Shown: positions 1 to 64,000 of the stretch, one piece after another
Layout: each line of letters opens with the position of its first letter
How positions within the stretch are numbered: the first letter of the stretch is position 1
Source: Desulfurococcales archaeon
GTDB taxonomy: Archaea; Thermoproteota; Thermoprotei_A; Sulfolobales; NBVN01
Length of the DNA: 64,000 nucleotides
Direction: 5' to 3'
NCBI GenBank assembly: GCA_023255955.1
Contig: JAGDWD010000005.1
Coordinates: forward strand, 14,384-78,383
The notes under the pieces: model-generated
Told to the model about the DNA's origin: nothing
What the model saw: only the letters and a program-made list of their open reading frames with translations
The model's database searches: none
Program-made: the position numbers and the translations under genes

Positions 1-1
1 C

Positions 2-703
2 TAGGGCATCCGAGATTATGGAGTCTACAGCAGTTATGGACCATCTAGTCGGAACAAGCTTCCTCTGACTTTTCTCACCTAAGGACCCTACGGAAAATAC
101 TCTAGTTATTGTTGATACTGGTATCGACGACTTGTATAGGTAGAGGACGGCGTCAACAGCCTTCAGGTCCGGGTCCTGATACACTTTCTCTACATGTCTA
201 CTCACATAAGGGTTGGAACCTAAGTAGAGCCTCTTAACTGGGGCTAGAGGGCCCATCGGAGGCATGTTCTCGTCTAGGAGTACCCTAGGTCTGACGCTCC
301 CGTCGAATAAGGCCTCAACATCTACAGGCTTAGAGGACATAGCGATCTCACGTACTGTGTCGATGAAGCTGTTACCTACGTCAACCACTCTAAACCGCCT
401 ACCTCCCCTCACTAAGGTCAGCCTAAACCTCAGTATGTCATCCAGCTGTAGGTCAAGCCATTTCTCAGGTAGGTCATATATGGCTGTATCACCCACCTCC
501 GGTGGTAAGCCAGCAGCGACGATTACCTGTGGATATCCGACCCAGCTAACGAAGACTGAGGGTGGTGAGCTACTCGAGATCTTATCGGAGACCTTAGTTA
601 GGGTGTAGGTCGAGATAGCCCTAACGAGGACAGGGCAGTATTCCAGCCCACACAGTCTGCGGGAACCTCCACGGCACAGTACGCAGAGCCTGGTATCCAC
701 CAA
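2..703 (-). CDS. Nre-family (DUF650/DUF651-type) archaeal DNA-repair protein, N-terminal ~234 aa; gene continues past the left window edge
   Basis: Manual minus-strand translation (codons 2-4, 5-7, ...) is open from a stop at 710-712 to the window edge. It is missing from the ORF track because it is truncated. Start is TTG 703 or GTG 700. The N-terminal Cys cluster LCVLCRGGSRRLCGLEYCPV and ...KLVPTRWSITAVDSIISDAL resemble Nre proteins. The + ORF 264..608 is its antisense shadow. Confidence 0.5.
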   Translation of the reverse strand, partial: MVDTRLCVLCRGGSRRLCGLEYCPVLVRAISTYTLTKVSDKISSSSPPSVFVSWVGYPQVIVAAGLPPEVGDTAIYDLPEKWLDLQLDDILRFRLTLVRGGRRFRVVDVGNSFIDTVREIAMSSKPVDVEALFDGSVRPRVLLDENMPPMGPLAPVKRLYLGSNPYVSRHVEKVYQDPDLKAVDAVLYLYKSSIPVSTITRVFSVGSLGEKSQRKLVPTRWSITAVDSIISDAL

Positions 704-751
704 CTCTCTCTACCTGCATAACCTCTAGAAGCTAATATTAGCGGAGGAGCT

Positions 752-1120
752 TTACTGACCGTAGAGCTGGCGGAGCTTTATCACACCTAGAGCCTCAGCT
801 ATCTCAAGTGTCCACCCAGCTAGTTGAGTCGAGATCAACTGGACTGCTTGATCCTCCGGAATGTCCGTGCCGAGCACGGACCTCACAGCATCGACTGAGC
901 GAGCCGGGCTTACTCTATCTAGGAATCTTCGGGAGAGCTCCTCCAGGAAGTCGTGGAGCGTCCCAGCTTTCCTACTCACTAAATACTTAACGAACTCTAT
1001 GTCAGACGAATTCGGCAGCGACCTAACCCTCTCACTTTCGGAGCAGAGCTCTAGGTACCTCTCCAGCAGGGTGTAGTCCTTGAATACCTTACCACTCGAT
1101 AACATGAGCTTAGAACTCAA
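752..1120 (-). CDS. hypothetical protein (122 aa)
   Basis: ORF track. Its start overlaps the stop of the upstream flavin-reductase gene by 4 nt (1117-1120), suggesting an operon. No family recognised. Confidence 0.5.
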   Translation of the reverse strand: MSSKLMLSSGKVFKDYTLLERYLELCSESERVRSLPNSSDIEFVKYLVSRKAGTLHDFLEELSRRFLDRVSPARSVDAVRSVLGTDIPEDQAVQLISTQLAGWTLEIAEALGVIKLRQLYGQ

Positions 1121-1695
1121 CTAGACCCCTTCCTAGAAGCAAGTACCCTGGGGCCGACTCCATAGAAGGTTCTCCCACTACCGTGGAGGGCTATGTTAAC
1201 GCCTTTCGAAAATAGGAAGCCGAACCTATCAGCCACCCCCTCACGGACCCTGGCTTTAGTTACCTGAAGTAGGTAGAGGAACGCCTCACCAGCAGGGTAT
1301 TTACCGATTACCTTAGACTCTATGATTGCGAGCGACCTGGAAAGGCCTGGCGGTCTTATAGTGATGCTATCCACTAGGTCCAGCTTGAACGTAGAGACCT
1401 TATCGACGTCCCTCCCAGAGACCGAGCCGAGGTCGTACACTAACTGAGCATCCTCCAAGCTAAGTATGTTTAAACTAGCCTCACCGCAGTAGTCGAGGCA
1501 CTCACGTGTGTAGGCTTCAGAGCCTATAGCTAGGGCTATGATCGGAGGTTCCTCACTGACAGGCATGTTCCAGCTCGCAGACATGAAGTTTACTCTATTG
1601 TTCGGGCATACCGTACCCACAACTATTGTTGGTCTCGGGTGTAGCAGGTAGTAGAACTTACCGGTATACTCAGTGAACGTATCGGACCCCACCAC
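1117..1695 (-). CDS. flavin reductase-like FMN-binding protein (flavoredoxin family)
   Basis: LLHPRPTIVVGT...NFMSASWNMPVSEEPP and the ~190 aa length are typical of the Flavin_Reduct domain. Confidence 0.8.
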   Translation of the reverse strand: MVGSDTFTEYTGKFYYLLHPRPTIVVGTVCPNNRVNFMSASWNMPVSEEPPIIALAIGSEAYTRECLDYCGEASLNILSLEDAQLVYDLGSVSGRDVDKVSTFKLDLVDSITIRPPGLSRSLAIIESKVIGKYPAGEAFLYLLQVTKARVREGVADRFGFLFSKGVNIALHGSGRTFYGVGPRVLASRKGSS

Positions 1696-1744
1696 TATAT
1701 TTTGGTAAGCTAAATTAACTTACAGTGTGAGGCAGTAGAAAGAG

Positions 1745-2647
1745 ATGAGGCAGGTAGGGGCTGTTGTCCTGCAGGGAAACCTAAGGTACTTAGATGTCCC
1801 GGTACCCCCGATTAGAAGCGATGAAGTGCTCGTTAAAGTTCTTGGGGCAGCGCTAACACCTACCGATATGGCTACGATAAGGGGGTACCTACCCTACACT
1901 TACGGGAAGATTGTGGGATCAGCCGGTGTTGTTAGGGTGTTAGAGCTAGGTGCTGACGTCAGGAACCTCTCCGTGGGAGAGAACGCTATTGTGGCCCCAA
2001 GATGCTTTGTCGAGCTAGCTACGTCCAAGAACGGCATCATGGCTAGTTTAGCTAGTGTTAGATCAGAGTGTCTCGAGCCGGTACCCCAGAAGGTTTCTGA
2101 TGTTGAGGGGGTTTACCTCTCCCTCCTCGCTCACATACCGTCAGTCACAGCCTCATTATCAGGCTCATCCCTCCTTATTGCTGGATGTAGCTATGAGTCC
2201 CAGATACTAGCGAGCGTGGTTAAGGACAAGATAAATACGGACATAGTGTGTGCTAGTAATGCCGGACTCCGTAGAGTAGTGAAGCTAGGGATTAGAGCAT
2301 ATCTCGTGGAAGCTGGGGAGGAAGACTACGACGCGGTCTATATAGCGTCACTAGATCCTCTCGTAGTGCGTGAAGCAGTTAGGAGGTGTGTGGGAACCCT
2401 CTACATATCGCCGTTAGTTCCCGAATACTTGGTACCTCTAGGTAAGAGGATCCGCAGGGTCGTGATGACCTCGAGACTCAGGTTGAGCCTACCTAAAGCA
2501 CTTGAACTGATCAGAGAGTTCGGTAAGCAGCTGGATGACGTGTTAAGAATGGTTAACGATCTGAGGGCTGTGGTAGATGTAGTAACTTACCGAGGTAACG
2601 TAATCTACCTAGCTGGGGATGGTCGGACCCGGGGAGCAGAGCCCTAG
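1745..2647 (+). CDS. medium-chain dehydrogenase/reductase (MDR) superfamily protein, apparently Zn-independent
   Basis: The GroES-like N-terminus (EVLVKVLGAALTPTDMATIRG...GKIVGSAGVVRVLELG) is followed by a Rossmann-like half. The canonical catalytic Zn ligands (Cys/His) were not seen. Confidence 0.65.
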   Translation: MRQVGAVVLQGNLRYLDVPVPPIRSDEVLVKVLGAALTPTDMATIRGYLPYTYGKIVGSAGVVRVLELGADVRNLSVGENAIVAPRCFVELATSKNGIMASLASVRSECLEPVPQKVSDVEGVYLSLLAHIPSVTASLSGSSLLIAGCSYESQILASVVKDKINTDIVCASNAGLRRVVKLGIRAYLVEAGEEDYDAVYIASLDPLVVREAVRRCVGTLYISPLVPEYLVPLGKRIRRVVMTSRLRLSLPKALELIREFGKQLDDVLRMVNDLRAVVDVVTYRGNVIYLAGDGRTRGAEP

Positions 2648-2716
2648 AACTGTAAGCTTTCGTGAGGTCCTCTATAGTGCGGATCAGAAAATAAAAATAA
2701 AATAATGGGTATGTGC

Positions 2717-3928
2717 CTAACCTCCCTTAATCCTTCTCTTTACCACTCTCCCAATTATCTCCACACCGGTCCTTATCTCCTCAATCTTCGGGTAGCTGAA
2801 GTTTAGCCTCATAGTGTTCTTACCGCTCCCGTCAACGAAGAACGAAGCTCCTGGGACGTAGACAACTCCCTCGTTCGCGGCTTCCGTTAACATTTCCTTC
2901 GTATCTATCTGCTCTGGTAGCCAGACCATGATGAACAGCCCCCCGACAGGCTTCACCCACCAGGAATTCTCGACCATGTTCTCCGATAGCGACTCGACCA
3001 TGGCGTCCCTCTTCACTCTGTAGGTTCTCTTCGCTCCCTCTATAGTCTCAGCAACAACGCCCCTCTCTATAGCCTCCTTAGCTATGTACTGGGAGAGGGT
3101 CGAGGTTTGGAGGTCCATGCTCTGCTTAGCCCTCTCAAACACGTCGATTATCTGCTTATGTCCGAGGACCCAACCGATCCTGAGGCCCGGAGAGAGTATC
3201 TTACTTAAAGTACCCAGGTAAACAACCCTCCCCTCACTATCCAAAGTCTTAAGCTTCGTCACGTCTGCCTCATCGAAAACGAAGAAGGAGTAGGGGTCGT
3301 CCTCAAATATCAGGAAGTCAAACTGAGACGCTAGCTCCACAAGATGTTTCTTCCTCTCAAGGCTCATAGTTATTCCAGTCGGGTTGTGGGCCACTGGGAT
3401 CGTATAAACGAACTTAACCCTCCTCCCCTGACTTCTCAGCTCCCTCAACCTGTCCTCCAGTACCTCTGTCTTCATACCGTACTCGTCTACGGGAATTCCC
3501 ACGATGTTGGGTCTAGCTGTCCTGAATGCTGATAGAGCGGCTAGATACGTCGGGTTTTCAGTGATTATGTAGTCTCCTGGGTCTATGATGGTCCTGGATA
3601 TGAGGTCCAGCCCCTGCTGAGATCCTGTAGTAACGATGACGTCGTCCTCCTCAGCTACCTTCACTCCCACGTTCCTCAGGAATTTAAGGAGGGTCTCCCT
3701 GAATACTGTGACGCCCTTAGTTGGAGCGTACTGAAGTGCTTTATCTCCCTGGTTTAAGATTACCTCATACGCTATTCTGGCCAGAGACTCCCGCGGTAAG
3801 GTCTGGGGATCTGGGTAGCCACCAGCAAAACTTATCACTTTACGGGCTTCGACAACCTTAAGCAGCTCTCTAATCTCAGAAGCTTTAAAGAGCTCCGAGT
3901 TCCTACCTATAAATTTACTATAGTCCAC
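2717..3928 (-). CDS. PLP-dependent aminotransferase, class I/II (2-aminoadipate/aromatic/MocR-like)
   Basis: 403 aa with ISFAGGYPDP, TTGSQQGLDL, NPTG and the PLP-lysine context LGTLSKILSPGLRIGW. Confidence 0.85.
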   Translation of the reverse strand: MDYSKFIGRNSELFKASEIRELLKVVEARKVISFAGGYPDPQTLPRESLARIAYEVILNQGDKALQYAPTKGVTVFRETLLKFLRNVGVKVAEEDDVIVTTGSQQGLDLISRTIIDPGDYIITENPTYLAALSAFRTARPNIVGIPVDEYGMKTEVLEDRLRELRSQGRRVKFVYTIPVAHNPTGITMSLERKKHLVELASQFDFLIFEDDPYSFFVFDEADVTKLKTLDSEGRVVYLGTLSKILSPGLRIGWVLGHKQIIDVFERAKQSMDLQTSTLSQYIAKEAIERGVVAETIEGAKRTYRVKRDAMVESLSENMVENSWWVKPVGGLFIMVWLPEQIDTKEMLTEAANEGVVYVPGASFFVDGSGKNTMRLNFSYPKIEEIRTGVEIIGRVVKRRIKGG

Positions 3929-3992
3929 GCGAACACCGGGGTATAAGCTGTGAACGTAAATTAAAAACTTATTTAAGATGTTAATTCCATGC

Positions 3993-4409
3993 TTATGCTG
4001 TTTTAATAGGTTTAAACTTTATTCCGTAGTATATGACACCGTACGGGTCATCCGACGCATATCTCCTCAGGACGGCCTCGACTCTAGTTCCCTCCTTAAC
4101 CTCCTCGTTGTCCCCGACCCCAACGATCTCACCTACCACCCTAACACCCTCATCGAGCTCAACGACCCCCACAAGTAGGGGCGGCCTCTCATCACTAGAG
4201 TTCCATCTGTACATCACCTTAGTTACATCTAACACCTTACCGAAGCCCTCCGACTCCACATGCTTCACATTACTTGATCCGCAGAACGGGCACACCGACC
4301 TCTTAAACACGGACTTCCTCCCGCAGCTCCCGCATTCCGTTATTATGAGTCTGTACTGGCTTTCCCGAATCCTCCAGAACTGAGATGGGGAGAGCTTCAC
4401 ATAGCTCAC
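3993..4409 (-). CDS. DUF35 Zn-ribbon/OB-fold protein (partner of archaeal thiolase/HMG-CoA synthase)
   Basis: Four-Cys ribbon CGSCGRKSVFKRSVCPFCGS followed by an OB-fold region. It overlaps the thiolase gene by 4 nt. Confidence 0.85.
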   Translation of the reverse strand: MSYVKLSPSQFWRIRESQYRLIITECGSCGRKSVFKRSVCPFCGSSNVKHVESEGFGKVLDVTKVMYRWNSSDERPPLLVGVVELDEGVRVVGEIVGVGDNEEVKEGTRVEAVLRRYASDDPYGVIYYGIKFKPIKTA

Positions 4410-5500
4410 CTCTTCAGAATTAACACCCTAGACACGTTGTCGGGGCCGCTCATCGAGTGAACTAAGCCGTAGTCGGTGGATGCCGTCTTACTCCCCAACC
4501 TATCAGTGAGGAGCTTGAAGACCTCGTATGCTTGGTATACCCCGGTCGCTCCGATTGGGTGGCCTCTAGCTTTAAGTCCCCCGCTTGTGTTTAGGTATTC
4601 AAACTCGTTCAAGTCACACCCACCGTCTAGGTAGCCGAGGCTTCTGAGGATTGCGATTGGGTACGGAGTGTAGCTATCGTGTAGCTCAGTAATCACCTTC
4701 TTCAGGTCTAGTCCGTACCTCTCCAGCGACAGCTTCAGGAGCTTCACTGAGGCGGTTAAGTCCGAGATATTCTCCCTCAAGTAAGCCGGTAGGCCCACCT
4801 CAGTAGCACTGAAGACTATCTCAACTGAGGAAGCATTAGTGTTCGGAGAGCTCGAGACCACGAGAGCAGCCGCTCCGTCACCGAGGGCGAAACTATCGTG
4901 GAGGGTCAGGGGTTCAGCCAGTACCTGGGAGTCCTTGAAGGAGTCGTAAGATATCTTGAACCTGAGCATAGCGTGCGGAATTGATGTCGCGTTTTCATGC
5001 ATCTTCACTGCCCAGCTACTGAAGCACTCCCTCTTCACACCACCCCTCATCAGCTCCTTCATGACTAGTGCGGCGTAAGCTGGTGGACTCACACTCCTCA
5101 GGACCTCGAACTCGTAGTCAAGTATGAGGGAGTAGAAGTAGTTAGTCACATACGTTGGGTAGTCTGTTACTTTCTCAAGTCCTAGGACCAATACCCTCCT
5201 ATTCCTACCTGAAGATACTAAGGAGGCCGCGAGGTCGACAGCAGCTAAGCCAGATGTCTCACCAGACTCCACTCTAACGACCGGAACCCTCCTACCCAGC
5301 CACTGAGCTATGTGCGTGCTTAGATCGACCTGGTGAGCCGTAAGCTCGGGGAGAGCTGACGAGATAACTACGTAATCAACATCTAAACAGTCAGGGCACT
5401 CCTTCACGACATCATATGCTAGATCCCTATATCCGCGCTCGAAGTGTCTATCTACCTTGACTACCGCCCCACTAACTATGTAGGCCCCCATCTCAACCAC
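4406..5500 (-). CDS. archaeal acetoacetyl-CoA thiolase (thiolase-like, SCP-x type)
   Basis: 364 aa with C-terminal GGLKARGHPIGATGVYQ. Sits in the conserved HMGCS-thiolase-DUF35 gene order. Confidence 0.85.
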   Translation of the reverse strand: MVEMGAYIVSGAVVKVDRHFERGYRDLAYDVVKECPDCLDVDYVVISSALPELTAHQVDLSTHIAQWLGRRVPVVRVESGETSGLAAVDLAASLVSSGRNRRVLVLGLEKVTDYPTYVTNYFYSLILDYEFEVLRSVSPPAYAALVMKELMRGGVKRECFSSWAVKMHENATSIPHAMLRFKISYDSFKDSQVLAEPLTLHDSFALGDGAAALVVSSSPNTNASSVEIVFSATEVGLPAYLRENISDLTASVKLLKLSLERYGLDLKKVITELHDSYTPYPIAILRSLGYLDGGCDLNEFEYLNTSGGLKARGHPIGATGVYQAYEVFKLLTDRLGSKTASTDYGLVHSMSGPDNVSRVLILKR

Positions 5501-6545
5501 CTATGTTCCTCAGGTAGAGACCTCTGAACTTAGCGTACACACCGTAGGGGATCGAGACCCTCGAGCTGATCATATCCGAGACTTTAGGCCCCCTACTCAC
5601 TACTTCATAGATGGAGTCCCCCACAACTATGCTGAAAGCATCGCTCCCAGCACCACTACCGAATGTGACTACCAGGATACGGTTCCCGGGCTTAGCCTCC
5701 TCCAATATCTTAGCTAGCCCGAGAAGTGCTGAAGCATTGTACGTGTTACCTATGTAGGGGGTTACGAGGCCCGGCAGGACCTTCTCCTGGGGGATCCCTA
5801 AGGCCCTAGCTACTTGGAGTGGGAACTTACCGTTAGGTTGGTGGAACACTGCGTAGTCGAAGTCGGATGGTTTAAGGCCGGTCTCATCTAGGAGTAGCTT
5901 TGCGGCACTAAGTATGTGGTGGAAGTATGCTGGTTCCCCAGTGAATATCTCACCGTGCTCCGGGTACGGAGACCTGTCCCTTCTCCAGAAGTCGGGGGTG
6001 TCTGTGACATAAGATACGCTAGCCTCTATAGCTGCGGGCGACTTAGACGGGTTCCCGATCACGAAGGCGACGGCCCCCGATGATGCTGTGAAGTCAAGGA
6101 GGTCACCGGGATTTGCTTGCGCGGTGTCAGAGCCTATAACCAGAGTGTTCTGGGCTAGCCCACCCTTCACGAGCCCTATGGAGATCCTTATTCCCTCACC
6201 AGCAGCTCTACAGGCGAATTCGAGATCTGTGGAGAGCTTCCTCCTCTTCACCCCCAGAGCATCAGCAACTATAGTAGCTGAGGGCTTCACAGCGTAGGGC
6301 TTTGACTCAGTCCCGAAGAACACGGCGTCGATATCCTCACCTGAGACACCAGCCCTCTTAAGAGCTACGCGGGCAGCGTACCAACCCATAGTCACAGCGT
6401 CCTCATCCTCCTCAGCCACCGCCTTCTCTACGACCCCGAGGGCCTTAGGTAGCTTTACGTCATATCCCCACAGGGTAGCTATTTCAGTAGCGCTAACCCG
6501 GAATTTAGGGATGTACGCGCCCCAACCTCTAATGCCGGCTTCCAA
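5493..6545 (-). CDS. hydroxymethylglutaryl-CoA synthase (archaeal type)
   Basis: 350 aa with IRGWGAYIPKFRV, FACRAAG (catalytic Cys context), AVFHQPNGKFP and GNTYNASALL. Confidence 0.9.
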   Translation of the reverse strand: MEAGIRGWGAYIPKFRVSATEIATLWGYDVKLPKALGVVEKAVAEEDEDAVTMGWYAARVALKRAGVSGEDIDAVFFGTESKPYAVKPSATIVADALGVKRRKLSTDLEFACRAAGEGIRISIGLVKGGLAQNTLVIGSDTAQANPGDLLDFTASSGAVAFVIGNPSKSPAAIEASVSYVTDTPDFWRRDRSPYPEHGEIFTGEPAYFHHILSAAKLLLDETGLKPSDFDYAVFHQPNGKFPLQVARALGIPQEKVLPGLVTPYIGNTYNASALLGLAKILEEAKPGNRILVVTFGSGAGSDAFSIVVGDSIYEVVSRGPKVSDMISSRVSIPYGVYAKFRGLYLRNIGG

Positions 6546-6626
6546 AGATATTACCGGCTACTAAATACTCTAGGGCTTATAAGCTTTAACTAACTGACGA
6601 AAAACGCTTAAATAAACTGTACGAAA

Positions 6627-7682
6627 CTACCTCTTAGCATAGAGCCAGCACGAAACTGTGTGTCCCTTCTCGATCTCAATTTCTGGCGGCGGTTCCTTCT
6701 TACATATGTCCATAGCGTACGGACATCTCGGGTGGAACCTACAGCCAGGTGGTATATTAGCCGCGCTTGGTATCTCACCCTTAATCGGGACCTCCCTAAT
6801 CTTGAACCTGTTCCGAGGATCAGGCTCCGGTACAGCTGCTATTAGTGCCTTAGCATACGGATGCTGTGGGTTATTCACGATCAGGTCTATAGGACCTTTC
6901 TCGACTATGGTGCCGAGGTACATTATCCCGATTCTGTTGCATATGTACGCAGCTACAGCTAGGTCGTGGGTTATGAACACGTACGTAAGGTTCCTAGTTG
7001 CCTTAAGGTCCATCATCAGCTGGAGGATCTCAGCTCTAACCGATACGTCAAGCATGCTCACAGGCTCATCTGCTACTACGAGACTCGGTTCTAGAATGAG
7101 AGCTCTAGCTATTCCTATTCTCTGTCTCTGACCTCCGGAGAGCATGTGGGGATATCTCTCCGCAAATTCCTCAGGAGGGGTCAGCTTCACCTCCTCTAGA
7201 GCTTTGAACACCTTCTCCCTCTTCTCATCCTCGCTAGCACCGACACCATGTATGTCTAGAGGCTCCTTCAGGATGTCATATATTCTCATCCTCGGATTAA
7301 GGGAGCCGTATGGATCCTGGAACACTATCTGAACGTCCCTCCTCAGTAACTTATCTACCTGCCTCGGGAGCTTAGCTGTGAGATCTACGTACTCCTTCTC
7401 TACAATGTACTGTGGTGGTATCTCAGATAGTATCTCCTTTCTCGGTCTGTAGAGAGCTCTACCTCCAGTGAACTCTAACAGCCTTACTATGAGTCTCCCG
7501 GTAGTAGTCTTACCACACCCAGACTCCCCAGCTAAGCAGAATATCTCACCCTCATCTACAGTGAAGCTAACTCCGTCTACAGCCCTGACATACCTCGGTG
7601 GGCGGAATGTTAGTATCTCGACTAGCGACCTCCTCAGTGGGAAGTACTTGAAGACCTTCTCCATGATCAGCTTGGAGCTCAC
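6627..7682 (-). CDS. Opp/Dpp-type ABC transporter ATP-binding protein (OppF-like)
   Basis: Walker A GESGCGKTT, signature LSGGQRQR, Walker B LVVADEP, and the C-terminal oligopeptide-type extension PPGCRFHPRCPYAMD. Confidence 0.9.
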   Translation of the reverse strand: MSSKLIMEKVFKYFPLRRSLVEILTFRPPRYVRAVDGVSFTVDEGEIFCLAGESGCGKTTTGRLIVRLLEFTGGRALYRPRKEILSEIPPQYIVEKEYVDLTAKLPRQVDKLLRRDVQIVFQDPYGSLNPRMRIYDILKEPLDIHGVGASEDEKREKVFKALEEVKLTPPEEFAERYPHMLSGGQRQRIGIARALILEPSLVVADEPVSMLDVSVRAEILQLMMDLKATRNLTYVFITHDLAVAAYICNRIGIMYLGTIVEKGPIDLIVNNPQHPYAKALIAAVPEPDPRNRFKIREVPIKGEIPSAANIPPGCRFHPRCPYAMDICKKEPPPEIEIEKGHTVSCWLYAKR

Positions 7683-7688
7683 ATCACA

Positions 7689-8678
7689 TCACCTCTTAGC
7701 ATAGAGCCAGCACGAAACTGTGTGTCCCTTCTCAACCTCAACTGTAGGAGGTTCCTCAGATCTACATACATCCATAGCGTACGGACACCTCGGATGGAAC
7801 CTACAGCCAGGTGGTGGTGCTCTCAGATCCGGTGGTACTCCAGGAATCCACGTGATCTTCTCCTTACCTCTAAGCCTCGGGATACTCCTGAGGAGTCCCT
7901 GGGTGTAGGGATGTGCCGGATTGTTGAAAACATTGTCTGAGGGCCCTAGCTCAACCATCTTACCGGCATACATTATAGCTGTTTTATCGGCTACCTCAGC
8001 TATTAGGCTGAGATCGTGCGTTATGAATATCATGGCGTTACGCTCCCTCTGTTTTATCTCCTTGAAGAGATTCATGATCTGCGCCTGGATCACCACATCT
8101 AAGGCAGTAGTAGGCTCGTCAGCTATGACAAGCCTGGGCTTCAAGAGCAGGGCCATAGCTATCATAACCCTCTGCTTCATCCCACCGCTCAGCTCGTGGG
8201 GGTATCTCCCCAGTACTTCAGGACCGAGACCAACCCTCTTCAACATCTCCCCAGCTACCTCAAGCGCCTCCTTAACACTCATCCCCTTATGTATGACCAA
8301 AGGCTCTGCCAGCTGGTGACCCACTGTGTAGACAGGGTTCAGAGCGTTCATAGCGCCCTGGAACACCATGCTGACCTTAGCCCATCTAACCTTCCTCAAC
8401 TCAGCCGGCTTCAACTTAGTGATGTCTATGCCGTCGAGGACTACAGAGCCTCCAGCTATCCTACCGGGAGGGGGTATGAGCCCCAGGAGGCCGTAACCGA
8501 GTGTAGACTTACCGCACCCGGACTCCCCAGCTATGCCGAGGACCTCACCATCTTGGAGCTGGAAGCTTACTCCGTCAACACCTCTCACTACTCCAGTTAA
8601 GGTGTAGTAGTATATCCTTAGGTCGTTCACGTTAAGTAGAGCAGATGACACATTCCACACCTTTCCGTTCTTATACAT
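7689..8678 (-). CDS. Opp/Dpp-type ABC transporter ATP-binding protein (OppD-like)
   Basis: GESGCGKST, LSGGMKQRV, LVIADEPTTALD and the C-terminal PPGCRFHPRCPYAMD. No permease or binding-protein gene is adjacent. Confidence 0.9.
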   Translation of the reverse strand: MYKNGKVWNVSSALLNVNDLRIYYYTLTGVVRGVDGVSFQLQDGEVLGIAGESGCGKSTLGYGLLGLIPPPGRIAGGSVVLDGIDITKLKPAELRKVRWAKVSMVFQGAMNALNPVYTVGHQLAEPLVIHKGMSVKEALEVAGEMLKRVGLGPEVLGRYPHELSGGMKQRVMIAMALLLKPRLVIADEPTTALDVVIQAQIMNLFKEIKQRERNAMIFITHDLSLIAEVADKTAIMYAGKMVELGPSDNVFNNPAHPYTQGLLRSIPRLRGKEKITWIPGVPPDLRAPPPGCRFHPRCPYAMDVCRSEEPPTVEVEKGHTVSCWLYAKR

Positions 8679-8691
8679 TTTTCTTCTAGAC

Positions 8692-8705
8692 TAAAAAAAT
8701 ATAAC
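8692..8705. promoter_or_regulatory. shared A/T-rich TATA element, apparently bidirectional (oppD-like gene on the minus strand; C/D sRNA on the plus strand)
   Basis: The sequence is CTAAAAAAATATAAC. Read on the minus strand, TTATATTTTTTT lies ~24 nt upstream of the ATG at 8678 (leaderless spacing). Read on the plus strand, AAAAATATAA lies ~24 nt upstream of the C box at 8729. Confidence 0.5.
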
Positions 8706-8725
8706 TTCTCAAGTGAAGTACTGTA

Positions 8726-8780
8726 CAGATGATGAAGTGGGCAGCCATAGACCGGTGAAGACACTAGTTCACACTGACTC
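8726..8780 (+). ncRNA. C/D-box sRNA candidate
   Basis: C box ATGATGA 8729-8735, 12-nt guide, D' TAGA 8748-8751, 4-nt spacer, C' TGAAGA 8756-8761, 12-nt guide, D box CTGA 8774-8777. The architecture matches the two other candidates in this window. Confidence 0.6.
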
Positions 8781-9043
8781 GCAGTGACGGACTTCTCAGT
8801 GCTTACTGCTAGAACTGTTTGTCCCTAGAGGGTCATTTCCATTACTTCAGGGTTTTCGGGATTGCCTCCAGAGACTTCTACTCACCCACATAGCTCTTTG
8901 GTATCTATGTGAGGTCATGGGTGGCTGTCGAGCCCAACGGCACGGGGCTCCCATCTACGTCTAACCCCAGGAGGCTCGGAGCGTAGCTCCCATCACCCCC
9001 TAGAGCTTACCCCCTCCAATAATAAAATTCTCTACACAACCCT

Positions 9044-9084
9044 AAAAACTTTTCAGCCCCATCCTTTAACTTACTGAGGATGGG
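9044..9084 (-). terminator. hairpin plus T5 tract downstream of uppS
   Basis: An 8-bp stem CCCATCCT (9058-9065) / AGGATGGG (9077-9084) is followed on the minus strand by GCTGAAAAGTTTTTAGG (T5 = 9044-9048). It lies ~55 nt after the uppS stop. Confidence 0.45.
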
Positions 9085-9138
9085 ATGCTCGGTCTTCATG
9101 GCTGACGGTTAGGCTATCCTTGTGTAGTGGGTGCTTGA

Positions 9139-9957
9139 TTAGGCTCCGAACCTCCTTTCCCTCTTCTGGTAGTTCCTCACAGCTCTCAGTAGGTCTATCA
9201 CCCTGAACTCAGGCCAGTAAATCTCGCAGAAGTATAGTTCGCTATACGCTATCTGCCACAGGAGGAAGTTACTGATCCTCACCTCCCCAGATGTTCTTAT
9301 AACTAGGTCGGGCTCATCATACTCACCTAGGTGGGACGTATATAGGTACGACCTGAAAGTTTTCTCATCTATTTCATCCACAGAGATCTTCCCTGAGGTT
9401 ACGTCAGAGGCTATCTTCCTGATAGCCTCAATAATCTCATCCCGCCCACCGTAGCATAGCGCTATGTTCAATGTGTGCTCGCAGTACTTTTCGCTTCTGG
9501 CCTCCACCTCCCTTATCTTATGTAGTAGCGAGCTGGGTACCATGTCTAGCCTACCGAAGACCTTGACCCTCACTCTTCTTCTATCAATCTCACCACTGGC
9601 CTCCATCTCATCTATAGCTCTCTGTACTAGATTGAAAAGATGTTCCCTCTCCTCAGCACTTCTCTTAACGCAGTTCTCTGAGGACATAGCGTAGACTGTG
9701 ACTACCTTAACCCCCAGCTTCCACAGGACGTCGAGCACCTCCTTAATCTTCCTATATCCGAACTCATGACCCTGGAGAGGGTCCATCTTCTGCTCTCGAG
9801 CCCACCTCCTGTTACCGTCAGGTATTATCGCTACGTGTTTAGGTATAGGACCGCGCCTAACCTGCTCCCAGAGAACGTTTTCGTAAAGCTTGTAAACAGG
9901 TCTTAGAAGGACACTTACACGGCTCTGAAGTAGCTTACTAGCAACCCTAGACAGCAT
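9139..9957 (-). CDS. uppS: undecaprenyl/ditrans,polycis-polyprenyl diphosphate synthase (cis-prenyltransferase)
   Basis: HVAIIPDGNRRWAR, ALCYGGRDEI, DLVIRTSGEVRISNFLLWQIAYSELYF. Confidence 0.92.
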   Translation of the reverse strand: MLSRVASKLLQSRVSVLLRPVYKLYENVLWEQVRRGPIPKHVAIIPDGNRRWAREQKMDPLQGHEFGYRKIKEVLDVLWKLGVKVVTVYAMSSENCVKRSAEEREHLFNLVQRAIDEMEASGEIDRRRVRVKVFGRLDMVPSSLLHKIREVEARSEKYCEHTLNIALCYGGRDEIIEAIRKIASDVTSGKISVDEIDEKTFRSYLYTSHLGEYDEPDLVIRTSGEVRISNFLLWQIAYSELYFCEIYWPEFRVIDLLRAVRNYQKRERRFGA

Positions 9958-10128
9958 CTCCTCTGCCGAGAGGTTGGTTATATAGTAGCTAATAAGGACA
10001 TATTACCGGTATGGGTTCGGGCCTTATACAACTTATGTAGTTTTAACGTTGTAATCTAATAAAACCTCCTAGCCTTACCGTAAAGCGGGACGACCTTTAG
10101 GGGTTAGAGCTCCAAGTACTTCAAGGTG

Positions 10129-10986
10129 TTAGAGCATTACCTCGATGAGCACTCCATCTATTATGTCTTTATATCTATTACGTACAGTGACTTCGGAAAC
10201 CTCCGTCTCTTTAGAGATAGCTGACTGAGTTTTCCTTATGTTTGAGAGTATGGATGCTACGTAGAGTGATGCTACCGCCACTCCCTGAGGTCCCTTACTT
10301 AAGAGTGTGCCGGAGGCCTTACCAGCTTCAACTATCCTTATAGCTAGGGTAGCGACATGGCTGGGTAGTCCGGCTTTATGGGCGTATGATACTACGAGAG
10401 TTCTCGGGTCGTACGACCTGGACTTAGCTATTCCCAGATCTCTCCTGATCTTCATTAGTGCATCCCACACATCTCTAAGTGTTGTTCCGCAACTCTCTAC
10501 AACGTCTCTGGTGTTTATCGGTATGTTGAGGTTCTCAGCAGCACATATGATGGCTGCAGCAACGTAGGCACTAATCTTCTTACGCCCTATGACCCCGCTC
10601 TTGATGAGCTTTCTGAGTATCAGGCCCACCTCCTCCTTAAGCCTAGCAGCAGTAGGAGTTGGGAGCTTGTTTATTGCTTCATTAGATAGTTTGAGGGCTC
10701 GGGACAGCTTCTTCTCGTCATTTGAGACCACCCTACTCCTACTGTTCAACTCGGAGAGTTTCCTCCCTATCCACGAGGCTCCATCTATCTCAGTGTGGAA
10801 ACCCATGTCATGTACCTTGAGGGTATTAGGTGTCTCAGCACGCTCCCTATTGGATGTGGTGGAGAACGACCGCCACTCCTTACCGGTATCGACCAACCTC
10901 TCCTCAAGAACCTCACCAGTCTCAGCGCAGATAAATTCCCCTCTAAACTCGTCGTAGATTACTTCACGGCAGCTCACACGCATCAC
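10129..10986 (-). CDS. tfb: transcription initiation factor IIB (TFB) with a degenerate N-terminal Zn ribbon
   Basis: VIYDEFRGEFICAETGEVLEERLVDTGKEWRSF is followed by two cyclin-fold repeats. Only 2 of the 4 usual ribbon Cys are present. The start overlaps gar1 by 4 nt. Confidence 0.85.
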   Translation of the reverse strand: MMRVSCREVIYDEFRGEFICAETGEVLEERLVDTGKEWRSFSTTSNRERAETPNTLKVHDMGFHTEIDGASWIGRKLSELNSRSRVVSNDEKKLSRALKLSNEAINKLPTPTAARLKEEVGLILRKLIKSGVIGRKKISAYVAAAIICAAENLNIPINTRDVVESCGTTLRDVWDALMKIRRDLGIAKSRSYDPRTLVVSYAHKAGLPSHVATLAIRIVEAGKASGTLLSKGPQGVAVASLYVASILSNIRKTQSAISKETEVSEVTVRNRYKDIIDGVLIEVML

Positions 10987-11210
10987 CTTGTGAAGAGCTC
11001 TTCGTACTTACTCAGGGAAAGTTCGGGCAGTGATGGTTTTACAACCCCGTAAGGGGATCTAACAGGACCGATCACGTCAATGAGGATCCCTATAACATCC
11101 CCCCTAGAATTCAGGACTTTTGAGCCTAACCTAGGTGGCTTCGGTGAGTTCAACTTTACTATTAGCCTACCCGAAGGAGTTATATGAAGGAAGTATCCTA
11201 AGCGCCTCAA
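10983..11210 (-). CDS. gar1: H/ACA ribonucleoprotein complex subunit Gar1
   Basis: 75 aa; (M)RRLGYFLHITPSGRLIVKL...VIGILIDVIGPVRSPYGVVKP matches archaeal Gar1. TTG start at 11210. The gar1-tfb pairing is common in archaea. Confidence 0.8.
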   Translation of the reverse strand: MRRLGYFLHITPSGRLIVKLNSPKPPRLGSKVLNSRGDVIGILIDVIGPVRSPYGVVKPSLPELSLSKYEELFTR

Positions 11211-11285
11211 GGATTCACCGTATTTATAATTATGCTAGTAACAATTAAACTAACCTTGGTTCTTAACATCCTACCTATCAGGGGA

Positions 11286-11338
11286 GGTAATACCCGCCCC
11301 AGGGGTAATACCATGTACGATCTCATTAAGGTATTACG
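11286..11338. repeat. three copies of the near-palindromic motif GGTA(A/T)TAC(C/G)
   Basis: GGTAATACC at 11286-11294 and 11304-11312; inverted GGTATTACG at 11330-11338. GGAGG 11283-11287 can pair with CCTCC 11341-11345, and T5 follows at 11349-11353. Confidence 0.5.
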
Positions 11339-11504
11339 TCCCTCCAGGTTTTTACTCTGAGCGATGCGGGGAGTAATTATAGGACCAACAAACAATATCA
11401 TGTTGGGGTATCTAAATCACATTTACTCCAGTGAAGGAAACGACGAATATGTAGCGAGGAGTTTAACTAAACAGTAAAGATCATTCAGCTAATTTAATGT
11501 CAAT

Positions 11505-12314
11505 TCAATGTCTTAGTAATCTTCTTATCTTACTGAAGAACAAGATTGCTAAGATAGCCGCCGCTACTGTAACTGCTATAGCTACTAACGTAGCTGTTGG
11601 GAATGGTAATCCGGTACTTCCTGGAGATTGTTGAGGTTTAATGCTGGTGAGATTGAGGAAGTTAAGTCTGGAGAGCTCTACCAATATTGTTGCGGTAGCA
11701 TACATTCCTGGGGTACCTCCCTCTATCTCAGCATTTAGACTGACGAGGAGTCCTGTGGGGCAGTCATATATTAGCTCAGCTCTCGGGGTTACCATCCTAT
11801 ACTTTACTGATTTCTCTACTACCGTGTTACCTATCTTTATCTCCTGACATACCTCCCCAGAGGTGTTCTCTACCAGCTTATACCACCTAGTTACTGAGTT
11901 TAGAAATGATACGACGGCCTCCTTCCTCAGGGCAACATCTAGTGTTACTCCCTCTACTGGGGGGATGTAGAGCATGTCTATGAAGTACTTGCTGAGGTTT
12001 GCTAGGTAGATAGGGGCGAATACATGGAGGAAGACCAGGTCGCTGGAAGTGAATGTGTAGGTGACGTTACCTGCTAACGTACTGACTAGGTAGTGTGTCC
12101 TGTTAAGCTTCTCGATTATTATGTGGAGGCTGTATGTACTGATAGCAGTACCACTACCTTGAGTTCCCTTAAGCTCCACCTTGTACGTGATGTCATAGAC
12201 TGCGTATAGAGTGTCACCTCGGAATCTATCGAGTACGTCCCAAGCAGTCGTAGTAGTAGGGGATATAGCTATCAGAAGGACCAGGACCAGTAGAGTGAGT
12301 GCTAGGTACCTCAA
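11505..12314 (-). CDS. secreted/membrane-anchored hypothetical protein (N-terminal signal, C-terminal TM anchor)
   Basis: N-terminus MRYLALTLLVLVLLIAISP; C-terminus LVAIAVTVAAAILAILFFSKIRRLLRH. No family recognised. Confidence 0.6.
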   Translation of the reverse strand: MRYLALTLLVLVLLIAISPTTTTAWDVLDRFRGDTLYAVYDITYKVELKGTQGSGTAISTYSLHIIIEKLNRTHYLVSTLAGNVTYTFTSSDLVFLHVFAPIYLANLSKYFIDMLYIPPVEGVTLDVALRKEAVVSFLNSVTRWYKLVENTSGEVCQEIKIGNTVVEKSVKYRMVTPRAELIYDCPTGLLVSLNAEIEGGTPGMYATATILVELSRLNFLNLTSIKPQQSPGSTGLPFPTATLVAIAVTVAAAILAILFFSKIRRLLRH

Positions 12315-12354
12315 CTTATTTACCTAGTCTAACAGATCCAGTGGGGTAAATAAG

Positions 12355-12410
12355 TAGGTGATGAAGCACGAGCGGGATGAGACGTGATTACAAGCAAACC
12401 GGCTGAGTTC
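12355..12410 (+). ncRNA. C/D-box sRNA-like element overlapping the start codon of the downstream CDS
   Basis: C box GTGATGA 12358-12364, 12 nt, ATGA, GACG, TGATTA 12385-12390, 12 nt, D box CTGA 12403-12406. The internal boxes are degenerate. Confidence 0.4.
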
Positions 12411-13424
12411 TACGACCACGATCATATCGAGGACCTAGATGGGAGGATATACATAGTTATAGGGAATACCCACCCGCCAGGTAAGGTAATCGCGTACCTC
12501 AAGTACGTACCTACCAGCTCTAAGACCTTCTGGTGCCGCGGTAGCGTGTGCTTTGAGAGGGTCATCAAGAAGTATGGAGTGGACAACGTCCTGAGCTCGG
12601 TCAGGGGCCGCCAGCAGGAGATGTACGACCCGACCTTGGGGGTCTCCGTGCCGGTAATCGGTATCGAGGAGATCTCAGAGGTTTACAGACCGCGCGAGAG
12701 GTTTAGTGAGATTCTTAGAAGGCCGAGAGACGATGCCGAGCTTGACGTAGTGATAGCGTACGAGAGGTTGAGGGAGTACTCAACTATACCCCCAAGTAGC
12801 GTAGGTGTTGACGGATCTATAGCTGTGGGGATACACAACCCTGCGATATCCGACGTGGATCTCGTAGTGTATGGCTGTAGGGAGGCTATAGAAGTAGCTG
12901 AGACAGCCTGCTCAGCATTCGATAGGGTCCCCACGAACATAGAGCTGGGTAGGCTCGCTAATATGGCTGAGATCTATGGACTCCCCGTCGAGGTTATTCA
13001 GAGGATTTCAGCACCTTATAAAAGACTCTACTTAGGGTCTAGGAAGCGTGAGGTGAACATAATGTTTACCTCCGACAAACCAGGTAGGTATGGGGAGGTA
13101 GTACTTAACCCGGTGGGGGTGGTGGAGGCGGAGGTATTAGTGTGGCCTGGTAGCTGTGAGAGCCTATACTACCCCGGAGTTGCTGAGGTAGATAGAGTGG
13201 TGGATCTCAGGGTTCTCCGGACTTTCCAGGAGTTCCCAACGAACTTAAGCTCTCCGAAGGTCTCTAAGATCGTTACCTACGAGTCCCTCTACTCATATCC
13301 TCTCTATAGAGGTGGGGAGATGAGGGTTAGGGGAGTATTAACTCTGGAGAAGCCGAGCAACGAGTTTGTTATAGTTGTGGGGACTAGAGAAACTCACAGC
13401 TATGCTATACCAAAAACTAGCTAG
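12384..13424 (+). CDS. predicted nucleotidyltransferase (Pol-beta superfamily, archaeal COG1665-like)
   Basis: GVDGSIAVGIHNPAISDVDLVVYG fits the hG[GS]x9-13Dh[DE]h nucleotidyltransferase motif. GTG start; an in-frame stop lies 2 codons upstream. Confidence 0.6.
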   Translation: MITSKPAEFYDHDHIEDLDGRIYIVIGNTHPPGKVIAYLKYVPTSSKTFWCRGSVCFERVIKKYGVDNVLSSVRGRQQEMYDPTLGVSVPVIGIEEISEVYRPRERFSEILRRPRDDAELDVVIAYERLREYSTIPPSSVGVDGSIAVGIHNPAISDVDLVVYGCREAIEVAETACSAFDRVPTNIELGRLANMAEIYGLPVEVIQRISAPYKRLYLGSRKREVNIMFTSDKPGRYGEVVLNPVGVVEAEVLVWPGSCESLYYPGVAEVDRVVDLRVLRTFQEFPTNLSSPKVSKIVTYESLYSYPLYRGGEMRVRGVLTLEKPSNEFVIVVGTRETHSYAIPKTS

Positions 13425-16030
13425 GGTCCGGGTTTGAAGTCCCTATATAGAGCTACTGCCGCCACTACTAGCGAGACTAGGGATACTACCAGTAATATGA
13501 GCGTCATGGTCTTGTAATAGTTCACGGTGGAGGAGATCTCTCTGAGACTCCCTCCGAGCTCTTCTAAGGATTTACCTACCTTAACCACTTCAACTTTTAC
13601 GGTATCCAGCTCCCCTATCCTCTGTTTCAGGAGCCCTACGTTTAGCTCCAGGGCTGTTAACTTAGTAGTGGTGTTTGAGACTAGAGCTTCAAGTCTAGCA
13701 TACGTGTTCTTCAGGGACTTTATATCTACGGAATGTAAGTTAACTAATTCATTCAATGATTTCAGGACCTCAGAGAGGTGCGCGGTCTTTTCTTGCTCTA
13801 CCTTGAGAGCTTCCTGAACCTCATCTAATCTCCCTACTAGCAACTTAAGCGAGTTAAACAAAGACCTCAGCGGATCCTCTGGTACTACGTTAAGCGGGCT
13901 TAAGGTGGTTAAACACTTACTGAGATTACATGCTGAGATCTCCAGGAAAACTACTCCATGGTCCGGATATTTAGTGATGTTTATCTTCACGACCGCGAAG
14001 TTCTTTACTAACATAACGTCCACGATAGCTATGACAGCATCTTTAGGATAGACCTGTCTTATAGTTACATTAACTAGCTCCAGATCGCTCAGCACCTGCA
14101 ACGTATCTGGTTCACCAACTGCGTAGTATGCTCTCGTATTGACGTAAAGCTCTCGCTTTTCAGGAGCAACAACCTCAAGCTTAGCTACTGGAGGACTTAC
14201 AGTTACCGCTACTGTTATCGATGCTCCGACCACGTTAAGATCTGTTGCTGTGAGAGTCAAAGTTCTTGAGGTGTTCGTGTAGGGAGCTAAGAACTTAGTT
14301 TGAAAGGTCCCCCTCAAGTTAGCACTACCTGAGATCAGGATATTACCTGCTAGGTTTACAACTACCCTACTCCCAATGCCGAGCCCGGTAAATAGTAAGT
14401 CATATATGTTACCGGAAACTAAGTTACTCTCAACTACTAAGCTAGGCTTGACAGACAGCAGTGTCTCACCGTAGAAAGCACCGTCACTAGATACAGCAAT
14501 AACGGTGTTTCCACCAATATGTGTTAGTGGTACCTTAGCCGTCACCCCTCCTGCTTGATATGTCCCGGAGTAGACCCTCACACCGGAGATATACACATCC
14601 ACGTAGGTACCGGGACTCACACCTAGAACGACCTTAACGTTCCTACCGGGCTCTACACTCTCCGGGAACACACTGACTGAGACCTCCCTGACCACCCTCT
14701 TCTGTGCTTCAGCTACGGCAAGGTAAGCCCTCAACCTCCCGTAGCCAGCACCCGGGTGATCTATTCTAGTAGCTGTCGATGTTAGAACATCGTATACAGC
14801 CTCCACAAGTCCCGCCCCTGAAAGACCTCGACCCCGCAGTTCGCTAGCTACTAGTGCTGCTACCCCAGCTACTATGGGGGTGGAAGCACTGGTACCACTA
14901 CCAATAGCTAGTAGGTTACCTGGGAATGCCCCGACGACGCTGACGCCGGGAGCTACGATATCGGGTTTACTGTAGGTTCTCGGATAGCGCCCTTTGAATG
15001 GCCAGTTCTCCGGTGGTGATGGCCACTCAACCAGCTCGTAGCTACTGAAGTAGGCTACGTCATCTTCGAAGTCCGTTGCTCCGACCCCTATAACCCCCCA
15101 TATATTGCCTGGGTTTGAGCTCGTGTACGGACCTCCGTTCCCGATAGCCGCTACAGGGACTATCCCCGCCTCTACAAGCCTCTTAATGACTGGTAGGAAG
15201 ACGTTGCTGTAGTTTCCTAGAGCTCCGAGGCTCATTGAGACTACTAGAGGTCTCGGTGCGTTGACCGGCCTCCCCTGACAGTCGTGGGGCTCTAGAACCC
15301 ACTCCAGCCCAGCTAGTACCTGAGCAAATGTCCCGGAACCTCCGGGAAGTACGCCTGCTACCCTGAGCTGGGCTTCAGGTAGTATACCGAAGATGTAGGT
15401 TGAGCCATCACCGCCTGCTATGATACTGCTTACCCAGGTTCCGTGCCCATGAAGGTCCCGGGGCTTCAGGCATACAGGCCTACCCCACTTATCGAACTCT
15501 ATCCACCCGCCTGGGTAGTAAGGATCCTTCGGATCGGTAGTTACGAGTTTCCCAGCTAGTAAGGGGTGCTCTGGATCTATCCCGGTATCGAGGACAGCAA
15601 CAACTATGTCCCTACCTGTCAGCTTAGTGTAGGTCCAGACCATGTCTGCCCCGACCCTACTCACAGCCCAGGACCACATCGTTGTGTAACTCCCTTCATA
15701 GTTACCGTGGCTATCTAATCCACCGTAGACACGTAACTCCGTGGCCGCAGGCCTTACTTCGAAGTTGGGAACTATGTAGCTGAGTCTATAGCTCTCAACA
15801 GACTTGGGACACACAGCGAGAGCTAGATCGAACTGCTCGAATACTCTGATGACATTACAGCCGTATCTAGAGATCTCCTCAACAGTGTGGGGGCTGACAC
15901 TAAGATCTACTATGTACTCACCAGCCTCAGGACCGGCTACCGCTACTAGAGGCCAGGCAGTAGCGAGGACTACTATAACGAGCAGGGACAGAGTGGTTCT
16001 TAGTTTTATGTTATCACCCAAATATCTCAT
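13421..16030 (-). CDS. subtilisin-like serine protease (peptidase S8) with a C-terminal coiled-coil stalk and TM anchor
   Basis: Signal/TM at the N-terminus. Catalytic contexts are VAVLDTGID (Asp), HGHGTWVSS (His) and GSGTSASTPIVAG (Ser). The C-terminal ~130 aa are heptad-like, followed by LILLVVSLVSLVVAAVALY. Confidence 0.9.
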   Translation of the reverse strand: MRYLGDNIKLRTTLSLLVIVVLATAWPLVAVAGPEAGEYIVDLSVSPHTVEEISRYGCNVIRVFEQFDLALAVCPKSVESYRLSYIVPNFEVRPAATELRVYGGLDSHGNYEGSYTTMWSWAVSRVGADMVWTYTKLTGRDIVVAVLDTGIDPEHPLLAGKLVTTDPKDPYYPGGWIEFDKWGRPVCLKPRDLHGHGTWVSSIIAGGDGSTYIFGILPEAQLRVAGVLPGGSGTFAQVLAGLEWVLEPHDCQGRPVNAPRPLVVSMSLGALGNYSNVFLPVIKRLVEAGIVPVAAIGNGGPYTSSNPGNIWGVIGVGATDFEDDVAYFSSYELVEWPSPPENWPFKGRYPRTYSKPDIVAPGVSVVGAFPGNLLAIGSGTSASTPIVAGVAALVASELRGRGLSGAGLVEAVYDVLTSTATRIDHPGAGYGRLRAYLAVAEAQKRVVREVSVSVFPESVEPGRNVKVVLGVSPGTYVDVYISGVRVYSGTYQAGGVTAKVPLTHIGGNTVIAVSSDGAFYGETLLSVKPSLVVESNLVSGNIYDLLFTGLGIGSRVVVNLAGNILISGSANLRGTFQTKFLAPYTNTSRTLTLTATDLNVVGASITVAVTVSPPVAKLEVVAPEKRELYVNTRAYYAVGEPDTLQVLSDLELVNVTIRQVYPKDAVIAIVDVMLVKNFAVVKINITKYPDHGVVFLEISACNLSKCLTTLSPLNVVPEDPLRSLFNSLKLLVGRLDEVQEALKVEQEKTAHLSEVLKSLNELVNLHSVDIKSLKNTYARLEALVSNTTTKLTALELNVGLLKQRIGELDTVKVEVVKVGKSLEELGGSLREISSTVNYYKTMTLILLVVSLVSLVVAAVALYRDFKPGP

Positions 16031-16284
16031 ACTGAGACCTAATATTATGTGTACCGTAGTAATAATGTGGGCCTTTCGATATAGGGTTACTTCTTACTTC
16101 AGCACCGTACTTAAAGATTTTTAGATATTAAGTTTCACAACATAGGTTTTAGGAGTACATGGGGCAGGCATGTAGGAGTTGAAACCACCCCACAGGTTTT
16201 ACTTTAGGCTTTTTATGTTAAGACTTTAATATATCTAGACTAAGGTTTATAAGCCTCAGCCTAGTTAAGGTATGGGTAAGTACC

Positions 16285-16527
16285 ATGGGCGATGACGAGT
16301 ACTACGAGCTTTACGGAGAATACGTATCCCTCAAAGAGCTCGGTATAGCTACGTTGATATCCTCCGTAATAGCGATGATCTTCTTCTCTCTAGCTCCTTC
16401 AATAGCTAACTTAATAGGTACGCAGGCTACGGGTCTATCCATAACTCTAGGTGCTGTAGGAGCAGCAATAGGGTTCGCTATCTCGACATTGATAATTAAG
16501 GTTAAGAGAGTCGTGTCCGAGGTGTAG
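16285..16527 (+). CDS. small two-TM membrane protein (possible TctB-like partner)
   Basis: 80 aa with two hydrophobic helices. It ends 3 nt before the start of the TctA-like gene. Confidence 0.5.
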   Translation: MGDDEYYELYGEYVSLKELGIATLISSVIAMIFFSLAPSIANLIGTQATGLSITLGAVGAAIGFAISTLIIKVKRVVSEV

Positions 16528-16530
16528 GAG

Positions 16531-17904
16531 TTGGACCCGATGAGCTTGCTGTTAGTGGTTATTCTTTCGATCCTCTCAACACTACTCTACATATTCATAG
16601 GCATACTCCCGGGGACTGATGAGACAGCAACTATGGCTCCAATAGCCCTGACGCTACTCCTAGCTGGGATGGATCCTATGCTGGTGTTAGTGTGGTTCAT
16701 AGCGAGCATAGCGGCCTTTAAGATGGCTGATAGTATACCGGTAGCGCTTGCCGGGATACCTGGTGGTGTCATGGCAGTACCGCAGGTTCCAGATGCCTTA
16801 ATCGCTAAGGAGCATGGACTCGCAGATGTGATCTTGAGGAAGGGTATAGCTGCGAGTGTGGTAGGTCAGGTAGTAGCTATAGTTGTCTCACTAGCTCTGT
16901 CTTACTACATAATGCCAGTAGGGGACTGGCTTAGAGCTACTGACGTAGTGCTAGGTGTTAAGGTAGCTAGGTGGTTCTGGCTAGTACTCGTAGGTGTGGT
17001 GGTCCTCGCACTAACATCTAGAAACAGATTCATTGCTCTAATCTCGATTCCGGCTGTAGCCCTCGTCTTCCAGGGCCTGAGGGCTGTGTACGGGAAGAGT
17101 GTGTACATAAGCTTCTTCCTTGGTATTACAATAGGCCCGATGATGTTCGAGCTTCTATCAATGCTACACAGGGAGCTGAGGAATTCGTATGTTAGGAAAG
17201 GTCTGAAGGAGGTGAAGCTCCTAAAGGTCGAGAAGATAAGCCTCAACCCACTCAAGATACTAACGAAGGAGGAGCTTACCCACAGCACTATCTGGTCAGC
17301 AGTAACCTCAGTCCTAGCTACAGTGATGTCCCCGGTCGGCTTGACCACCCTGATCGGTGACCTCCTAAGAGAGAGTAAGAAGGACAGGGTCAGGGGAGCT
17401 GTACTAGCGTACACAGTTAGAGACGCAATAAAGAACGCGACTTACATTGGCGGTACCCTAATACCGCTCCTCGTGATAGGAGCCCCGACCGGGCCTATGG
17501 CAGCGGGCCCAGCAGCACCATTCTTCGGTAAGTACGACCACCTGGGTATGACGGCTAGGGACTTCATCGTAACACACTACGATTACCTAACCATAGTCGT
17601 AATGATCTTCATCTCCACGGCAATAGCTTTCCTAGTAGCATACCCGATACTCGTAAAGTACTCTAGAGCTTTAACCCTAGCAGTATTTAGGAGAGTACCA
17701 GCGGAGGCTCTCTACGGACTCTTCATAGCGATCGTGTTGATGCTTTCCTACTACGACGCTAAGATTGCCGGTATATTCGGGACAATCATAGTCAGCCTAG
17801 TATCTGGGGCTCTCTGGAGGTTGGGTGTGTCTCTAGGAGTGTTATTCATGGTCTTGGTATCAGCTCCGACATTAGTGCCTCTCCTAATGGCTCTACCTAT
17901 TTAA
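16531..17904 (+). CDS. tripartite tricarboxylate transporter TctA-family permease (DUF112)
   Basis: 457 aa polytopic protein with GILPGTDETATMAPIALTLL and ALAGIPGG motifs typical of TctA/DUF112. Confidence 0.75.
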   Translation: MDPMSLLLVVILSILSTLLYIFIGILPGTDETATMAPIALTLLLAGMDPMLVLVWFIASIAAFKMADSIPVALAGIPGGVMAVPQVPDALIAKEHGLADVILRKGIAASVVGQVVAIVVSLALSYYIMPVGDWLRATDVVLGVKVARWFWLVLVGVVVLALTSRNRFIALISIPAVALVFQGLRAVYGKSVYISFFLGITIGPMMFELLSMLHRELRNSYVRKGLKEVKLLKVEKISLNPLKILTKEELTHSTIWSAVTSVLATVMSPVGLTTLIGDLLRESKKDRVRGAVLAYTVRDAIKNATYIGGTLIPLLVIGAPTGPMAAGPAAPFFGKYDHLGMTARDFIVTHYDYLTIVVMIFISTAIAFLVAYPILVKYSRALTLAVFRRVPAEALYGLFIAIVLMLSYYDAKIAGIFGTIIVSLVSGALWRLGVSLGVLFMVLVSAPTLVPLLMALPI

Positions 17905-17997
17905 AAAACATTAGGTTTTCTTTATTTTATGCTCCCAGCAATAACGATTATAGTTGATCTCGTAGAAGATAAAACTATAGCTGGTTTCACCGGTCCT

Positions 17998-18375
17998 CTA
18001 CGATTCAAGTCCCTCAATTATCTCTTTAATGAGCTTATCCCTAAACTCCGAGCTCTTAATCTCCGGCAGTAGTAGTAACCTAGCAATAACCCCGAGGATC
18101 TTTTCAATGTTCTGTAACCTAAGCTCTAAGTTCTTCATGCCGGACCCTATCTCAGCTAAGTGACCCTCTAGATGGGACAGCATGTGGATAGCGCTAGCCA
18201 TAAGTGAGGTTATGTCAGCTTCCTCAACCTCTGCTTCGTGCTCGACATGTTCATGTGCATGTTCGTGGGTTTCCTCCTCCTGGTTGCTCTGGACCTCCTC
18301 CACAAGCTTCTCAATATCCTTCTCACTCTTTAGGATATCCATTCTAAGTTTCCTCCTCTCGGACAAGGACTTCAC
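17998..18375 (-). CDS. hypothetical coiled-coil protein with an acidic His-rich tract
   Basis: 125 aa containing EEETHEHAHEHVEHEAEVEE. No family recognised. Confidence 0.5.
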   Translation of the reverse strand: MKSLSERRKLRMDILKSEKDIEKLVEEVQSNQEEETHEHAHEHVEHEAEVEEADITSLMASAIHMLSHLEGHLAEIGSGMKNLELRLQNIEKILGVIARLLLLPEIKSSEFRDKLIKEIIEGLES

Positions 18376-18506
18376 CTACATAAACTGTTTTGAGGAGATA
18401 AATATCTAACTCCACACTCAGGACTAGACAGCTACTCTACTGCTCTCACATAAAACCTTAAGCATTAAATAGCCATAGATAGAGCAAAGCGTGTTGGAAC
18501 CCTAAG

Positions 18507-19742
18507 GTGATGCGCATGAAACCCGAAGAACACGTTAAGGTGGTTGAGGGTAGTCGCAGGGGGTCTCTACCTATCCTACTGATATTGTTAGGTACATACA
18601 GTCTAGCCTATTTTCACAGAACTATGACCGGCATTATGGAACCTGAGGTAGAGTCTCTATCCAGGCTCTACGGGTTCGACTCGTCATCCTACCTAGCCAT
18701 CTTATCATCAGCATACTTCTACACATACTCCTTACCGCAGTTTCTAGTTGGTTCCCTGATCGACTATTACGGGATTAGGAAGGTCTGCTCAGCTCTTCTC
18801 CTTGTAAACGCTGTTGGATCCCTCATGATGGCGTCAGTAGAGCCAGTTACTATGGTCGTGGGCCGAGCCATCATAGGCTTCTCAGTTAGCGTCGCGTTTC
18901 TCTCCTACCAGAGAGCCCTATCTCTCTACCGTAAGCAGGAGGAGCAAGCTAGGTGGTCATCTCTAGCTCTAGTAGTCGGGAGCTTCAGCGTGATTATAGC
19001 TACCTACCCACTTAGGGTGGCACTAGATCTTATCGGTCTGAGGGGAACTCTCACAGTCTTGGCCCTAGCAGCCGCGGTACTTTCTACCTCCGTCTTCGTC
19101 ACAGCTACCGACACAGTAGGTAGGAAAACGTTTCGTGAGTACCTATCAGCTACTAGAACTGGTTTAGTGAGGGTTGTTAGCGATAAGCACAGCTGGGGTG
19201 TGAGTATAGGGGTTCTAGCTACGTACGGTGTTGGACTATCATTCCAGTCTTCCTGGGGGCAGATACTCCTCTCAAGAGCTTTCAACCTCGATAAAGCTGA
19301 GGTAAGCTTCTACCTAATGCTGTACGCGCTAGTCTTTATCCCGATATCACTAGCTTCAGGCTACCTCAGCGATAAGGTTTTCAGGAGGAGGAAGCCGTTC
19401 CTCCTATCATCAGCGATCGGGATGACGATTTCCTGGATACTCCTAGCACTAGCCTCGACGTCTAGAAACCTGCTACTTATGTCTCTCTCCATAATATCAC
19501 TGGGGGTATCTCTAGGACCGCACATAGTTGCTCCCGTTATGGTGAGGGAAGCGTACGACCCCTCGATATCAGCTACCTCAGTAGCGTTCATGAACACTGT
19601 CCTATTTCTAGGGGTGGCAGTCCTCAACAGCATCCTACCACAACTTAACTACTTCGTCACACTAGAAGTTAGTGCTGTCCTAACCGCTCTCGGAATCCTA
19701 GCTGTGACCTATCTATGTAGGGAAACATATACAGGTAACTAA
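18507..19742 (+). CDS. MFS transporter
   Basis: 411 aa with ~12 predicted TM segments and a DYYGIRK-type loop-2/3 motif. Confidence 0.8.
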   Translation: MMRMKPEEHVKVVEGSRRGSLPILLILLGTYSLAYFHRTMTGIMEPEVESLSRLYGFDSSSYLAILSSAYFYTYSLPQFLVGSLIDYYGIRKVCSALLLVNAVGSLMMASVEPVTMVVGRAIIGFSVSVAFLSYQRALSLYRKQEEQARWSSLALVVGSFSVIIATYPLRVALDLIGLRGTLTVLALAAAVLSTSVFVTATDTVGRKTFREYLSATRTGLVRVVSDKHSWGVSIGVLATYGVGLSFQSSWGQILLSRAFNLDKAEVSFYLMLYALVFIPISLASGYLSDKVFRRRKPFLLSSAIGMTISWILLALASTSRNLLLMSLSIISLGVSLGPHIVAPVMVREAYDPSISATSVAFMNTVLFLGVAVLNSILPQLNYFVTLEVSAVLTALGILAVTYLCRETYTGN

Positions 19743-20443
19743 CTGCGGAGCGCGGGCTTCTTCACGATTACCTTCCCGCAAGAGCTCCAGCCGGGGATCG
19801 ATAGGAGTTCTGCCACTTTCTTCACTGACTCCACTACTCTCACCTCCTCAACGCCGGGAACCCCCGCACCTAGAACGAAGACTATGGAGGTGTCCTCCCT
19901 AATAGCTGTCTCAACACTGTCCCTATGGGGGTAGAGGTGCATGACTATGTTCGAACTATCGACTAGGATCGGGATACCCTTCGGCAGTATCTCCTGCTTA
20001 CCTCCTATAGGGTTAAACACCTCTCCCCCAGAACTCGATGTTAGGCGGTACGGTGGGGTGGACCTCCCCACGTCGTATAGACCTATCGGAACTCCCATAT
20101 ATGCTGACGCTATGTTCCCAGCATCAACAACTGTGTTAATTCTGGGGAACGAACCCCTCAGAGCTCTCCTAACTAGAGCCTCGCTAGATGGCCTAATCTT
20201 AGTTGGGTCGATACCTATCCTCCAGTAGAAGTCTCTATAGGCTCTGAAGACCGGGTCCGACTTCAGTGATTCAAGGGTGTACCGAGCTGTTAAGTACTTT
20301 ATGAGCTTCTCCACCTCACTACTAAAGTCGTAGGGACGCGGGTTATCGGTCCACACAATAGTGTAGGCAGTGAAGACACCTAGAGGTGTGAGAGATCTAT
20401 CTACCTCGAGGAGAGAGTCTAACCACCCGCAATACTCCAACAC
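19739..20443 (-). CDS. free-standing B3/B4 (PheRS-beta editing-like) tRNA-binding domain protein
   Basis: FRAYRDFYWRIGIDPTKIRPSSEALVRRALRG...INTVVDAGNIASAYMGVPIGLYD is typical of the B3_4 domain (COG3382). Confidence 0.75.
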   Translation of the reverse strand: MLEYCGWLDSLLEVDRSLTPLGVFTAYTIVWTDNPRPYDFSSEVEKLIKYLTARYTLESLKSDPVFRAYRDFYWRIGIDPTKIRPSSEALVRRALRGSFPRINTVVDAGNIASAYMGVPIGLYDVGRSTPPYRLTSSSGGEVFNPIGGKQEILPKGIPILVDSSNIVMHLYPHRDSVETAIREDTSIVFVLGAGVPGVEEVRVVESVKKVAELLSIPGWSSCGKVIVKKPALRS

Positions 20444-20542
20444 GACCCCGAAGTTAGCTTATGTCGGAAGCCCTAATATCAGCTTAGCGCGAGGAGACCT
20501 ACCAACCTTCTGGGTGATATAAGCACCTAAAATATATTATGA

Positions 20543-20603
20543 AGTGGCTGATGAGGTCCTCGATCGCTGAGGTAGTGATGAGGGCAGGGTTTAGCTGAGG
20601 AAT
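20543..20603 (+). ncRNA. C/D-box sRNA
   Basis: C box (C)TGATGA 20548-20554, 12-nt guide GGTCCTCGATCG, D' CTGA 20567-20570, spacer GGTAG, C' TGATGA 20576-20581, 13-nt guide, D CTGA 20595-20598. A TATA-like GATATAAG lies ~26 nt upstream. The element is intergenic. Confidence 0.8.
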
Positions 20604-20611
20604 CTCCGCAC

Positions 20612-21298
20612 CTACGGGATAGATATCTCCATCTTTATGTTGCCAAGTCTTACCTGACCTAAGGTAAGGTTGTTCTCTAAGACCTCACGTAACCTCAGTA
20701 ACCTCTCGACGTCTTCCTCCGTTACGGGGCCGGTCCTGTAGATCAGCAGGGTACACCCAACACCCACTATACCGCTCGCGTAGAGACCGTCCATGAACCT
20801 GAAGGCCATCTCTGAGCAGTCCCTAGCTGACGGTAGGCAGGTTCCTGGGTGGGTATGAGCTTCTAGAATAGCCTCCTTAACGTAGGGTAGGACCACCTTA
20901 CCGAAACCTCCCTCAGCTATATATACCTCACCAGTTCTCAGAACTAGGAGAACGTACTCTATACCTGTTGTGCGGGTTAGTAGAACATACTGCCTCAACT
21001 CGTCAAGAACCCTCACGGCGTACTTTCCTGCCTCCTCCAGTATCGACTCAGCATCCTCCCCGCCGAATCCGTTAACTAAGTGTACTCTAAGGCCTTTCTC
21101 CTCCAGTTCCTCCAACTCAAAGAGATTCTCCCCTATAGAGCAGTTACGGTAGTAGACGTAGACCTCGGAGTCCATGAGCTCGCCATGTGCTGTACAACCA
21201 TACTCAGCCGATATTGAGAGGAGTCCGTCTGCTAGGAGTACTAGGTTTGAGAGCTTAGTGGATTCAGGTATCCTATAGAGGTGTTCGAGTTTAGTCAA
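20612..21298 (-). CDS. JAB/MPN-like domain protein (putative metalloprotease) with an uncharacterised N-terminal domain
   Basis: The C-terminal EAHTHPGTCLPSARD resembles the JAMM HxHx7Sx2D motif, but the spacer is one residue shorter. Confidence 0.45.
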   Translation of the reverse strand: MTKLEHLYRIPESTKLSNLVLLADGLLSISAEYGCTAHGELMDSEVYVYYRNCSIGENLFELEELEEKGLRVHLVNGFGGEDAESILEEAGKYAVRVLDELRQYVLLTRTTGIEYVLLVLRTGEVYIAEGGFGKVVLPYVKEAILEAHTHPGTCLPSARDCSEMAFRFMDGLYASGIVGVGCTLLIYRTGPVTEEDVERLLRLREVLENNLTLGQVRLGNIKMEISIP

Positions 21299-21316
21299 CC
21301 CGGAGTCCTCTCAGTA

Positions 21317-22114
21317 TTAGATGGACCGTAGGAGACCGCCATCTACCGGTATTATAGCCCCGTTAACATAGGAAGCCATCGGGCTAAGTAGGAACGCTAC
21401 TACGTACCCTATCTCCTTAGGTAGCCCATACCTCCCTAGAGGTATCTCGGAAGACGTTTCCTTCAAGACCTCCTCCAAGCTCTTACCGCTCCTAGCTGCC
21501 ATATCTTTAGCTACCTGCACCGCTCTCTCTGTCAGTATCTTACCTGGGACGACAACATTTACGCGGATCCCTCTAGGACCTAGCTCCCGTGAGAGGGTCT
21601 TAGCTAGCCCGTGTACAGCCGCTCTCAGAACATTCGAGAGAGCTAGATTTGGTAGGGGCTCCTTAACGACGGAACTAGTTAGGTAAACTATCGAGCCTCT
21701 ACCGGATTTCTCTAGGAGCGGTATGGCCTTCCTACTAATCCAGATAGCACTCAGTATGAGTAGCCTCACACCATATTCCCAGTCACTGAGATTGAGTTCC
21801 GCGAACGTCCCCGGTTTAGGCGGTCCAGTTACGTAGACTAGCCCGTCTAAACCTCCTAGAGCTTCGTAAGCCCTCTCAACAAGAGCCTCCGCCTCATCTT
21901 TATTAGATATATCAGCCGGTGATCCGCGGACCTTACCTAGAGGACTTAACTCAGCTATGGCTTTCTCCACAGACTCCCTAGTCCTCCCACATATGTAGAC
22001 CTCAGCCCCCTCCTCCAGAAGAACCTCAGCAATCCCCCTACCGATACCTCTAGTTGATGCTGTTACTAGAACCTTAAACCCGTCCAGACCGAACCTCCCC
22101 ACAGTATGACACAC
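21317..22114 (-). CDS. short-chain dehydrogenase/reductase (SDR, FabG-like)
   Basis: TASTRGIGRGIA cofactor loop, an SDR-typical mid-region (catalytic-centre motif not individually identified), IRVNVVVPG. Confidence 0.85.
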   Translation of the reverse strand: MCHTVGRFGLDGFKVLVTASTRGIGRGIAEVLLEEGAEVYICGRTRESVEKAIAELSPLGKVRGSPADISNKDEAEALVERAYEALGGLDGLVYVTGPPKPGTFAELNLSDWEYGVRLLILSAIWISRKAIPLLEKSGRGSIVYLTSSVVKEPLPNLALSNVLRAAVHGLAKTLSRELGPRGIRVNVVVPGKILTERAVQVAKDMAARSGKSLEEVLKETSSEIPLGRYGLPKEIGYVVAFLLSPMASYVNGAIIPVDGGLLRSI

Positions 22115-22187
22115 CGTTAGATGCTTTACGTATACATTAATTTGCTTACTCTAACCCTACTTTAAATTTTCGGACTGAGTATTAGCT

Positions 22188-22901
22188 TTGGTAGCTATGA
22201 GGTACTTGGTTATCGTCGATAAGTTCGCCGCAAGTACTCTGAAGGCAATTAAGAAGCATGACTTAAACGCTTCAATAACTGTTGTAGCCCTCAATAAGGA
22301 GGTAGCTGAGGAGGCTAAGTCCTTCGATGCTACTGAGGTTCTTGAAGGGCTGGGAAGTCTAGATTCAGTAGACTACAAGCTCGTAGATGTAGCGACTGTC
22401 TGGCTCGAATCTGCGGAGAGGTCGTGTGAGGTTGGTAAGGAGCTGAAGAAGCGTGGTGTCCCTCTGCTGATCGCAGTAAGCTTAGATATCGATGACTTCC
22501 GCAACTACCGTGAATGTGGCTTCAACTTCCTAGTACCCGCAGCTCTCCTCATTGAGGGAGCTCTAGGATCTATCTTAGGGTTCGATACGTGGGTCACCAT
22601 CCCGGTTCACACATTCATAAACATGCATGTGAGGGTTTACAGGGTCTTTAGGAGGGCTAGGCTGGGGATATCACTACAGGAGCTTATTAACGGGGTCGGA
22701 GGTAGGTCCTTCATAGCTGTATTTGATAGGGAAGGTTACTACGTTAGCTCGAGAGACTATAAGCTCACTGAAGGTGACCTCATCGTTGTTGCTGCTCCCA
22801 CGGAGGAGGAAGCTCACAGAGCTGTGGAGAGGTTGAACAAGCTTTTTATGCTTGCTGAAAGGGTATATTCAGCTCTAGAGTCCAGAAGACCTCCAGGGTA
22901 G
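22188..22901 (+). CDS. RCK/TrkA-C-like domain protein
   Basis: The C-terminal KLTEGDLIVVAAPTEEEAHRAVERL resembles TrkA-C. It lies immediately upstream of the MscS gene. The start could be ATG 22197. Confidence 0.45.
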   Translation: MVAMRYLVIVDKFAASTLKAIKKHDLNASITVVALNKEVAEEAKSFDATEVLEGLGSLDSVDYKLVDVATVWLESAERSCEVGKELKKRGVPLLIAVSLDIDDFRNYRECGFNFLVPAALLIEGALGSILGFDTWVTIPVHTFINMHVRVYRVFRRARLGISLQELINGVGGRSFIAVFDREGYYVSSRDYKLTEGDLIVVAAPTEEEAHRAVERLNKLFMLAERVYSALESRRPPG

Positions 22902-22912
22902 GTGGTCAGGTC

Positions 22913-23677
22913 ATGGTGTCCTGGTACGAGATGTTGATGAGCTGGGCCAGCATCTACATACCCCGCGTACTTCAAGCAGCTATAGTAGTCCTAGTTGCCT
23001 ACTTACTGGTTAAGTACCTAGATAAGGTAGTTTCCCTATTCATAAAGACCGAGGAGCACGAGTTTATCGATAGGTTCATCATGTTTCTTAAGGGTACCAT
23101 ATACTCCATAGCAGTACTCATGGCGATAAGCTTTATTGCTGTAGAGCCCCAAGTGTTCATAGCTCTACTGCTGACCGTAGGGGTCGGTATAATAATCATG
23201 TTCTCGGACGTCCTGAGGAACGTAGGCTCCGAGCTCTATGTAAGGAACCTCAGGATGTTTAGGGAAGGCGACTGGGTGGAGATCGACGGAATTCAGGGGA
23301 GGGTTGCGAGGCTGACGTCGATGGGGGTAATTTTGGAGACATTAAGAAGGGAGAGAGTCTTCGTACCGTACACTCGCATCGCCCACACAACTGTGGTTAA
23401 TAGGATGAGTACCTACGGGCTGTCATTCCGTGTTGTGGTGCGGATACCGAAAACCTATGATGCAACTAAAGCACGTGAGCTCGTGGTGTCCTCCCTGCAG
23501 AGGGTTAGGGAAGACTTAGTAGCAGAACCTTCCGTGGTTCTTAGATCGATCACAGAGACATCATACGTGTTCGACATCACCTTGGATGTGATGAATGTCG
23601 GTAAAGCTGAGAAGGTCTTCAGCGACCTACTCCTGGAGCTGAAGACGAGGGAGCCTAACGCTGACATAGAGTTCTAG
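22913..23677 (+). CDS. small-conductance mechanosensitive channel (MscS family)
   Basis: Three N-terminal TM helices, then FREGDWVEIDGIQGRVARLTSMGVILETLRRERVFVPYTRI (MscS beta domain). Confidence 0.85.
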   Translation: MVSWYEMLMSWASIYIPRVLQAAIVVLVAYLLVKYLDKVVSLFIKTEEHEFIDRFIMFLKGTIYSIAVLMAISFIAVEPQVFIALLLTVGVGIIIMFSDVLRNVGSELYVRNLRMFREGDWVEIDGIQGRVARLTSMGVILETLRRERVFVPYTRIAHTTVVNRMSTYGLSFRVVVRIPKTYDATKARELVVSSLQRVREDLVAEPSVVLRSITETSYVFDITLDVMNVGKAEKVFSDLLLELKTREPNADIEF

Positions 23678-23698
23678 CCATCAACGGTGCTGGGCTAG

Positions 23699-24913
23699 TT
23701 GTCCGATAAGGAAGTATCTAGGCTACTCAAGATTTGGAGGGCTGAGGTCTCAACTCTAAATCTCTCAACTAGTATATCCCTGACTATGGCTCAGCCATAC
23801 GCTATCAAGCTACTGGACTTCGATCTCCAACTACTTGGCACGATGGTCTTGTTGCAGCTGGGGATGGCCGGAGTTGGGTATGTTTTCGGTTCAATACTCC
23901 TATCTCTATTTAGGTCGAGGAGGATAATATTCTGGAAGCTTTTCGGGACTCTGCATAGGTGTCTATGGGCTCTCGCAGGATTTACCCACTTCCTTCCGAA
24001 GGAGTATGGAGCAAGCTTCTTCCTAACGTCAGTAGCAGTAGCTCAGTTCTCAGGTTCCCTCGCTGGGATAGCATCAGGTGATGTGGGGGCGGACATAGTC
24101 AGCAAGGAGAGAGCACTGAAGTTCTACAGCTCTTTAAACTCTCTGGGTCTAGCCTCAAACAGTGCGGGGCTCATCATAACTACAGCAATATTCAGCTTCC
24201 TACCCTCAAATGAAGGCTATCTAGTAGCTTACACTCTCTCAATGTCGTCAGCAGTAGCTTCCTCGGTTTTCCTCAATCTTCTCAGGGACCCGAACCCTCC
24301 TTCTAAGGGTTCAGTTAGCGACGTACTGAGAGGGTTTAATGATTCCCTCAAGGATCAGGACAGCAACTCGTATATAATCACCGTAACTCTCTTCACCCTT
24401 GCTGTGAACCTGCCGGGAGCTTTATGGAACTACTACCTGCTGACAGTCATAAAGGGTGCTGAGACCTGGGTGACACTGAAAGCTATAGCAGCAAACATTA
24501 GTCAGTCAATAGGGTTCAGGGTCTGGGGAAGGATATCCAGGAAGCTGGGACTGAAGAGAACCCTATACGTCAGTATAGCCCTTACCTCGCCCATACCAGC
24601 AGTATTTACTTTTCTCTACACCCTCGAAGGTCAGGTAGCCTTGGAGATGTACTCAGGGTTTGTTTGGGCAGGCTATAACCTAGCCAACAACATATACACC
24701 CTCTACCTACCTAAGAGAACTACTAGAGTATACTTCATAGCCGTGATAAACGCTACATCCAACGTCATCGCCTCAGCTACCTCAAGACTAGGAGCTCAGA
24801 TAGCATCCATTAGCCTAGGCGCTATGAACGCTGTCTTCTACTCGTCAACAGCTGGTAGGCTCCTACTGTCCTTAATAGCCAAGAGAAAAGCACCTGAACT
24901 TCTAGTCAGCTAG
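23699..24913 (+). CDS. MFS-like polytopic membrane transporter
   Basis: 404 aa with ~12 hydrophobic segments. TTG start. Confidence 0.6.
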   Translation: MSDKEVSRLLKIWRAEVSTLNLSTSISLTMAQPYAIKLLDFDLQLLGTMVLLQLGMAGVGYVFGSILLSLFRSRRIIFWKLFGTLHRCLWALAGFTHFLPKEYGASFFLTSVAVAQFSGSLAGIASGDVGADIVSKERALKFYSSLNSLGLASNSAGLIITTAIFSFLPSNEGYLVAYTLSMSSAVASSVFLNLLRDPNPPSKGSVSDVLRGFNDSLKDQDSNSYIITVTLFTLAVNLPGALWNYYLLTVIKGAETWVTLKAIAANISQSIGFRVWGRISRKLGLKRTLYVSIALTSPIPAVFTFLYTLEGQVALEMYSGFVWAGYNLANNIYTLYLPKRTTRVYFIAVINATSNVIASATSRLGAQIASISLGAMNAVFYSSTAGRLLLSLIAKRKAPELLVS

Positions 24914-24943
24914 GGTAGGGCACATCTTTATACGGTGCCCCCG

Positions 24944-25972
24944 CTATGTCAGGGTAGACCTCAGAACTCTCGATATGTTCCCGTAGGCTACCTTCTCGAG
25001 TTCCCCATCGGTGAAACCCTTCTCCGCTAATCTCCCCAACAACACCTGAACCTTCTCTATGGACTCAAACCCCTCCGGTACCGGTAGACCGAGGAGACCC
25101 AGGAAGTCCGTACCTATAGCTAGGAGGTCTGCACCGAAGTTTTCACGTACGTAGGTGAAGTGTTCGACCAGGTCGTCCAGGGATGGTCTAGGCTTACTAG
25201 ATATTAGTGGGCCTATAGCAGAAAGCCCTATAATCCCTCCCTTCCTCCTTAAAGCATCAAGAACTTCGTCATCTACGTTCCTAGCCCTATCCACTAGCCT
25301 CCTCACATTCGCGTGGCTCACGATGACGGGCTTCGAGCTTACCTCGATAGCTTCAAGTGCTGTCTTCTTACTGGCGTGAGCTACGTCGATAACTATCCCC
25401 AGCTTATTAGCTACCCTAATCAGTTCCTCACCCTCCGATGTGAGGCCCGTATCCTTCCTTGATGAGCAGCCAGACCCGTACTTATTGGTGTAGTTCCATG
25501 TGAGGCCTAAGCTCCTGAGACCAAGCTTTTTAAGTATGGTGAGGTCGTAGGGCTCGTCAATAGCTTCAGCACCCTCTAGGTGTAGCAGGAAGCAGAGTCC
25601 GTCACCCTTAACACATGACTCGAAGTCTTCGTAGGCCTCAACTATTTTTATCCCATAGAACTCGGAGAGTTTGTAGTATATGGATATGTGCTCCCATAAA
25701 ATAGCCTGGGGAACCCTGAAACCGACAGACGGGATCCACCTACCGTACAACTCTTCCAGGGTCTTAGACTCCACAGGTCTGAACGTCTCCACACCGGGGA
25801 ATATCGATGCGAATACTACGCGCACACCACCCTTCCGGTACTTAGGTATGTCCGCCTCCCTACCTGGGATATCCCTGGAGAAGTCCCCGAGAGCAGCTCC
25901 ACCACCATGATAGAAGAAGTAGCCTGATACATCCTGGTGGAGGTCCACAACGGGAAATTTCCTTTGTGACAC
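24944..25972 (-). CDS. membrane (renal-type) dipeptidase, peptidase family M19
   Basis: VVDLHQD metal-binding N-terminal motif, HLEGAEAI, DVAHAS, SHANVRRL, GTDF. Confidence 0.85.
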   Translation of the reverse strand: MSQRKFPVVDLHQDVSGYFFYHGGGAALGDFSRDIPGREADIPKYRKGGVRVVFASIFPGVETFRPVESKTLEELYGRWIPSVGFRVPQAILWEHISIYYKLSEFYGIKIVEAYEDFESCVKGDGLCFLLHLEGAEAIDEPYDLTILKKLGLRSLGLTWNYTNKYGSGCSSRKDTGLTSEGEELIRVANKLGIVIDVAHASKKTALEAIEVSSKPVIVSHANVRRLVDRARNVDDEVLDALRRKGGIIGLSAIGPLISSKPRPSLDDLVEHFTYVRENFGADLLAIGTDFLGLLGLPVPEGFESIEKVQVLLGRLAEKGFTDGELEKVAYGNISRVLRSTLT

Positions 25973-26067
25973 TAGAGTACCCCCAGATAGTCAGTAGGTG
26001 AGCTAAATATTCGGGGATCTACAGAAGGTGTTTTAGACATGCTACAACTACTTTCTCGGTATCTCAG

Positions 26068-26502
26068 TTGAAGCATCAGCTTAGGTCAAGCCCTGGAGTG
26101 GTAGATAGGGCCATATTGTCTCTAGCTAAGCTAGTCTTCTACGTGTATGCCATGCTATGGCTACTAGCTAGGCGCGGAGTTAAGGTGGTTAAAGCAGGGG
26201 ACATATTGAGGTTGTTCTACATGGACTTCCTGAGGATCAGAAGGGAGTATATCGAGGTAGTTAAGCTTGACCACTGTGAGCTAGTAACACGGTGTTCTAA
26301 CCCCTGCCCCATCCTATCCCTATCCCTAAGGCTCGGACTAGACACTAGATACACATGCCGCAGAGTTTCGGAACCAGTCTGCTATTTCGTACTAAAGAAG
26401 TTGAGGCATGATGCGGAGTTCGAGAGGAACTATGACTGGATAAGACCGTACAGGGGAAGCTGCGAGGAGAGGATATATCTCAGTAGTTGCTCATCTACTT
26501 GA
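26068..26502 (+). CDS. hypothetical Cys-rich protein (possibly ATC-hydrolase-like fold)
   Basis: 144 aa with an N-terminal hydrophobic helix and the Cys pattern CELVTRCSNPCP...C...C...C. The family assignment is weak. Confidence 0.4.
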   Translation: MKHQLRSSPGVVDRAILSLAKLVFYVYAMLWLLARRGVKVVKAGDILRLFYMDFLRIRREYIEVVKLDHCELVTRCSNPCPILSLSLRLGLDTRYTCRRVSEPVCYFVLKKLRHDAEFERNYDWIRPYRGSCEERIYLSSCSST

Positions 26503-26585
26503 TTAGCCTCACGTAGCTTAGTTGATGTCTAGGTCTGCGCGCTTAGTATGAGGTAAATAATAGTTTTAGCCTAGAACACAGAACT

Positions 26586-27944
26586 TTGGAGATTGCCGTG
26601 GGTAGCTCTACGTATGTGTGCCCCCTCGACTGGAGGTACGGCTCGGACGAGATGAGGAGGCTCTTCATCCTAGAAGAGATTGTGAGGAGGTATCTTCAGG
26701 TAGAGAAGGCAATCATGGTTGGACTGGAAGCGGCTGGCCTAGCTCCGAGGGGTTGTTCGGATGCTTTAGATAAGTGCTTTGAGGAGGTGAGGGCAGTTGA
26801 TGTGTACTCAATGGAAGCCGTAACGGGCCACGACATAGCCTCCCTCACCTACATACTCGGAGAGAAGTGTGGTGAGTGTGGTAAGTACGTCCACTTAGGG
26901 GCTACCAGCTACGACGTTGTGGACACTGCTTGGGCACTGATATTCAGAGATGCTCTAGCCATCGTCAGGAGGAAGCTGATGGACGTGGTAGATAGGCTGT
27001 CACAGCTGGCACTGGAGCACAGGGACACAGTAATGGTAGGCCGTACACACGGCCAGCACGCACTCCCAATCACAGTCGGCTTTAAGCTCGCTAACTACGT
27101 CTACGAACTCTCAAGAAGCTTTGAGAGACTCTGCGAGCTGGAGAAGAGAGTTGTCAGGGCAAAGCTCTCAGGTGCTGTCGGTACTATGGCTGGGTGGCTT
27201 GGTAGGGGCCTCATAGTCGAGGAAGCTGCCTCCAAGTATTTAGGGCTGGACCCCCACGCTATTACAACTCAGGTAGCACCTAGAGACGGATTTGCTGAGC
27301 TCGTACTCGTACTGGCTGTACTAGCCTCCCAGCTGGATCGCTTCGCGCTGGAAATCCGTGAGCTGTCGAGGAGTGAGATAGGTGAGATGTACGAGTCGGA
27401 ACCGAGGATAGGGAGTAGTGCTATGCCTCATAAGCGGAACCCTGTCACAGCAGAGAGAATATCGGGGCTAGCTAAGCTAGCTAGGTCCTTCGCTGTCGCA
27501 GCACTGGAGAACATCCCCCTAATGCATGAGAGAGACCTAACTAACAGTAGCAGTGAGAGGATACTCATACCTCACATCTTCCTGATAGTGGATCAGATGC
27601 TTGAGGATATGATCAGGTTACTCAAGGTAGTGCACATAGATAGGGAAGCTATGAGAAGGAACCTTGAACTAACGAGAGGGGCAATCATGGCTGAGTCGAT
27701 AGTAGTTAGACTAGTACAGAAGGGGGTACCTCGCCACGTTGCTCACAGAACACTGATGGAGCTGACCAGGTCCATGAACCCAGGTACTAGCCTGGAGGAG
27801 GCTGTCCTGAGACATGAGCTGATATCGAAGTATCTAAGTCCAGAGGAGGTGAAGGAGGCTGTTAACCCCACTAAGTACCTCGGCAACTACTCTGAGCTTA
27901 TAGAGAGGGCTGTAGAGTACTGGAGGAGGACCCCCAAGTGCTAG
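26586..27944 (+). CDS. purB: adenylosuccinate lyase
   Basis: 452 aa with TGHDIAS, GRTHGQHALP and the fumarate-lyase signature GSSAMPHKRNP. Confidence 0.92.
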   Translation: MEIAVGSSTYVCPLDWRYGSDEMRRLFILEEIVRRYLQVEKAIMVGLEAAGLAPRGCSDALDKCFEEVRAVDVYSMEAVTGHDIASLTYILGEKCGECGKYVHLGATSYDVVDTAWALIFRDALAIVRRKLMDVVDRLSQLALEHRDTVMVGRTHGQHALPITVGFKLANYVYELSRSFERLCELEKRVVRAKLSGAVGTMAGWLGRGLIVEEAASKYLGLDPHAITTQVAPRDGFAELVLVLAVLASQLDRFALEIRELSRSEIGEMYESEPRIGSSAMPHKRNPVTAERISGLAKLARSFAVAALENIPLMHERDLTNSSSERILIPHIFLIVDQMLEDMIRLLKVVHIDREAMRRNLELTRGAIMAESIVVRLVQKGVPRHVAHRTLMELTRSMNPGTSLEEAVLRHELISKYLSPEEVKEAVNPTKYLGNYSELIERAVEYWRRTPKC

Positions 27945-28306
27945 GGGATGCTCAGGACAAGTAGGACGAATAGAGATTCAGATAGCTCTAACGTCCTTAA
28001 GAACCGGCCCCACCACGAGGATAAAGCAGGATAGAGTCCAGTAGTAAGAAAACCAAAGAAATGCCTAAGTAATTAACAGTTCCTTAATAGGCTTAGTTTA
28101 TGTAAACATGATTGTTTTACTAGCTTAGGGAGCTTAGAAAAGGTTAGTTAAGGTATCCCAAGATCTCAATGAAAATACCTTACTCAGCAATCGAATTTTA
28201 GAGCAAGTTTAGAGCATGAATTAACCTCAGGATAGTTGCTCCGAGTATTGATGAACGATCAGCTAGTCCCCTATTTGTTGAGAGCTACCGATGAGGTTTT
28301 TGTTGT

Positions 28307-29281
28307 GTGGTAGTATTTTACCTGGGGATCCAGTTGAAGTCAGCTATTAGGAAACTTGTGAAGATTGGTAAGAGATCTTACGCTGTCGTCATACCCAAGA
28401 AATGGGTTAAGTTACTCGAGATCAAGCCGAGTGACCCCATTTATATGGTTCTGGGTGAGGACAGATCCGTCGTTATGACCCCTCTCAGGGTTTCTGGGGT
28501 TGAGGAGGCTAGGTTAGGGATGTTCCCTCACCTAACTATTTCCTCTACTAATGCTAGAGCACTGACTAAACTCATCCTAGCTCTCTACTCGGCAAGCCTG
28601 CAGGGTGTGGTTATCGATAGTGTTTTACCTCGGGAGAGCCTGCTCCTACCTACTGAGTTAGCTAGTATAGAGTGGACGGATGTGAATACGGTAATTCACT
28701 TCAAGGACATTCGAGCAGGTCCGAAGGAGGTTCTTGAGGATATGGCGAGGAAGGTTCAGGAGGTTTTCAGTCTCTTCACGAAGGGTCTTGAAGTACCTTC
28801 ACCGGAACTGTGGGGTGAGATCCACAAAATCGAGCAGGAGCTGGACGTATCTGTCCACTTAGTTATGAGGCTAACGATCAGGAAGATCGTTGTCGATGTC
28901 TTGAAGAAGGGGCTGGATAGTGAGACCCTAGTGGAAAGCCTCCTAAACATATTGGCTGCTAAGGTATTCGAAGATCTCTCGGATTGTATTGATAGGTCCG
29001 CACATAGGATAGAAGAGCTCCTACCCCTATCCAAGGACTTTGCCAGGCTGTTTGCTAGCATCAAGGATCTAAGTAGTGAGATCTTTGAGTGTTACCTCTA
29101 TAAATGCCCTACTGACGACGCTTTCGAGCTCTTAGAGAGAACGACAGAGCTGAGGAAAGAGTTGAAGGGGGCGATGTCGATCTCAACCCCACCGCTTCTA
29201 CCACTTCTAGCGGAAGTGGACACTATTGTGACCTTACTGGAGGATCTACTTGAGGCAGCCCTCGTAAAGATATATAAGTGA
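28307..29281 (+). CDS. AbrB/SpoVT-domain + PhoU-like regulator (archaeal phosphate-uptake-regulator type)
   Basis: KIGKRSYAVVIPKKWVKLLEIKPSDPIYMV is a swapped-hairpin AbrB domain, followed by helical PhoU-like repeats. The start is uncertain (GTG 28307 or TTG 28334). Confidence 0.6.
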   Translation: MVVFYLGIQLKSAIRKLVKIGKRSYAVVIPKKWVKLLEIKPSDPIYMVLGEDRSVVMTPLRVSGVEEARLGMFPHLTISSTNARALTKLILALYSASLQGVVIDSVLPRESLLLPTELASIEWTDVNTVIHFKDIRAGPKEVLEDMARKVQEVFSLFTKGLEVPSPELWGEIHKIEQELDVSVHLVMRLTIRKIVVDVLKKGLDSETLVESLLNILAAKVFEDLSDCIDRSAHRIEELLPLSKDFARLFASIKDLSSEIFECYLYKCPTDDAFELLERTTELRKELKGAMSISTPPLLPLLAEVDTIVTLLEDLLEAALVKIYK

Positions 29282-29450
29282 GGTGCCTACCCTAAAAACA
29301 ACCAATCACAAAACCATAAACCCGACATCCACTAATCAAAAACAGAACAGCCCGCTTACGGTCCGAGGTCCTCATCGTGTTGCGAGTGGACGCTGGGAGA
29401 TCGTTTCTCAAGGGAGGAAGCGAAAACCCTAGCATACTGCCAGGAGGTTA

Positions 29451-32180
29451 TTACGTATCGCTACCGAAGTAGCTTGGGTAATAGGACATCCGCATCCCAA
29501 TTAAGGTATTCATGAGGTTACCGCCTATTAAGCCGTCTAGATTGAAGAGCACAGCTCCTCTCAGCTTCAGCTCCTCTACTACGTACCCCAGCTGTAACGC
29601 TAGCTGTACGTTTAGGAGTCTCCAGGCACCTATACCGACCAACAACCTGTCAGGTTTATTGAGGGCGCTTAGTTGCGAACTTATGTAACTCTTAAATACT
29701 GTGAAGTCCGTGGTGTAGGACATAGTGGCTACGTAGTCTACTATACCTTCATTCACCCAGCTCGCCCAGTCCTGCAGGACCGTTGAAACAGCTTGAGGGC
29801 TTGGAAATACAGCAGCCGACACTTCGATGCCTGGTCTCAGGCTCCTTGCTGTATCCGCCACCCTCCTCACCACATTCGTTATGCCGTCAACCAAGAACCT
29901 CTGGTATAGTGCTCTATCTTGTTCAGGGTCCTTACCATATACCTCCCTAAACTTCTCTGAAGAGCATTTTCCATAGACATCGCTCTGCGGAGCTCTAATC
30001 CTATCTAGCTGTATCCCCCTCACCTCGGGATACTTGGTTAAGATCTCCCGGACCATATTCAGCAACCTCTCAACGTACTCATCGCAGTAAGGATCTACCC
30101 AGCCGAGCATCTTCCCACTGCTATCGTATAGAGCTAGATCCGGTCTTTCCTTAATGAAGAAGCCCGGCTCTGTCTCACCTTCTGATAGTGCGTTGATGTA
30201 GACGTAGACCTCTATCCCATACTGCTTAGCGATCCCTATTACGTCCTTGAGGACGTCCCAGGAGTACTTCGGGCTCATCGGTGCGTAGGAGCTGTCGTAG
30301 TACACGTATCCCCAGGGATCCTTAGCTAAGAAGAAGACAGCATCTACCCCAGCAGTTGCTAGCTTTGCTAGCACTTCATCTACTTGCTTAAGCCAGGTCC
30401 CTCTGTCCGAGCTCCACTTATCTGAATATACTCCCCACCACACAGCAATGAAGGCCTTCTCATAGGACCTGCCGAGAAAGGCTTCGTAGTACTTACTAGC
30501 CAGCTCCATGTATGTAGACCAGTCCCAGTTCGGTCCCGGATCGGTGTGGTGTGATGCTCCCCCACCGAGGCTCGGGTTCTTCGGGTCCGGAACCTGGTCA
30601 TGGCCTATCACACCACCACCGGAGGCGTCTGCCGGTGCTATCCCGGAGGGCCTAGTCAGGGGGATCCCGTACTTATAGGCGAGGTAGGCGAGGAGCCTGG
30701 CTGAAGCTCTGTACTGGACCTCCGTAAACATCTTAGCCTTAACGAAGCCTTCATGCTCTATCCCCACAGACAGGGAGTTGTATAGCTTATTCCCCGCGTG
30801 CCAGGCAACATCCTTCTCTCTAACCATCTGATATACTGTACCGCCCAGAGACACTATGTAGTGAGCAGACACCCCAGCTCTAGGATCGAGGAACCAGTTT
30901 ATTGCTGACTGGGCTGAACCCTCAGTAACGTGGATGACGGCCCAGCTAATACTGGATCTATTTGCTTTTGCGTAGTTACCTGAGTAGGCCTCAATCCACT
31001 GAGCTAGTGGGTAGTCAGGTGGACCGCTCCATTCGAGTCTCAAGTTCTTGAGTAGGCTCCAAAGTGTTGGGTCCCCCAGGTCCAGTCTCCACACGGCTAC
31101 TCCTGCTAGGGAGTACTCCAACGCTAGTTTTGACCTGTAGTAGGCCATCTCACCATCCACGTAGTACGCTACACCCTCAGGGATCTCGGCCCTGAGCTCC
31201 TTAGTGGTCAGATCCAGAGTAAAGCTAGCTCCTTGCGATCTTAGGGATTGGTATTCTGGGAGTAGTAGCCACTTAAGGAGCTTGCCTGATCTATCCCATA
31301 GCTTACCATAGTTCGGGACACCGAGAACTAGCTTCTCTCTCGGTATGTACATACTAGCATACTTCACACACTCCTCCACCCACCACAGCGGGGCTACTGG
31401 CTTAGGTCCAGCTACCTCATAGAAATCGTAAGCCATAATCATTACGTAGTCAACACTCGTCTTACCCAGCAGCTCGTAGTCGTAGGTCTGTAGATAAGAG
31501 CTCGGATACTCAGCTCTCTTAGCTGGTACAGCTACAGTAAGTATGAGGCCGGCCTCATGGAGTTTCTTAGCTACTTCATCGACAAACGTGGCGAACTCGG
31601 CCTTATATGCTGGGAGGCTCACCTCGAAATCTATGTTAAACCCTACGTACCCGTACCTTCTAGCTAGATCTACTAACCGGCTGGCGAAGTTTCCTACAGC
31701 GTTCGGGTCGGTAATCAGTCTCTTAACCCTTGTGGCATCGGATGAAACCACCATGGGAGCTACAAACACTCCACGAGCTCTCGCTAGCTTAAGGAACTCA
31801 CTGTCCTCAGCGCCTCTACTAGTAAAAGAACCTACTGTAAGGTCGTCAGCTAGGTAGTACCAGTCAGGTGAAGCAAAATCTATTACTGCCCCACCAAACT
31901 GACTCAGTATCTGAGCTACGTCGCTGGATTTTGTGCTGTAGATCCATGCCCAGATAAACGGCTTCCTCTTGTAGGGAATGGTGGGTAGGGCTATCAGAGG
32001 AGCTGTAGTAGCTGTAGCCAAAGGTGAAGTTACTGTTAAAGTACTTCTACCTACTTCGGTCGTGAGTGTGGGGGTTTCATGCTCTGGGGACGGGAGGATA
32101 GTGAAGAGGTAGTATAGAGTTGAGGCTATTACGATGACTGAGACAATTAAAATAGCTAGGACTTTTCTCACGGTGCGCAC
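29451..32180 (-). CDS. secreted/anchored three-domain cell-wall hydrolase-like protein: GH18-like (YaaH/YdhD type) + N-acetylmuramoyl-L-alanine amidase (Amidase_2) + GHL10/DUF187
   Basis: N-terminal TM helix. GH18-like region is aa ~73-372 (nt 31065-31964) with GFNIDFE and MAYDF. Amidase_2 is aa ~405-556 (nt 30513-30968) with VIHVTEG, SAHYIV, AWHAG, SVGIEHEG and GHDQV...HHTDPGPNWDW. GHL10 is aa ~575-860 (nt 29601-30458) with GIQLDRIR and QDWASW. Confidence 0.85.
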   Translation of the reverse strand: MRTVRKVLAILIVSVIVIASTLYYLFTILPSPEHETPTLTTEVGRSTLTVTSPLATATTAPLIALPTIPYKRKPFIWAWIYSTKSSDVAQILSQFGGAVIDFASPDWYYLADDLTVGSFTSRGAEDSEFLKLARARGVFVAPMVVSSDATRVKRLITDPNAVGNFASRLVDLARRYGYVGFNIDFEVSLPAYKAEFATFVDEVAKKLHEAGLILTVAVPAKRAEYPSSYLQTYDYELLGKTSVDYVMIMAYDFYEVAGPKPVAPLWWVEECVKYASMYIPREKLVLGVPNYGKLWDRSGKLLKWLLLPEYQSLRSQGASFTLDLTTKELRAEIPEGVAYYVDGEMAYYRSKLALEYSLAGVAVWRLDLGDPTLWSLLKNLRLEWSGPPDYPLAQWIEAYSGNYAKANRSSISWAVIHVTEGSAQSAINWFLDPRAGVSAHYIVSLGGTVYQMVREKDVAWHAGNKLYNSLSVGIEHEGFVKAKMFTEVQYRASARLLAYLAYKYGIPLTRPSGIAPADASGGGVIGHDQVPDPKNPSLGGGASHHTDPGPNWDWSTYMELASKYYEAFLGRSYEKAFIAVWWGVYSDKWSSDRGTWLKQVDEVLAKLATAGVDAVFFLAKDPWGYVYYDSSYAPMSPKYSWDVLKDVIGIAKQYGIEVYVYINALSEGETEPGFFIKERPDLALYDSSGKMLGWVDPYCDEYVERLLNMVREILTKYPEVRGIQLDRIRAPQSDVYGKCSSEKFREVYGKDPEQDRALYQRFLVDGITNVVRRVADTARSLRPGIEVSAAVFPSPQAVSTVLQDWASWVNEGIVDYVATMSYTTDFTVFKSYISSQLSALNKPDRLLVGIGAWRLLNVQLALQLGYVVEELKLRGAVLFNLDGLIGGNLMNTLIGMRMSYYPSYFGSDT

Positions 32181-32214
32181 CGTAAAAGGTTGGTCTTAAC
32201 TGTTTTAACCGAGA

Positions 32215-32225
32215 AGTTACGTAAC
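32215..32225. promoter_or_regulatory. palindromic operator-like site AGTTACGTAAC just upstream of the TATA-like TTAAAA of the hydrolase gene
   Basis: The same 11-mer occurs at 38481-38491 upstream of the ABC binding-protein gene. In both cases the site abuts the TATA/BRE region. Confidence 0.55.
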
Positions 32226-32235
32226 CTAGAGTATC

Positions 32236-32427
32236 TCAGTGCTTTAATGCTCTGCGGAGTCCAACCGCAGATACTATAACCATGGACGCAGATACTATCA
32301 GTCCTATGAGGGCCGGTAAGAATGCTTCGTCTGACGGTGGTAGTAAGGCTAGGGCTATGGCAGATAAAACACATAGCACAGATGACAGTGCGAGGATATC
32401 GATTAGTATTATTGGGTGTACCTTCAA
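32236..32427 (-). CDS. small two-TM membrane protein, last gene of the ABC operon
   Basis: 63 aa with two hydrophobic helices. The ATG lies 4 nt after the stop of the upstream ATPase gene. Competing overlapping ORFs look less protein-like. Confidence 0.4.
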   Translation of the reverse strand: MKVHPIILIDILALSSVLCVLSAIALALLPPSDEAFLPALIGLIVSASMVIVSAVGLRRALKH

Positions 32428-32431
32428 CTCC

Positions 32432-33415
32432 TCACCCCGGGCTTGCAGGGAGCCAGCTAGGCCTCCACTTAGGTAGCTTACCTGCTTTTACACATAGTGA
32501 GTAGTGGTCTGGCCCCACCCTCAGATAGCTCCCAGGGGTAAGTGATGAGCATTCTGAGTCGAGTAGTGGGCACATCTCCGAGAACGGGCAGGGGCTACTC
32601 ACGTTCGGGTTTCTTGCTGACTCCATCACTCCGTCAAGTCCCCTAACTCTCCTTTCTGAGAGGACGAGGGGGACAGGAATGTTAGATATTAACGCCCGGG
32701 TATAGGGATGTTCAGGTCTGTAGATCACTTCGCTAGCTGGGCCGAACTCCACTACTAGGCCTTTTAGCATCACATACATGGGGTTATCCCCAGCTGCGTA
32801 GACAGCGGCACCTAGGTCGTGTGATATGAACATAATGGATGTTCCTCTGTTTTCAACTATCTTCTTTAGGAGGTTTATCAGTGAGACACGTATGGATGGA
32901 TCCACCATGCTGACAACCTCATCAGCAACTATAAGATGTGGATCTGTAATGAGTGCTCTAGCTAGAGACAGTCTCTGCCTCATCCCACCGGATAGGTGAT
33001 GCGGGTACTTATCTATAAAGTACTCAGCTGGTACTAAGCCCACCTCTTCGAGGAGCTCCCTAATGTACTTAAACCTGTCAGCATTACTTAGATGCTTCTT
33101 GTACTTCCTGACTACGGGCTCGAGTATGTTCTTAACGTTCTTGGAGGGGTTAAGTGCTGTGTACGGGTCTTGGTGAACATAGACGAATTTATGTCTATTA
33201 CTTAGATAGAAATCCTTCTGAACTATTCTACCATCCTTTACGACTACAGTATTCTCCCAGGAAAGCTCCCCGGTGGTGGGCATGACGAGCCCTACCAGGA
33301 TCTTACCTAGCGTAGTCTTTCCAGAACCGCTCTCACCTACCAAGCTTATCATGCTCTTATTGGGGATCTCAACTGAGATCGACTGTAAGGCTTTTATGAG
33401 TCTCTTCCTAAACAC
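32432..33415 (-). CDS. Opp/Dpp-type ABC ATP-binding protein (OppF-like)
   Basis: GESGSGKTT, LSGGMRQR, LIVADE. The conserved N-terminal strand (ARNVSKVYSKG) lies upstream of the first canonical start; see findings. Confidence 0.85.
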   Translation of the reverse strand: MFRKRLIKALQSISVEIPNKSMISLVGESGSGKTTLGKILVGLVMPTTGELSWENTVVVKDGRIVQKDFYLSNRHKFVYVHQDPYTALNPSKNVKNILEPVVRKYKKHLSNADRFKYIRELLEEVGLVPAEYFIDKYPHHLSGGMRQRLSLARALITDPHLIVADEVVSMVDPSIRVSLINLLKKIVENRGTSIMFISHDLGAAVYAAGDNPMYVMLKGLVVEFGPASEVIYRPEHPYTRALISNIPVPLVLSERRVRGLDGVMESARNPNVSSPCPFSEMCPLLDSECSSLTPGSYLRVGPDHYSLCVKAGKLPKWRPSWLPASPG

Positions 33416-33462
33416 ACCCTTACTGTAAACCTTACTAACATTTCTAGCATGAGCTACCGAAC

Positions 33463-34488
33463 TCAGAGCTTCTCACCTCCACTGTAGAGCCAGCACTTCA
33501 CGAACCTCTCCTTCTTAGGTTCGTAGAGAGGAGGTTCCGAGGTTCTACACTTCTCAACTGCGTAGGGACACCTCGGATGGAACTTACAGCCAGGTGGTGG
33601 GTTAAGGAGGCTTGGTGGTTCACCTGGAACTGGCTTCGGGATCCTCTTTACGTAAATATCAGCAACAGAGGGTATGGCCGATATAAGCATTGATGTGTAT
33701 GGATGTAGTGGCTCCTTAAATATCTCGTAGGTGTTCCCGACCTCAACTACTGTTCCAGCGTAGAGGACTGCTAATCTATCTGCTAGCTCCGCTACTACAG
33801 GGATATCATGGGTTATCAGTATCATGGTGTTCCTGTACTTCATCGAGACATCGTTAAGTATGTTCAGTAGGACCCTCTGAGAGAAGACGTCTAGGGCCGA
33901 CGTGGGCTCGTCCAGTATGACTAGCTCCGGTTTGAGTATCATGGTCAGCGCTATGACCACTCTCTGCTTCATCCCACCACTAAGCTCGAACGGATACTTC
34001 TTCAGTACTGTGTCAGGGTCCAGCCTCACTAGGGAGAGCATTGAGTGTATCTCGCTCATCGAGCTTTCCGGCTTCCAGAGACCGTGATTTCTCAGTGTCT
34101 CTATGAAGTGCTGCTCAACTGTCAGAACCGGGTTCAGGGAGTTCTGAGCGCCTTGCGGGATGTAGCCTATTACCTTACCACGTAACCTCCTCATAGTTCT
34201 CTCATCAGCTTTTATGAGATCTACTTCCTCACCACTCGAAAGTCTTAGTAGGGCCTCCCCACCACGTATCCTAGCGTTCCTTGGAAGTATCTTGAGGAAT
34301 GTCTCGACGAGCGACGTCTTCCCAGATCCACTCTCACCAACTATTGCCGTTATTTTTCCCTCGTCTACAAAGAGGGTGACACCACTTACTGCTTTAATAG
34401 ATCCTTCCCTCACGAGATACTCCATTCGCAAGTTTCTGAGCTCCAGCTTCGGCTTGAAGTTCTTACCTGTCCTCACCTCATCACTCAT
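33463..34488 (-). CDS. Opp/Dpp-type ABC ATP-binding protein (OppD-like)
   Basis: GESGSGKTS, LSGGMKQRV, LVILDEPTSALD, C-terminal PPGCKFHPRCPYAVEKC. Confidence 0.9.
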   Translation of the reverse strand: MSDEVRTGKNFKPKLELRNLRMEYLVREGSIKAVSGVTLFVDEGKITAIVGESGSGKTSLVETFLKILPRNARIRGGEALLRLSSGEEVDLIKADERTMRRLRGKVIGYIPQGAQNSLNPVLTVEQHFIETLRNHGLWKPESSMSEIHSMLSLVRLDPDTVLKKYPFELSGGMKQRVVIALTMILKPELVILDEPTSALDVFSQRVLLNILNDVSMKYRNTMILITHDIPVVAELADRLAVLYAGTVVEVGNTYEIFKEPLHPYTSMLISAIPSVADIYVKRIPKPVPGEPPSLLNPPPGCKFHPRCPYAVEKCRTSEPPLYEPKKERFVKCWLYSGGEKL

Positions 34489-35368
34489 AAGTCCTCAACC
34501 TCGGGTTAAACACCTCCTCAAGGGCTTGCGCGAAGAACACTACCCCTAACTTGATTACTACGAGTATGGAGATCATTAGGAACACTATGACTGACCCGTT
34601 AGGGATTAATAAACCCTTATACGTAAATATCATCTGATTGAGTAGGTACCCCCAGTTTGTTGGATTAAGAGGTGCGACGCCAAGTAGTACTATGCCTATT
34701 AGGGAAGACATGTTGGCGACGAAGAGAGTAGCGAAGTTGTAAGTTACGAATGGTAGGAGGTGTGGACCTATCTCTCTAAAGAGTATGTAGAGTTTACTTA
34801 AACCTAAGTTAATGCAGGCCTCCACGAAGTCCCTGGTTTTGAGGGAAGATACCTCAGCAGCGAGAGCCCGGGCTAGTCCCGGCCAGCTGAAGAGTGCTAG
34901 GAGTACAGCTATAGTTAGGGGGGACTTCGGTAGTACATATGCTAAGATAAATATCACCGGGAAAGACGGTATTGTTAGCCAGACGTCAGTCACAGCTGTT
35001 AGCGCTCTTCTAGCTACCCCTCCTACATATCCTGCAAAAAGTCCTACTGACATCCCGCCTATGATGCCGATTATAGTCGCTATGAACGGTATCAGGAAAA
35101 CCTCTCTAGAGCCGTGAACAACCATGGAGAGAAGATCCCTCCCCATGTAGTCACATCCTAAGGGGTGCTCCAGGGAAGGTAGGCACCACCTCATCGAAGG
35201 CTTTAGCTTGGTATCTAACGGTATTAGTGACGGGCCTACCGTAGCCATTAGAATCATAATAGCTATCATTATCAAACCAAAGAGACCTCGACCACTCCTC
35301 AGCACTGGCTTAACGAAATCTAGGTAAAAGAGGTAGAGCCCGGACTTAGTCTGAGCTCCACTACTCAT
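34481..35368 (-). CDS. Opp/Dpp-type ABC permease (OppC/DppC-like)
   Basis: 295 aa with 6 TM segments. N-terminal HPLGCDYMGRDLLS motif and an EAA-like loop. Confidence 0.85.
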   Translation of the reverse strand: MSSGAQTKSGLYLFYLDFVKPVLRSGRGLFGLIMIAIMILMATVGPSLIPLDTKLKPSMRWCLPSLEHPLGCDYMGRDLLSMVVHGSREVFLIPFIATIIGIIGGMSVGLFAGYVGGVARRALTAVTDVWLTIPSFPVIFILAYVLPKSPLTIAVLLALFSWPGLARALAAEVSSLKTRDFVEACINLGLSKLYILFREIGPHLLPFVTYNFATLFVANMSSLIGIVLLGVAPLNPTNWGYLLNQMIFTYKGLLIPNGSVIVFLMISILVVIKLGVVFFAQALEEVFNPRLRTYE

Positions 35369-36393
35369 GCTACCGCCACCTCCCGCCGTACTCTAGGGTC
35401 TATGAATGGGGTCACCATGTCCACTATTATCACCCCGATAATGGTTGCTACAGTCATCATGAAGAATATCCCCTGTAGGAGTCCGTAGTCCCTGATGCTC
35501 AACGCTATCGACAAGTAGTAACCCATACCTGGGTAGGCAAATATGGTCTCTATGAGTGTCGACCCACCTATCATGCCCCCTATTCGGAGGGCAAGGAGAG
35601 GTATCAGAGGCAGTATAGAGTTCCTACCAACGTATGTAGTTATTATCCTCCTCCTGCTTATCCCCCTAGCCTCAGCGTACTTAAGGAAGTCTTCCTCGAG
35701 GATCTTAGCGACATTTGATCTTATTAGGAGTGCCCACCCACTGAACGTTGTGACTACGTAGGTCAGTATCGGTAGTGCAGCATGGTATAGTACGTCCGCT
35801 ATGAACCTGAGGTTAAAGCCCGGCTCTACATCAGGGGAGTACGCTCCCCTTGCTGGTAGTAGCCCGAGCCTCGCAGAGAGGATTATGTAGAGGAATAGAG
35901 CTATGGCGTAGCCAGGTATTGCTGAGATCACAGTGAATGTTGACGACATGATGAAGTCTGATTTACTCCCCCGCTTAAACCCTGCTACCATCCCGGCTAG
36001 TACTCCGATGACGAATGAGAGAGATACCCCTATAGACAATGTAAATACTGTCCACCCTAAGGCCCTAGCAACTACGTATGTGACAGGCCTCTTGAAGTAT
36101 GTGGAGTAGCCTAGGTTCCCTCGAAGTAGGCCCAGAACGTACTCGAAGTACTGGACATAGATGGGCTTCTCGATCTCTATTCCGTAGTAGATAGAGTAGA
36201 CGATCTTCCTAGCCTCCTCGAACGGTATTCTCAGCTCCTCAGCTAGAGACGCGGCTAGTGTGTAGAGGACATCTCCGGGCATGGACCTTATTGCTATGAA
36301 GGTCACTGTTGAGGCTATCATTATCGTAATTAAAGCGTAAACAAGTCTCTTCCCAAGTATCTTACCGAAGGGAAAAAGAGCTTTTAAATCCAT
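35365..36393 (-). CDS. Opp/Dpp-type ABC permease (OppB/DppB-like)
   Basis: 342 aa. MPGDVLYTLA (DppB N-terminal motif), EDFLKYAEARGIS EAA loop, C-terminal DPRVR. Confidence 0.85.
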   Translation of the reverse strand: MDLKALFPFGKILGKRLVYALITIMIASTVTFIAIRSMPGDVLYTLAASLAEELRIPFEEARKIVYSIYYGIEIEKPIYVQYFEYVLGLLRGNLGYSTYFKRPVTYVVARALGWTVFTLSIGVSLSFVIGVLAGMVAGFKRGSKSDFIMSSTFTVISAIPGYAIALFLYIILSARLGLLPARGAYSPDVEPGFNLRFIADVLYHAALPILTYVVTTFSGWALLIRSNVAKILEEDFLKYAEARGISRRRIITTYVGRNSILPLIPLLALRIGGMIGGSTLIETIFAYPGMGYYLSIALSIRDYGLLQGIFFMMTVATIIGVIIVDMVTPFIDPRVRREVAVA

Positions 36394-36414
36394 CTTCCTT
36401 CCCCAACTGAGAAC

Positions 36415-38433
36415 TTATCGTAGGTAATATATGCTGAGGAGTAGGAGGGCTCTATAGTAGCCAGCATCCATCAGCCTAACGCTCCAGACTGGGTCGTCTA
36501 GTGATGGCCAGCCCTTAATGTCCTTAGTGTTCATGAAGACCCAAACACCGTACTCATATAGGTGGAACACCGGGACATACTCATTAACTATCCAGGCAAA
36601 TGCCTTAACAGCACACTTCTCTATGTCGGTACCTGGGTTGTTGTAGAGTATGCTGAAGAGCCTCGATATGTTCTCGTCCTTAGTGCAGTCCTTCCACGGG
36701 TGCTGAATATTCCACCAGTTCGGGAACGCTATAGCTCCTCCAGCTCCCCACCCTAGCATCAGTATATGCGACCATGTCCAGTACGGGTGGCCGGTGGCGT
36801 ACATGAGGCTGGATATCCATATGGTTATATCGTAGTTCCTCAGAGTCGTGTACGATGTGGCGTAGGTCTGAACGAGGGTGGTCCAGACAGCACTAGGCAC
36901 TACGTTTATCTGTGTTGATATGCCGAAGTTGTTGAGGGCTGATGCCACAGCCTCGGCAACTATCGCGTAGTCGGAGGTTATGGTTATCGTAACCGATATA
37001 GGAGTCCCATTCGGTAGCAACCACTTCCCGGTGCGGGGATCCTTCTTAAACCCTCCAGCTAACATCTCCTGCTCTGCCTTCTTAGGATCATAACTGTATT
37101 TAGTGAAGTACTTGAGGTCGTCCTGGGAGAGCCACTGCCAGAGGAACTCCTCCGGTAGACCTATGTTCAGTATGGGCTCCTTTGCCTGGAACGGGAGGGC
37201 TGTTAATATCTCGTCTCTATTTATAAGGTACGCTACTGCTCTGCGGAAGTGGGTATCGTTCATCGGGTAGCGCTGGAAGTTGAATAATATGCCAACCATT
37301 CTGAAGTGTGTTAACGGGTATATCAATAGGTTCGGGTTTAGAGCACCTATAGCATCCACCAGGTCTGGGGTAAGCGAGGAGAGGGTAGTCCAGGTAACAG
37401 CTCCCCTACCCAGCTCCTCTATGATCACAGCAGTCTCGGGTGAGCGCGACATGATCCACTTAGATACAGCTATGTTAGGTGCGTTCCAGAAATACGGGTT
37501 CTTCTCCCAGATTATGTTTGACTCAGTTATCTTAGCTGGGTAGTAGGGACCGTTAGCTAGCGATGTCGGGACCTTCTTAGCAACCTCAGTTAGGTTCCCT
37601 TTAAACCACTTGTTGAGTAGGGCTAGTCTGTCTGTGATCTCTTTAGGTATTGGTTGTGCAGTAGCTGAGAGGTAGTAACGATGCTTCAGTAGCTGGTACT
37701 GCTCTGTACATATAGGCCATAGAGGATCTACCTTATAGTATCTACTGGATGCCCAAACACCATACCATGACCACATCCACGAGGTGAGAGTCTCAAATCT
37801 TATGTTAGTTCCGTTGAAGTACCTCCTTATAGTTGTTGCGTCAACCACCTCATAGTAACCTGGGAAAGAGTTGTAGTAGCAGCCGTAGTATACTATGCTG
37901 ATGAATACGTCCTCAGCTGTTACTGGGTCCCCATTACTCCAACCAGTCTTCTTGAGCTTTACCTCAGCTATGGTAACATTCTTTACGGGATCTACCCTGA
38001 AGGTCCAGCTATCAGCTAGTAACTGAAGGAGCTTAGGGTACTCCCCGGGGAGTCCGGGCAGGGGAGCTCTCTCAGCAGGCACTAAGAAAACTAGTGGCAT
38101 GTGGGTGTAGTAGTGTAACATACCGATAGTACCCACTAACGGGTTAGTGATGTAGTTCTCTGGGGGTGGCCAGCTACCGTATAAATATATAACCTTCTCT
38201 GTCGGGGCTACGGTAATCGGTGTAGTTGTTGGGGTGGTCGGAGTAGTGGTCGGAGGGGTAGTTATGGGAGCGGTAGGTGTTGTTGTTGGGGTGGGCTTAG
38301 GTGTTGTTGTAGGTGTTGGGGTTGTTGCTGGTGCGGACGGACCCATGAGGACCATACCTGCTATGGTACCAACTACAGCTACTATAATGATTAAAGCTAC
38401 TATAATGTATAAGGTCTGTTTTTGAAGAGGCAC
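36415..38433 (-). CDS. ABC substrate-binding protein, family 5 (Opp/Dpp type), N-terminally anchored through a Thr/Pro-rich linker
   Basis: 672 aa. An N-terminal TM helix is followed by PATTPTPTTTPKPTPTTTPTAPITTPPTTTPTTPTTTP and an SBP_bac_5-like body. GTG start. Confidence 0.8.
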   Translation of the reverse strand: MPLQKQTLYIIVALIIIVAVVGTIAGMVLMGPSAPATTPTPTTTPKPTPTTTPTAPITTPPTTTPTTPTTTPITVAPTEKVIYLYGSWPPPENYITNPLVGTIGMLHYYTHMPLVFLVPAERAPLPGLPGEYPKLLQLLADSWTFRVDPVKNVTIAEVKLKKTGWSNGDPVTAEDVFISIVYYGCYYNSFPGYYEVVDATTIRRYFNGTNIRFETLTSWMWSWYGVWASSRYYKVDPLWPICTEQYQLLKHRYYLSATAQPIPKEITDRLALLNKWFKGNLTEVAKKVPTSLANGPYYPAKITESNIIWEKNPYFWNAPNIAVSKWIMSRSPETAVIIEELGRGAVTWTTLSSLTPDLVDAIGALNPNLLIYPLTHFRMVGILFNFQRYPMNDTHFRRAVAYLINRDEILTALPFQAKEPILNIGLPEEFLWQWLSQDDLKYFTKYSYDPKKAEQEMLAGGFKKDPRTGKWLLPNGTPISVTITITSDYAIVAEAVASALNNFGISTQINVVPSAVWTTLVQTYATSYTTLRNYDITIWISSLMYATGHPYWTWSHILMLGWGAGGAIAFPNWWNIQHPWKDCTKDENISRLFSILYNNPGTDIEKCAVKAFAWIVNEYVPVFHLYEYGVWVFMNTKDIKGWPSLDDPVWSVRLMDAGYYRALLLLSIYYLR

Positions 38434-38479
38434 TACGTTACCACCGAAATGCTTTACGAACTGGTGCTATTATACCTCC

Positions 38480-38493
38480 GAGTTACGTAACTC
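38480..38493. promoter_or_regulatory. perfect 14-bp palindrome GAGTTACGTAACTC directly upstream of TATA (GTATAATAG) of the ABC operon
   Basis: Shares the AGTTACGTAAC core with 32215-32225. It lies ~47-60 nt upstream of the GTG start at 38433. Confidence 0.55.
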
Positions 38494-38603
38494 AGAATTA
38501 GTATGACCTAGATCAAACATGTGGCTGAAAGGTCATCGGCTATAGGGCTCTAAAACAAGGTAAAGTTTTGTCCGAGCCTATGAGGGTGTCAGCCGTCCTC
38601 TGT

Positions 38604-39887
38604 CTACCATTGATCGATTCTCGGTATGTAGACAGCTTTCTTGTGGAATACCGTGCTCATGGTTTCCACTGCCTTAGTGCTCATGTCTATTCTCTTAACG
38701 TAGTTGGGATCTAACATCTCGCTCAGAGAGCTTATGCCGTAGATAACCCTAACTAAACCGTCCTGAGTGAACTCAATAGTGTTTTCCTCCGAGCATTCAG
38801 CGGATATCCGCACTTCAGAGCTAGATATGTATAAGTCAGCGCAGCCGAATGGGCTCTTTACGGTGACCGATGTCTGACCGTCAACGTACTTTGCTCTCCC
38901 GGAGAGTTCTGCGGCCATACTGTCGAGAAGTCCCTTAAGGTCGATTACGTAGTCCATTAGAAAGGCACCTTTAAACTCCTCAAAGTACTTTGAGAGCCCG
39001 GCGTAGGTACCTGCTGGCAGGTAGAGTCTGAAGATCTTCGCTCCCCTACTTGCTAACCGCCTTAACGTCTCCTTAATTACCACCTTAAGGTAGTGTACAT
39101 CCGTAGCTACAGCTTCAAGTACTACACCGGTATCTTTAGGGAAGTAGCTTCTCGTAGCTGATGATCCGTCAAAGGCTAGTGAGTAACCAACAGGCCTGGA
39201 AGAGTCTTTGAATAGCAATCTTATCGATGCCTCCGGTTTGTCGTAGAAGAAGCTGTACATGAAGAATTTCCGAAGTATTTTACTGACCCAGTACTCCCTC
39301 GGACGCCAAACAGCTAGATTTAAGGTCCTCCCCCACGTGTCGTGTAGTTGCATGACTGAGTCAATATTTCGTTCATCTATCTCCTCCACATCCAGCTCCT
39401 GTCTCCCCCAATCCTCGAGGAGCTTCACTACGCTGTCGTATGCTCCCACATACGTATTCAAGAATGCTGTATTCGAGAAACCGACTTTCCTATATACCCT
39501 GTAACCTTCACTGCCATAGCCTGTTAATAAAGATGCGAGGCTTAAACCCCTCTCTCTACATATGTCTATAGCCTTCCTCATAAGGGATGAGGCTATCCCC
39601 CGGCCCCGGAATTCCGGGTGGGTAGCTACGTTAGCTATACCACATATATCCACCTTACTAACACCTAGATAGACCTTCCTGAACACTATGTGGAGATGAC
39701 CTACTATCCTCCCATCAAGCTCAGCTACGAGAGCATTCTCCCTCCTATACCCGTAGTCACCTTCTTCATACGAGATCCAGTCATCCACTGTGAGACCCCA
39801 GCGATTGAAGTCGGAGAAACATACCTTGAGGAGCTCTACAATACCTCTCTCATCTCCCTCCCTATAGGTCCTTACAGTAAGTGGCAT
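38604..39887 (-). CDS. Eis-like GNAT N-acetyltransferase (GNAT + SCP2-like C-terminal region)
   Basis: 427 aa. VATHPEFRGRGIASSLMRKAI is the acetyl-CoA-binding motif. The ~400 aa three-part layout matches the Eis family. Confidence 0.7.
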   Translation of the reverse strand: MPLTVRTYREGDERGIVELLKVCFSDFNRWGLTVDDWISYEEGDYGYRRENALVAELDGRIVGHLHIVFRKVYLGVSKVDICGIANVATHPEFRGRGIASSLMRKAIDICRERGLSLASLLTGYGSEGYRVYRKVGFSNTAFLNTYVGAYDSVVKLLEDWGRQELDVEEIDERNIDSVMQLHDTWGRTLNLAVWRPREYWVSKILRKFFMYSFFYDKPEASIRLLFKDSSRPVGYSLAFDGSSATRSYFPKDTGVVLEAVATDVHYLKVVIKETLRRLASRGAKIFRLYLPAGTYAGLSKYFEEFKGAFLMDYVIDLKGLLDSMAAELSGRAKYVDGQTSVTVKSPFGCADLYISSSEVRISAECSEENTIEFTQDGLVRVIYGISSLSEMLDPNYVKRIDMSTKAVETMSTVFHKKAVYIPRIDQW

Positions 39888-40082
39888 GCTACCACCCAGT
39901 CACATCATGTGTGCAAGCTAGAGCATAAGGTAGAGACCGAGAAGACCCAACATACCTCCCTCGACAACCCTCTAAGTGTTCTACTGAAAGCATAGAGCTC
40001 CCGGAGAGTCTAGTCTATATGTTATTTTTAGGTTCTCAATTACTTACAGCTGAGGCCATCAACATCTAGAAGGAAGCAGGAT

Positions 40083-41018
40083 CTAGCGGTAGAGTACCGC
40101 ATAGGCTGCTCCGTAGAGACATGATAAGCTACCTAGAGCTGTCGCAGTAATCTTACAGGCTCTTACTGCTACGGGCTGGGCTACTCTAGAGAAAACCTCC
40201 TCTATTAAATCCTTAAATCTAATCCACAACTCTACTCCAACACTACCCCCAAACACAACAATCTCAGGGTTAAGCGCGCTGACTAAGTTCGCTACTAGGA
40301 TACCCACTACTAGCGCAACTTTCCTGAGTGTCTTCACAGCAAAGGGAGCACCGAGATCATGTGCTCGGAAGAGGCACCTAGCGTCAAGCTCTTCACATAG
40401 ATCTCTAAGGGTCTTACCTGGAAGTACCTCCTCAGAAGCATGCTTTGATACCAGCTCTGACAAGCTTAGGCCACTCACTACCTCCTCTAGGTAACCCCTC
40501 CGCGACTTACGTTTACGCGGTCTCTGCGAAAGGAGCCACCAGCCAACCGCGCCAGCAACATTTGTAGCACCTCTTAGTATCTTCCCATCAATCATTATGC
40601 CGGCACCCACTCCAGTACCAATGATTAGTGTGATAACGTTTCTCATCCCTCTAGCTGAGCCTAGCCACACCTCCCCCAAAACGCTGGCTTCTCTGTCATC
40701 TACTATCTTGAGTTTCGCAGGTTGTTTTAGGGAGTTTTTAATAGTTGAGCGCAGGTTAACGCCATCCCAGCCTCTTATGTTGGGGGCCCAGACGTAGGAG
40801 CCCCTCCAAACCGCGCCAGGTACGCAGATCCCAACTCCATCAAGCTCCCTGTGAGAGTACCTAGTAACTACCTCCCTAACTTGGTTCACCACGTAGTTCC
40901 CACCTCTTTTATCGGTCATCATATGACCTTGCTCTAAAACGTTACCTAGCCCATCAACTAAGGCGTAAGCTATCTTAGTACCACCCACATCTATTGATAG
41001 AACTAACCTACTGCTCAA
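40083..41018 (-). CDS. ROK-family sugar kinase (glucokinase / N-acetylhexosamine kinase type, no HTH domain)
   Basis: LSIDVGGTKIAYALVD, GICVPG, GTGVGAGI. It starts directly with the ATPase fold, so it is a kinase rather than a repressor. Confidence 0.85.
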   Translation of the reverse strand: MSSRLVLSIDVGGTKIAYALVDGLGNVLEQGHMMTDKRGGNYVVNQVREVVTRYSHRELDGVGICVPGAVWRGSYVWAPNIRGWDGVNLRSTIKNSLKQPAKLKIVDDREASVLGEVWLGSARGMRNVITLIIGTGVGAGIMIDGKILRGATNVAGAVGWWLLSQRPRKRKSRRGYLEEVVSGLSLSELVSKHASEEVLPGKTLRDLCEELDARCLFRAHDLGAPFAVKTLRKVALVVGILVANLVSALNPEIVVFGGSVGVELWIRFKDLIEEVFSRVAQPVAVRACKITATALGSLSCLYGAAYAVLYR

Positions 41019-41030
41019 GCTATCACCAAA

Positions 41031-41825
41031 TCACTTCGCTAAGTGCTGTGAGTACAGCTCCCTATATTTCCGCAGTACCTCCCCCATAACCTGCTCAGCG
41101 TCGGTGTCGAAGCCTCTAACTGGGAGCACGAGTACTCTATGTCCGGAGCTGATAAGGTAGGTGAGAGTCTTAAGGATTAGAGCATTAGCTACAAAAATAG
41201 ACGCTATCGTAGAGAGAGGGCCCACTCTTAGTACCCGCTCTTCGTGGGTAAAGCGTATTGATACATCTCCTTCGGGTACCCCAGTATCTATAACTACGTC
41301 AGCTACTTCATGGAGTTTAACCCCCGCTGGATGACGTGGACTGGCCTTAGCGGCATGTTTAAGTGAGGTCACACCAATGACGCGGGCTTTCCTATGCTTG
41401 AACTGTAAAGCTATTTCCACAGTTATAGGTGTCGTCCCCGAGTGCGAGAATAGTACAGCACAGTCCTCCCCATGAATCTCGTAATTCTCCACTATTCTCC
41501 GCCCATACTCTGGGGAATTCTCGATGAAGTCGAATTGGGGGTAACCCATGTCCCCAACAATCCTTAGGAACGACACTAAGGGTAAATCAACTATAGGTAG
41601 AAAACCTAGGAACGAGCCATACCTCGGAAACATCTCCATGACGGGTATTGCTGAGTGTCCAGAACCGAATAGGAAACAGACATGCCCTCCAGCAATAGTG
41701 TCTGCTATTATTTTAGCAGCTTCCTCTATTTTCGCGGCTTGAGTAGTCATTATGTAGTGAAAGACCTCAGCGACCTTCTTGTACCATTCACCAAGTAGGT
41801 CTAGCTGGCGATCTGGATTACTCAT
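41031..41825 (-). CDS. SIS-domain (SIS_2/UPF0309-like) sugar-phosphate isomerase-type protein
   Basis: 264 aa with FLFGSGHSAIP and VLFSHSGTTPITVE. It overlaps the upstream GH gene by 4 nt. Confidence 0.7.
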   Translation of the reverse strand: MSNPDRQLDLLGEWYKKVAEVFHYIMTTQAAKIEEAAKIIADTIAGGHVCFLFGSGHSAIPVMEMFPRYGSFLGFLPIVDLPLVSFLRIVGDMGYPQFDFIENSPEYGRRIVENYEIHGEDCAVLFSHSGTTPITVEIALQFKHRKARVIGVTSLKHAAKASPRHPAGVKLHEVADVVIDTGVPEGDVSIRFTHEERVLRVGPLSTIASIFVANALILKTLTYLISSGHRVLVLPVRGFDTDAEQVMGEVLRKYRELYSQHLAK

Positions 41826-43972
41826 GTCTCCGAGTACCCCACAACAACCTTCCTGGGATGAACAAGTAAGGTGAACGTCCCAGACTCAGCTAGGTAGTCT
41901 TTCCCTGTTATTAGATCCTTAAACTTCGTGATACCTAAGGAGCTGGAAATTCTTAGCCTAGCTCGAACCTCGGACTGAGCATGGTTTATTATTACAACTA
42001 ACTTTTCTCTCCCTGATGCTAGTAAACGCACCTCGAGAGATCCAGGCGGATCCACAGTAGCAGGGGGATTGACGTCAGCTACCTTAGCTACACCCAGCAC
42101 AAGGTTCTCCACGCCAGGGTCCCGTGTGTTCTCATAGCTAAGTCCTAACGACGTGCCAGCCCACACAGCAAGTCCTGCCCCGAAGTTTTTTAACGATACT
42201 GTAGGGTGATTTCCGTTCGCGGTAGCTACGACCTTAGCTGAACCATCTACTACGTCTAAGGTTTCAAGGTATTGCCATGCTCTGATAGAGTCCCCTACTC
42301 GGAGTCCTGGAATATATTCATTAACAATCTTCATTACTGCTCCCTCAGTTGTTAAGGTTCTGCAACATGCTTCTCGAATGCCGAAGAGATTCCTTAGAGA
42401 ATGTGCCGGTACCTCAGAATCTACCCAGCCGTCCTCCTTGAACCAGCCAAATCTAGCATCTACTAGAAGAACCCCACCTCTCGATACGAACGACTCCATG
42501 CTTCTCGCCATTCTTTCCGAAACCGAGATGGAGAATGGAGCTATCAATACCTTGTAGTTATAGGATCCCTCCTCAAGTTGCCTAGACGATATTATGTCTA
42601 CCGGCATGTTATACTTAAAGAATATTCTGTAGATCCCGAGAGCTGCTGACGAGGGAATCCTTGCTGTGTCCTCTTGGAGAATCCATAGGAGTCTATACAC
42701 GTACTTGTTGTACAGTATAGCACATTCAGCTCCCAGAGGTCTAGCCCTAACGAATAGCTCTTCATGTTCCTCAAATAGTTTCGCGGTCTTCGATAGCACT
42801 CTAAATCTATCAGTTGGTGACCCGTCCTGGTTGAGGATCCCGTACCCGGAGGACTCATAACCCCACATCATTGGATAGGAGTGATATACGCAAACACCCT
42901 TAGCACCGTGTGCGAAGCTCTGCCAGATCCATAGGGCTACATCATCTGCTGTGACGGGTTCAGCTAGCTTCAGGCCACCAACTCCTTGACCTCCCTGTAG
43001 CTCACCAAGCCAGAAGTCTTTCTGGTGTGAGTATGCTGAAGATCTTACAGCATCTAAGATAAACCCGTCGACTACGGGGTCTGGAACTCTATGAGCGTGT
43101 TTAGGGTATAGGGACGTACCCCAAACATCAACTACCTCAGCCATTTCCCAGTCATCTGGGTGCCCGTAGAGAGGGTTCAGAAAGAGTGAGGTAGTGGCGG
43201 CATGGCTAGCTACGATGTGGTGGGGATCAACACTTTTAACGGTATCAACTCTCCACTTCAAGTCCTCCTTCAGCTTCTGTACATTGAACTCTACCCAATC
43301 TATGTTCTCTCGGGCGTAGTGCAGTACCACAAACCTCGGTGGCTCCACCTCATCGAAGCTACCGTAGCTTCTGTGCCACGCTCTGTTTAATTCCTCTATA
43401 TCGCCATACACCTTCCTAAGCCATTCCCTAAACCTCCTAATGCTGTGATCGCAGTAACAGTAGAGAGACCTACGTTGCCCAAGCTGGAAAACCCACTGCA
43501 CTGTCTGGGGCTCGCTCCAGAGATCCCACGCGTAGAAGTTCTCGTAGCTCTTCAGGAACCTAGCCAAAGCTTTGAGAAACCTCTCAGCACGGTCTCTAAC
43601 CGCCTTACTGTCTAAGCACACCCCAGGACTTCCCTGAGGATAGAGCTTGGTACCGGTCTCCGAAGTAAACAGAGCGTCCGGGAACATCCTTGGGAGCCAG
43701 TCAGGTGCGAATTCTAGGTAGACCTGAACTATGACGCGGAGCCCGAACATGTTTGAGAGCTCCATAAGCTCCTTGAGGGCTTCGAACCTGTAGGTGCTGG
43801 GAGATGGCTCGCAATCCCTCCAGTTTACCCACAACCTTAAGTATCCTACTCCGGCATCTCTGATGCGCTTCAAATCTCCCACATATTTTTCTCTAGTAAG
43901 TGGGGGAGTAACGCTCCCCACTCCATACCATAAAGCAAGCGGGTATGTCCTATAACTGGGAAGTCCGGTCAT
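41822..43972 (-). CDS. GH42/GH35-like glycoside hydrolase (beta-galactosidase / exo-beta-D-glucosaminidase GlmA-like)
   Basis: 716 aa. TIM-barrel N-terminus (DLKRIRDAGVGYLRLWVNWRDCEP, YAWDLWSEPQ acid/base context, WLGELQGG nucleophile context) is followed by a trimerisation-like domain. Confidence 0.7.
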   Translation of the reverse strand: MTGLPSYRTYPLALWYGVGSVTPPLTREKYVGDLKRIRDAGVGYLRLWVNWRDCEPSPSTYRFEALKELMELSNMFGLRVIVQVYLEFAPDWLPRMFPDALFTSETGTKLYPQGSPGVCLDSKAVRDRAERFLKALARFLKSYENFYAWDLWSEPQTVQWVFQLGQRRSLYCYCDHSIRRFREWLRKVYGDIEELNRAWHRSYGSFDEVEPPRFVVLHYARENIDWVEFNVQKLKEDLKWRVDTVKSVDPHHIVASHAATTSLFLNPLYGHPDDWEMAEVVDVWGTSLYPKHAHRVPDPVVDGFILDAVRSSAYSHQKDFWLGELQGGQGVGGLKLAEPVTADDVALWIWQSFAHGAKGVCVYHSYPMMWGYESSGYGILNQDGSPTDRFRVLSKTAKLFEEHEELFVRARPLGAECAILYNKYVYRLLWILQEDTARIPSSAALGIYRIFFKYNMPVDIISSRQLEEGSYNYKVLIAPFSISVSERMARSMESFVSRGGVLLVDARFGWFKEDGWVDSEVPAHSLRNLFGIREACCRTLTTEGAVMKIVNEYIPGLRVGDSIRAWQYLETLDVVDGSAKVVATANGNHPTVSLKNFGAGLAVWAGTSLGLSYENTRDPGVENLVLGVAKVADVNPPATVDPPGSLEVRLLASGREKLVVIINHAQSEVRARLRISSSLGITKFKDLITGKDYLAESGTFTLLVHPRKVVVGYSET

Positions 43973-44092
43973 GTAGGTCCCGTATGGTGTACTATGTAAA
44001 CCCTAATAACATGGTTGTTACTAATATTTCGTTTCAGTAGGTCGTAGATGCTATAAATACCTATTCCCTGTCTTAGCTATGAGAGTCTAGGT

Positions 44093-45256
44093 GTGATTAT
44101 GGGTAAGGTCGCTCTAGGTGTTGATAGATTCCTAGCAGAGGGTACCTACAGGAAGTTCATCGGCCTCAAACTTGTCGTACTGACCAACCAGAGCGCTGTA
44201 ACCTCAGGTCTCACCTACACGATCACCGAGCTCAGAGATAGGGGGATCAACGTCGTATGCGTCCTAGCTCCTGAGCACGGGTTCTGGGCTGAGTACTACG
44301 AAGGCGAGAAAGTTCCGAGCACGTACGAAGAATCCCTCGGACTCCACGTTCGCAGTATATACGGCAGGGAGAGGGGTGAAAGCTATAGAGTTCTTGACGA
44401 GGCGGATGGGGTCATAGTCGACATACAGGACGTTGGGGTGAGGTTCTACACCTACGTATCAGCACTTTTTGAGACCATGGACTACGCAGCTAAGTACGGT
44501 GTCCCGAACGTTGTGGTTCTTGATAGGCCTAACCCTCTGGGTGCTTACGTCATGGAGGGACCCCTCCTCCAGGACGAATACAGGTCCTACGTCGGGTACT
44601 ACAGAATCCCCCTGCGGTTCGGTCTCACCCTAGGTGAGTTAGCTCGGTACTACAACCTAGTGGAAAATCTAGGACTGGAAGTTACGGTAGTTCCGCTAGC
44701 TGGCTACTCCAGGTTCATGGATATTCTCGACCTAGACGTCCCCTGGGTACCACCCTCCCCAGCTATCCCCGATAGGGAGACTGTGATTACCTACCCCTCC
44801 ATAGCGTTACTTGAAGGGACTAACATAAGCGAAGGAAGAGGTACGTACACACCGTTCAAGGTCTTCGGTGCTCCGTTTATCGACCCCTTCAAGCTGGCCT
44901 CCAAGCTGAACTCAGCTAAGCTAGCCGGCGTTATCTTCAGGCCAACCTACTTCAGGTCTAGGTACTCTAAGTACTTAGGCCAGAAATGCGGTGGCGTGTT
45001 CGTTCACGTAGTTGACAGGAAGGCTGTTAGAGTGGTTAGGCTAGGTTTGCAAATACTTAGAGCAATCTACGAGCTCTACCCGGAAAACCTAGTATTCACC
45101 ACGAGTAACGGTAAGTTCTACACAGACCTACTACTCGGGACGGCTAAAGGCCGTGAGGCCGTAATCTCAGGGGAGATAGAGGAGTTCCTGCAGTACGCCT
45201 CCGACAGTGTAAAGGATTTCGAGGAGCAGGCTAGGACGGCCATGATCTACACCTAG
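44093..45256 (+). CDS. DUF1343-family protein (homologue of exo-beta-N-acetylmuramidase NamZ/YbbC)
   Basis: LGVDRFL, LVVLTNQSAV, APEHGFW, VVDIQDVGVRFYTYVS, VVVLDRPNPLG, WVPPSPAIP, LEGTNISEGRGTYTPFKVFGAP. The match to the DUF1343 pattern runs nearly end to end. Confidence 0.85.
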   Translation: MIMGKVALGVDRFLAEGTYRKFIGLKLVVLTNQSAVTSGLTYTITELRDRGINVVCVLAPEHGFWAEYYEGEKVPSTYEESLGLHVRSIYGRERGESYRVLDEADGVIVDIQDVGVRFYTYVSALFETMDYAAKYGVPNVVVLDRPNPLGAYVMEGPLLQDEYRSYVGYYRIPLRFGLTLGELARYYNLVENLGLEVTVVPLAGYSRFMDILDLDVPWVPPSPAIPDRETVITYPSIALLEGTNISEGRGTYTPFKVFGAPFIDPFKLASKLNSAKLAGVIFRPTYFRSRYSKYLGQKCGGVFVHVVDRKAVRVVRLGLQILRAIYELYPENLVFTTSNGKFYTDLLLGTAKGREAVISGEIEEFLQYASDSVKDFEEQARTAMIYT

Positions 45257-45825
45257 TGGTCGACGCATATCTAGGTTTACACAGCCAATATCTGGGTGGT
45301 GCTTTGGAGCCTGAGAAATTCATAGAGTTTCTCATGAGTAGAAGGAGCATAAGGAGGTATAAGAAGGATCCGGTCCCTGTAGACCTCCTCCTTAAGCTAG
45401 TCGAGGTAGCTAGATTCGCGCCAAGCGCTAGGAATAGCCAGCCGTGGGAGTTTGTTTTAGTGGTTGATCAGGACGTTAAGCGGAGGTTGGTTTCCATCTA
45501 TCCGTGGAGGCAGCCGCTGTCTGAGGCTCCAGCAGGTATTGTGGTCCTATGCGATGAAACAAAATCACCGCAGTTCTTCATGTATGACTGCGCGAACGCG
45601 GTGATGTATCTAATGCTAGCGGCACACGCCTACGGGCTGGGTACCGTCTGGATAGGTGTTGGAGAAAAGGAGAAGCGTATGGTTCAGGAAATTGTTCATG
45701 CTCCTCCAAATAAGATTCCTATAGCTATAGTAGCAGTAGGCTGGCCCGATGAGAAACCTTCGCCAAGGCCTAGAAAACCAGTTGAGGAGATAACCCACGT
45801 GAACAGTTACGGGGTTAGACCCTGA
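45256..45825 (+). CDS. nitroreductase-family protein
   Basis: RRSIRRYKKDPVP...ARFAPSARNSQPWEFVLV. The start overlaps the DUF1343 stop by 1 nt. Confidence 0.85.
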   Translation: MVDAYLGLHSQYLGGALEPEKFIEFLMSRRSIRRYKKDPVPVDLLLKLVEVARFAPSARNSQPWEFVLVVDQDVKRRLVSIYPWRQPLSEAPAGIVVLCDETKSPQFFMYDCANAVMYLMLAAHAYGLGTVWIGVGEKEKRMVQEIVHAPPNKIPIAIVAVGWPDEKPSPRPRKPVEEITHVNSYGVRP

Positions 45826-45942
45826 AGGTGGAGGGCTCAGCAGGTCTTACGTTCACATTCTTCAAGTAGAGGACTCTGCATTTCTAGGTGGGAACACTGG
45901 CTATTTATAGTTCCTTATAGTTAAGAGCTTGAGGTGCTTTAG

Positions 45943-47907
45943 GTGGGAAGGAAGTTCGTTCCCGAAGACGTCAACAAGTTTACGTACTTTGGGAGGGTGG
46001 CTATATCTCCCCGCGGTGATCTAGTAGCATTCACTACCGCTAGGCCGGACAGAGCTGGAGACCGCTATGAAGTCCGGGTCTGGATTACGAAACTCGACGG
46101 GACCCCAATATACGTGAGTCCAGGTCCTTCAGACTCGTTCCTTGCTTGGAGCCCGGACAGCTCTACCCTCACCTATCAGAGGGTTGCGAGTGATGGGAGA
46201 GGCTCCGAGCTTAGACTCGTAAACGTGGAGAGAGGTACAGATTTCGCTGTCACTAAGCTAGCGGTTCCAGCATCTTCTGCGGTATGGCTTGATGATGAGG
46301 TGATAGCTCTGACCATCCCCACTAAACTCTACGAGGAGGAGCCTGGAGTCCGCGTCGTTAGGGAGTGGCCTCTATGGTTCGACGGTGTCGGATTCGTCCA
46401 CAATGTTAGAATGCAGATATATGTCCTCAGTACGCGTGGTGGGATCCTAGAGAGACTTACCCAGGATAGCTACAGCTACACCAACATAGCTGCTGACCCT
46501 CTGGGGAGGTACTTACTAGCATCCGTAGTTAAGGATCCCTCAAAGCCTTACAGAACCTCCCTGGCCTTAGTAAGGAGAGACGGTAGCGTAGATGAGGTAG
46601 GTCTAGGTCGTGACCTCTGGATCGGGCCTCTCACGACCTCACCTTCCGGGAAGGAGGTAGTCTTCTTTGGTAGAGATAACGAGAAGGGGAGGGGCTTCGC
46701 CTCACATGAGGAGGTATGGCTACTCAACCTCAGCGACCAGCGGTTAGAGTCCATAACTCGGAGTATAGGTCTCGGAACCTCAAGGAGGGTCTACTACGAC
46801 CTCAGAGGTCCTGCCTCCGCGGAGCCTAGACCTGTATGGGACGGTGAGCACATCTACTTCCCAATCTCACGAGGTGGTAGCTACTCCCTCTACAGATACT
46901 CAACTACAGCGCGGTCCATAGAGCCCGTCCTTGACGGTGAGTATGTAGTCTGGGACTACGATGTCCGTCGGGGCACTATTGTCTTCGTTAGGATCACAGC
47001 TACCGAGCCTGCTGAGATTTGGGTGTATAGAGCTAGTGACGTACCTACTAAGGTAACGAGATTCAACGATGTGGTAAAGGAATATGATGTGGTGGAGCCG
47101 AAGCACTTCACGTTTACTGCTAGTGACGGTGTTGAGGTTGAGGGCTGGGTCATAGAGCCTGCGAATAGTGTTGGGGGGAGGAAGTACCCTACCATACTCT
47201 GGATCCATGGAGGACCTAAGAGTAAATTCGGCTGGAGCTTCATGTTCGAGTTCCAACTGTATGCTTCGAATGGCTATGCCGTGGTGTACTGTAATCCGAG
47301 GGGGAGTGACGGGTACTCAGAGGAGTTCGCGGATATTAGGGGGCATTACGGTGAGAGGGATTTCCAGGACATAATGGAGTGTCTAGACCACGCGGTCAGG
47401 AACTTCGACTTCATAGATCCGGAGAGGGTGGGTGTTACTGGGATAAGCTACGGGGGCTTCATGACTAACTGGATAGTAACTCAGACAGATAGGTTCAAAG
47501 CAGCAGTCTCGCAGAACAGCATATCGACGTGGGAAGCTGAGTATCTAACGACAGACATAGGGCCCTACTTTGTCCCAGATCAGATAGGTGGTGATCCCTG
47601 GGAGAGTCAGGAAAAGCTTCGTGCGAAGTCTCCACTATATTACGTAGACAGGGTTAAGACGCCCCTGATGCTGGTCCATAGCCTAGACGACTACAGGTGC
47701 TGGCTTGACCAGGCAATATCCATATACACGGCCCTGAAGCTGAGGAGAAAGGAGGTGGAGCTAGTGCTCTTCGAGAGTGGTGGACACACATTCGGGTGGT
47801 CTGGGAAGCCTAGCCTACGTGAGGCTCGACTAAAACATATGTTGAGGTGGTTCGATACGCACCTAAAGAAGGAGACAGGCGAGGTCCTGGAGTCGTCTAA
47901 GCCGTAG
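45943..47907 (+). CDS. S9-family serine peptidase (acylaminoacyl-peptidase / prolyl oligopeptidase type)
   Basis: N-terminal beta-propeller region. C-terminal hydrolase domain with GISYGGFM (Ser), D..CW (Asp) and GGHTF (His). Confidence 0.88.
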   Translation: MGRKFVPEDVNKFTYFGRVAISPRGDLVAFTTARPDRAGDRYEVRVWITKLDGTPIYVSPGPSDSFLAWSPDSSTLTYQRVASDGRGSELRLVNVERGTDFAVTKLAVPASSAVWLDDEVIALTIPTKLYEEEPGVRVVREWPLWFDGVGFVHNVRMQIYVLSTRGGILERLTQDSYSYTNIAADPLGRYLLASVVKDPSKPYRTSLALVRRDGSVDEVGLGRDLWIGPLTTSPSGKEVVFFGRDNEKGRGFASHEEVWLLNLSDQRLESITRSIGLGTSRRVYYDLRGPASAEPRPVWDGEHIYFPISRGGSYSLYRYSTTARSIEPVLDGEYVVWDYDVRRGTIVFVRITATEPAEIWVYRASDVPTKVTRFNDVVKEYDVVEPKHFTFTASDGVEVEGWVIEPANSVGGRKYPTILWIHGGPKSKFGWSFMFEFQLYASNGYAVVYCNPRGSDGYSEEFADIRGHYGERDFQDIMECLDHAVRNFDFIDPERVGVTGISYGGFMTNWIVTQTDRFKAAVSQNSISTWEAEYLTTDIGPYFVPDQIGGDPWESQEKLRAKSPLYYVDRVKTPLMLVHSLDDYRCWLDQAISIYTALKLRRKEVELVLFESGGHTFGWSGKPSLREARLKHMLRWFDTHLKKETGEVLESSKP

Positions 47908-48000
47908 ACAAGACGGTCAAATACGCTAAGTAGCTTTTTCTCTTGCCCAGACCTACGCAGGAAGCTCGTGCTTATAGTCCTTAGTTCGCTGAGTTGCTAG

Positions 48001-49182
48001 GTGTCTAGGCTGTCTAAATCTGTGACTGCGAACGTGCTTGCTATTACTTTGCTGAACGTATTTAGGGGTCTTGCTGAGAGCGGGTTCAGGGCGTTTTTCT
48101 CCTCGTATATGGGGAGACTCGGCTACTCCCTGGGTGAGATAGGTACTGTAGCTACACTCTCAAATATTGTCGGTGCTCTAGTGTCCCCAGCGGTTGGCTA
48201 CCTACTGGAGGTGTATAGTAGTAGGCTAATCACAGCACTCACCGGGCTTATCTCGGCAGCGTCGCTCACTATACTAGCTCTATCTAGAGATGTGGCCTCA
48301 CTCACCCTCAGCTACGCACTATTCAGCCTAGCTATGTACTTCGCACAGCCAGCTAGGACGGTCTTCCTAGCGAGGACTGTGGAAATAGGGAGGCTGGGCA
48401 CGGTCGTCGGAGTCACCACATTCACATTCACGGTATCCAGGGCTATCGGACCTGCTCTAGGTGGGTACCTAGTCAATGCTTACGGGTACTCAAGCACCTT
48501 CCTAACCTTAGCACTAGTAGCTGTAGCCGGGTCTACCGCTTTTCTAGCACTATCGCACGAGCCTGAGGCAGGGAGGAAGAGCCAGGCGCCGAGTATAGTA
48601 GAGGCCTATCGGAACGCGATTAAACCGAGTAAAAACCTCGCACTTACCTACCTCTTCACATCCATCGACAGGGCTGCCTGGAACCTGTGGAATCCGATGC
48701 TCTCAGCATACCTTCTCGAGAAAGGCTACGACGAGGTCAGTATCGGGATGCTAATTTCCTTCTCCAACGTAGTCGAGGCCGCGTCCACCCCTATAGCAGG
48801 TAAGCTAACCGATAAGCTTGGGAGCTCCATATCACTAGCACTATCCGAGCTTACAGCAGCTATTGCCGCGGCCAGCCTCATGAATCCAAACCCACAACCC
48901 ATAGCAGTTCTCTCAATGGCTTCCATAGGCTTGAGCCTAGGTTTCTGGGTACCGGGGTACAATGTTTACATAGCGAAGGTCTTTAAGAACGTGGGGGAGG
49001 CTTTCGCATCGATAAACGCTGTGAGAAGTTTAGCGAGCGTGCCGTCGCCTTACTTGGGGGGAGTACTTTATGGGGTTGTCTCACCTATAGCTCCTTTCGC
49101 TACATCCACAGCTATGTTGCTGGTTGCTATGGGAATAGCCGCAACCAGCCTCAAGAACGTAGAGACACGGATTCAGCGGTAA
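48001..49182 (+). CDS. MFS transporter
   Basis: 393 aa with ~12 TM segments. GTG start. Confidence 0.75.
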   Translation: MSRLSKSVTANVLAITLLNVFRGLAESGFRAFFSSYMGRLGYSLGEIGTVATLSNIVGALVSPAVGYLLEVYSSRLITALTGLISAASLTILALSRDVASLTLSYALFSLAMYFAQPARTVFLARTVEIGRLGTVVGVTTFTFTVSRAIGPALGGYLVNAYGYSSTFLTLALVAVAGSTAFLALSHEPEAGRKSQAPSIVEAYRNAIKPSKNLALTYLFTSIDRAAWNLWNPMLSAYLLEKGYDEVSIGMLISFSNVVEAASTPIAGKLTDKLGSSISLALSELTAAIAAASLMNPNPQPIAVLSMASIGLSLGFWVPGYNVYIAKVFKNVGEAFASINAVRSLASVPSPYLGGVLYGVVSPIAPFATSTAMLLVAMGIAATSLKNVETRIQR

Positions 49183-49341
49183 AACTAGATATTACATCGA
49201 TTTCCTACTCCACTAGCTCTATAGCTTTATACAGAACACGATACACACCTCAATATACTTAGAACTTTTTCTTAGGGCGGAACAAAGAAACTTAAAGAAT
49301 TTTTCATAAAATAAGCTTTTATACCTGTAAAGGCTTTCCGG

Positions 49342-51168
49342 TTGGGTGTATACATGGTTAAAACATTCACCCTAAGGATAGCCGTGTTGGTTACGGTTAT
49401 GCTGATAACCCTCCCACTGTTTGTAGTGCCGTACGAGGTCTCCGCTCAGACCTCGACAGGCTCAATAACATGTCCCTACAAGGGCGGTACTCTAATAATT
49501 ATACATATGGGAGACCCGAAAAGCTTCAACCCGGACGCTAAGGCTGATGACCCTCTCTACGCTATAGCATCCAACATATTCAACAAGCTGGTGACGTTGG
49601 ACGTCGACTACAATGTGATCCCGGATCTAGCAGAGTCTTGGGAGGTGTCTCCGGACGCTAAGGCGTTCACATTCCATCTAAGAAAGAACGTTAAGTGGCA
49701 TGACGGGACACCGTTTACATGCAAAGACGTTAAGTACACGTTCGAAGCCATGCAAAAGTATAAGGGAGTCGCCTACAGTAACTTGAAGCTAGACATGTTG
49801 GAGGGAATAACATGTAGAGACGACTACACGGCCGAGTTCAGATTCTCAGACTCCAACGCACCGTTCCTAGGCTTCCTTGCGTGGTACGGGACCTTCGTCC
49901 TACCTGAGCACCTCTACAATAAAACTGAGTACACAGATTGGATGGACCCCAACATACCCGCGCTCTCTAAACCAGTCGGGACAGGACCCTTCAAATTCGT
50001 TGAGTACGTCAAAGGAAGCCACGTCACCTTAGAAGCAAACAAGGACTACTTCGCGGGAGCACCATGCATCGGCAAGCTAGTGTTTAAGATCATACCAGAC
50101 GCTGTAGCAGCAATGCAGTCATTCCTCGCAGGGGAGGGTGATGTGCTCGGAGTCACACCACCATTAAGTGAGATACCCCGCATTAACTCAACTGAGGGGG
50201 TGCTAGTCTTAGCAAGACCTATGCCCAGTAGGTACTTCATGGCCTACAACATGGCTCAGGAGAAGGGTAGGATCACCCTAAATAAAGATGTTAGGTTCGC
50301 TATAGCTTATGCTATCAACCGAACCGAGATAGTTGAGAAAGCATTCAGCGGGTACGGCTTCGTAGCTAAAGGCATGTATGTCCCGGCAATAGCATGGGCA
50401 TATAACCCTAACACACAGCCACCCAGTTACAACCCAGCTAAGGCTGAGGAGATTCTGGATAGATTGGGTTATACTAAGGGTCCTGACGGGATGCGCCGCC
50501 TACCGGATGGGAGGGTACTTGAGCTTAAGCTAGTTATATGGCAGGGAGCTCAGACAGAAGCTATGGCTCAGATAATCAAGGAGAACTTACGTAAGATAGG
50601 GATAGAAGTAAAAATAGAGGTCCTCGAGTTAGGGGCTTTTCAGGAGAAGGCATATAAAGACAAGGACTTCGATATGTCTATAACCAATGGCTTCTGGGGA
50701 CCTGACCCCCACAATATGCATATGAGGTTCTCGTCGAAGGGATCTCACAACTTACCAGGGTATGTTAATCCTGTAACCGATGACCTACTAGAGAGGGCAG
50801 CTAAGGAGCCAGACCTAGAGAAGAGGAAACAACTCTATTGGCAGGCACAGGAAGAGTTCGCTAAGGAGCTACCGTACTTCCCGCTTGTGGACGTTGTGGG
50901 CTTCTACATATCTAGAACTGATTGGAAGGGCTTCTACTGGGAACTACCCGGCAAGGTAGGTATAAACGTATATGCTCAGGTATGGTGGGCTAAGGGCGTT
51001 ACAACCACTTCGCTACAACCCACACAAACTACGCAGACCACGCAACCAACCCAGACAGCCACAACGACACCTGGGGGAGGGTTAGAGCAGTGGTTATTAC
51101 CAGTAGTAGTGGTAATAGTAGTGTTAGTACTGGTAGCTCTAGTCCTGACTAGGCGGAGGGGTACGTAA
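49342..51168 (+). CDS. ABC substrate-binding protein, family 5 (Dpp/Opp type), C-terminally anchored through a Thr/Gln-rich linker
   Basis: Signal peptide, then an SBP_bac_5 body (LAESWEVSPDAKAFTFHLRKNVKWHDG). The C-terminus is TTTSLQPTQTTQTTQPTQTATTTPGG plus a TM helix and RRRG. Confidence 0.88.
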   Translation: MGVYMVKTFTLRIAVLVTVMLITLPLFVVPYEVSAQTSTGSITCPYKGGTLIIIHMGDPKSFNPDAKADDPLYAIASNIFNKLVTLDVDYNVIPDLAESWEVSPDAKAFTFHLRKNVKWHDGTPFTCKDVKYTFEAMQKYKGVAYSNLKLDMLEGITCRDDYTAEFRFSDSNAPFLGFLAWYGTFVLPEHLYNKTEYTDWMDPNIPALSKPVGTGPFKFVEYVKGSHVTLEANKDYFAGAPCIGKLVFKIIPDAVAAMQSFLAGEGDVLGVTPPLSEIPRINSTEGVLVLARPMPSRYFMAYNMAQEKGRITLNKDVRFAIAYAINRTEIVEKAFSGYGFVAKGMYVPAIAWAYNPNTQPPSYNPAKAEEILDRLGYTKGPDGMRRLPDGRVLELKLVIWQGAQTEAMAQIIKENLRKIGIEVKIEVLELGAFQEKAYKDKDFDMSITNGFWGPDPHNMHMRFSSKGSHNLPGYVNPVTDDLLERAAKEPDLEKRKQLYWQAQEEFAKELPYFPLVDVVGFYISRTDWKGFYWELPGKVGINVYAQVWWAKGVTTTSLQPTQTTQTTQPTQTATTTPGGGLEQWLLPVVVVIVVLVLVALVLTRRRGT

Positions 51169-51172
51169 GAAA

Positions 51173-52150
51173 ATGGGTCTAGCTTCGTACGTAGCTAAAA
51201 GAGTACTAGAAGGCTTTTTTACTGTGATCATAGCTGTGAGTATTATTTTCTTTCTCGTGAATCTGGCTCCGGGTAACCCTATCTACTTTATTGCTGGGGA
51301 CCCGGTGTTCCTCTCTCCAGCCGTCGTAGAGTACTACACCAAGCTCTGGGGGCTGGATAAGCCTCTCTATGAGAGGTACTTCATTTACATATCGAATTTA
51401 TTTAGGGGAGAGCTCGGGAACTCATATAGGTTCGGTGGCCCAGTAGCTCAGGTAATAATGGAGAGGATACCACTTACACTTTCTCTAACTATAACTAGCA
51501 ACATACTGGCCTTCATAATCGGTACCTTCATGGGTTTAAGAGCTGCTAGGAGCTTTGGGAAGGGGCTTGACAGCGCACTTACTGTCACTACGTTCTTCTT
51601 TAACTCTATCCCAGGCTTCTTCCTTGGGATACTCCTAATGCTCACCTTCGGTGTACACCTGAGATTATTCCCTGTTGCGGGACTCATGGACTTAAGGAAC
51701 CCCAAAACAGGTATAATGCTCTACCTGGATATAGCTTACCACGCCTTCCTGCCGGTGCTGACCCTCACACTGATACTGCTCCCAGCGTACTTCAAGACCG
51801 TTAGGGACTCTGCTGTGCAGCAGCTAGGTGAAGACTATGTACTGACTTTAAGAGCTGTAGGTATGGACGAGAGGAGGATATTCAATAAGCACGTGTTCAG
51901 AAACGTTATCTTGCCACCTATAACACTTCTAGCCATAAGGTTAGGCTTCTCGCTAGCAGGGGCAGCACTCATCGAGAACGTTTTTGGATGGCCGGGAATG
52001 GGTAGGCTTCTTCTGGATTCAATAAGGGAGAGAGACTATCCGGTACTCATGGGGATATACTTCACGATCGTAGTAACCATAGTAGTAATTAGTATAATTC
52101 TTGACCTAATCTACGGAATCCTAGACCCGAGAATAAAGAGTAGGGGATAA
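51173..52150 (+). CDS. Dpp/Opp-type ABC permease (DppB-like)
   Basis: 325 aa; APGNPIYF, EDYVLTLRAVGMDE EAA loop, C-terminal DPRIK. Confidence 0.88.
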   Translation: MGLASYVAKRVLEGFFTVIIAVSIIFFLVNLAPGNPIYFIAGDPVFLSPAVVEYYTKLWGLDKPLYERYFIYISNLFRGELGNSYRFGGPVAQVIMERIPLTLSLTITSNILAFIIGTFMGLRAARSFGKGLDSALTVTTFFFNSIPGFFLGILLMLTFGVHLRLFPVAGLMDLRNPKTGIMLYLDIAYHAFLPVLTLTLILLPAYFKTVRDSAVQQLGEDYVLTLRAVGMDERRIFNKHVFRNVILPPITLLAIRLGFSLAGAALIENVFGWPGMGRLLLDSIRERDYPVLMGIYFTIVVTIVVISIILDLIYGILDPRIKSRG

Positions 52151-52153
52151 CAC

Positions 52154-53008
52154 ATGGTCGGGGAGCTCAGCACCTCGGGAGTATTACGCAGTATCCGCCT
52201 CATAATTAGAGATAAAAGTGTGGTAATAGGCACGATCATGCTCCTATCTATAGGTTTACTGGCCGTGCTAGCGCCCTACATAAACATACCTTACTTCAAC
52301 TCCATGATTTTCCCGAGGTTCTCACCACCCTCACCAAGGAACCCTCTCGGTACAGACCACTTAGGTCGCGACATACTGGCTAGAGTGCTGTGGGGTGCTA
52401 GGATCTCCCTCGCGATAGGCATCTGTGCTGCCGGTCTCGCGTCAGTGATAGGGATAGTGTTAGGGTCGATCTCAGGCTATTTCCGTAGTAAGGTAGGGAC
52501 AGTTATAGATGGCCTAATCAATGTTTTTCAGGTAATCCCAGCCTTCTTCCTAGCTCTAGTCCTGCTAGTAATTTTCGGTAGTAGCGTATACCTGCTAATG
52601 CTAGTCATAGCCATAACTACGTGGCCTATGATAGCTAGAATCATGAGAGCGCAAGTCCTCTCAGTGAAGGAGAGACTCTTCGTTGAATCAGCTAAAGCTA
52701 TCGGATGCGGAGACCTTCACATACTCTTCAAACATGTAATTCCCCACGCAATTCCTCCAGCACTTGCGTACACGATACTAGAGATAGGTGCCGCGATAAT
52801 GATGGAGGCCGGCTTGAGTTACCTGGGGCTCGGAGATCCGAACTACCCGAGCTGGGGTAGGATGATATATGAGGGACAACCATACATAGTATCAGCTCCC
52901 TGGATCTCGCTGATACCAGGAGCTTTCCTAGTGTACACCGTAATAGGAGTGAACCTCGTCGGTAACGGCTTACTGAGGATAGTTAACCCTAAGCTAGCGC
53001 AGAGGTAG
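52154..53008 (+). CDS. Dpp/Opp-type ABC permease (DppC-like)
   Basis: 284 aa; NPLGTDHLGRDILARV, ESAKAIGCG EAA loop. No ATPase genes follow it. Confidence 0.88.
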   Translation: MVGELSTSGVLRSIRLIIRDKSVVIGTIMLLSIGLLAVLAPYINIPYFNSMIFPRFSPPSPRNPLGTDHLGRDILARVLWGARISLAIGICAAGLASVIGIVLGSISGYFRSKVGTVIDGLINVFQVIPAFFLALVLLVIFGSSVYLLMLVIAITTWPMIARIMRAQVLSVKERLFVESAKAIGCGDLHILFKHVIPHAIPPALAYTILEIGAAIMMEAGLSYLGLGDPNYPSWGRMIYEGQPYIVSAPWISLIPGAFLVYTVIGVNLVGNGLLRIVNPKLAQR

Positions 53009-53609
53009 TGGAGTAGGTCGCAGTGAGGTTTCCATTCTATTTTGGTGGGAGCGTCTAGTTCCCCGCAGATTTTCGGGGCTGGTGTCACTACTTGCTATGC
53101 TTTCTACTGGAGGTAGCTGCATCACGTCCTTCATATCCTCGTAGAGCCACACCATTCTATCAACAAACCACAGCTTACTAAGGAAGCTTATGATCATACC
53201 AACAGCTGTCAGCCAGGGATCGAGGAACACTACACCCCATACATAGGGCACAAACCCAGCTACAGCCACAGCTCTTAAGATCCTGGGAGCTTTCTGATGG
53301 TGATCAGGTATCTTTATTTTGTCTTGGTTAACCCATATCCACTCTCCGAGAACTCCCTTAGAGAACCTGAGTCACTACTCTTAGGTTCTGGAAATATCCG
53401 GGGATTAATCCAAGCCCACACAACAACAATTGCTAGAGGGATTAAAGCCCACCACCCTATCCAAGCCCTACTCCATAGAGCTAGCGTTAAGAGTGGTAGA
53501 AGGGGGAGGCTGTGTATTCACTCCACGGGTTTGAGTGTTTCCTGAAGGTCTTCTCATCCATTTTGAAGAGCCTGGCAATAATTTTCTCAAGACTCAATGA
53601 GACCTCCAT
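52994..53609 (-). pseudogene. small membrane protein gene disrupted by two frameshifts
   Basis: Manual translation gives three consecutive pieces in three frames. Piece 1: M..MDEKTFRKHSNPWSEYTA (53609-53490). Piece 2: LPLLPLLTLALWSRAWIGWWALIPLAIVVVWAWINPRIFPEPKSSDS (to ~53368). Piece 3: SKGVLGEWIWVNQDKIKIPDHHQKAPRILRAVAVAGFVPYVWGVVFLDPWL...WFVDRMVWLYEDM (to 52994). Together they read as one coherent membrane protein. The first shift lies near a G5/C5 run at 53502-53506. Confidence 0.5.
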
Positions 53610-53823
53610 GTACTACTCTGATCTCTTCTAGATAATATAAATATAGCTCTGTTTTATTACTCGAGATTTGTGAGGTAGTACTAGTAGCTCTTCCTGTTTC
53701 CTGAACTTCAAGAGCTATAGATGCTGGCAGGTGTACCCCGCCTTTCCGGTTCGTTAGGTAATCTGTGCTATACGGCTATTACAGTATTTAGAGAAATTAA
53801 AAATATTGTTTGCGGAGGCTTCA

Positions 53824-54801
53824 CTACGCCTTCGGGGACCCTATCCCGAGGCCTAGGTCTATCGGGATTACGATTCCGTTAAGGGCTTCGTTCTCCACTA
53901 TATGTCTAACAAGTTTAGCTACCTCCTCAGGTTCGATAAGCCTAGCTATGGGGGATCTCCTTATGTAGTCTCTGAGTATGGACTTTGGTACAGCTAAGGC
54001 CATCCTAGTCTTTACGAACCCGGGTGCTACAGCAACGACGCGGATTCCGTAGGGGGCTAGCTCCTTAGCTAGTGTGTATGTTAAGCCGATGAGGCCTGCC
54101 TTTGATGCTGCGTAGTTTGCTTGCCCTATATTCCCTAATATCCCGACAATAGACGATATGTTAACTATGACCCCTCCCCCAGACCTAATCATGTAGGGTA
54201 CCGAGGCTTTTGAGCAGTGGAATGCCCCGGTTAGGTTAACCTTTATCACGGCTTCCCAGTCTTCAGGGTTCATTCTCTGTAGATATGAGTCCCTAGTTAT
54301 CCCAGCATTATTTACTAGTACGTTAAGCCTCCCAAGCTTATCGACAACCTCCTTCACGCCCCTCTCCACCGACTCTCTATTTGATACGTCCATAGCTACG
54401 AAGATAGCGTTAGTCCCCGTGGACCTCAGGCTGTTGAGGGTCTTCTCAGCTTCCTGGTCGTAGGATAGATCTGCTATAGCAATAGAGTAGCCAGCTCTAG
54501 CTAGCTCCAACGCTATCGCAGCTCCTATACCTCTAGCACCCCCAGTTACTAAGGCAACCTTCACCGGCTCCTCAAGCCCTACCGGGGTGAACTTCCTTAT
54601 CTTCCCAAAGACAGTCCACTCCTCGGAGACCTCCCCCAGGATACCGGTCCTCAACCTACCGAAGTATTTCCTATCTATCCTAACTATAACCCTATTACCC
54701 TTCTCATCCTCAGCTACCCCGATAGCGTACGTGGACTTATAGGGCGGTACGGGAGTGTAGAGCTCTGTGTACGTAATAAGCTTCCAGAACATCACCCTCA
54801 C
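53824..54801 (-). CDS. fusion protein: DUF35-type OB-fold (no Zn ribbon) + 3-oxoacyl reductase (SDR/FabG-like)
   Basis: The N-terminal ~85 aa (YTPVPPYKSTYAIGVAEDEKGNRVIVRI...GEVSEEW) look like a DUF35 OB-fold. They are followed by VALVTGGARGIGAAIA, NNAGI, YAASKAG and IRVVAVAPG. Confidence 0.75.
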   Translation of the reverse strand: MRVMFWKLITYTELYTPVPPYKSTYAIGVAEDEKGNRVIVRIDRKYFGRLRTGILGEVSEEWTVFGKIRKFTPVGLEEPVKVALVTGGARGIGAAIALELARAGYSIAIADLSYDQEAEKTLNSLRSTGTNAIFVAMDVSNRESVERGVKEVVDKLGRLNVLVNNAGITRDSYLQRMNPEDWEAVIKVNLTGAFHCSKASVPYMIRSGGGVIVNISSIVGILGNIGQANYAASKAGLIGLTYTLAKELAPYGIRVVAVAPGFVKTRMALAVPKSILRDYIRRSPIARLIEPEEVAKLVRHIVENEALNGIVIPIDLGLGIGSPKA

Positions 54802-55943
54802 CTCGAGAAAATAGCTACTACAGCTGTGGACCCAGTCCCTCCGTGGTTCTCCATGAGACCCCTCTCAGCACCCTTAACCTGCCTCTCACCCGCCTCACCC
54901 CTCAACTGCCAGAACAGCTCAGCCGCCATACCAACACCAGTCGCACCGATAGGGTGCCCCTTAGATTTCAGCCCACCGCTAGGGTTGACAGGCTTGGAAC
55001 CGGTGAATGCGGTAATCCCCTCCTTCAGTATCTTCACACCCTCACCCCTCTGAGCTAAGCCAAGCATCTCGTACGCTATTAACTCGGACACTGTGAACGC
55101 GTCATGCACCTCCAGGACATCTACGTCCCTTACCGTAAGCCCGGAAGCATTGAAGGCCTCTCTAGCAGCTGCGGAGATAGCCTTCAACGCGGTTATATCG
55201 TCCCGCTCGAAAATCCCGGCAGTATCGTGAGCCAGCCCGATACCCTCTATATAGACCGGGGTATCAGTGAACTTCTTCGGCTCCCCGCTCACTAGGAGGG
55301 CTACGGCTCCATCACTTACTAGCGAGCAGTCGTAAAGTTTCAAGGGCCATGAGACGTAGGGGGACCTCATCACGTCCTCCACAGTCACCTTCCTACGCAT
55401 AGCAGCTAACGGATTTCTAAGCCCGTTCTCATGGTTTTTAACTGCTACGAGAGCTAGATCCTCCTCAGTAACTCCGTACCTATCCATGTATGCCTTAGCT
55501 ATGAGAGCGTAGAGGGAGACGAAGGGGACCCCGGCAACCACCTCTTCAGGGTGCCCGGCAGCCATTAGAACCTCGTTTGCTTCAGCACTCGTAGGTTGGT
55601 AACTCATCTTCTCGAAGCCTACTATGAGGACGTTCCTAGCTAGTCCCGCCCTTATCATGTTCCAAGCTAAGTAGATAGCTGTCCCACCAGACGCGCAGGC
55701 ATTCTCAACTCTAAATCCTTTGCTAGCACCAACCTTGGAGGCTACGTAGGGTGCTGTGTGGAGTATCCCACCAAACCTATCGGAGAAGCTTGAGGTTATT
55801 ACTAGGTCTATATCCCCCTTACCCACACCCTTCTCCACAGACCTGAGAAGCCCCTGAACAACCTCATCTATCAGCTCCCAAGCCTCCTTCTCGGATCTAA
55901 GCTCGTATTTAGTACTGTAAGTAGCTACTATACCCACCTTCAA
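54798..55943 (-). CDS. thiolase-like protein (SCP-x/archaeal acetyl-CoA acetyltransferase type)
   Basis: 381 aa; ENACASGGTA (Cys), VNPSGGLKSKGHPIGATGV, ENHGGTGS. It overlaps the OB-SDR gene by 4 nt. Confidence 0.85.
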   Translation of the reverse strand: MKVGIVATYSTKYELRSEKEAWELIDEVVQGLLRSVEKGVGKGDIDLVITSSFSDRFGGILHTAPYVASKVGASKGFRVENACASGGTAIYLAWNMIRAGLARNVLIVGFEKMSYQPTSAEANEVLMAAGHPEEVVAGVPFVSLYALIAKAYMDRYGVTEEDLALVAVKNHENGLRNPLAAMRRKVTVEDVMRSPYVSWPLKLYDCSLVSDGAVALLVSGEPKKFTDTPVYIEGIGLAHDTAGIFERDDITALKAISAAAREAFNASGLTVRDVDVLEVHDAFTVSELIAYEMLGLAQRGEGVKILKEGITAFTGSKPVNPSGGLKSKGHPIGATGVGMAAELFWQLRGEAGERQVKGAERGLMENHGGTGSTAVVAIFSR

Positions 55944-55989
55944 TGTCTAACTCCACCTATGTTACCGCTCCACAGCATTAAACTAGTTT

Positions 55990-56006
55990 TGTTTACTACT
56001 GTTTAC
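55990..56006. promoter_or_regulatory. direct repeat TGTTTAC-N3-TGTTTAC upstream of the thiolase operon
   Basis: TGTTTAC occurs at 55990-55996 and 56000-56006 (10-bp phasing). On the minus strand it sits immediately upstream of a TTTAAT TATA-like box, ~47-63 nt from the ATG at 55943. Confidence 0.4.
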
Positions 56007-56055
56007 AGCGAAAACATCGTTCTTCGGGTAGGGGAGAGGTCGGCTAACTCCGCAA

Positions 56056-56820
56056 CTAGCTCCTCTTCGCATGCTTTGAGGTGTTACTGATTCGAGGCCT
56101 CGAGTGGGAGAACCCATCAAACGTACTTAGGGAGAGGCTCACTAGGTTCCTCTCAGCTCTCCGGAGAGTCTTAGCGGCAGCTATTCTCGAGATTCCATGC
56201 TTCCTAGCTATCTCAGCTATACCTGCCCTCCTAGGCCAGTCATAGTAACCTAGCTCCAGGGCGGTAGATAGAAGTTTTATCTGCTTATCAGTCAGCTTGT
56301 TCAGCCCTCCAGAGACGAAGAACAGCATGTCCACGTAGTTGACCTGTGATAGTGTGAGCTCCGAGATCTCGGCTAGCCTGTACTTCTCTATATAATCAAC
56401 CTCGGAGACTCTCTTCATAAACTCTCTTAAGTCCCTAGATGTATGGAAACCTAGGGTCCACCTCTCGAAGCCGTCCATAGCTATCCAAGCAGTTAAAGGC
56501 ACGGCATCGTAGTTTACGGCAGCCTCCATAGTGCTGGTCTTCTCTATTAACATACGTAGCTTGATCTGGTTCTTCCTTCTCTGAATTATCTCATACGACT
56601 TCACATTCCTTATTGAACCTAACTTACTCATGGATCTACCGAGAACATGTTCATCACCGAAGATAACGACGTAAATCCTCTCAAGTCCTCTCTCTATCTC
56701 CGTTACGTTAGCACCTACTACTATGATCTTAGAATCCCGCACGTTCTCAGTTAACTGAACTACCGGGCAGTCATACTGGACTATATCGAAAGCACCTACA
56801 TGCAAACTCTTAAGTCCCAT
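56056..56820 (-). CDS. HTH_10 (Bat-type) DNA-binding transcriptional regulator
   Basis: C-terminal LTDKQIKLLSTALELGYYDWPRRAGIAEIARKHGISRIAAAKTLRRAERNLV. Confidence 0.75.
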   Translation of the reverse strand: MGLKSLHVGAFDIVQYDCPVVQLTENVRDSKIIVVGANVTEIERGLERIYVVIFGDEHVLGRSMSKLGSIRNVKSYEIIQRRKNQIKLRMLIEKTSTMEAAVNYDAVPLTAWIAMDGFERWTLGFHTSRDLREFMKRVSEVDYIEKYRLAEISELTLSQVNYVDMLFFVSGGLNKLTDKQIKLLSTALELGYYDWPRRAGIAEIARKHGISRIAAAKTLRRAERNLVSLSLSTFDGFSHSRPRISNTSKHAKRS

Positions 56821-56834
56821 GTAGTATACGTCCT

Positions 56835-56864
56835 GAAACTTTTTTAAGTTTCTAATATAGAAAC
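56835..56864. promoter_or_regulatory. nested palindromes GAAACTT-TTTT-AAGTTTC and TTTCTA-ATA-TAGAAA in the regulator promoter
   Basis: GAAAC 56835-56839, GTTTC 56848-56852 and GAAAC 56860-64 are spaced 12-13 bp apart. They overlap the A/T-rich TATA region 15-44 nt upstream of the ATG at 56820. Confidence 0.45.
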
Positions 56865-56902
56865 GCCTACAGATACTTTAGATTATTTGTCGAAATGTTC
56901 TG

Positions 56903-57781
56903 CTAGTGATTACTCATAGGGTTACTACGTATAAATCCGGTAAGCAGGTAGTTGACGGTGCCCGGCTTTTCAAGGACGACTGCGTGGCCGGCTTCCCTCA
57001 CTTCCACGTAGGTAGAGTTAGGTATAGATCTAGCTATTATCTTAGAGTACTTAGGAGGCTTTACTCTATCCTCCTCGGCTGCGACTACTAGTGTAGGTAC
57101 ATCTATATCTTTAAGTAGCTGTGTGATGGGGTTCTCTGATAACCTCAAGAATGATTTCAGTAGGAAGGTAGCGGCATCGAAGTCGAACTTCTGGGAGGAG
57201 AAGTACTCTACGAGCCGCGTAAAGAAGGTCCTATCCTGTCGTGATATGAAGTTCTCTGAGTAGACATCATTGATCCACGATAGGACGAACTTTCTAGGAT
57301 CACGTGACATAGCTCCTTCCAGCCACCTCAGCGCGGTCAGTCTAAGAGCTTCATGTACCTCGCTAACGGAGGTTATGATCGATAGGTCGTTGACGTACTC
57401 CCTATACTTTAAGGCGAACACCATAGCAACTTCACCACCGTATGATGTCCCAACAAGGTGGACCTTCCTAAACCCTAGAAAGTCGAGGAGGTTTCGCAGG
57501 TCCTCAGCGTGGATTTCGAGACTATATGCTTTCTCGTCTCTAGGTTTATCGGACTCCCACTGACCCCTCATATCGTGAAGTACTACGGTATAGCCATACC
57601 TAGCTAGGTGATTTCTCTGGAAGACCCAGCTAGCGGTGCTCATGAATATTCCGTTGAGGAGTACTACTGGCTCTCCCTGCCCTACAACCTCGTAGTATAT
57701 CCTTACGTCAGATACATTAACAAAAGGCAGTGAGCTCACCCCGGCTACCGTGAGGCTACCTCGTACTACCGCTCTACCCAC
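56903..57781 (-). CDS. alpha/beta-fold hydrolase
   Basis: 292 aa; nucleophile elbow GTSYGG, HDMRGQWES, C-terminal GHAVVLEKP. It overlaps the KASIII-like gene by 16 nt. Confidence 0.8.
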   Translation of the reverse strand: MGRAVVRGSLTVAGVSSLPFVNVSDVRIYYEVVGQGEPVVLLNGIFMSTASWVFQRNHLARYGYTVVLHDMRGQWESDKPRDEKAYSLEIHAEDLRNLLDFLGFRKVHLVGTSYGGEVAMVFALKYREYVNDLSIITSVSEVHEALRLTALRWLEGAMSRDPRKFVLSWINDVYSENFISRQDRTFFTRLVEYFSSQKFDFDAATFLLKSFLRLSENPITQLLKDIDVPTLVVAAEEDRVKPPKYSKIIARSIPNSTYVEVREAGHAVVLEKPGTVNYLLTGFIRSNPMSNH

Positions 57782-58761
57782 CTGAAGGCTACAGCTCCCT
57801 GCTGATACCCCACTCCTGAAGCAACGAATATCACGACCTTACCCTTCTCGATCTTTCCCTGCTCGATAGCGTCGTGTAGAGCCATATACACACACGCTGA
57901 CCCGGTATAGCCGAACTTATCCATAACCCAGTGGGTCTTCGTCTCCGGGAGGCCTAAGCCCTTCATCACGTCAAGGATGGTCTTTAGCCGTACCTGTGTG
58001 AATATTATCTGGGTAATATCATCGAGACCTATGTTTGCTTGGTTCATGACGTCTCTTATTAGTACCGGCCAGTACTGATCGTTCACTGGTGGGTAGGCTT
58101 TTCTCAGGTCTAGGAAGGGTAGGTTCTCGTCTGAGATCTGCTCAGCTACGGGCTTCCAAGCACCTAGGAAGATTCCCCAGTAGTCCCAGAAACTCCCATC
58201 AGCACGTAACTTACCTGCTAGGTAGCCAGGTTCTTTCGAGCTAGTTAGAACGACGGCTCCGGCACCGTCCGAGAATATCCACTCCCACATGAACTTCCAT
58301 CTGAGGAACCTAGTCATAGCGTAAACACCTATTACCAGTATGTTCCTGTACTTTGGATTACCTGCTATTATAGAGGAAGCTAGCTCGAGCATGTAGACCG
58401 GGTTAGCGCAGGATGCGTTAACGTCGAAGGAAGGTATCTCATAGCTACTACCACCAAGTAGGTTCAGGACTTTGGGGGCTGTTGGGGGAGATATAGCCTC
58501 CGGGGTGTCGGTACCTAGAATAATCATGTCTATGTCCTCGATGGTCATACCTGCCCTCTCAAGAGCCATGGAGGCTGCTTTAGCAGCCATAGTTGCTGGT
58601 GTCTCCTCAGGTGGGGCTATTCTCTTCACCCTCAACCCGGTTCTCTCTATGAATAGGGGATCAACCTTTATCCCAGTCTTCCTCTCGAAGTCCTCCGGAG
58701 TCATAACTATAGGTGGTACATAGATCCCTGTAGAGGCTATGGCAGCATATCTTTCAGGCAA
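57766..58761 (-). CDS. 3-oxoacyl synthase III (FabH/KASIII)-like condensing-enzyme homologue with atypical active-site positions
   Basis: 331 aa; DVNASCANPVY (Cys context), SDGAGAVVL, C-terminal GVGYQQGAVAFRW. By-eye alignment puts IFTQVR and GYTGSA where FabH has HQAN and GNTSAAS. Confidence 0.7.
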   Translation of the reverse strand: MPERYAAIASTGIYVPPIVMTPEDFERKTGIKVDPLFIERTGLRVKRIAPPEETPATMAAKAASMALERAGMTIEDIDMIILGTDTPEAISPPTAPKVLNLLGGSSYEIPSFDVNASCANPVYMLELASSIIAGNPKYRNILVIGVYAMTRFLRWKFMWEWIFSDGAGAVVLTSSKEPGYLAGKLRADGSFWDYWGIFLGAWKPVAEQISDENLPFLDLRKAYPPVNDQYWPVLIRDVMNQANIGLDDITQIIFTQVRLKTILDVMKGLGLPETKTHWVMDKFGYTGSACVYMALHDAIEQGKIEKGKVVIFVASGVGYQQGAVAFRWVER

Positions 58762-58868
58762 GTACGTCCCCGTAGAACTTCACTAAGACGTTTAATATTA
58801 GTGAGTTTTCCTAGGTAAACCCAGAATTATAACCGAAAGCCTCGCCCTTCAGGGAGGGGGAGATATCA

Positions 58869-59573
58869 TCACATTCCTAGGTAGTGTTCTCGAAGTACAT
58901 CTACTTTCACAACTTCCTGTGGTTTCCCGCTTCTCACTATAGAGCCCATCTCAATAACATATACCGTGTCAGCTAACTCAAGTACTAGGGTCGGATCCTG
59001 CTCAGCTATGACTAACGACATCCCGAAACGCTCCCTTATATCCCTCAGAGCCTCCGCTAGCTTCCTCCTCATTAAGGGTGCGAGCCCGGCAGAAGGTTCA
59101 TCTAGAATCATGAGGTCCTTAGCTGTCAGTATAGCAGTCGCTATAGACAACATCCTCTGCTCACCACCACTTAAAGTCCTAGCTAACTGGTTCCTCCTCT
59201 CATCGATTATCCTGAAGATTTTCGTAACCTCGCTGAGCCTGTCCTCACCGTGTTCTGATGTTCTTAGAGCTAGCTCTACGTTCTCCCACACTGTTAGCGA
59301 CCTCAGTATACCCCCTCTCTCAGGTACGTACCCTATCCCCAGTTTCGAGATCTTATGTGCTGGTAGCCCGGTAATGTCCACTCCCCTATACATAACCCTC
59401 CCACTCCACGGCCTCACATAGCCCAGGATAGACCTTATAAGAGTCGTCTTCCCCGCTCCGTTCGGGCCTATTATTCCGATAACCATCCCAGGTCCGACCG
59501 AGAGGCTGACACCTCTAACGACAGTGGTCTTGCCGTAGCCGGTAGTGAGGTCTTTGACTTCCAGTACGTTCAA
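58869..59573 (-). CDS. livF: branched-chain amino acid ABC transporter ATP-binding protein (LivF-like)
   Basis: GPNGAGKTT, LSGGEQRML, LMILDEPSAGLAP. Confidence 0.88.
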   Translation of the reverse strand: MNVLEVKDLTTGYGKTTVVRGVSLSVGPGMVIGIIGPNGAGKTTLIRSILGYVRPWSGRVMYRGVDITGLPAHKISKLGIGYVPERGGILRSLTVWENVELALRTSEHGEDRLSEVTKIFRIIDERRNQLARTLSGGEQRMLSIATAILTAKDLMILDEPSAGLAPLMRRKLAEALRDIRERFGMSLVIAEQDPTLVLELADTVYVIEMGSIVRSGKPQEVVKVDVLREHYLGM

Positions 59574-60301
59574 CTTACGCCACCCCCGAGATAGACTTGA
59601 ATTACTTCTCTATCTTTAATGGCCTCGGAAGGAGGTCCCTCAAATATCTTAATGCCGTTATTGAGGACTACAACCCTCTCAGCTAATTTCATGAGGTACC
59701 TCAGCTTATGCTCGACTATGATGAATGTGACACCCAGATTGTTTAGTTTGTTGATTATCTTAATCACTTCCTCAACCTCCTCTGCTGAGAGACCGGCAAA
59801 AGGCTCGTCCAGTAGCACGAGCTTGGGGTTCGTTACGATGGCTCTAGCTATCTCCACCATCCGTAACTTAAACGGTGTGAGGTTAATTGGGAGCTCAACT
59901 GCTTCAGCTATGAGCTTAGTGACTGTTAATGCCCAGTTAGTTTTAGCCCTCGCGATTTCTGGGTCTCTGTATACGGACCGGGCTGATAACGCTACGTTGT
60001 AGTAGACTGGGAGGTAGGGGTAGACTCTAGAGCCTTGGAACGTCCTGGATATCCCTAGGGAGACCCTGACATGTGGTTTAAGCTTGCTTACGTCCTTACC
60101 GTCGAATATGACTCTACCGTCATCTGGTAGTAGAACCCCTGAGATCACGTTGATTAGCGTGGTCTTCCCAGAGCCGTTAGGGCCGATTATACCTAGTATC
60201 TCACCTTTCCCAACCTCGATCGATACGTTGTTGAGAGCTACCAGCCCACCAAACCTCTTAGTTACACCCTCGCATACCAGTAAGCTACTCAAGCTGATCA
60301 C
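59570..60301 (-). CDS. livG: branched-chain amino acid ABC transporter ATP-binding protein (LivG-like)
   Basis: GPNGSGKTT, LVLLDEPFAGLS. Confidence 0.88.
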   Translation of the reverse strand: MISLSSLLVCEGVTKRFGGLVALNNVSIEVGKGEILGIIGPNGSGKTTLINVISGVLLPDDGRVIFDGKDVSKLKPHVRVSLGISRTFQGSRVYPYLPVYYNVALSARSVYRDPEIARAKTNWALTVTKLIAEAVELPINLTPFKLRMVEIARAIVTNPKLVLLDEPFAGLSAEEVEEVIKIINKLNNLGVTFIIVEHKLRYLMKLAERVVVLNNGIKIFEGPPSEAIKDREVIQVYLGGGVS

Positions 60302-61332
60302 CGCCAGGTTACGGAGCTTAACTTCGTAGCTATGGCTTTCCTAAGCTTTAGATAGATGTGGAAAACCACCCCTTGCGGCTTCAGTATTACTAGCACTATC
60401 AGGAGGAGCATGTAGGCTATAGTCCTCCACCTACCTATAGCATCCCATAGCAGCTCATACGCTACGATAGTTATGTAGTTCGTTGCTAGAGGGCCTATTA
60501 TGGTCCCCATACCCCCCAGTATCACAGCTGTTAGTGGCGGGACCAAGGTGTTGGCAGGGATTAAGACGTCAACGGTGACTGGTGGTCTGATAGCGGCGTA
60601 GAGAGCTCCAGCAGTAGCTGCTAGAGTGCTGGATACCAGGAAGCCCAGCAACTTAACTCTAGTGGTGTCTATACCGGAGGCTTCTGCTAGCTCCTCGTCC
60701 TGCCCTATAGCCCTAAGCATGAACCCGAAATTAGAGTATGCTAGCTTGTAGGATAGCACCGCAGCAACTATTGTGAGGGCTGTTGTTAGGTAGAACCACG
60801 TTAGCTGGAGGAACGGGATCCTCTCCCTGGGTGGTAACATCCTCGCGTATGATGAGAAGAGAGATGGGAGTGGGATACCGCCTTCACCCCCTAGGTAGAG
60901 TGAGAGTGGTTGAGACGTTATGAGGCTTACCATAATTAGTGGGAGGAGTAGGGAGAGTACGGAGAAGTACACCCCTCTAACTCTTATGCTTGGTAGGAAT
61001 ATTACTGTACTGAGAGCTATTGCTACAGCTATTGCCGGGATAATAGAGTATTCCGGGACCATACCTAGGTATCTGTAGAGGAGAGCTACTACGTACGCTG
61101 AGCTACCGGCTATGAATGATATCCCGAGATTTAAGTAGAACGTAGTCCCGGAGTAGAGGTCGAGGGATAGTGTTAGGAGAGCGAATATGTTTGCTCTAGT
61201 AAGCACATCCAGCCAGAATCCGCGGATCCCCAGTAAGGGTATGCAGGAGTAGGCGACCATGATCGTTATTGACGGTACGTACCTCACTAGCCTCCTCTTA
61301 ATTGAGGGCTTAGCGAAAGCCAAGCTACTCAC
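60298..61332 (-). CDS. livM: branched-chain amino acid ABC permease (LivM-like)
   Basis: 344 aa polytopic protein; AIGQDEELAEASGID loop. Confidence 0.85.
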   Translation of the reverse strand: MSSLAFAKPSIKRRLVRYVPSITIMVAYSCIPLLGIRGFWLDVLTRANIFALLTLSLDLYSGTTFYLNLGISFIAGSSAYVVALLYRYLGMVPEYSIIPAIAVAIALSTVIFLPSIRVRGVYFSVLSLLLPLIMVSLITSQPLSLYLGGEGGIPLPSLFSSYARMLPPRERIPFLQLTWFYLTTALTIVAAVLSYKLAYSNFGFMLRAIGQDEELAEASGIDTTRVKLLGFLVSSTLAATAGALYAAIRPPVTVDVLIPANTLVPPLTAVILGGMGTIIGPLATNYITIVAYELLWDAIGRWRTIAYMLLLIVLVILKPQGVVFHIYLKLRKAIATKLSSVTWR

Positions 61333-62179
61333 CTCTACCGAGAAGCCCTTGAGGCCTCACTACGAGGGTTAGAACTACTATCAGTAGGGGGACGACCCTA
61401 GCTATCCCCCCTCCCAGAAAGTACACCACGGCCTGCTCCAACAACCCGTAAATCACGGAAGCCACTACGGTACCGATGAGATTACCGACACCACCTAGCA
61501 CTACGATAGCGAAGGCCGCGAAGAGAGGTGACCACCCAGCAGATGGAGTCATGGCTTTGAGTGGGGCTAGAAGCACCCCGGTTACTCCTGCGTATATTCC
61601 GGTAACTAAGAATGTTACTCTAAGTACTCTCAGGGGGTCTATTCCAAGTCTCATAGATTCCTCCCAGCTCTCAGCTACGGCCCTGATAGCTCTCCCAGTG
61701 CTTGTTCTAAGCAGGAATATTGTTAGTGATATCACCATGAGGATGCAGACCCCGACCACGAGTAGCCAGTGATTACTTACTGCTATCCCCAGAATAGAGG
61801 ACGTTCCGGGGTATAGAGAGAGGACTACTGGTCTAAGACCCATCAACATGTTGAGGACCTCCTCAACGATGTATGCTACAGCCATAGTGGTTATGAAGAC
61901 ACTGACCGGCATTTTCAGGGCCGGCTTCACCACTAGCTCACCTACTACGAGACTTACAGCACCAGCTAGTAGCACAGCGGTAGGTACAGCCCAGTACATC
62001 TCCAGGCCGGCATAGCTAGATAAGGCGTGAGCCAGATATGAAGAGAGTACGTAGAGGGATCCGTAAGCTAGGTTAGGTAGTCGGGCGACACCGAAGACTA
62101 GTGAGAAACCGAGAGAGAAAACAAGGTATGTTACTGAGTGGAACAAACCAAAAAGAAGTATGTACTCTAACTCCCCCAT
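61325..62179 (-). CDS. livH: branched-chain amino acid ABC permease (LivH-like)
   Basis: 284 aa polytopic protein; LAYGSLYVLSSY, RAIRAVAESWEESMRLGID loop. Confidence 0.85.
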   Translation of the reverse strand: MGELEYILLFGLFHSVTYLVFSLGFSLVFGVARLPNLAYGSLYVLSSYLAHALSSYAGLEMYWAVPTAVLLAGAVSLVVGELVVKPALKMPVSVFITTMAVAYIVEEVLNMLMGLRPVVLSLYPGTSSILGIAVSNHWLLVVGVCILMVISLTIFLLRTSTGRAIRAVAESWEESMRLGIDPLRVLRVTFLVTGIYAGVTGVLLAPLKAMTPSAGWSPLFAAFAIVVLGGVGNLIGTVVASVIYGLLEQAVVYFLGGGIARVVPLLIVVLTLVVRPQGLLGRGE

Positions 62180-62188
62180 CTTGGAACC

Positions 62189-63592
62189 CTACGGCCAAGG
62201 TATCTCCAACCATACCCTAGTTCCGTCCTTAAGAGTAGGTAGAAGTAGCTTCGTCCCGGACTCAACTACTCGGAACGGCCACACAACAACTCTCTTACCT
62301 CTCTGCCACTGGAAATAGACTGGGTAGATCCTGTCGGGAGCTAGCTTAGCTGTGTGGCTCCTAGTGAACTCGTAGACTCCGGTTGCCCCGACGAATGTTG
62401 AGGTCTCCAACACCTTAATTACCTTATCCACGTCGAAGGTACCAGCTTTCTTAACAGCCTCAGCCCACACGATTACTGAGTCGTAGGCGTACCATGCCGT
62501 AAACAACGGCTCGGTTCCTACACGCTGCTTGAATTTGTTGTAGAATTCCATTGTTTTAGGTGTTATTGGGGCTGGGAACCCCCAGGATATGCATATGAGT
62601 CCCTCAGCCGCCCCCATAGTCTGGTTATAGAAGACGTCGAGCATAGCGTACGTCCCTCCTCCCACAGCTAGTAGCGGGATCTGACCTATGAAGTAGTCCC
62701 TAGCGAACGCGTAGTCCTCCGTACTGGAGAACTGCCAGGTGATGTACTGAGCTCCGGAGGCCATGACCTTAGCGAACACGTCCGTAAACGACCCTATATC
62801 CGGTGGTACACCTATGGAGATAGTGACCTCCACCCCCTCTAGCTTAGACCTGTTCTGACCGTAGAGTGCATGGGGGATAACCCACGGGAGGTCCTCATAT
62901 ATCCAAGCTACCTTAGTCCACCCGAATCTCCTGGAGAGATATGCTAGCAGGTCCCACGTCGCAGCAGCCTGTGATGTAGCGTTAACGTAGGCCCTGAACC
63001 AGTACTTGTAGAGCTCGTAGTTCCCCAGTACTTTGAGGTCTATAGCGTCACTTACAGCACCCGATGCTATTACAGGGACCTCGTAGAGTGGGAGGAGGTC
63101 CAATATTGCTAGAGCTTCGTGCGACCCGAAAACACCGAATATTACCTTAACCCCCTCATCAGCAAGCTTCTTATAGCCCTCAGCAGCTTTATCGCCGGAC
63201 CACTGGGTATCGTAGTAAACTAACTCGACTTTATATCCTAGGACGCCTCCCGCGTTGTTTATCTCCTCTATAGCTATTTCTATAGCTTTCAGCATTAAGG
63301 TACCTATAGGTAGATTCATAGGTAGGAGAGCACCGACCTTCACAGTCCCTACAAATTGTGGGGTAGTGACTGTAGGTGTTGGCTGGGTTGTAGTTATTAC
63401 CGATGTGAGGACATGTGTTACCGTAGCTAACACGGTCCTTGTTTCAGCCCTAGTGACTGTCACAGTGGGTTGAGCTGTAGGTGGCTGTACCGTAGTTTGA
63501 CCTAGTAAATATCCTACTACACCGGCTACTACAATTAACAGTATAAGTACTGCCTGGATTATCTGAGGTTTCAATTTTTTACCCCGATACAA
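62189..63592 (-). CDS. Liv-type (type I periplasmic-binding fold) substrate-binding protein, N-terminally anchored with a Thr-rich linker
   Basis: 467 aa. A TM helix is followed by PPTAQPTVTVT...TTTQPTPTVTTPQ and an ANF-receptor/Peripla_BP_6-like body (VKVGALLP...). Confidence 0.8.
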   Translation of the reverse strand: MYRGKKLKPQIIQAVLILLIVVAGVVGYLLGQTTVQPPTAQPTVTVTRAETRTVLATVTHVLTSVITTTQPTPTVTTPQFVGTVKVGALLPMNLPIGTLMLKAIEIAIEEINNAGGVLGYKVELVYYDTQWSGDKAAEGYKKLADEGVKVIFGVFGSHEALAILDLLPLYEVPVIASGAVSDAIDLKVLGNYELYKYWFRAYVNATSQAAATWDLLAYLSRRFGWTKVAWIYEDLPWVIPHALYGQNRSKLEGVEVTISIGVPPDIGSFTDVFAKVMASGAQYITWQFSSTEDYAFARDYFIGQIPLLAVGGGTYAMLDVFYNQTMGAAEGLICISWGFPAPITPKTMEFYNKFKQRVGTEPLFTAWYAYDSVIVWAEAVKKAGTFDVDKVIKVLETSTFVGATGVYEFTRSHTAKLAPDRIYPVYFQWQRGKRVVVWPFRVVESGTKLLLPTLKDGTRVWLEIPWP

Positions 63593-63906
63593 TCTCTACA
63601 GCGACTAAAAACCCTTTAATTTACAGCTGAAAGTCAGGCCTTTTTAAGCAGATGAAATGTAGTTAAAGATTACTTGGATTCTAAAATAGGGGTTGCCCAT
63701 TCGATTTCTAGGAATTAAGCCCTACGTGCTCTTACTCTACATACCGGACTAGAACATGCCTAGCTGATGGGGCCACGACAATCAGATTATACCACCACGA
63801 TTTCATGGCGTCCTTGAGAGCGCGAATGAGTTGGAAGCCTCTGGATAAGGTGAGCAAACATAAACCGATGAAAATGAGCATCTAAGGACAAAGAGGGTAG
63901 TGTAAG

Positions 63907-64000
63907 TTATGCCACGATTCCTCTCTTACTCAGGAAGCTGTAGGTAGCATTAATCACATCCTCTTCCTTACCTACAAGTAGATAACCTCCACCTTCTATG
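63907..64000 (-). CDS. C-terminal 31 codons of an unidentified gene entering from the right window edge
   Basis: The minus-strand frame is open from the edge: ...IEGGGYLLVGKEEDVINATYSFLSKRGIVA*, with stop TAA at 63907-63909. It is not in the ORF track because it is truncated. Confidence 0.3.
   Translation of the reverse strand, partial: IEGGGYLLVGKEEDVINATYSFLSKRGIVA

Follow-up and report, generated by a model that had tools for sequence, protein, structure and literature searches.

Described systems closest to the locus

In Bacillus subtilis the MurNAc recycling operon murQ-murR-murP-amiE-nagZ-namZ unites exo- and endo-glycosidases, a MurNAc-L-Ala amidase and NamZ in one locus, together with uptake and with a SIS-superfamily enzyme that acts on the sugar 6-phosphate in the cytosol; the only substrate known for NamZ is non-reducing MurNAc (PMC8054146). 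Tannerella forsythia is reported to scavenge foreign peptidoglycan with NamZ1 and NamZ2, so that NamZ-family enzymes are used there on the wall material of other bacteria (bioRxiv 10.1101/2021.12.02.470905). Outward-facing archaeal enzymes directed against bacterial murein are described from haloarchaea (Halogranum 'Woldo'); these are secreted hydrolases with wall-binding domains, investigated as weapons (PMC12352652). Cwp19 of C. difficile is a peptidoglycan lytic transglycosylase (PMC6016235). DigH (YddW) of E. coli is specific for denuded glycan (PMC12288456), peptide-free glycan being preferred by this DigH-type GHL10 enzyme. The chitin pathway of Thermococcus kodakarensis (ChiA, ABC importer, Dac, GlmA, GlmD) comprises an extracellular GH18 enzyme, an Opp-type importer and a clan GH-A exo-glycosidase encoded together with a SIS-type enzyme.

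The locus described here has features in common with each of these systems. Judging from its sequence, we consider it probable (about 65%) that it enables a hot-spring Desulfurococcaceae-like archaeon to scavenge peptidoglycan. Domain identities, conservation of active sites, conserved synteny and the co-occurrence of AnmK, GH84 and S13 in relatives carry this reading.

Gene content and comparison with described systems

We analyzed a window of 64,000 nt from a Desulfurococcales archaeon (GCA_023255955.1 JAGDWD010000005.1:14384-78383), in which the locus block lies at 29451-45825. A TFB gene in the window identifies the DNA as archaeal, and the nearest kin are Desulfurococcaceae/Sulfolobales MAGs. 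Domain calls are Pfam matches above the gathering score. The following features were considered:

28307-29281, plus strand: AbrB/MazE-like 324-aa protein, candidate regulator (Pfam MazE_antitoxin)
29451-32180, minus strand: tri-domain hydrolase, 909 aa (Glyco_hydro_18 79 bits, Amidase_2 106 bits, GHL10 64 bits)
32216-32225, no strand: palindrome GTTACGTAAC, candidate operator before the hydrolase gene
32236-32427, minus strand: 63-aa protein with two hydrophobic segments, without family match
32432-38433, minus strand: Opp/Dpp-type ABC importer, five components (Pfam ABC_tran and oligo_HPY, two each; BPD_transp_1, two; SBP_bac_5)
32432-33415, minus strand: OppF
33463-34488, minus strand: OppD
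34481-35368, minus strand: OppC
35365-36393, minus strand: OppB
36415-38433, minus strand: OppA binding protein (SBP_bac_5)
38482-38491, no strand: palindrome GTTACGTAAC, second copy, before the Opp operon
38604-39887, minus strand: Eis-like GNAT acetyltransferase, 427 aa (Pfam Acetyltransf_9)
40083-41018, minus strand: ROK-family sugar kinase (Pfam ROK 139.6 bits, residues 7-308)
41031-41825, minus strand: SIS_2/UPF0309 phosphosugar enzyme (Pfam SIS_2; NCBIfam PRK02947)
41822-43972, minus strand: GH42-like glycosidase (Pfam Glyco_hydro_42 and 42M)
44093-45256 as first predicted, 44099-45256 by the public call, plus strand: NamZ-family (GH171) homologue (Pfam NamZ_N and NamZ_C)
45256-45825, plus strand: nitroreductase (Pfam)
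45943-47907, plus strand: Peptidase_S9 (Pfam)

All open reading frames and domains listed in the original prediction were recovered at the positions assigned to them, including the complete five-component importer (OppF, OppD, OppC, OppB and the SBP_bac_5 protein all matched by Pfam), the 4-nt overlap of the SIS_2 and GH42-like genes and the lack of an HTH in the ROK kinase, whose Pfam domain spans the protein. That list was real throughout but omitted the AbrB/MazE-like gene and the two operator-like palindromes. By the public gene call, NamZ begins at 44099 (385 aa) and the nitroreductase at 45304. Neither the nitroreductase, which had been listed in the block, nor the S9 peptidase that follows it is a conserved partner in any other locus examined.

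In comparison to the B. subtilis operon, the archaeal host makes no murein, so that the locus would serve scavenging and not recycling. The archaeal NamZ is predicted to be cytosolic whereas the B. subtilis enzyme is secreted, an Opp-type ABC importer and a ROK kinase stand in place of the MurP PTS, and the amidase has the Amidase_2 fold instead of the AmiE (beta-lactamase) fold. There is no GH3 NagZ in the archaeal locus, with a GH42-like enzyme here and GH84 in relatives; a UPF0309/SIS_2 protein replaces MurQ and an AbrB-like regulator replaces MurR. Tannerella is a bacterium needing MurNAc for its own wall. The archaeon has no wall to build, and the purpose would therefore be the supply of carbon, nitrogen or GlcNAc. 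Unlike the haloarchaeal enzymes, the 909-aa hydrolase is predicted to be anchored in the membrane, combines three catalytic domains and is linked genetically to an importer and to putative cytosolic MurNAc enzymes. The survey of PMC12352652 required a wall-binding Pfam domain and would thus not list it. The T. kodakarensis pathway differs in that the locus is without Dac, a chitin-binding module or a GlmA relationship, whereas the chitin pathway is without Amidase_2, GHL10 and NamZ as well as the S13 and AnmK of the relatives.

A surface enzyme with three domains of peptidoglycan type

The original prediction of a membrane-anchored extracellular GH18-like/Amidase_2/GHL10 protein agrees with the layout found: a hydrophobic N-terminal helix (TM anchor at approximately nt 32094-32162) is followed by GH18 (31080-31724), Amidase_2 (30531-30956) and GHL10 (29682-30389). 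The N-terminus resembles that of OppA, both consisting of a cluster of basic residues, a single hydrophobic (TM) helix and a Thr/Pro-rich linker, which fits membrane-anchored proteins facing outward. The best PDB matches of the GH18 domain are YdhD (3cz8, 3e-21) and SleL/YaaH (4s3j/4s3k), and the residues D184-x-E186 and Y251-D252 are present. In the Amidase_2 domain the Zn ligands H417, H527 and D547 as well as E475 are intact; His is found where AmpD has Lys162.

The AF2 model of the GHL10 domain (pLDDT 83.5) has Cwp19 as its top PDB fold match (5oq3, E 1.3e-18, TM 0.73-0.76). E. coli DigH scores 453 bits on Pfam GHL10 and is a member of this family, in which the archaeal domain also scores above the cut-off; the two align with an E of 2e-8. 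A preference for denuded glycan matches the fusion of GHL10 with an amidase. Identity to Cwp19 and DigH is, however, just 15-23%, and the putative catalytic Asp196 of Cwp19 (the second Asp of 'FDDY' in DigH) is Arg in the archaeal protein, 'DD(Y)' reading 'DR(I)'. The archaeal protein also lacks CWB2 and lipoprotein modules, and no recognised cell-wall-binding domain was found in it. The tri-domain architecture is limited to about 8 clusters; the one with a named source and those with fetched contigs come from Sulfolobales/Desulfurococcaceae-type archaeal MAGs. All three domains point to peptidoglycan as the type of substrate.

The importer genes are collinear with the hydrolase gene in three relatives (L001, L002, L019), and in L021 they stand before a conserved small ORF at the contig edge. 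Between oppF and the hydrolase gene the 63-aa ORF, for which Pfam and NCBIfam gave no family match, is kept in L001 and L002 (59-61% identity) and in L019 (65 aa).

Putative cytosolic enzymes

The assignment of the DUF1343 protein to the NamZ family was borne out by matches to NamZ_N (209 bits) and NamZ_C (146 bits; formerly DUF1343) and to PDB 4k05 (3e-59). All 47 of the 47 columns with at least 97% conservation among 120 homologues are unchanged, E61 (PEHG) and R249 (EGRG) among them. No signal peptide was found in the protein, which we infer to be a cytosolic exo-beta-N-acetylmuramidase homologue. Its clade has 27 members (clusters), and the named ones are all Sulfolobales archaea, which argues for long retention. 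Adjacency to the Opp/hydrolase operon is lost in L021.

The SIS_2 protein matches NCBIfam PRK02947 (210 bits, cut-off 135) and, in the PDB, 3cvj and NagS (9eol). It was rejected as a MurQ ortholog with 22.7 bits on the MurQ model (cut-off 168). NagS (SCO4393) is a GlcNAc-6-P dehydratase of the same SIS_2/UPF0309 family whose clade is the sister of MurQ. It removes the substituent at C3 of GlcNAc-6-P by elimination, which is chemically equivalent to the first half of what MurQ does. The NagS residues H53, S54, R64, E94, S119, S121 and D179, among them the catalytic tetrad and the phosphate-binding serines, correspond to H57, S58, R68, E102, S127, S129 and D187. The protein is, however, less than 30% identical to NagS, homologues at about 30% identity are without NagS activity, and a rhizobial SIS_2 homologue is located in an unrelated cluster. 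The genomic partners also differ, being a kinase, glycosidases, NamZ and AnmK (in L009 SIS_2 stands alongside AnmK, NamZ and a kinase) and not dmdR1. We consider the SIS_2 protein the best candidate for a MurNAc-6-P etherase non-orthologous to MurQ. The earlier observation that a canonical MurQ is missing stands, but the gap is partly filled by this family member with its catalytic residues kept.

The ROK protein matches the NCBIfam models for glucokinase, NanK and NagK, each below its cut-off. It adjoins SIS_2 in the window, in L021 and in Caldivirga; L009 has a BadF/NagK-type kinase instead. The ROK protein may be a GlcNAc/MurNAc 6-kinase. In the GH42-like enzyme both catalytic Glu are present (E154 and E324). 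Ser replaces Asn in its version of the clan GH-A 'NEP' motif, as it does in about 15 closest representatives. This cytosolic enzyme falls into a distinct 'WSEPH' subfamily and may act as an amino-sugar beta-glycosidase. GlmA, to which it had been linked, is absent from its PDB matches at E<=0.001. In L021 the gene lies 5' of SIS_2-ROK in the same orientation, and it is divergent from them in Caldivirga maquilingensis, where no NamZ or peptidoglycan hydrolase is found within 10 kb; the GH42-like/SIS_2/ROK module may therefore serve another amino sugar. The GNAT has weak PDB matches to the Eis-like proteins 3n7z and 4my0 and keeps its position in L001, L002 and L021, while a different, small GNAT adjoins SIS_2 in L009.

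In the 64-kb window no NagA/Dac deacetylase, GlcN-6-P deaminase, AnmK or stem-peptide-specific peptidase was found, in line with the deacetylase gap of the original prediction. The NagZ gap persists as regards a GH3 enzyme, but a GH84 beta-N-acetylglucosaminidase lies inside the same operon of a sister lineage (L021).

Conserved gene order and a candidate regulator

The order GH42-like, SIS_2, ROK, (GH84), GNAT, OppABCDF, small membrane protein and tri-domain hydrolase is seen as stretches over the window, L001, L002, L019 and L021, with relatives down to 50-65% identity. As gene order is kept at 84%, 65-69% and about 50% identity, the clustering is not due to chance. In L019 a second hydrolase follows, a fusion of GH18 with a Peptidase_S13 (DD-peptidase) domain (312 bits, SxxK and KTG motifs intact). 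We further compared NamZ loci that represent independent archaeal loci. L009/L010 contain SBP and permeases, GH84, NamZ, a BadF/NagK-type kinase, SIS_2 and GNAT, followed by a second set of SBP and permeases, AbrB-like, AnmK (440.6 bits, NCBIfam equivalog cut-off 387) and a PBP4B/AmiE-like protein. L016 contains Beta-lactamase, AbrB-like, AnmK, Opp components and NamZ. In L015 GH84 adjoins NamZ.

The N-terminus of the AbrB/MazE-like protein matches Pfam MazE_antitoxin with 36.8 bits. Homologues (26-65% identity) adjoin the tri-domain hydrolase gene in L001, a GH18-only gene in L003 and NamZ in L014, as well as AnmK and Beta-lactamase in L009 and L016, which suggests a transcription regulator of the system. 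The perfect palindrome GTTACGTAAC is located directly upstream of a TATA-like box before the hydrolase gene, and L001 has it at the equivalent site (7631-7640). The second copy lies upstream of the TATA-like box of the Opp operon and is kept upstream of oppA in L001, L002, L021 and L022, so that Opp and hydrolase promoters are marked across five loci. The two exact copies in 64 kb compare with about 0.06 expected by chance, and both are intergenic within the locus. In L003 the palindrome is found about 30 bp upstream of the AbrB-like gene start. A search of the window did not detect it at the GH42/NamZ or GNAT promoters.

Alternative explanations

On the model of the Thermococcus ChiA / ABC transporter / GlmA / GlmD route, the locus could serve the use of chitin, chitosan or another GlcNAc-GlcN glycan. 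GH18 would then be a chitinase, the GH42-like protein an exo-beta-glucosaminidase, ROK a GlcN/GlcNAc kinase and SIS_2 a GlcN-6-P deaminase, with the peptidoglycan-type domains accessory or directed at different amide or glycosidic bonds. GH18 is the principal family of chitinases, which also occur among the weaker PDB matches of the domain, several SIS enzymes are amino-sugar-6-P deaminases, the Ser replacing the C2-contacting Asn in the GH42-like enzyme would suit a 2-amino or 2-acetamido sugar, and in Caldivirga this enzyme occurs with SIS_2 and ROK but without peptidoglycan genes. We nevertheless regard this as rather unlikely: the top GH18 matches are spore-cortex enzymes, and the fusion to Amidase_2 and GHL10, or to a DD-peptidase in L019, has no role in chitin use. 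NamZ is known only for non-reducing MurNAc (PMC8054146), AnmK is found in sister loci and the NagS elimination residues are kept in SIS_2, while neither a chitin-binding module, a Dac-type deacetylase nor a GlmA relationship was detected. Between murein and chitin-like glycans, both considered originally, the domain fusion, the S13 fusion and AnmK in archaeal NamZ loci favour murein. An antibacterial weapon or niche defence, in which the surface hydrolase lyses neighbours as haloarchaeal enzymes do and the transport and sugar genes serve general scavenging, appears unlikely. Bacteria-killing archaeal peptidoglycan hydrolases are documented, with competition versus nutrition left open (PMC12352652), and a multi-activity enzyme would be an efficient lysin. 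Here, however, the enzyme is predicted to be anchored and not secreted, lacks a wall-targeting domain and shares operator and operon neighbourhood with the importer; cytosolic MurNAc-specific enzymes (NamZ; AnmK in relatives) make sense only with uptake of wall sugars. Killing and feeding are also mutually compatible.

It is quite improbable that three separable modules acting on unrelated substrates (Opp and hydrolase; GH42-like/SIS_2/ROK/GNAT; NamZ and nitroreductase) lie side by side by chance. The second occurs by itself in Caldivirga, NamZ is found in other contexts (L007, L012, L014), GTTACGTAAC marks only the Opp and hydrolase promoters, and the nitroreductase and S9 peptidase are non-conserved neighbours. 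Yet the window, L002 and L021 all carry the first two modules collinearly on a single strand (65-100% identity), and the AbrB-like protein ties hydrolase, NamZ and AnmK loci together across genomes. L009 moreover reunites SIS_2, GNAT, kinase, glycosidase, NamZ, Opp components and AbrB-like, and this regrouping with a non-orthologous kinase and glycosidase is a signature of functional linkage. Turnover or remodelling of the cell's own envelope glycans, for example the N-glycan chitobiose core with GH18 as ENGase, seems very improbable. NamZ stands beside GlmS and a sugar nucleotidyltransferase in L014, but the weak match of the GH18 domain to GH85 (ENGase) is below the cut-off in the window protein (19.6 vs 22.2 bits), Amidase_2, NamZ, AnmK and the S13 DD-peptidase would be without substrate in a murein-free envelope, and MurNAc biosynthesis genes were not seen.

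Proposed pathway

The original proposal, in which exogenous murein is cleaved outside the cell, imported by an Opp-type system and taken apart in the cytosol, was supported by every computational test run. In the pathway outlined here all substrates and activities are predictions from sequence, as are the SIS_2 etherase, the GH42-like and GNAT roles and the pairing of regulator and operator. Outside the cell the membrane-anchored tri-domain enzyme would act on the sacculi or wall fragments of bacteria, its Amidase_2 domain removing stem peptides from MurNAc and its GH18 (YdhD/SleL type) and GHL10 (Cwp19/DigH type) domains breaking the denuded glycan down to di- and oligosaccharides; a substrate-assisted GH18 implies GlcNAc in the -1 subsite. 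Cleavage products would be taken in by the adjacent Opp-type ABC importer. In the cytosol NamZ would take non-reducing MurNAc off MurNAc-GlcNAc, the glucosaminidase-cut product, with the GH42-like 'WSEPH' enzyme, plus GH84 in the sister lineage, as putative second glycosidase for the complementary GlcNAc/GlcN-MurNAc units. The ROK kinase would yield sugar 6-phosphates, and the SIS_2/UPF0309 enzyme, as a relative of NagS and MurQ, would convert MurNAc-6-P to GlcNAc-6-P by removing its D-lactyl ether. The AbrB-like protein probably acts at the GTTACGTAAC operators to control the promoters of importer and hydrolase. If true, this pathway would be the first in archaea to use peptidoglycan as food, in a host that makes no murein.

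Gene content of the locus

The ORF map that we obtained was identical to that of the original prediction, and Pfam names every gene in it except a 63-aa ORF, for which no family match was found.

Genes of the locus (window coordinates, strand, product)
28307-29281 (+), AbrB-like protein
29451-32180 (-), 909-aa protein with Glyco_hydro_18, Amidase_2 and GHL10 domains
32236-32427 (-), 63-aa ORF
32432-38433 (-), Opp importer
38604-39887 (-), Eis-like GNAT (Acetyltransf_9)
40083-41018 (-), ROK protein
41031-41825 (-), SIS_2 protein
41822-43972 (-), GH42-like enzyme (GH42 and GH42M domains)
44099-45256 (+), NamZ (NamZ_N and NamZ_C; formerly DUF1343)
45256-45825 (+), nitroreductase
45943-47907 (+), S9 peptidase

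All three domains of the 909-aa protein lie above the gathering score. Upstream of its gene and on the same strand follow the 63-aa ORF and then OppF, OppD, OppC, OppB and the SBP_bac_5 protein (OppA). The five-component Opp/Dpp importer had been described as complete and is: one SBP_bac_5, two BPD_transp_1 and two ABC_tran/oligo_HPY ATPase proteins are all encoded adjacently. Farther upstream, again on the same strand, lie the genes for the GNAT, the ROK protein (a ROK domain at residues 7–308 and, as noted before, no HTH), the SIS_2 protein and the GH42-like enzyme, the last two with the reported 4-nt overlap. The GNAT gene is syntenic in relatives, and PDB matches of its product gave no lead to function. 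Divergently oriented are the genes for NamZ, whose longest ORF exceeds the public gene call by two codons at its 5' end, the nitroreductase, the S9 peptidase and an MFS transporter. The nitroreductase had been counted as a member of the block, with the S9 peptidase following it: both are present, but they are not conserved neighbors in relatives.

The predicted surface anchoring of the 909-aa protein fits its N-terminus, where a basic stretch and a single hydrophobic helix lead into a Thr/Pro-rich stalk. OppA begins with the same pattern, which is the usual N-terminus of crenarchaeal surface-anchored proteins. NamZ, the GH42-like enzyme, the ROK protein and the SIS_2 protein have N-termini without such an anchor or stalk.

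The 64-kb window encodes no NagA/Dac and no MurQ, as had been stated, and also no NagB/GlmD or AnmK. Its archaeal origin is indicated by a TFB gene; the nearest loci in a species-level genome collection come from metagenome-assembled genomes (MAGs) that carry the names Desulfurococcaceae, Sulfolobales or Desulfurococcales. The window itself stems from a contig of a JGI metagenome. Scanning it with Rfam and for tRNA genes returned nothing of taxonomic use.

Several other genes of the window were recorded. An M19 dipeptidase (24944-25972, minus strand) is located 3.5 kb from the locus and an 869-aa S8 subtilase at 13421-16030 (minus strand); neither is conserved with the locus. Members of the M19 family can cleave L-Xaa-D-Xaa dipeptides, and either enzyme could help in processing wall peptides or proteins. 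A pair of Opp-type ATPase genes (ABC_tran and oligo_HPY) at 6627-8678 stands alone, without adjacent permeases; a further SBP_bac_5 gene with two permease genes, some 40 kb distant at 49342-53008, lacks ATPases. These two sets may work together. Finally, two sets of thiolase, ACP_syn_III-like and OB-fold or SDR genes (3993-6545 and 53824-58761) represent archaeal acetoacetyl-CoA thiolase/HMG-CoA synthase-type complexes.

A putative three-activity murein hydrolase

The Amidase_2 domain (PF01510; residues 409–550) scores 105.6 bits against a cut-off of 26. Its Zn ligands H417, H527 and D547 and the catalytic Glu E475 align with the AmpD/AmpDh2 motifs. The Lys two positions before the last Zn ligand, K128 in T7 and K162 in AmpD, is a His in the archaeal protein (‘RKTDPG’ vs ‘HHTDPG’), a replacement kept in 8/8 archaeal homologues. 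Outside the archaea its nearest relatives, at 45–51% identity, are amidases that Actinomycetota and Chloroflexota secrete.

For the GH18 domain (PF00704; 79.2 bits, cut-off 29.6) the top PDB matches are B. subtilis YdhD (3cz8, 3e-21), the cortex-lytic SleL (4s3j) and YaaH (4s3k), with chitinases matching much more weakly. Two upstream Asp of the DxxDxDxE motif are replaced by Val and Asn. The catalytic residues D184 and E186 (‘GFNIDFE’) as well as Y251 and D252 (‘MIMAYDFY’) are present, so that substrate-assisted cleavage with GlcNAc bound at subsite -1 is feasible. Pfam detected neither LysM, as in YaaH and YdhD, nor any other binding domain in the 909-aa protein.

The GHL10 domain (PF02638) reaches 64 bits against a cut-off of 27.9; E. 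coli DigH/YddW scores 453 bits with the same model, and the archaeal domain aligns with DigH at an E-value of 2e-8. A sequence search against the PDB returned neither Cwp19 nor any other match, and the link to Cwp19 was therefore found by structure prediction and Foldseek: the AF2 model (pLDDT 83.5, pTM 0.85) retrieved the catalytic domain of C. difficile Cwp19 (5oq3/5oq2) as top match, with an E-value of about 1e-18 and a TM-score of 0.73–0.76, while the next match followed six orders of magnitude behind at 3e-12. Cwp19 acts on peptidoglycan as a lytic transglycosylase (PMC6016235). DigH is specific for the denuded glycan that amidases leave behind (PMC12288456), which makes a fusion of amidase and GHL10 mechanistically coherent. 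The Asp195-Asp196-Tyr197 stretch of Cwp19 is its proposed catalytic region, the catalytic mechanism of GHL10 being unsettled (PMC5765458). This stretch (‘FDDY’ in DigH) reads ‘LDRI’ in the window protein: only the first Asp (D726) is retained, with Arg in place of the second and Ile in place of the Tyr. The surrounding LDRIRAP is kept in 8/8 archaeal homologues.

Judged from these alignments and the structural model, the 909-aa surface protein is a putative murein hydrolase with three activities. Its tri-domain architecture is unprecedented. It occurs in only about eight clusters at 90% identity; the sole cluster with a named source and those with fetched contigs derive from archaeal MAGs.

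NamZ

NamZ_N and NamZ_C score 209 and 146 bits against Pfam cut-offs of 26.9 and 25. The window protein keeps all 47 columns that are conserved to ≥97% among 120 homologues, and the columns of E61 (PEHG) and R249 (EGRG) are invariant in 120/120. In B. subtilis NamZ, Glu92 at the tip of beta2 and Arg279 in the C-domain are the putative catalytic residues (PMC8054146). Going by the motif description in the same paper, E61 and R249 would correspond to E92 and R279. NamZ acts only on non-reducing MurNAc (PMC8054146), and such ends arise when a glucosaminidase cleaves the glycan, as the GH18 domain would be expected to do. In a neighbor-joining tree without bootstrap the 27 best matches form one clade whose named members are all Sulfolobales archaea, and Anaerolineae and Bacilli sequences fall outside of it. 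This topology suggests that the gene was acquired once, long ago, and has been retained since.

Conserved neighborhoods in relatives

Homologous loci in other genomes
L001 (84% identity): GNAT, OppABCDF, small ORF, tri-domain hydrolase; AbrB-like gene beyond
L002 (65–69% identity): ROK, GNAT, OppABCDF, small ORF, hydrolase
L021 (SIS_2 65% identical): GH42-like, SIS_2, ROK, GH84 NAGidase, Eis-like GNAT, OppABCDF, small ORF at the locus edge
L019 (about 50%): OppBCDF, 65-aa ORF, tri-domain protein, second large protein
L009 (GCA_038897115.1, JAWAXC010000004.1, 5000-21000): Opp-type SBP and permeases, GH84, NamZ, BadF/NagK-type kinase, SIS_2, small GNAT, second Opp-type SBP and permeases, AbrB-like 320-aa protein, AnmK, PBP4B-like Beta-lactamase-fold protein
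L016: Beta-lactamase, AbrB-like, AnmK, Opp components, NamZ
L015: GH84 adjoining NamZ
L014: AbrB-like (62% identical to that of the window) adjoining NamZ

L010 is the L009 locus in another MAG. The NamZ genes of L009, L010, L014, L015 and L016 all fall into the Sulfolobales clade of the NamZ tree. The AnmK of L009 scores 440.6 bits against an NCBIfam equivalog cut-off of 387 for anhydro-N-acetylmuramic acid kinase; such a kinase in an archaeon is notable by itself.

The second large protein of L019 (P0250, 7738-10563) is a 941-aa archaeal surface protein in which a GH18 domain with an intact NIDFE motif is fused to a Peptidase_S13 DD-carboxy/endopeptidase (312 bits) that has both the SxxK and the KTG motif. 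Its gene directly follows that of the L019 tri-domain hydrolase P0248, which itself has a degenerate GH18 motif (‘NIVLE’).

Two further gene families near NamZ were set aside as evidence for peptidoglycan. In another archaeal NamZ lineage an Orn/DAP/Arg decarboxylase gene follows NamZ, with three GH130 genes nearby (L007, 11168-12409; L012, 8313-9545), and the specificity of this decarboxylase assignment is too low to serve as evidence. PF19328, located by the NamZ and SIS_2 loci L014 and L021, was considered as meso-DAP dehydrogenase and dropped, since in Pfam this family is 2,4-diaminopentanoate dehydrogenase.

The SIS_2 protein as candidate etherase

With 22.7 bits against a cut-off of 168 for the MurQ model PRK05441 (NCBIfam), the SIS_2 protein is outside the MurQ family, and any claim for it is limited to MurQ-like action. 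It passes the UPF0309 model PRK02947 (210.3 bits vs 135), and its PDB matches are 3cvj (8e-26) and NagS (9eol, 4e-18). NagS (SCO4393) is a GlcNAc-6-P dehydratase that eliminates the 3-OH of its substrate and belongs to a clade sister to MurQ (PMC12680351). The four essential NagS residues H53, R64, E94 and D179 correspond to H57, R68, E102 and D187 in the SIS_2 protein, in which the phosphate-binding serines are also identical; the essential residues are likewise kept in the homologues of Caldivirga and L009. In the MurQ reaction the 3-O-lactyl group of MurNAc-6-P is lost by the same kind of elimination, followed by re-hydration. At L009 the SIS_2 homologue is the only SIS enzyme of the locus, and the product of the AnmK encoded there is MurNAc-6-P. 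From the kept residues, the similar chemistry and the position as sole SIS enzyme beside AnmK we infer that SIS_2 is a candidate functional MurNAc-6-P etherase. NagS homologues at about 26–36% identity are inactive as NagS in vitro and their substrates are not known (PMC12680351). A rhizobial SIS_2 homologue is located in an unrelated gene cluster, a context without functional lead.

The GH42-like enzyme

Pfam scores for this protein are 149.6 bits (GH42) and 52 bits (GH42M), and its E154 and E324 fall at the acid/base and nucleophile positions of GH42. A GlmA-type role, as had been suggested, did not find support: no GlmA chain was among the PDB matches at E≤0.001, and the strong matches were all GH42. 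In clan GH-A the Asn before the acid/base Glu contacts O2 of the -1 sugar. The window protein reads ‘WSEPQ’ here, with Ser in place of the Asn of ‘NEP’. The Ser is shared with about 15 nearest representatives, and Asn occupies the column in 91 of about 140 aligned sequences. ‘WSEPH’ (vs ‘WNEP’) marks a distinct GH42-like subfamily of archaea and bacteria (representatives P0322-P0334, P0338 and P0343), whose bacterial members include a Bryobacteraceae fusion with an MFS transporter (P0328) and Limnochordales; P0343 carries a protein kinase domain. The enzyme may be specific for amino sugars, for example for de-N-acetylated GlcN-MurNAc. That the enzyme is a plain substitute for GH84 or NagZ was rejected, since the GH42-like and GH84 enzymes are encoded in one operon in L021.

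A conserved palindrome upstream of the hydrolase and OppA genes

The perfect 10-bp palindrome GTTACGTAAC occurs in exactly two copies in the window (about 0.06 expected by chance), both of them intergenic within the locus, and each is followed on the coding strand by CTCGG and a TATA-like box.

Positions of GTTACGTAAC
Window, 32216-32225, before the hydrolase gene
Window, 38482-38491, before OppA
L001, 1369-1378 and 7631-7640, the same two places as in the window
L002, 3699-3708, upstream of OppA
L021, 14671-14680, upstream of OppA
L022, 6135-6144, upstream of OppA
L003, 14605-14614, about 30 bp upstream of the AbrB-like gene

The position is conserved over loci of 65–100% identity. Among DNA-binding candidates only the AbrB-like protein travels with these loci; its PDB matches gave no functional lead. 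In the window the palindrome was not found at the GH42/NamZ, GNAT, S9 and MFS promoters, and because it is missing from GH42/NamZ and GNAT, one regulon covering the entire block is not supported.

Proposed murein scavenging and alternative explanations

We consider scavenging of murein by the archaeon, as originally proposed, to be the best-supported explanation of the locus from this computational evidence, with a probability of about 0.65. If the genes were unrelated modules brought together by chance, less of the evidence would be explained: across the relatives the functional set re-forms with non-orthologous parts, with a ROK or a BadF kinase and with a GH42-like enzyme and/or GH84, which is the signature of a pathway and not of chance adjacency. 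One argument for use of a chitin-like glycan comes from Caldivirga maquilingensis, a cultured crenarchaeon (L017, CP000852, 82585-103376). Here a GH42-like gene (48% identity) is divergent from SIS_2 (65%) and ROK (44%) genes, an Eis-like GNAT and an MFS gene lie at a distance of 8 kb, and no peptidoglycan genes were found near the three. It is chiefly this occurrence that speaks for a module with a wider or another substrate. C. maquilingensis is also a tractable organism for studying the function of the three genes. For the locus as a whole a chitin-like substrate explains less than murein does, and the DD-peptidase fused to GH18 in P0250 gives a strong and independent indication of what this GH18 lineage acts on, since DD-peptidases have only murein-type peptides as substrates. 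Turnover of the cell's own glycans likewise explains less of the observations.

A pure weapon has a precedent: archaeal murein hydrolases that kill bacteria were described in 2025, in a survey that demanded a wall-binding domain and that leaves open whether bacteria are ‘the resource’ (PMC12352652). This reading, too, accounts for less of the evidence than murein scavenging. Physically and by regulation, the locus couples a putative outward-facing murein hydrolase with an importer and with MurNAc-specific enzymes of the cytosol, and the nutritional hypothesis is thereby directly testable with few recombinant thermostable proteins. The nearest known systems, the MurNAc recycling/catabolic operon of B. 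subtilis (PMC8054146) and peptidoglycan scavenging by Tannerella, are bacterial. The present system differs from them in its archaeal host, the tri-domain surface enzyme, Opp import and a non-MurQ SIS candidate etherase, and full-text literature searches found no description of an archaeal NamZ, AnmK, MurQ or MurNAc pathway. In its most extended form, to which we give somewhat less than an even chance, a hyperthermophilic Desulfurococcaceae-like clade would eat bacterial wall by a complete archaeon-specific MurNAc pathway: a three-in-one surface hydrolase, Opp import of wall saccharides, a cytosolic NamZ, UPF0309/SIS_2 as non-orthologous etherase and a ‘WSEPH’ GH42-like enzyme with a new GlcN/GlcNAc-MurNAc specificity.

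The locus addresses the open question whether bacteria, dead or alive, serve archaea as food. If murein scavenging is true, peptidoglycan would join the substrates recycled by hot-spring Thermoproteota, and the locus would offer candidates for an etherase family and a GH42-like specificity that are both new, as well as for a thermostable lysin with several activities. Should the extended form hold, with SIS_2 as etherase, this would be the first function for the large orphan part of the UPF0309/SIS_2 family.

Follow-up and report, generated by a model that had tools for sequence, protein, structure and literature searches.

A conserved archaeal gene cluster encoding a predicted three-module cell-wall hydrolase suggests scavenging of bacterial murein

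Background

Murein hydrolases are already known from archaea. The modular enzymes described by Strock et al. in 2025 consist of one catalytic and a wall-binding domain (PMC12352652), and a laterally transferred GH25 lysozyme was described by Metcalf et al. in 2014 (PMC4241558). These proteins occur mostly in Halobacteriota, Nanoarchaeota and Thermoplasmatota, are often plasmid-borne and have been read as weapons (PMC12352652, PMC4241558). Whether bacteria compete with the archaea or are 'themselves the resource' is left open by Strock et al. (PMC12352652). Murein recycling in Bacillus subtilis is encoded by the operon murQ-murR-murP-amiE-nagZ-namZ, and the NamZ family comprises MurNAc-specific exo-glycosidases (PMC8054146). 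According to work cited in PMC10653849, GH18 enzymes of the SleL/YaaH type are N-acetylglucosaminidases acting on spore-cortex murein. In the GHL10 family, Cwp19 of C. difficile is a murein lytic transglycosylase (PMC6016235) for which Asp196 was proposed as catalytic from the structure (PMC5765458), DigH is specific for denuded glycan, the product of amidases, which it degrades (PMC12288456), and DogH was reported to be active on starch (PMC9967864), so that membership of PF02638 alone fixes no substrate.

A locus in a window of 64,000 nucleotides (the whole stretch of DNA analysed) was compared with these systems. Its central 909-aa protein is predicted from its sequence to be a surface-anchored enzyme of three modules (GH18, Amidase_2 and GHL10) that would dismantle bacterial cell wall. 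As in the B. subtilis operon, a putative MurNAc-L-Ala amidase, an N-acetylglucosaminidase, NamZ, a dedicated importer and cytoplasmic amino-sugar enzymes are encoded together, and peptide-free glycan would be degraded stepwise. The locus differs from that operon in that the host is an archaeon that makes no murein itself, one membrane-tethered protein unites the three extracellular activities, Amidase_2 stands in place of AmiE and a GH18 glucosaminidase in place of GH3, import would proceed by an Opp-type ABC transporter and not by the MurP PTS, NamZ is apparently cytoplasmic and a MurQ equivalog is missing. With the proteins of Strock et al. and the GH25 lysozyme it shares exported bacterial-type murein hydrolase domains in a murein-less archaeon; unlike the former, it has three catalytic modules, no binding domain and a membrane tether, and belongs to a Thermoproteota host and to an uptake and catabolism cluster. 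Since Pfam gave no binding domain, the definition of Strock et al. 2025 leaves the 909-aa protein out, and screens that demand such a domain miss multi-catalytic architectures of this sort. The three-module architecture with its catabolic linkage was not found in the literature searched. The reading preferred here, with a probability of roughly 0.6, is that the locus of this hyperthermophilic archaeon serves murein scavenging, in which peptides are stripped, glycan is cut and the products are imported and catabolised.

Results and Discussion

Host and protein architecture

The window is archaeal. It carries a TFIIB/TFB gene at 10129-10986, and orthologous syntenic loci are present in a Desulfurococcaceae archaeon MAG (84% identity) and a Sulfolobales archaeon MAG (65%). 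Thermoproteota are known to lack murein, and the description of the host as an organism without peptidoglycan, made from the DNA letters, is in accordance with all of these observations.

The enzyme is encoded by a minus-strand ORF at exactly 29451-32180 with a GTG start. The sequence-only reading had placed the ORF at these coordinates, and every motif it quoted was located in the translation: GFNIDFE (residues 180-186) in the GH18 module; VIHVTEG (415-421), SAHYIV (438-443), AWHAG (459-463), GIEHEG (473-478), GHDQV (526-530) and HHTDPGPNWDW (544-554) in the Amidase_2 module; GIQLDRIR (722-729) and QDWASW (803-808) in the GHL10 module. The N-terminal transmembrane or signal helix of that reading coincides with the sole hydropathy peak of the protein (Table 1), which is probably an uncleaved signal anchor; the stretch behind it holds 11 Thr and 8 Pro within 46 residues. 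The three modules it had recognised all lie above the Pfam curated cut-offs. Glyco_hydro_18 scored 79.2 bits (E 5.6e-22; cut-off 29.6), Amidase_2 (PF01510) 105.6 bits over profile positions 3-131 of 131 (E 3.1e-30; cut-off 26) and GHL10 (PF02638) 64 bits (E 1.6e-17; cut-off 27.9), and as profile matches these are far beyond chance. No recognised murein-binding domain (LysM, SPOR, PG_binding) was matched by Pfam in the protein, which counts against murein scavenging.

Table 1: Features of the locus, with positions in the window
Feature	Position	Strand	Evidence
AbrB/MazE-domain protein, 324 aa	28307..29281	+	Pfam
GHL10 TIM-barrel module, residues ~563-909	29454..30494	-	Pfam, AF2, Foldseek, alignments to Cwp19/DigH
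Amidase_2 module, residues ~386-562	30495..31025	-	Pfam, AmpD alignment, conservation, AF2, Foldseek
GH18 module, YdhD/SleL/YaaH subtype, residues ~73-385	31026..31964	-	Pfam, PDB matches
Thr/Pro-rich stalk, residues ~29-72	31965..32096	-	composition
N-terminal hydrophobic anchor, residues ~7-28	32097..32162	-	only hydropathy peak; same in orthologues
63-aa protein, two predicted TM helices, between last ATPase gene and enzyme gene	32236..32427	-	
Two ABC ATPases with oligo_HPY C-terminal domains	32432-33415, 33463-34488	-	Pfam
Two ABC permeases	34481-35368, 35365-36393	-	BPD_transp_1; syntenic in relatives
Surface-anchored Opp/Dpp-family solute-binding protein (SBP_bac_5)	36415..38433	-	Pfam
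Eis-like GNAT acetyltransferase, 427 aa	38604..39887	-	Pfam
ROK-family sugar kinase, cytoplasmic	40083..41018	-	Pfam ROK 2e-40
SIS-domain protein, UPF0309/PRK02947, NagS homologue	41031..41825	-	NF002805, PDB 9eol
GH42-family glycosidase, 716 aa, cytoplasmic	41822..43972	-	Pfam Glyco_hydro_42 2e-43
NamZ-family (GH171) exo-beta-N-acetylmuramidase homologue, divergent, adjoining cluster	44093..45256	+	Pfam

GH18 module

The catalytic D184-x-E186 lies inside G-F-N-I-D-F-E. The best PDB matches of the module were YdhD 3cz8 (4.8e-22), SleL 4s3j (4e-15) and YaaH 4s3k (5.6e-14), and D184-F-E186 aligns to T-I-D-F-E of YdhD and to I-N-[VL]-D-F-E of 5jh8 and 4q6t. The assignment to YaaH/YdhD-type GH18 with D-x-E retained is borne out by these closest solved relatives and by the intact N-I-D-F-E. 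The archaeal module has the motif N/T-[ILV]-D-F-E in common with SleL, YaaH and YdhD, the upstream Asp residues of the chitinase DxxDxDxE are replaced in both, and those enzymes act on peptide-poor murein, a further likeness. The module differs from SleL and YaaH in lacking their N-terminal LysM repeats, for which Pfam gave no match in the 909-aa protein; the anchor and stalk stand upstream instead. It also has no sporulation role and is joined to two further catalytic modules.

GH18 is primarily a chitinase and ENGase family, a weak GH85 (ENGase) signal was given by Pfam in the 909-aa protein, and among the near relatives of solved structure some bear a chitinase annotation (5jh8, 4q6t). The locus might on this basis be devoted to chitin or chito-oligosaccharide use, or to recycling of the archaeon's own GlcNAc glycans such as N-glycan chitobiose cores, with the amidase and GHL10 modules recruited to non-murein substrates. 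An ABC importer with ROK, SIS and GH84 proteins would suffice for catabolism of GlcNAc oligomers, paralogues with GH18 or GHL10 alone are common across Thermoproteota, and the substrate range of GHL10 is unsettled (PMC9967864). Such a role is nevertheless very unlikely, as it leaves unexplained an Amidase_2 with intact Zn site whose neighbours are all murein amidases or PGRPs, a MurNAc-specific NamZ (PMC8054146), a fusion of GH18 to a DD-peptidase and two independent amidase-GHL10 fusions, which are described below.

Amidase_2 module

By alignment and conservation, the Zn ligands of the module are H417, H527 and D547, and the catalytic Glu is E475. AmpD has the Zn triad H34, H154 and D164 and the catalytic Glu E116; E475 aligns to E116 and D547 to D164, and H417 aligns to the His of AmpDh2 'LHYT'. 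In a comparison of 39 sequences H417 and H527 were invariant, and D547 and E475 were conserved in all type-A homologues. The AmpD/PGRP-type Zn ligands that the sequence-only reading had claimed are thus present, as His/His/Asp with the Glu, on the AmpD and AmpDh2 alignments taken together with the conservation among homologues.

The AF2 model of the module (pLDDT 96.2) gave AmpD as the best Foldseek match (E 1e-10, TM 0.66-0.70), together with AmiA, endolysins, AmpDh2, AmiD, PGRPs and T7 lysozyme. The structural neighbours found by Foldseek are all murein amidases or PGRPs. Profile, Zn site and modelled fold predict an N-acetylmuramoyl-L-alanine amidase. AmpD, AmpDh2 and AmiD (PDB 2y28, 4bj4, 3d2y) have the same fold and, like the module, a His-His-Asp Zn triad with a catalytic Glu, whereas in comparison with AmpD the archaeal module is extracellular, has His545 at the position of Lys162 and carries a loop from the second His to the Asp that is 10 residues longer. 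H545 and the long loop are also seen in Actinomycetota and Chloroflexota homologues, and the clade of the amidase falls inside a bacterial group of sequences. Within a single archaeal GHL10 clade, fusions occur to Amidase_2 of two lineages that are phylogenetically unrelated, and this speaks for a functional link between amidase and GHL10.

GHL10 module

The AF2 model of this module (pLDDT 92.9) matched Cwp19 best in Foldseek (5oq2/5oq3, E 8e-20, TM 0.76), and the profile alignment to the Cwp19 sequence gave E 1.8e-58; E. coli DigH falls in the same Pfam family with 453 bits. The TIM-barrel fold, the beta-4 Asp (D726), the beta-6 Tyr (Y822) and the beta-7 Gly are held in common with Cwp19 and DigH/YddW. 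There is also a likeness in logic to DigH, as the amidase would yield the denuded glycan that is the DigH substrate. The identity to Cwp19 and DigH is 15-23% only, the archaeal module belongs to a separate 'LD[YR]IR' subfamily, and it has neither CWB2 nor lipoprotein targeting. In alignments to both, the D-D-Y motif reads D726-R727-I728, with only the first Asp kept, and R727 falls at the position of Cwp19 Asp196. The archaeal clade thus carries Arg at the second Asp of D-D-Y, where the nearest bacterial relatives mostly have Tyr; no murein-binding domains were found in these relatives. The Arg, the Tyr in such relatives and the reported activity of DogH on starch make it uncertain what the module acts on and even whether it is catalytically competent; this is the main caveat on the murein-scavenging reading.

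The module may be a degenerate, non-enzymatic TIM barrel that binds glycan and targets the amidase and GH18 modules. The loss of the Asp proposed as catalytic in Cwp19 would fit such a role, as would the want of any other wall-binding domain in the protein, and a basic residue could conceivably serve to recognise denuded MurNAc by its free lactyl carboxylate. We regard this as somewhat unlikely. The module has an invariant D726 along with R729, Q803-D804-W805 and Y822, and D726, Q803-D804-W805, Y822, D642, D696 and D815 are strongly conserved in the archaeal clade and a large bacterial sister group, in which Tyr and not Asp is usual at the second position. Mutagenesis support for any GHL10 catalytic residue was not found in the literature searched. 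The conservation of D726 and the pocket together with the rule of Tyr suggests that the archaeal modules and their sister group form a subfamily that is active but has its catalytic residues arranged differently, and the locus in this way points to a GHL10 subfamily with the presumed catalytic Asp replaced. The earlier proposal that the enzyme both strips stem peptides and cuts glycan of bacterial walls is supported, as all the independent evidence added here, from the GH18, amidase and GHL10 modules and from the gene context, agrees with it. The support has a restriction: because of the Arg, glycan cutting appears secure for GH18 and not for GHL10.

Gene cluster and conservation

In all five of the five loci examined, down to 50% identity, an Opp/Dpp-type ABC importer immediately precedes the enzyme gene; the importer is thus genetically linked to the hydrolase, as in a murein catabolic locus. 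The ABC ATPase pair is syntenic in the related loci L001, L002, L008 and L009, and the 63-aa protein holds the same position there with 42-61% identity. The solute-binding protein matched Thermotoga oligosaccharide (mannoside) binders 4pft/1vr5 at E 2e-9 and dipeptide binders at 2e-5, so in sequence it resembles the oligosaccharide-binding more than the peptide-binding Opp members. It has an N-terminal anchor and T/P stalk, a design common to the enzyme.

The accessory enzymes of the cluster are without hydrophobic N-termini. The NCBIfam matches of the ROK kinase are glucokinase- and GlcNAc-kinase-like, all under the equivalog cut-offs, and a homologue is found in L002. The SIS protein scored 210 bits with NF002805 (cut-off 135) and matched SCO4393/NagS (9eol, 3.7e-18), a GlcNAc-6-P dehydratase (PMC12680351). 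A MurQ (MurNAc-6-phosphate etherase) equivalog was not found in the cluster, the SIS protein reaching 22.7 bits against a cut-off of 168, and this counts against murein scavenging. The full-length NamZ homologue (NamZ_N 209 bits, NamZ_C 146 bits; B. fragilis 4k05 match 3e-59) has no hydrophobic N-terminus and is read as cytoplasmic. NamZ was seen linked to the enzyme only in this window, the relatives having contigs that end too soon or differ, and this too counts against murein scavenging. The orthologous cluster of L002 carries a GH84 N-acetylglucosaminidase. In L008, one relative only, the enzyme gene is directly followed by a fusion of GH18 and Peptidase_S13 (a PBP4-type DD-peptidase) with SxxK/SxN/KTG motifs intact, by its sequence a second joining of GH18 of this kind to a murein-specific activity. 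The GNAT is syntenic in L001 (68%) and L002 (59%), the two relatives with contigs reaching that far, and the GH42-like protein matched GH42 beta-galactosidases in the PDB; these two genes are not accounted for by the murein-scavenging scheme and count against it. Elsewhere in Thermoproteota the modules occur in split form and without transporter linkage, which counts against it as well.

The sequence-only reading had left the purpose as nutritional or antibacterial, and the conserved importer and cytoplasmic catabolic genes favour the nutritional option. The opposite view makes the enzyme mainly an antibacterial or predatory weapon that breaches the walls of touching bacteria, with uptake secondary or unrelated. 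Archaea do encode horizontally acquired bacteria-killing murein hydrolases (PMC12352652), among them the GH25 lysozyme (PMC4241558); the nesting of the amidase within bacterial sequences is in line with this, and amidase, glucosaminidase and muramidase-like modules in combination recall potent bacterial autolysins. This is considered unlikely, as the protein is membrane-anchored and not freely secreted, it lacks the cell-wall-targeting domain typical of weaponised hydrolases (criteria of PMC12352652), the importer is co-encoded in every locus examined, in this window along with cytoplasmic amino-sugar and MurNAc enzymes, and intact walls are a poorer substrate for SleL-type GH18 and DigH-type GHL10 than glycan that is peptide-poor or denuded (PMC10653849, PMC12288456). 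Weapon and feeding roles are compatible with each other.

Proposed function

The analysis shows which domains are present, which active-site residues the GH18 and amidase modules keep, how the modules fold, what topology is predicted and that the gene linkage is conserved. From these we infer the substrates, reaction order and nutritional purpose of the murein-scavenging scheme as follows. The 909-aa protein, tethered outside the cell, would attack wall debris, or soluble muropeptides, of bacteria living nearby. The Zn-dependent Amidase_2 would take stem peptides off MurNAc to give denuded glycan, the SleL-type GH18 would cut GlcNAc-beta-1,4-MurNAc bonds, and GHL10 may cut MurNAc-beta-1,4-GlcNAc in the manner of Cwp19 and DigH or, failing that, would bind the denuded glycan. 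Short saccharides, and possibly peptides too, would be taken up by the ABC transporter with its Opp-family binding protein, which is anchored beside the enzyme. In the cytoplasm NamZ would release MurNAc (with a GH84 N-acetylglucosaminidase present in a relative), the ROK kinase would phosphorylate the amino sugars and the NagS/MurQ-like SIS enzyme would feed them into central metabolism.

The locus suggests that the archaeon feeds on the walls of neighbouring bacteria and would be a concrete case for the resource answer, with extracellular murein dismantling coupled to import and cytoplasmic MurNAc/GlcNAc catabolism. A wider proposal, tentative and somewhat short of even odds, is that Thermoproteota hyperthermophiles have a dedicated murein-growth pathway (triple enzyme, saccharide-type Opp importer, NamZ/GH84, ROK and a NagS-like SIS replacing MurQ), in which the LD-R-IR GHL10 would be a new mechanistic subtype for denuded glycan. 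If this wider proposal is true, the locus would be the first archaeal 'peptidoglycan utilisation locus', and the bacterial wall a defined food for hot-spring archaea. Enzymology would also gain from the locus an amidase, a glucosaminidase and a GHL10 module that are thermostable.

The AbrB/MazE-domain protein is a candidate regulator of the locus. Its homologues lie beside the enzyme in L001 (65%), beside a GH18-only gene in L003 and near NamZ in L015-L017.

Domain architecture and host

The most economical reading of the locus is a system for scavenging murein (bacterial peptidoglycan), to which a probability of about 60% was assigned. The enzyme is a GTG-initiated ORF of 909 aa, located exactly where the sequence-only reading had placed it, and every motif listed there was found at a definite position. 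The three proposed modules were all recovered by Pfam over the curated thresholds, namely Glyco_hydro_18 (residues 153-367, E 5.6e-22), Amidase_2 (residues 409-550, E 3.1e-30) and GHL10 (residues 598-833, E 1.6e-17). The sole hydrophobic stretch lies at the N-terminus (residues ~7-28) and is followed by a Thr/Pro-rich segment.

It is well established that Thermoproteota possess no murein. The window encodes a TFIIB/TFB homologue, and orthologues of the enzyme with conserved neighbours were present in MAGs whose titles name a Desulfurococcaceae archaeon (84% identity) and a Sulfolobales archaeon (65%). The GC fraction across the gene (0.517, against roughly 0.49 for the window) is unremarkable and therefore indicates no recent insertion. 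An Rfam scan of the 64-kb window gave no matches.

Positions of the features in the window and in loci of related genomes
Feature	Locus	Position	Strand
Opp-type ABC components, two ATPases	Window	6627-8678	-
TFIIB/TFB homologue	Window	10129-10986	
Large S8 subtilase	Window	13421-16030	
M19 dipeptidase	Window	24944-25972	-
AbrB/MazE-domain protein	Window	28307-29281	+
AbrB/MazE-domain protein	L001	10561-11487	
AbrB/MazE-domain protein	L003	13631-14560	
AbrB/MazE-domain protein	L015	1553-2524	
AbrB/MazE-domain protein	L016	1511-2488	
AbrB/MazE-domain protein	L017	287-1234	
Enzyme	Window	29451-32180	-
63-aa two-TM protein	Window	32236-32427	-
Gene cluster, first gene to enzyme	Window	43972 to 29451	-
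NamZ (GH171) homologue	Window	44093-45256	+
S9-family peptidase	Window	45943-47907	+
S9-family homologue	L013	7955-9865	
Opp-type binding protein and two permeases	Window	49342-53008	+
Liv-type amino-acid ABC system	Window	58869-63592	
GH84-type beta-N-acetylglucosaminidase	L002	844-2058	+
GH18 + Peptidase_S13 fusion (P0010)	L008	7738-10563	

Active sites and folds of the modules

The top solved relative of the GH18 module was B. subtilis YdhD (3cz8, E 4.8e-22), and the other top entries were two annotated as GH18/probable chitinase, B. cereus SleL (4s3j) and B. megaterium YaaH (4s3k). The catalytic pair D184-x-E186 is kept, since G-F-N-I-D-F-E lines up with [T/N]-[ILV]-D-F-E of these relatives, and the upstream Asp of the chitinase DxxDxDxE motif is replaced, as the sequence-only reading had noted. 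SleL/YaaH is an N-acetylglucosaminidase on spore-cortex murein fragments, as summarised elsewhere (PMC10653849); it carries LysM repeats, whereas the archaeal module has none.

The Zn ligands expected of the Amidase_2 module (H417, H527 and D547) were likewise present on alignment. By phmmer, D547 paired with AmpD D164, the catalytic E475 with AmpD E116, and H417 with the His in the AmpDh2 LHYT strand. H417, H461 and H527 were invariant in a 39-sequence alignment, and E475, H545 and D547 were kept in all homologues of this amidase subtype. With that alignment as input, AlphaFold gave a confident model (pLDDT 96.2), whose PDB neighbours were without exception murein amidases or PGRPs: AmpD (E 1e-10, TM 0.66-0.70), S. 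aureus AmiA, phage endolysins, AmpDh2, AmiD, PGRPs and T7 lysozyme. The module differs from AmpD in having His545 at the position of Lys162 and a second His-to-Asp loop that is ~10 residues longer, and both features are common to the bacterial homologues.

The GHL10 module showed 23% identity to E. coli DigH (YddW), which itself belongs firmly to PF02638 (453 bits). DigH acts on denuded glycan, the peptide-free strands that amidases leave, and the 2025 DigH paper contains no active-site data (PMC12288456). The AlphaFold model (pLDDT 92.9) had as its closest PDB neighbour C. difficile Cwp19 (E 8e-20, TM 0.76), a murein lytic transglycosylase of GHL10 (PMC6016235), followed by PgaB-C (a PNAG hydrolase), a GH151 fucosidase and GH42 enzymes. 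In the Cwp19 structure paper, the residue put forward as central to catalysis is Asp196 of the motif D195-D196-Y197 (PMC5765458). Alignments with both DigH and Cwp19 placed D726-R727-I728 at this motif; the first Asp is invariant, whereas the second position, Asp196 in Cwp19, is Arg across the entire archaeal GHL10 clade (Arg727 here). Among the 150 nearest GHL10 representatives in a library of 1.8 billion proteins, L-D-Y-I-R-Y was the prevailing motif, and all 62 of the nearest relatives scanned were GHL10 by Pfam, with no murein-binding or other informative partner domain in that scan. Judged by these sequences, the archaeal module is part of a large, uncharacterised GHL10 subfamily. Because Asp196 is replaced, this subfamily is uncharacterised and another GHL10 enzyme, DogH, is reported active on starch (PMC9967864), we can only infer the substrate and catalytic competence of the module. 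The change from Asp to Arg leads to the sub-hypothesis that the module binds glycan and does not cut it, which we consider possible though doubtful, and this would not alter the overall picture.

Gene cluster and proposed pathway

The enzyme is the last gene of a same-strand cluster. The genes before it encode, in order, a GH42-family glycosidase, an SIS protein, an ROK kinase, an Eis-like GNAT, the Opp/Dpp-type binding protein, two permeases and two ATPases of an ABC transporter, and a conserved protein of 63 aa for which two TM helices are predicted. Intergenic gaps inside the transporter-to-enzyme block are <=55 bp, and the block is kept in four related loci (L001, L002, L009 and L008), at identities as low as 50%. 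The GNAT is also kept in L001 and L002, the two loci whose contigs reach that far, and the ROK kinase is retained in L002. In the latter, a Sulfolobales MAG, the ROK kinase and GNAT genes flank one for a GH84-type beta-N-acetylglucosaminidase (PF07555, 278 bits); the window's own cluster has no GH84 gene. The 63-aa protein occupies the same position in all four loci (42-61% identity) and may serve the transporter or the enzyme as an accessory subunit.

The binding protein shares with the enzyme an N-terminal anchor and a T/P stalk, and its closest solved proteins are Thermotoga Opp-family oligosaccharide binders. The SIS protein scored over the cut-off for PRK02947/UPF0309 (210 bits) and has a solved match in NagS/SCO4393, which is a GlcNAc-6-P dehydratase (PMC12680351). 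Its assignment as MurQ was rejected on the NCBIfam cut-off; the protein is no MurQ equivalog. An archaeal GlmA-type glucosaminidase was not supported for the GH42-like gene, whose only matches were GH42 beta-galactosidases.

Adjoining the cluster and divergent from it is a full-length homologue of NamZ (GH171), an exo-beta-N-acetylmuramidase which in B. subtilis joins an amidase and an N-acetylglucosaminidase in the stepwise degradation of murein (PMC8054146). The homologue matches the B. fragilis structures on which NamZ was modelled. Like the GH42-like protein, ROK kinase, SIS protein and GNAT, it has no hydrophobic N-terminus and is apparently cytoplasmic. Homologues of ~50% identity occur in further Sulfolobales/Desulfurococcaceae MAGs (L015-L017), those in Sulfolobales MAGs standing beside other Opp-type transporters; the nearest bacterial ones come from thermophile lineages (Hydrothermia 39%, Thermodesulfovibrionales 35%). 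In L008 the enzyme is directly followed by a second fusion, P0010, with a TM anchor, a Thr-rich stalk, a GH18 module (N-I-D-F-E) and a PBP4-type Peptidase_S13 module (DD-peptidase, 312 bits) in which S515xxK, S775xN and K880TG are intact in PBP4-like order and spacing.

The analysis shows which domains are present, two intact active sites, the folds of the modules, the topology and the linkage of the genes; the substrates, order of reactions and purpose in murein scavenging we infer as follows. Outside the cell, Amidase_2 of the tethered enzyme would first take off the stem peptides; GH18 would then cleave the peptide-free glycan at GlcNAc-MurNAc bonds, and GHL10, if active, the MurNAc-GlcNAc bonds. 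The short products would be caught by the co-anchored binding protein for ABC import, and MurNAc and GlcNAc would be processed in the cytoplasm by NamZ (or GH84), the ROK kinase and the SIS enzyme.

Distribution of the modules

The complete three-module architecture was found in only about eight 90%-identity clusters, and those with taxonomic labels were Desulfurococcaceae/Sulfolobales MAGs. Elsewhere in Thermoproteota the modules occur separately, as Amidase_2+GHL10 proteins (550-594 aa), as GHL10-only proteins and as GH18-only proteins (Ignisphaera, Zestosphaera and Sulfolobales MAGs). Every one of these proteins is tethered to the membrane. The split forms carry a signal sequence and a C-terminal TM helix; the anchor of the split Amidase_2+GHL10 proteins is C-terminal, whereas that of the enzyme is N-terminal. 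In other Thermoproteota neither the split Amidase_2+GHL10 genes nor the GH18-only genes were seen linked to a transporter; their neighbourhoods differ and are peptidase-rich. A 334-aa protein on a 5.8-kb Logan contig (P0100) joins an N-terminal part similar to the GH42-like protein of the window in frame with the C-terminal half of the GHL10 module, and reflects either a whole-cluster deletion in some strain or an assembly chimera.

The Amidase_2+GHL10 proteins form two groups with unrelated amidase domains (P0096-P0103 and P0088/P0089/P0093). Type A, that of the window, is AmpD/actinobacterial-like and forms one archaeal clade amid bacterial Chloroflexota/Actinomycetota-type sequences at ~50% identity; type B is PGRP/T7-lysozyme-like, with TIHHTAT and GHRDY. 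As a murein amidase was fused twice independently to the same GHL10 clade, there is good evidence that the two modules act on one substrate. Use of chitin, or recycling of the archaeon's own glycans, would account for the GH18, GH84, ROK and SIS genes, but leaves unexplained these repeated fusions, the intact Amidase_2, NamZ and the DD-peptidase fusion, and is regarded as improbable.

Comparison with known systems

Acquisition of murein hydrolases by archaea is established (PMC4241558, PMC12352652). Strock et al. required a wall-binding domain, which their archaeal hydrolases have and the enzyme lacks; their text makes no mention of Amidase_2, GH18 or Thermoproteota, and their discussion raises bacteria as possibly 'the resource' (PMC12352652). 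A primarily antibacterial role is compatible with this published precedent but less easily reconciled with an enzyme that is tethered to the membrane, has no targeting domain and is obligatorily linked to an importer; it is judged unlikely, and could coexist with scavenging. The locus makes the question of weapon or food directly testable. In the literature searched, no murein catabolic locus was found described for Desulfurococcales or Sulfolobales. Functionally, the locus comes closest to the B. subtilis murQ...namZ operon, but it has another host, other enzyme families, a different fusion architecture and a different type of transporter, and it lacks MurQ.

Other nearby genes

An AbrB/MazE-domain protein (~310-325 aa) recurs in different MAGs beside the enzyme, beside a GH18-only homologue and near NamZ genes, and is a candidate regulator of these genes. 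Downstream of NamZ lies an S9-family peptidase with an N-terminal beta-propeller; in Zestosphaera tikiterensis (L013) a 41% identical homologue directly precedes the GH18-only gene, which may connect the peptidase with the breakdown of stem peptides. The gene for a cytoplasmic M19 dipeptidase (270 bits) lies 3.5 kb from that of the enzyme, with no conserved synteny in relatives; bacterial M19 enzymes favour L-Xaa-D-Xaa dipeptides, which would suit murein peptides. The window also holds more Opp-type ABC components, a Liv-type amino-acid ABC system and a large S8 subtilase, which suggest a peptide/oligomer-scavenging lifestyle.

Follow-up and report, generated by a model that had tools for sequence, protein, structure and literature searches.

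The gene pair at 53824–55943 on the minus strand of the window, the 64,000-nucleotide stretch of hot-spring archaeal DNA analysed here, is best explained as a bicistronic operon encoding a thiolase and an SDR whose N-terminal ∼75 residues have the OB fold of DUF35 but lack its zinc ribbon. We consider it probable that the OB domain tethers the SDR to the thiolase and that the pair interconverts 3-ketoacyl-CoA and 3-hydroxyacyl-CoA with a local hand-over between the two enzymes. Its overall activity is most likely the interconversion of acetyl-/acyl-CoA and 3-hydroxyacyl-CoA, and the product or substrate in the host would most likely be a short 3-hydroxyacyl-CoA, such as 3-hydroxybutyryl-CoA, rather than a growing fatty acyl chain. 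As a fused version of known complexes, the pair adds no new principle or mechanism.

The first gene of the operon (54798–55943, minus strand) encodes a 381-aa archaeal/SCP2-type thiolase from a TTG start, and a TTTAAT box 5′ of this start (55977–55982, same strand) may be an archaeal TATA element, to judge from a reading of the sequence. For the second gene, the sequence-only reading had given a 325-aa open reading frame (53824–54801, minus strand) that overlaps the thiolase by 4 nt. This frame is present, and from its GTG at 54801 it does overlap the thiolase stop by 4 nt, but the likely start is the ATG at 54792. The Met matching this codon is the first residue in all 24 aligned homologues, and a Shine-Dalgarno-like GGTGAGGGTG stretch precedes it, so the product is likely a protein of 322 aa (53824–54792), set off from the thiolase by a 5-nt spacer; the corresponding gaps in relatives are 2–8 nt. 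Apart from this small start-codon correction, the features noted earlier for the pair were confirmed. The OB-SDR gene closes with a TAG stop (53824–53826), and a T-rich stretch directly 3′ of it (53791–53806, minus strand) can be read as a possible archaeal terminator. In the 322-aa product, a short linker joins the OB domain of ∼75 aa to a classical SDR that is complete.

The upstream gene, described at first as thiolase-like, is a thiolase. Pfam assigns Thiolase_N and Thiolase_C_1 to it, NF004720 gives a score of 376 bits, and the catalytic residues are kept, with the catalytic Cys83, the HDxF motif at 280–283 (His280-Asp-x-Phe), and His330 invariant in the 15 aligned partner thiolases. The Thiolase_C_1 domain runs to residue 381 of 381, the protein's own C-terminal end. 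Its nearest solved relatives include the DUF35-partnered chains 6ESQ_A (E 8.7e-58), 7PXP_C, 5M3K_C, and 9MYR_A, and in a quick tree the 21 partner thiolases from Thermoproteota form one clade, separate from the DUF35-linked thiolases (SH-aLRT 95); this tree is compatible with one or with several origins of the OB-only partner thiolases.

The N-terminal extension of the SDR (54574–54792, minus strand; residues 4–76 of the 325-aa form) had been likened to the OB half of DUF35 without the Cys4 ribbon, and profile, profile-profile, and structure comparisons agree that it is a zinc-ribbon-less DUF35 OB fold. Residues 1–80 contain no Cys, and a Pfam search with the first 90 residues returned zero matches, including none to PF12172; the N-terminal rubredoxin-like Cys4 zinc ribbon of full-length DUF35 is thus absent. 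The AF2 model of the domain (pLDDT 84) is a five-stranded barrel with a short helix, the fold beginning at about residue 4. PF01796 was matched individually by 11 of the 30 OB-family members, with a best E of 5.3e-5. Searches with an HMM of the family found ChsH2-DUF35 (E 0.003) and, at the stronger E of 1.1e-7, 6ESQ_E, which is the DUF35 chain of the M. thermolithotrophicus complex; the family profile also retrieves canonical DUF35 genes from genomes, to E 7e-12. With hhalign, the 30-member alignment matched 29 Thermoprotei DUF35 OB domains at 97.2% probability (E 3.9e-11, 54 columns); against the two DUF35 proteins of the host genome as single sequences, the family reached 15 and 30%. At the sequence level, the relation to DUF35 is a remote homology that lies under Pfam's single-sequence threshold. 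In structure comparisons with the model, the best five Foldseek matches were all DUF35 (TMq 0.71–0.76), and the best seven VIA-align matches among 48,161 chains were all OB halves of the DUF35 family, with Z from 9.1 to 7.5 and rmsd of 1.8–3.2 over 67–75 residues for the DUF35 superpositions; unrelated OB folds had Z of at most 6.7.

The rest of the protein (53827–54561, minus strand; residues 81–325) is, as first described, a complete SDR, a FabG-like 3-ketoacyl-CoA reductase/(3R)-hydroxyacyl-CoA dehydrogenase by class. The motifs TGGARGIG (86–93) and NNAGI (164–168), together with Asn189, Ser216/217, Tyr230, and Lys234, are nearly all invariant in an alignment of 25 sequences. The domain scored 215 bits against adh_short (cut-off 26.6) and 244.1 against the subfamily model NF009466, over its cut-off of 222, and fell below the cut-offs of the FabG equivalogs TIGR01830 (259.9 against 297.75) and NF004198 (249 against 296) and of AcAcCoA_reduct (228 against 302). 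Asp111, at the end of β2, has an aligned Asp counterpart both in the (3R)-hydroxyacyl-CoA dehydrogenase 2ET6 and in 4NBU; from this alignment the SDR is predicted to prefer NAD(H), and it is also predicted to be (R)-specific. No ACP or PP-binding gene was found in the host genome, which is 97% complete, so the substrates would be CoA thioesters.

The OB-SDR fusion is kept in at least 28 protein clusters, at 321–327 aa, and occurs in single-contig genomes, on which grounds a gene-fusion artefact was rejected. A thiolase gene lies directly upstream in 13 of 13 species-representative loci, found with a closer homologue alignment that reaches close relatives only, and likewise in Thermofilum loci, in the L028 locus, and in distant SDR fusions. 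The same OB domain is also found fused to a non-homologous 3-hydroxyacyl-CoA dehydrogenase of the 3HCDH family, again behind a thiolase, and as a stand-alone version of 78 aa that follows a thiolase gene as well. Across these three architectures, the thiolase was 2–8 nt upstream of the OB gene at every locus examined. Because the same tag is carried by two unrelated families of ketoacyl-CoA reductase behind a thiolase, the pattern points to a docking role linked to the 3-keto step.

The DUF35-type fold of the OB domain, its constant position behind a thiolase gene, and a complex model that seats it on the thiolase are best read together as docking, with the OB domain bringing the reductase to the thiolase. 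The model scored 0.86, compared with 0.00 for the best of three controls, and 58 of 80 solved complexes attain this mark, as do 2 of 110 mismatched pairs, although the pass may reflect likeness to already solved thiolase/DUF35 complexes rather than binding by the present copy. The runs had at least 93% of contacts in common, with a partner pLDDT of at least 84; a visual check of the predicted interface residues against the columns invariant among the aligned thiolases showed no clear enrichment. Since the front end of the SDR is a zinc-free remnant of DUF35, a domain that docks partners onto thiolases, the two enzymes are probably hard-wired in one complex. Passages of PMC6996347 describe the cleft between zinc ribbon and OB fold as contacting the thiolase in the solved archaeal complex; with the ribbon half of this cleft missing, the OB domain presents half of the thiolase-contact surface of DUF35 and might bind differently or weakly. 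The OB half by itself probably suffices for docking and would then be a minimal unit for it.

In the mechanism that we propose, the thiolase would form or cleave the C–C bond of a 3-ketoacyl-CoA and the SDR would interconvert this compound and the 3-hydroxyacyl-CoA. The OB fold, having lost the rubredoxin-like zinc ribbon, would bind the thiolase as DUF35 does in solved complexes, and this contact would hold the reductase tethered beside the thiolase active site. The unstable and thermodynamically awkward 3-ketoacyl-CoA intermediate could then be passed on locally, with reduction drawing the Claisen condensation forward or, in the other direction, thiolysis drawing the unfavourable oxidation forward.

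Similar arrangements are known. The fatty-acid-synthase complex of Sulfolobus acidocaldarius contains the ketothiolase Saci_1121, the DUF35 protein Saci_1120, the SDR ketoacyl-CoA reductase Saci_1104, and the MaoC dehydratase Saci_1085, and its thiolase/DUF35 binds the SDR reductase, DUF35-mediated assembly of thiolase and reductase having been shown in 2024 (bioRxiv 10.1101/2024.07.05.601840). That complex and, as we read it, the present pair both combine a thiolase of the archaeal type with a DUF35-type domain and a FabG-like SDR for CoA thioesters, and the S. acidocaldarius DUF35 brings the reductase to the thiolase, which is the role proposed here for the OB domain. In the present pair, by contrast, the DUF35 element forms one polypeptide with the reductase and has no zinc ribbon, the operon has no separate DUF35 gene, no dehydratase partner was found in the genome, and NAD(H) is the cofactor predicted for the SDR, while Saci_1104 depends strictly on NADPH. 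In ChsH2(DUF35)-Ltp2 (6OK1) and Shy(DUF35)-Sal (9MYR), which are among the best structural matches of the OB domain (Z 9.1 and 7.5), a fused DUF35 domain docks a pathway enzyme onto a thiolase-fold partner encoded next door, much as we envisage for the present pair; in Shy, co-purification with the thiolase-fold protein Sal is reported for the DUF35 domain and not for the MaoC domain (PMC11321319). These systems differ in having a MaoC hydratase as the fused enzyme, a DUF35 domain at the C-terminus with the zinc ribbon retained, and an aldolase instead of a true thiolase as the partner, and they belong to bacterial steroid side-chain catabolism. The thiolase/DUF35/HMGCS complex 6ESQ has a thiolase of the same family, includes in 6ESQ_E the OB domain's best match by sequence, and shares the logic of coupling an unfavourable condensation to the next step, but its downstream enzyme is HMGCS instead of a reductase and its DUF35, which has a zinc ribbon, is a separate subunit. 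A 3-hydroxyacyl-CoA dehydrogenase is physically coupled to a thiolase also in the FadBA-type trifunctional β-oxidation complexes of bacteria and mitochondria, where the dehydrogenase is of the 3HCDH type and fused to a crotonase, the thiolase belongs to another subfamily, and there is no OB/DUF35 element. The DUF35 architectures listed in 2010 include fusions to thiolases, Rossmann-fold SDR-like domains, SCP2, and hot-dog dehydratases, and the two-domain architecture of zinc ribbon and OB fold was stated to be conserved in all DUF35 homologues (PMC2954200); the present family shares the DUF35-Rossmann type of fusion but is OB-only. The present OB domain also cannot bind zinc, unlike the structurally characterised DUF35 proteins, all of which do so according to PMC6996347.

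The genome has other thiolases. As the sequence-only reading stated, the window also holds a canonical mevalonate operon of HMG-CoA synthase, thiolase, and DUF35 (3993–6545, minus strand); it is real, with 518 bits for the HMGCS against NF003274 and a DUF35 that has both zinc ribbon and OB fold, and the pair is a set distinct from it. In fact, the pair is the third thiolase system of the host, since a β-oxidation cluster on another contig has its own thiolase/DUF35 pair, together with an NAD-type 3HCDH and a crotonase.

Next to the pair lies a gene for an HTH_10 (Bat-type) transcription regulator (56056–56820, minus strand; Pfam HTH_10, E 1.4e-18), which adjoins it in the Thermofilum loci, in L028, and in all species-representative loci but L015 (12 of 13). 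An α/β hydrolase with a GTSYG nucleophile motif (56903–57781) and a FabH-like protein (57766–58761), both on the minus strand and assigned with Pfam and NCBIfam, recur with the pair in Sulfolobales-type MAGs, Thermofilum, and L028; the FabH-like protein keeps the Cys and has lost the His/Asn pair. A Liv-type ABC importer is likewise part of the conserved cluster, which in relatives is extended by a family III CoA-transferase or by an AMP-binding ligase/acyl-CoA synthetase. PHA synthesis of the PhaA/PhaB/PhaC kind was rejected, as the neighbouring hydrolase has a Ser nucleophile and only 292 aa. Elsewhere, distant OB-SDR, OB-3HCDH, and stand-alone OB genes with their thiolases are located in clusters for amino-sugar or glycan modification, which contain DegT aminotransferases, PIG-L deacetylases, NeuB, WbqC, GNAT/FemAB/hexapeptide acyltransferases, and glycosyltransferases. 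The Thermoproteota surroundings, with importer, hydrolase, and CoA-transferase, look catabolic, and the glycan-cluster contexts look biosynthetic; the direction of the reaction is not readable from the fusion itself.

A direction-specific version of our explanation, to which we give somewhat less than an even chance, is that the pair is catabolic, oxidizing an (R)-3-hydroxyacyl-CoA with NAD+ and then cleaving the ketoacyl-CoA to acetyl-CoA. It would serve the adjoining importer and serine hydrolase, and in relatives the CoA-transferase or acyl-CoA synthetase, on a substrate that could be 3-hydroxybutyryl-CoA from an imported or ester-derived hydroxy acid. Asp111 and its counterparts in 2ET6 and 4NBU fit such an oxidation, as do the cluster genes just named and the lack in the host genome of a detectable dehydratase for an onward synthetic cycle. 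The matches of the hydrolase to PHA depolymerase and esterase models, however, are weak and all lie far under the family cut-offs; the CoA-transferase is absent from the window's cluster, and its sole genomic copy appears broken; and the β-oxidation cluster already supplies an NAD-type 3HCDH with a thiolase/DUF35 pair. We regard as a more tentative possibility that the pair works in the opposite direction, condensing two acetyl-CoA and reducing the product; the resulting 3-hydroxybutyryl-CoA (or longer 3-hydroxyacyl-CoA) would serve as a building block or as an electron sink, and no further elongation would follow. Only a synthetic direction makes sense in the glycan clusters of the distant family members, and tethering is a known remedy for the unfavourable Claisen step (bioRxiv 10.1101/2024.07.05.601840); yet the window neighbourhood has no acyltransferase or polymerase to consume the product, the hydrolase nucleophile is Ser and not the Cys of PHA synthases, and a preference for NAD(H), as predicted here, is less usual among reductases of biosynthesis, with Saci_1104 depending strictly on NADPH.

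The sequence-only reading had fitted the pair to acyl-CoA elongation or, in reverse, to β-oxidation; a further candidate role is repeated elongation as the condensing-reducing core of an ACP-independent fatty-acid synthase of the S. acidocaldarius type. Thiolase, DUF35-type domain, and SDR reductase are three known components of that complex, the genome has no detected ACP, and one MDR-type (ADH_zinc_N) gene elsewhere on the contig is a candidate enoyl reductase. An iterative role is nevertheless not backed by the gene content: MaoC, FabA/FabZ, and FAS1-type dehydratases (PF01575, PF13452, PF07977) had no match in the 97%-complete genome, although control genomes respond, the sole hydratase is the crotonase of the β-oxidation cluster, no conserved neighbourhood of the pair shows a dehydratase or an enoyl reductase, and the cofactor is predicted to be NAD(H), not NADPH. 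With no ACP, no hot-dog dehydratase, and a separate β-oxidation cluster, a full Sulfolobus-type fatty-acid synthase is unlikely in this host, and we think it very unlikely that the pair is the core of one. It is quite unlikely, in our view, that the OB domain is no thiolase anchor and acts instead as an acyl-CoA delivery module, in SDR self-assembly, or in RNA binding like the DUF35 protein Trf. Acyl-CoA binding was proposed for DUF35 by Krishna et al. in 2010 (PMC2954200), Trf (6HTJ) is among the structural matches (Z 7.9), and the cleft that would bind the thiolase lacks its zinc-ribbon half; against this stand the strict thiolase adjacency in three architectures, the statement in passages of PMC6996347 that DUF35 is a protein scaffold in every solved DUF35 complex, and the passing complex model, which similar solved complexes may explain. 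A wider form of the docking explanation, in which the OB domain is a portable “thiolase-docking tag” on two unrelated reductase families and nucleates a thiolase/OB-SDR/FabH-like assembly in the Thermoproteota cluster that makes or breaks a 3-hydroxyacyl-derived compound, analogous to HMGCS/thiolase/DUF35 or PhlABC, seems to us unlikely.

The idea of thiolase-reductase docking is not new, with DUF35-Rossmann fusions described in 2010 (PMC2954200) and DUF35-mediated assembly in 2024 (bioRxiv 10.1101/2024.07.05.601840). The fusion is a natural “Rosetta stone” that gives independent genomic support to the 2024 result that DUF35 recruits a ketoacyl-CoA reductase to archaeal thiolases. In engineering, reverse β-oxidation or PHB pathways, in which the thiolase equilibrium is limiting, could also benefit from a 75-residue tag for pinning a reductase to a thiolase. 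Given that ACP was not found in the host genome, the database name “3-oxoacyl-ACP reductase FabG” for OB-SDR proteins is unlikely to be correct, and the annotation gap is systematic: the name is applied in organisms without ACP, the N-terminal domain is left unannotated, and PF01796 is not called in the precomputed annotations of any cluster found.

The protein encoded behind the thiolase on the minus strand carries an N-terminal domain of ∼75 residues fused to a classical SDR (OB-SDR), and a reading from sequence alone had taken this domain for the OB half of DUF35 without its Cys4 ribbon. The first 80 residues give no match to Pfam and contain no cysteine. The domain is nevertheless conserved in at least 28 clusters of 321–327-aa proteins from Sulfolobales/Desulfurococcaceae-type MAGs and Thermofilum, of which the named ones are called "3-oxoacyl-ACP reductase FabG" and of which not one among the 28 is annotated as DUF35; when a single sequence was scanned against 1.8 billion representatives, 32 relatives were recovered. 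An HMM built from 30 diverse members matches ChsH2-DUF35 (E 0.003) and, more strongly, the DUF35 subunit from the thiolase/HMGCS complex of M. thermolithotrophicus (E 1.1e-7), and 11 of these 30 members match PF01796 individually. When the family was compared, profile to profile, with DUF35 OB domains drawn from 29 same-class genomes, the probability was 97.2% (E 3.9e-11, 54 columns). The AlphaFold model of the domain alone (pLDDT 84) has five strands, the third and fourth of them separated by a short helix, and its best five Foldseek matches are all DUF35. With a Foldseek-independent aligner run against 48,161 chains, the top seven matches are OB halves of the DUF35 family (ChsH2, an archaeal DUF35, BbsA, PhlB, Trf, MucC, and Shy; Z 9.1–7.5), with unrelated OB folds reaching Z values of at most 6.7. 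Together these results identify the domain as the OB fold of a DUF35 whose zinc ribbon has been lost, bearing out the original assignment. Such a loss is unusual against published descriptions, in which the two-domain architecture is said to be conserved in all DUF35 homologues (PMC2954200) and all solved members bind zinc (PMC6996347).

The rest of the protein is, as had been proposed, a complete SDR; adh_short covers residue 81 to the C terminus (215 bits), and TGGARGIG, NNAGI, and the catalytic Asn, Ser, Tyr, and Lys residues are all there. Its closest solved relatives are 2ET6, the (3R)-hydroxyacyl-CoA dehydrogenase of yeast MFE-2, and FabG-like enzymes. Asp-111, at the end of β2, shares its alignment position with an Asp in both 2ET6 and 4NBU and, under the usual SDR rule that an Asp at this position specifies NAD(H), points to NAD(H) as the cofactor, in contrast to the S. 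acidocaldarius SDR reductase Saci_1104, which is strictly NADPH-dependent. Two OB-fused SDR-like proteins from the homologue search, P0032 (321 aa) and P0034 (319 aa), appear by eye to have neither the catalytic Tyr/Lys nor a TGxxxGxG motif, and may be pseudo-enzymes that retain the docking domain.

The thiolase (54798–55943, minus strand; 381 aa, TTG start) matches Thiolase_N, Thiolase_C_1, and the archaeal-type model NF004720 and keeps Cys-83, the HDxF motif, and His-330, which are invariant across 15 thiolases encoded directly upstream of OB-only-domain genes (partner thiolases). The 4-nt overlap described previously between the thiolase stop and a 325-aa ORF is present if that ORF is counted from its GTG (53824–54801, minus strand), but the start is more likely the ATG at 54792. 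This codon encodes the Met at which all other sequences begin in an alignment of 25 homologues and is preceded by a GGTGAGGGTG stretch, so the predicted product is likely 322 aa long and separated from the thiolase by a 5-nt spacer; the corresponding gap in relatives is 2–8 nt. A TTTAAT box precedes the thiolase gene, and the OB-SDR stop is followed by T-rich sequence, features that would fit a two-gene operon.

A thiolase gene lies directly upstream of the OB-only domain in every locus examined, namely 13 of 13 species-representative loci, three Thermofilum assemblies, another Thermoproteota-like contig (L028), and two distant OB-SDR genes. Members of an unrelated family of 3-hydroxyacyl-CoA dehydrogenases, 3HCDH, also carry the domain as a fusion, likewise with a thiolase directly in front, and it is encoded by itself in a 78-aa gene that follows a thiolase; among longer proteins, SDR and 3HCDH fusions were the only types found. 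Within the phylum, the OB-SDR fusion was found in 5 of 401 sampled genomes, this one included, the weaker matches being canonical DUF35 genes. In a quick tree, the partner thiolases of Thermoproteota (21 sequences) group in a single supported clade, separate from DUF35-linked thiolases, and four partner thiolases from distant, glycan-related contexts form a second in which SDR and 3HCDH fusions are mixed.

On the most likely interpretation, the OB domain would seat the reductase on the thiolase, with the 3-ketoacyl-CoA intermediate going straight from one active site to the other. Modeled as a complex, the thiolase and the OB domain scored 0.86 versus 0.00 for the best of three controls; 58 of 80 solved complexes attained this mark, as did 2 of 110 mismatched pairs. 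At least 93% of contacts recur between runs, with partner pLDDT of at least 84. Because thiolase/DUF35 complexes have already been solved, this predicted pass shows likeness to them rather than proof of binding by this copy. In S. acidocaldarius, an SDR reductase and a MaoC dehydratase are bound by the thiolase/DUF35 pair, a 2024 demonstration of thiolase-reductase assembly through DUF35 (bioRxiv 10.1101/2024.07.05.601840), and in the hydratase Shy the DUF35 domain is the part co-purifying with the thiolase-fold aldolase Sal (PMC11321319). A 2010 listing already included fusions of DUF35 with Rossmann-fold SDR-like domains (PMC2954200), and 6OK1 and 9MYR are structurally characterized enzyme-DUF35 fusions docking onto thiolase-fold partners. 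The OB-SDR fusion is real, conserved, and mis-annotated, and its principle is already known. Particular to the family are the lost ribbon and the N-terminal position of the domain, together with the use of one tag by two unrelated reductase families, SDR and 3HCDH; the main value lies in backing the archaeal complex of thiolase and reductase with genomic evidence and in offering a minimal docking tag.

The source genome (97% complete) has three thiolases, those of the mevalonate pathway, of the pair, and of a β-oxidation cluster. The canonical HMGCS/thiolase/DUF35 operon noted earlier is indeed present at 3993–6545. The β-oxidation-type cluster, on another contig (C5:24700–32400; L024:2763–10408), is complete and runs 3HCDH, crotonase, acyl-CoA dehydrogenase, ETF β, ETF α, a 254-aa ORF with no Pfam match, thiolase, and DUF35, the last of canonical type. 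Neither an ACP (PP-binding) nor a hot-dog dehydratase of the MaoC, FAS1-type (FAS1_DH), or FabA/FabZ kind was found in this genome. This makes an iterative fatty-acid synthase of the Sulfolobus type unlikely, and the genes present give no backing to an iterative form of the acyl-CoA elongation that had been suggested for the pair; for the same reason the database name "FabG 3-oxoacyl-ACP reductase" is misleading. The module probably starts or ends at 3-hydroxyacyl-CoA, and its direction leans catabolic by its neighborhood in the window and biosynthetic in the glycan contexts elsewhere.

In Thermoproteota loci the pair is accompanied by an HTH_10 regulator, one or two α/β hydrolases, a FabH-like protein, and a Liv-type ABC importer, and additionally by a family III CoA-transferase or an AMP-binding ligase. 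The transferase, which in relatives lies between the FabH-like and α/β hydrolase genes (L011:1591–2880; L028:10651–11964), is absent from the cluster in the window, where these two genes overlap. The sole CoA_transf_3 match in the genome (C13:33203–34229) is probably a pseudogene, its sequence being spread across three frames with a TAG inside. The Bat-type HTH_10 protein (56056–56820, minus strand), a conserved neighbor, is likely a dedicated regulator of the pair. In Sulfolobales-type MAGs its gene shares the strand of the pair and lies upstream; in Thermofilum and L028 the gene lies downstream on the other strand, and the protein there additionally matches HVO_2525_N.

Distant members of the family sit within amino-sugar and glycan modification clusters, which outside Thermoproteota include OB-3HCDH (L003, L025/L026), stand-alone OB (L004/L005), and OB-SDR loci (L006/L007, L027). 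The surrounding genes encode DegT, PIG-L, NeuB, WbqC, Epimerase_2, and GNAT, FemAB, and hexapeptide acyltransferases. This setting suggests that these pairs may supply 3-hydroxybutyryl-CoA for sugar N-acylation.

The FabH-like protein (57766–58761, minus strand) keeps the nucleophilic Cys (NASCAN) but reads, by eye, TQVR for the HQAN of FabH and GYTGSA for GNTSAAS, so that the His/Asn pair seems to be lost. It is 82–87% identical across MAGs, above its neighbors, recurs in the cluster of the thiolase/OB-SDR pair, and could be a PhlA/HMGCS-like non-decarboxylating partner.
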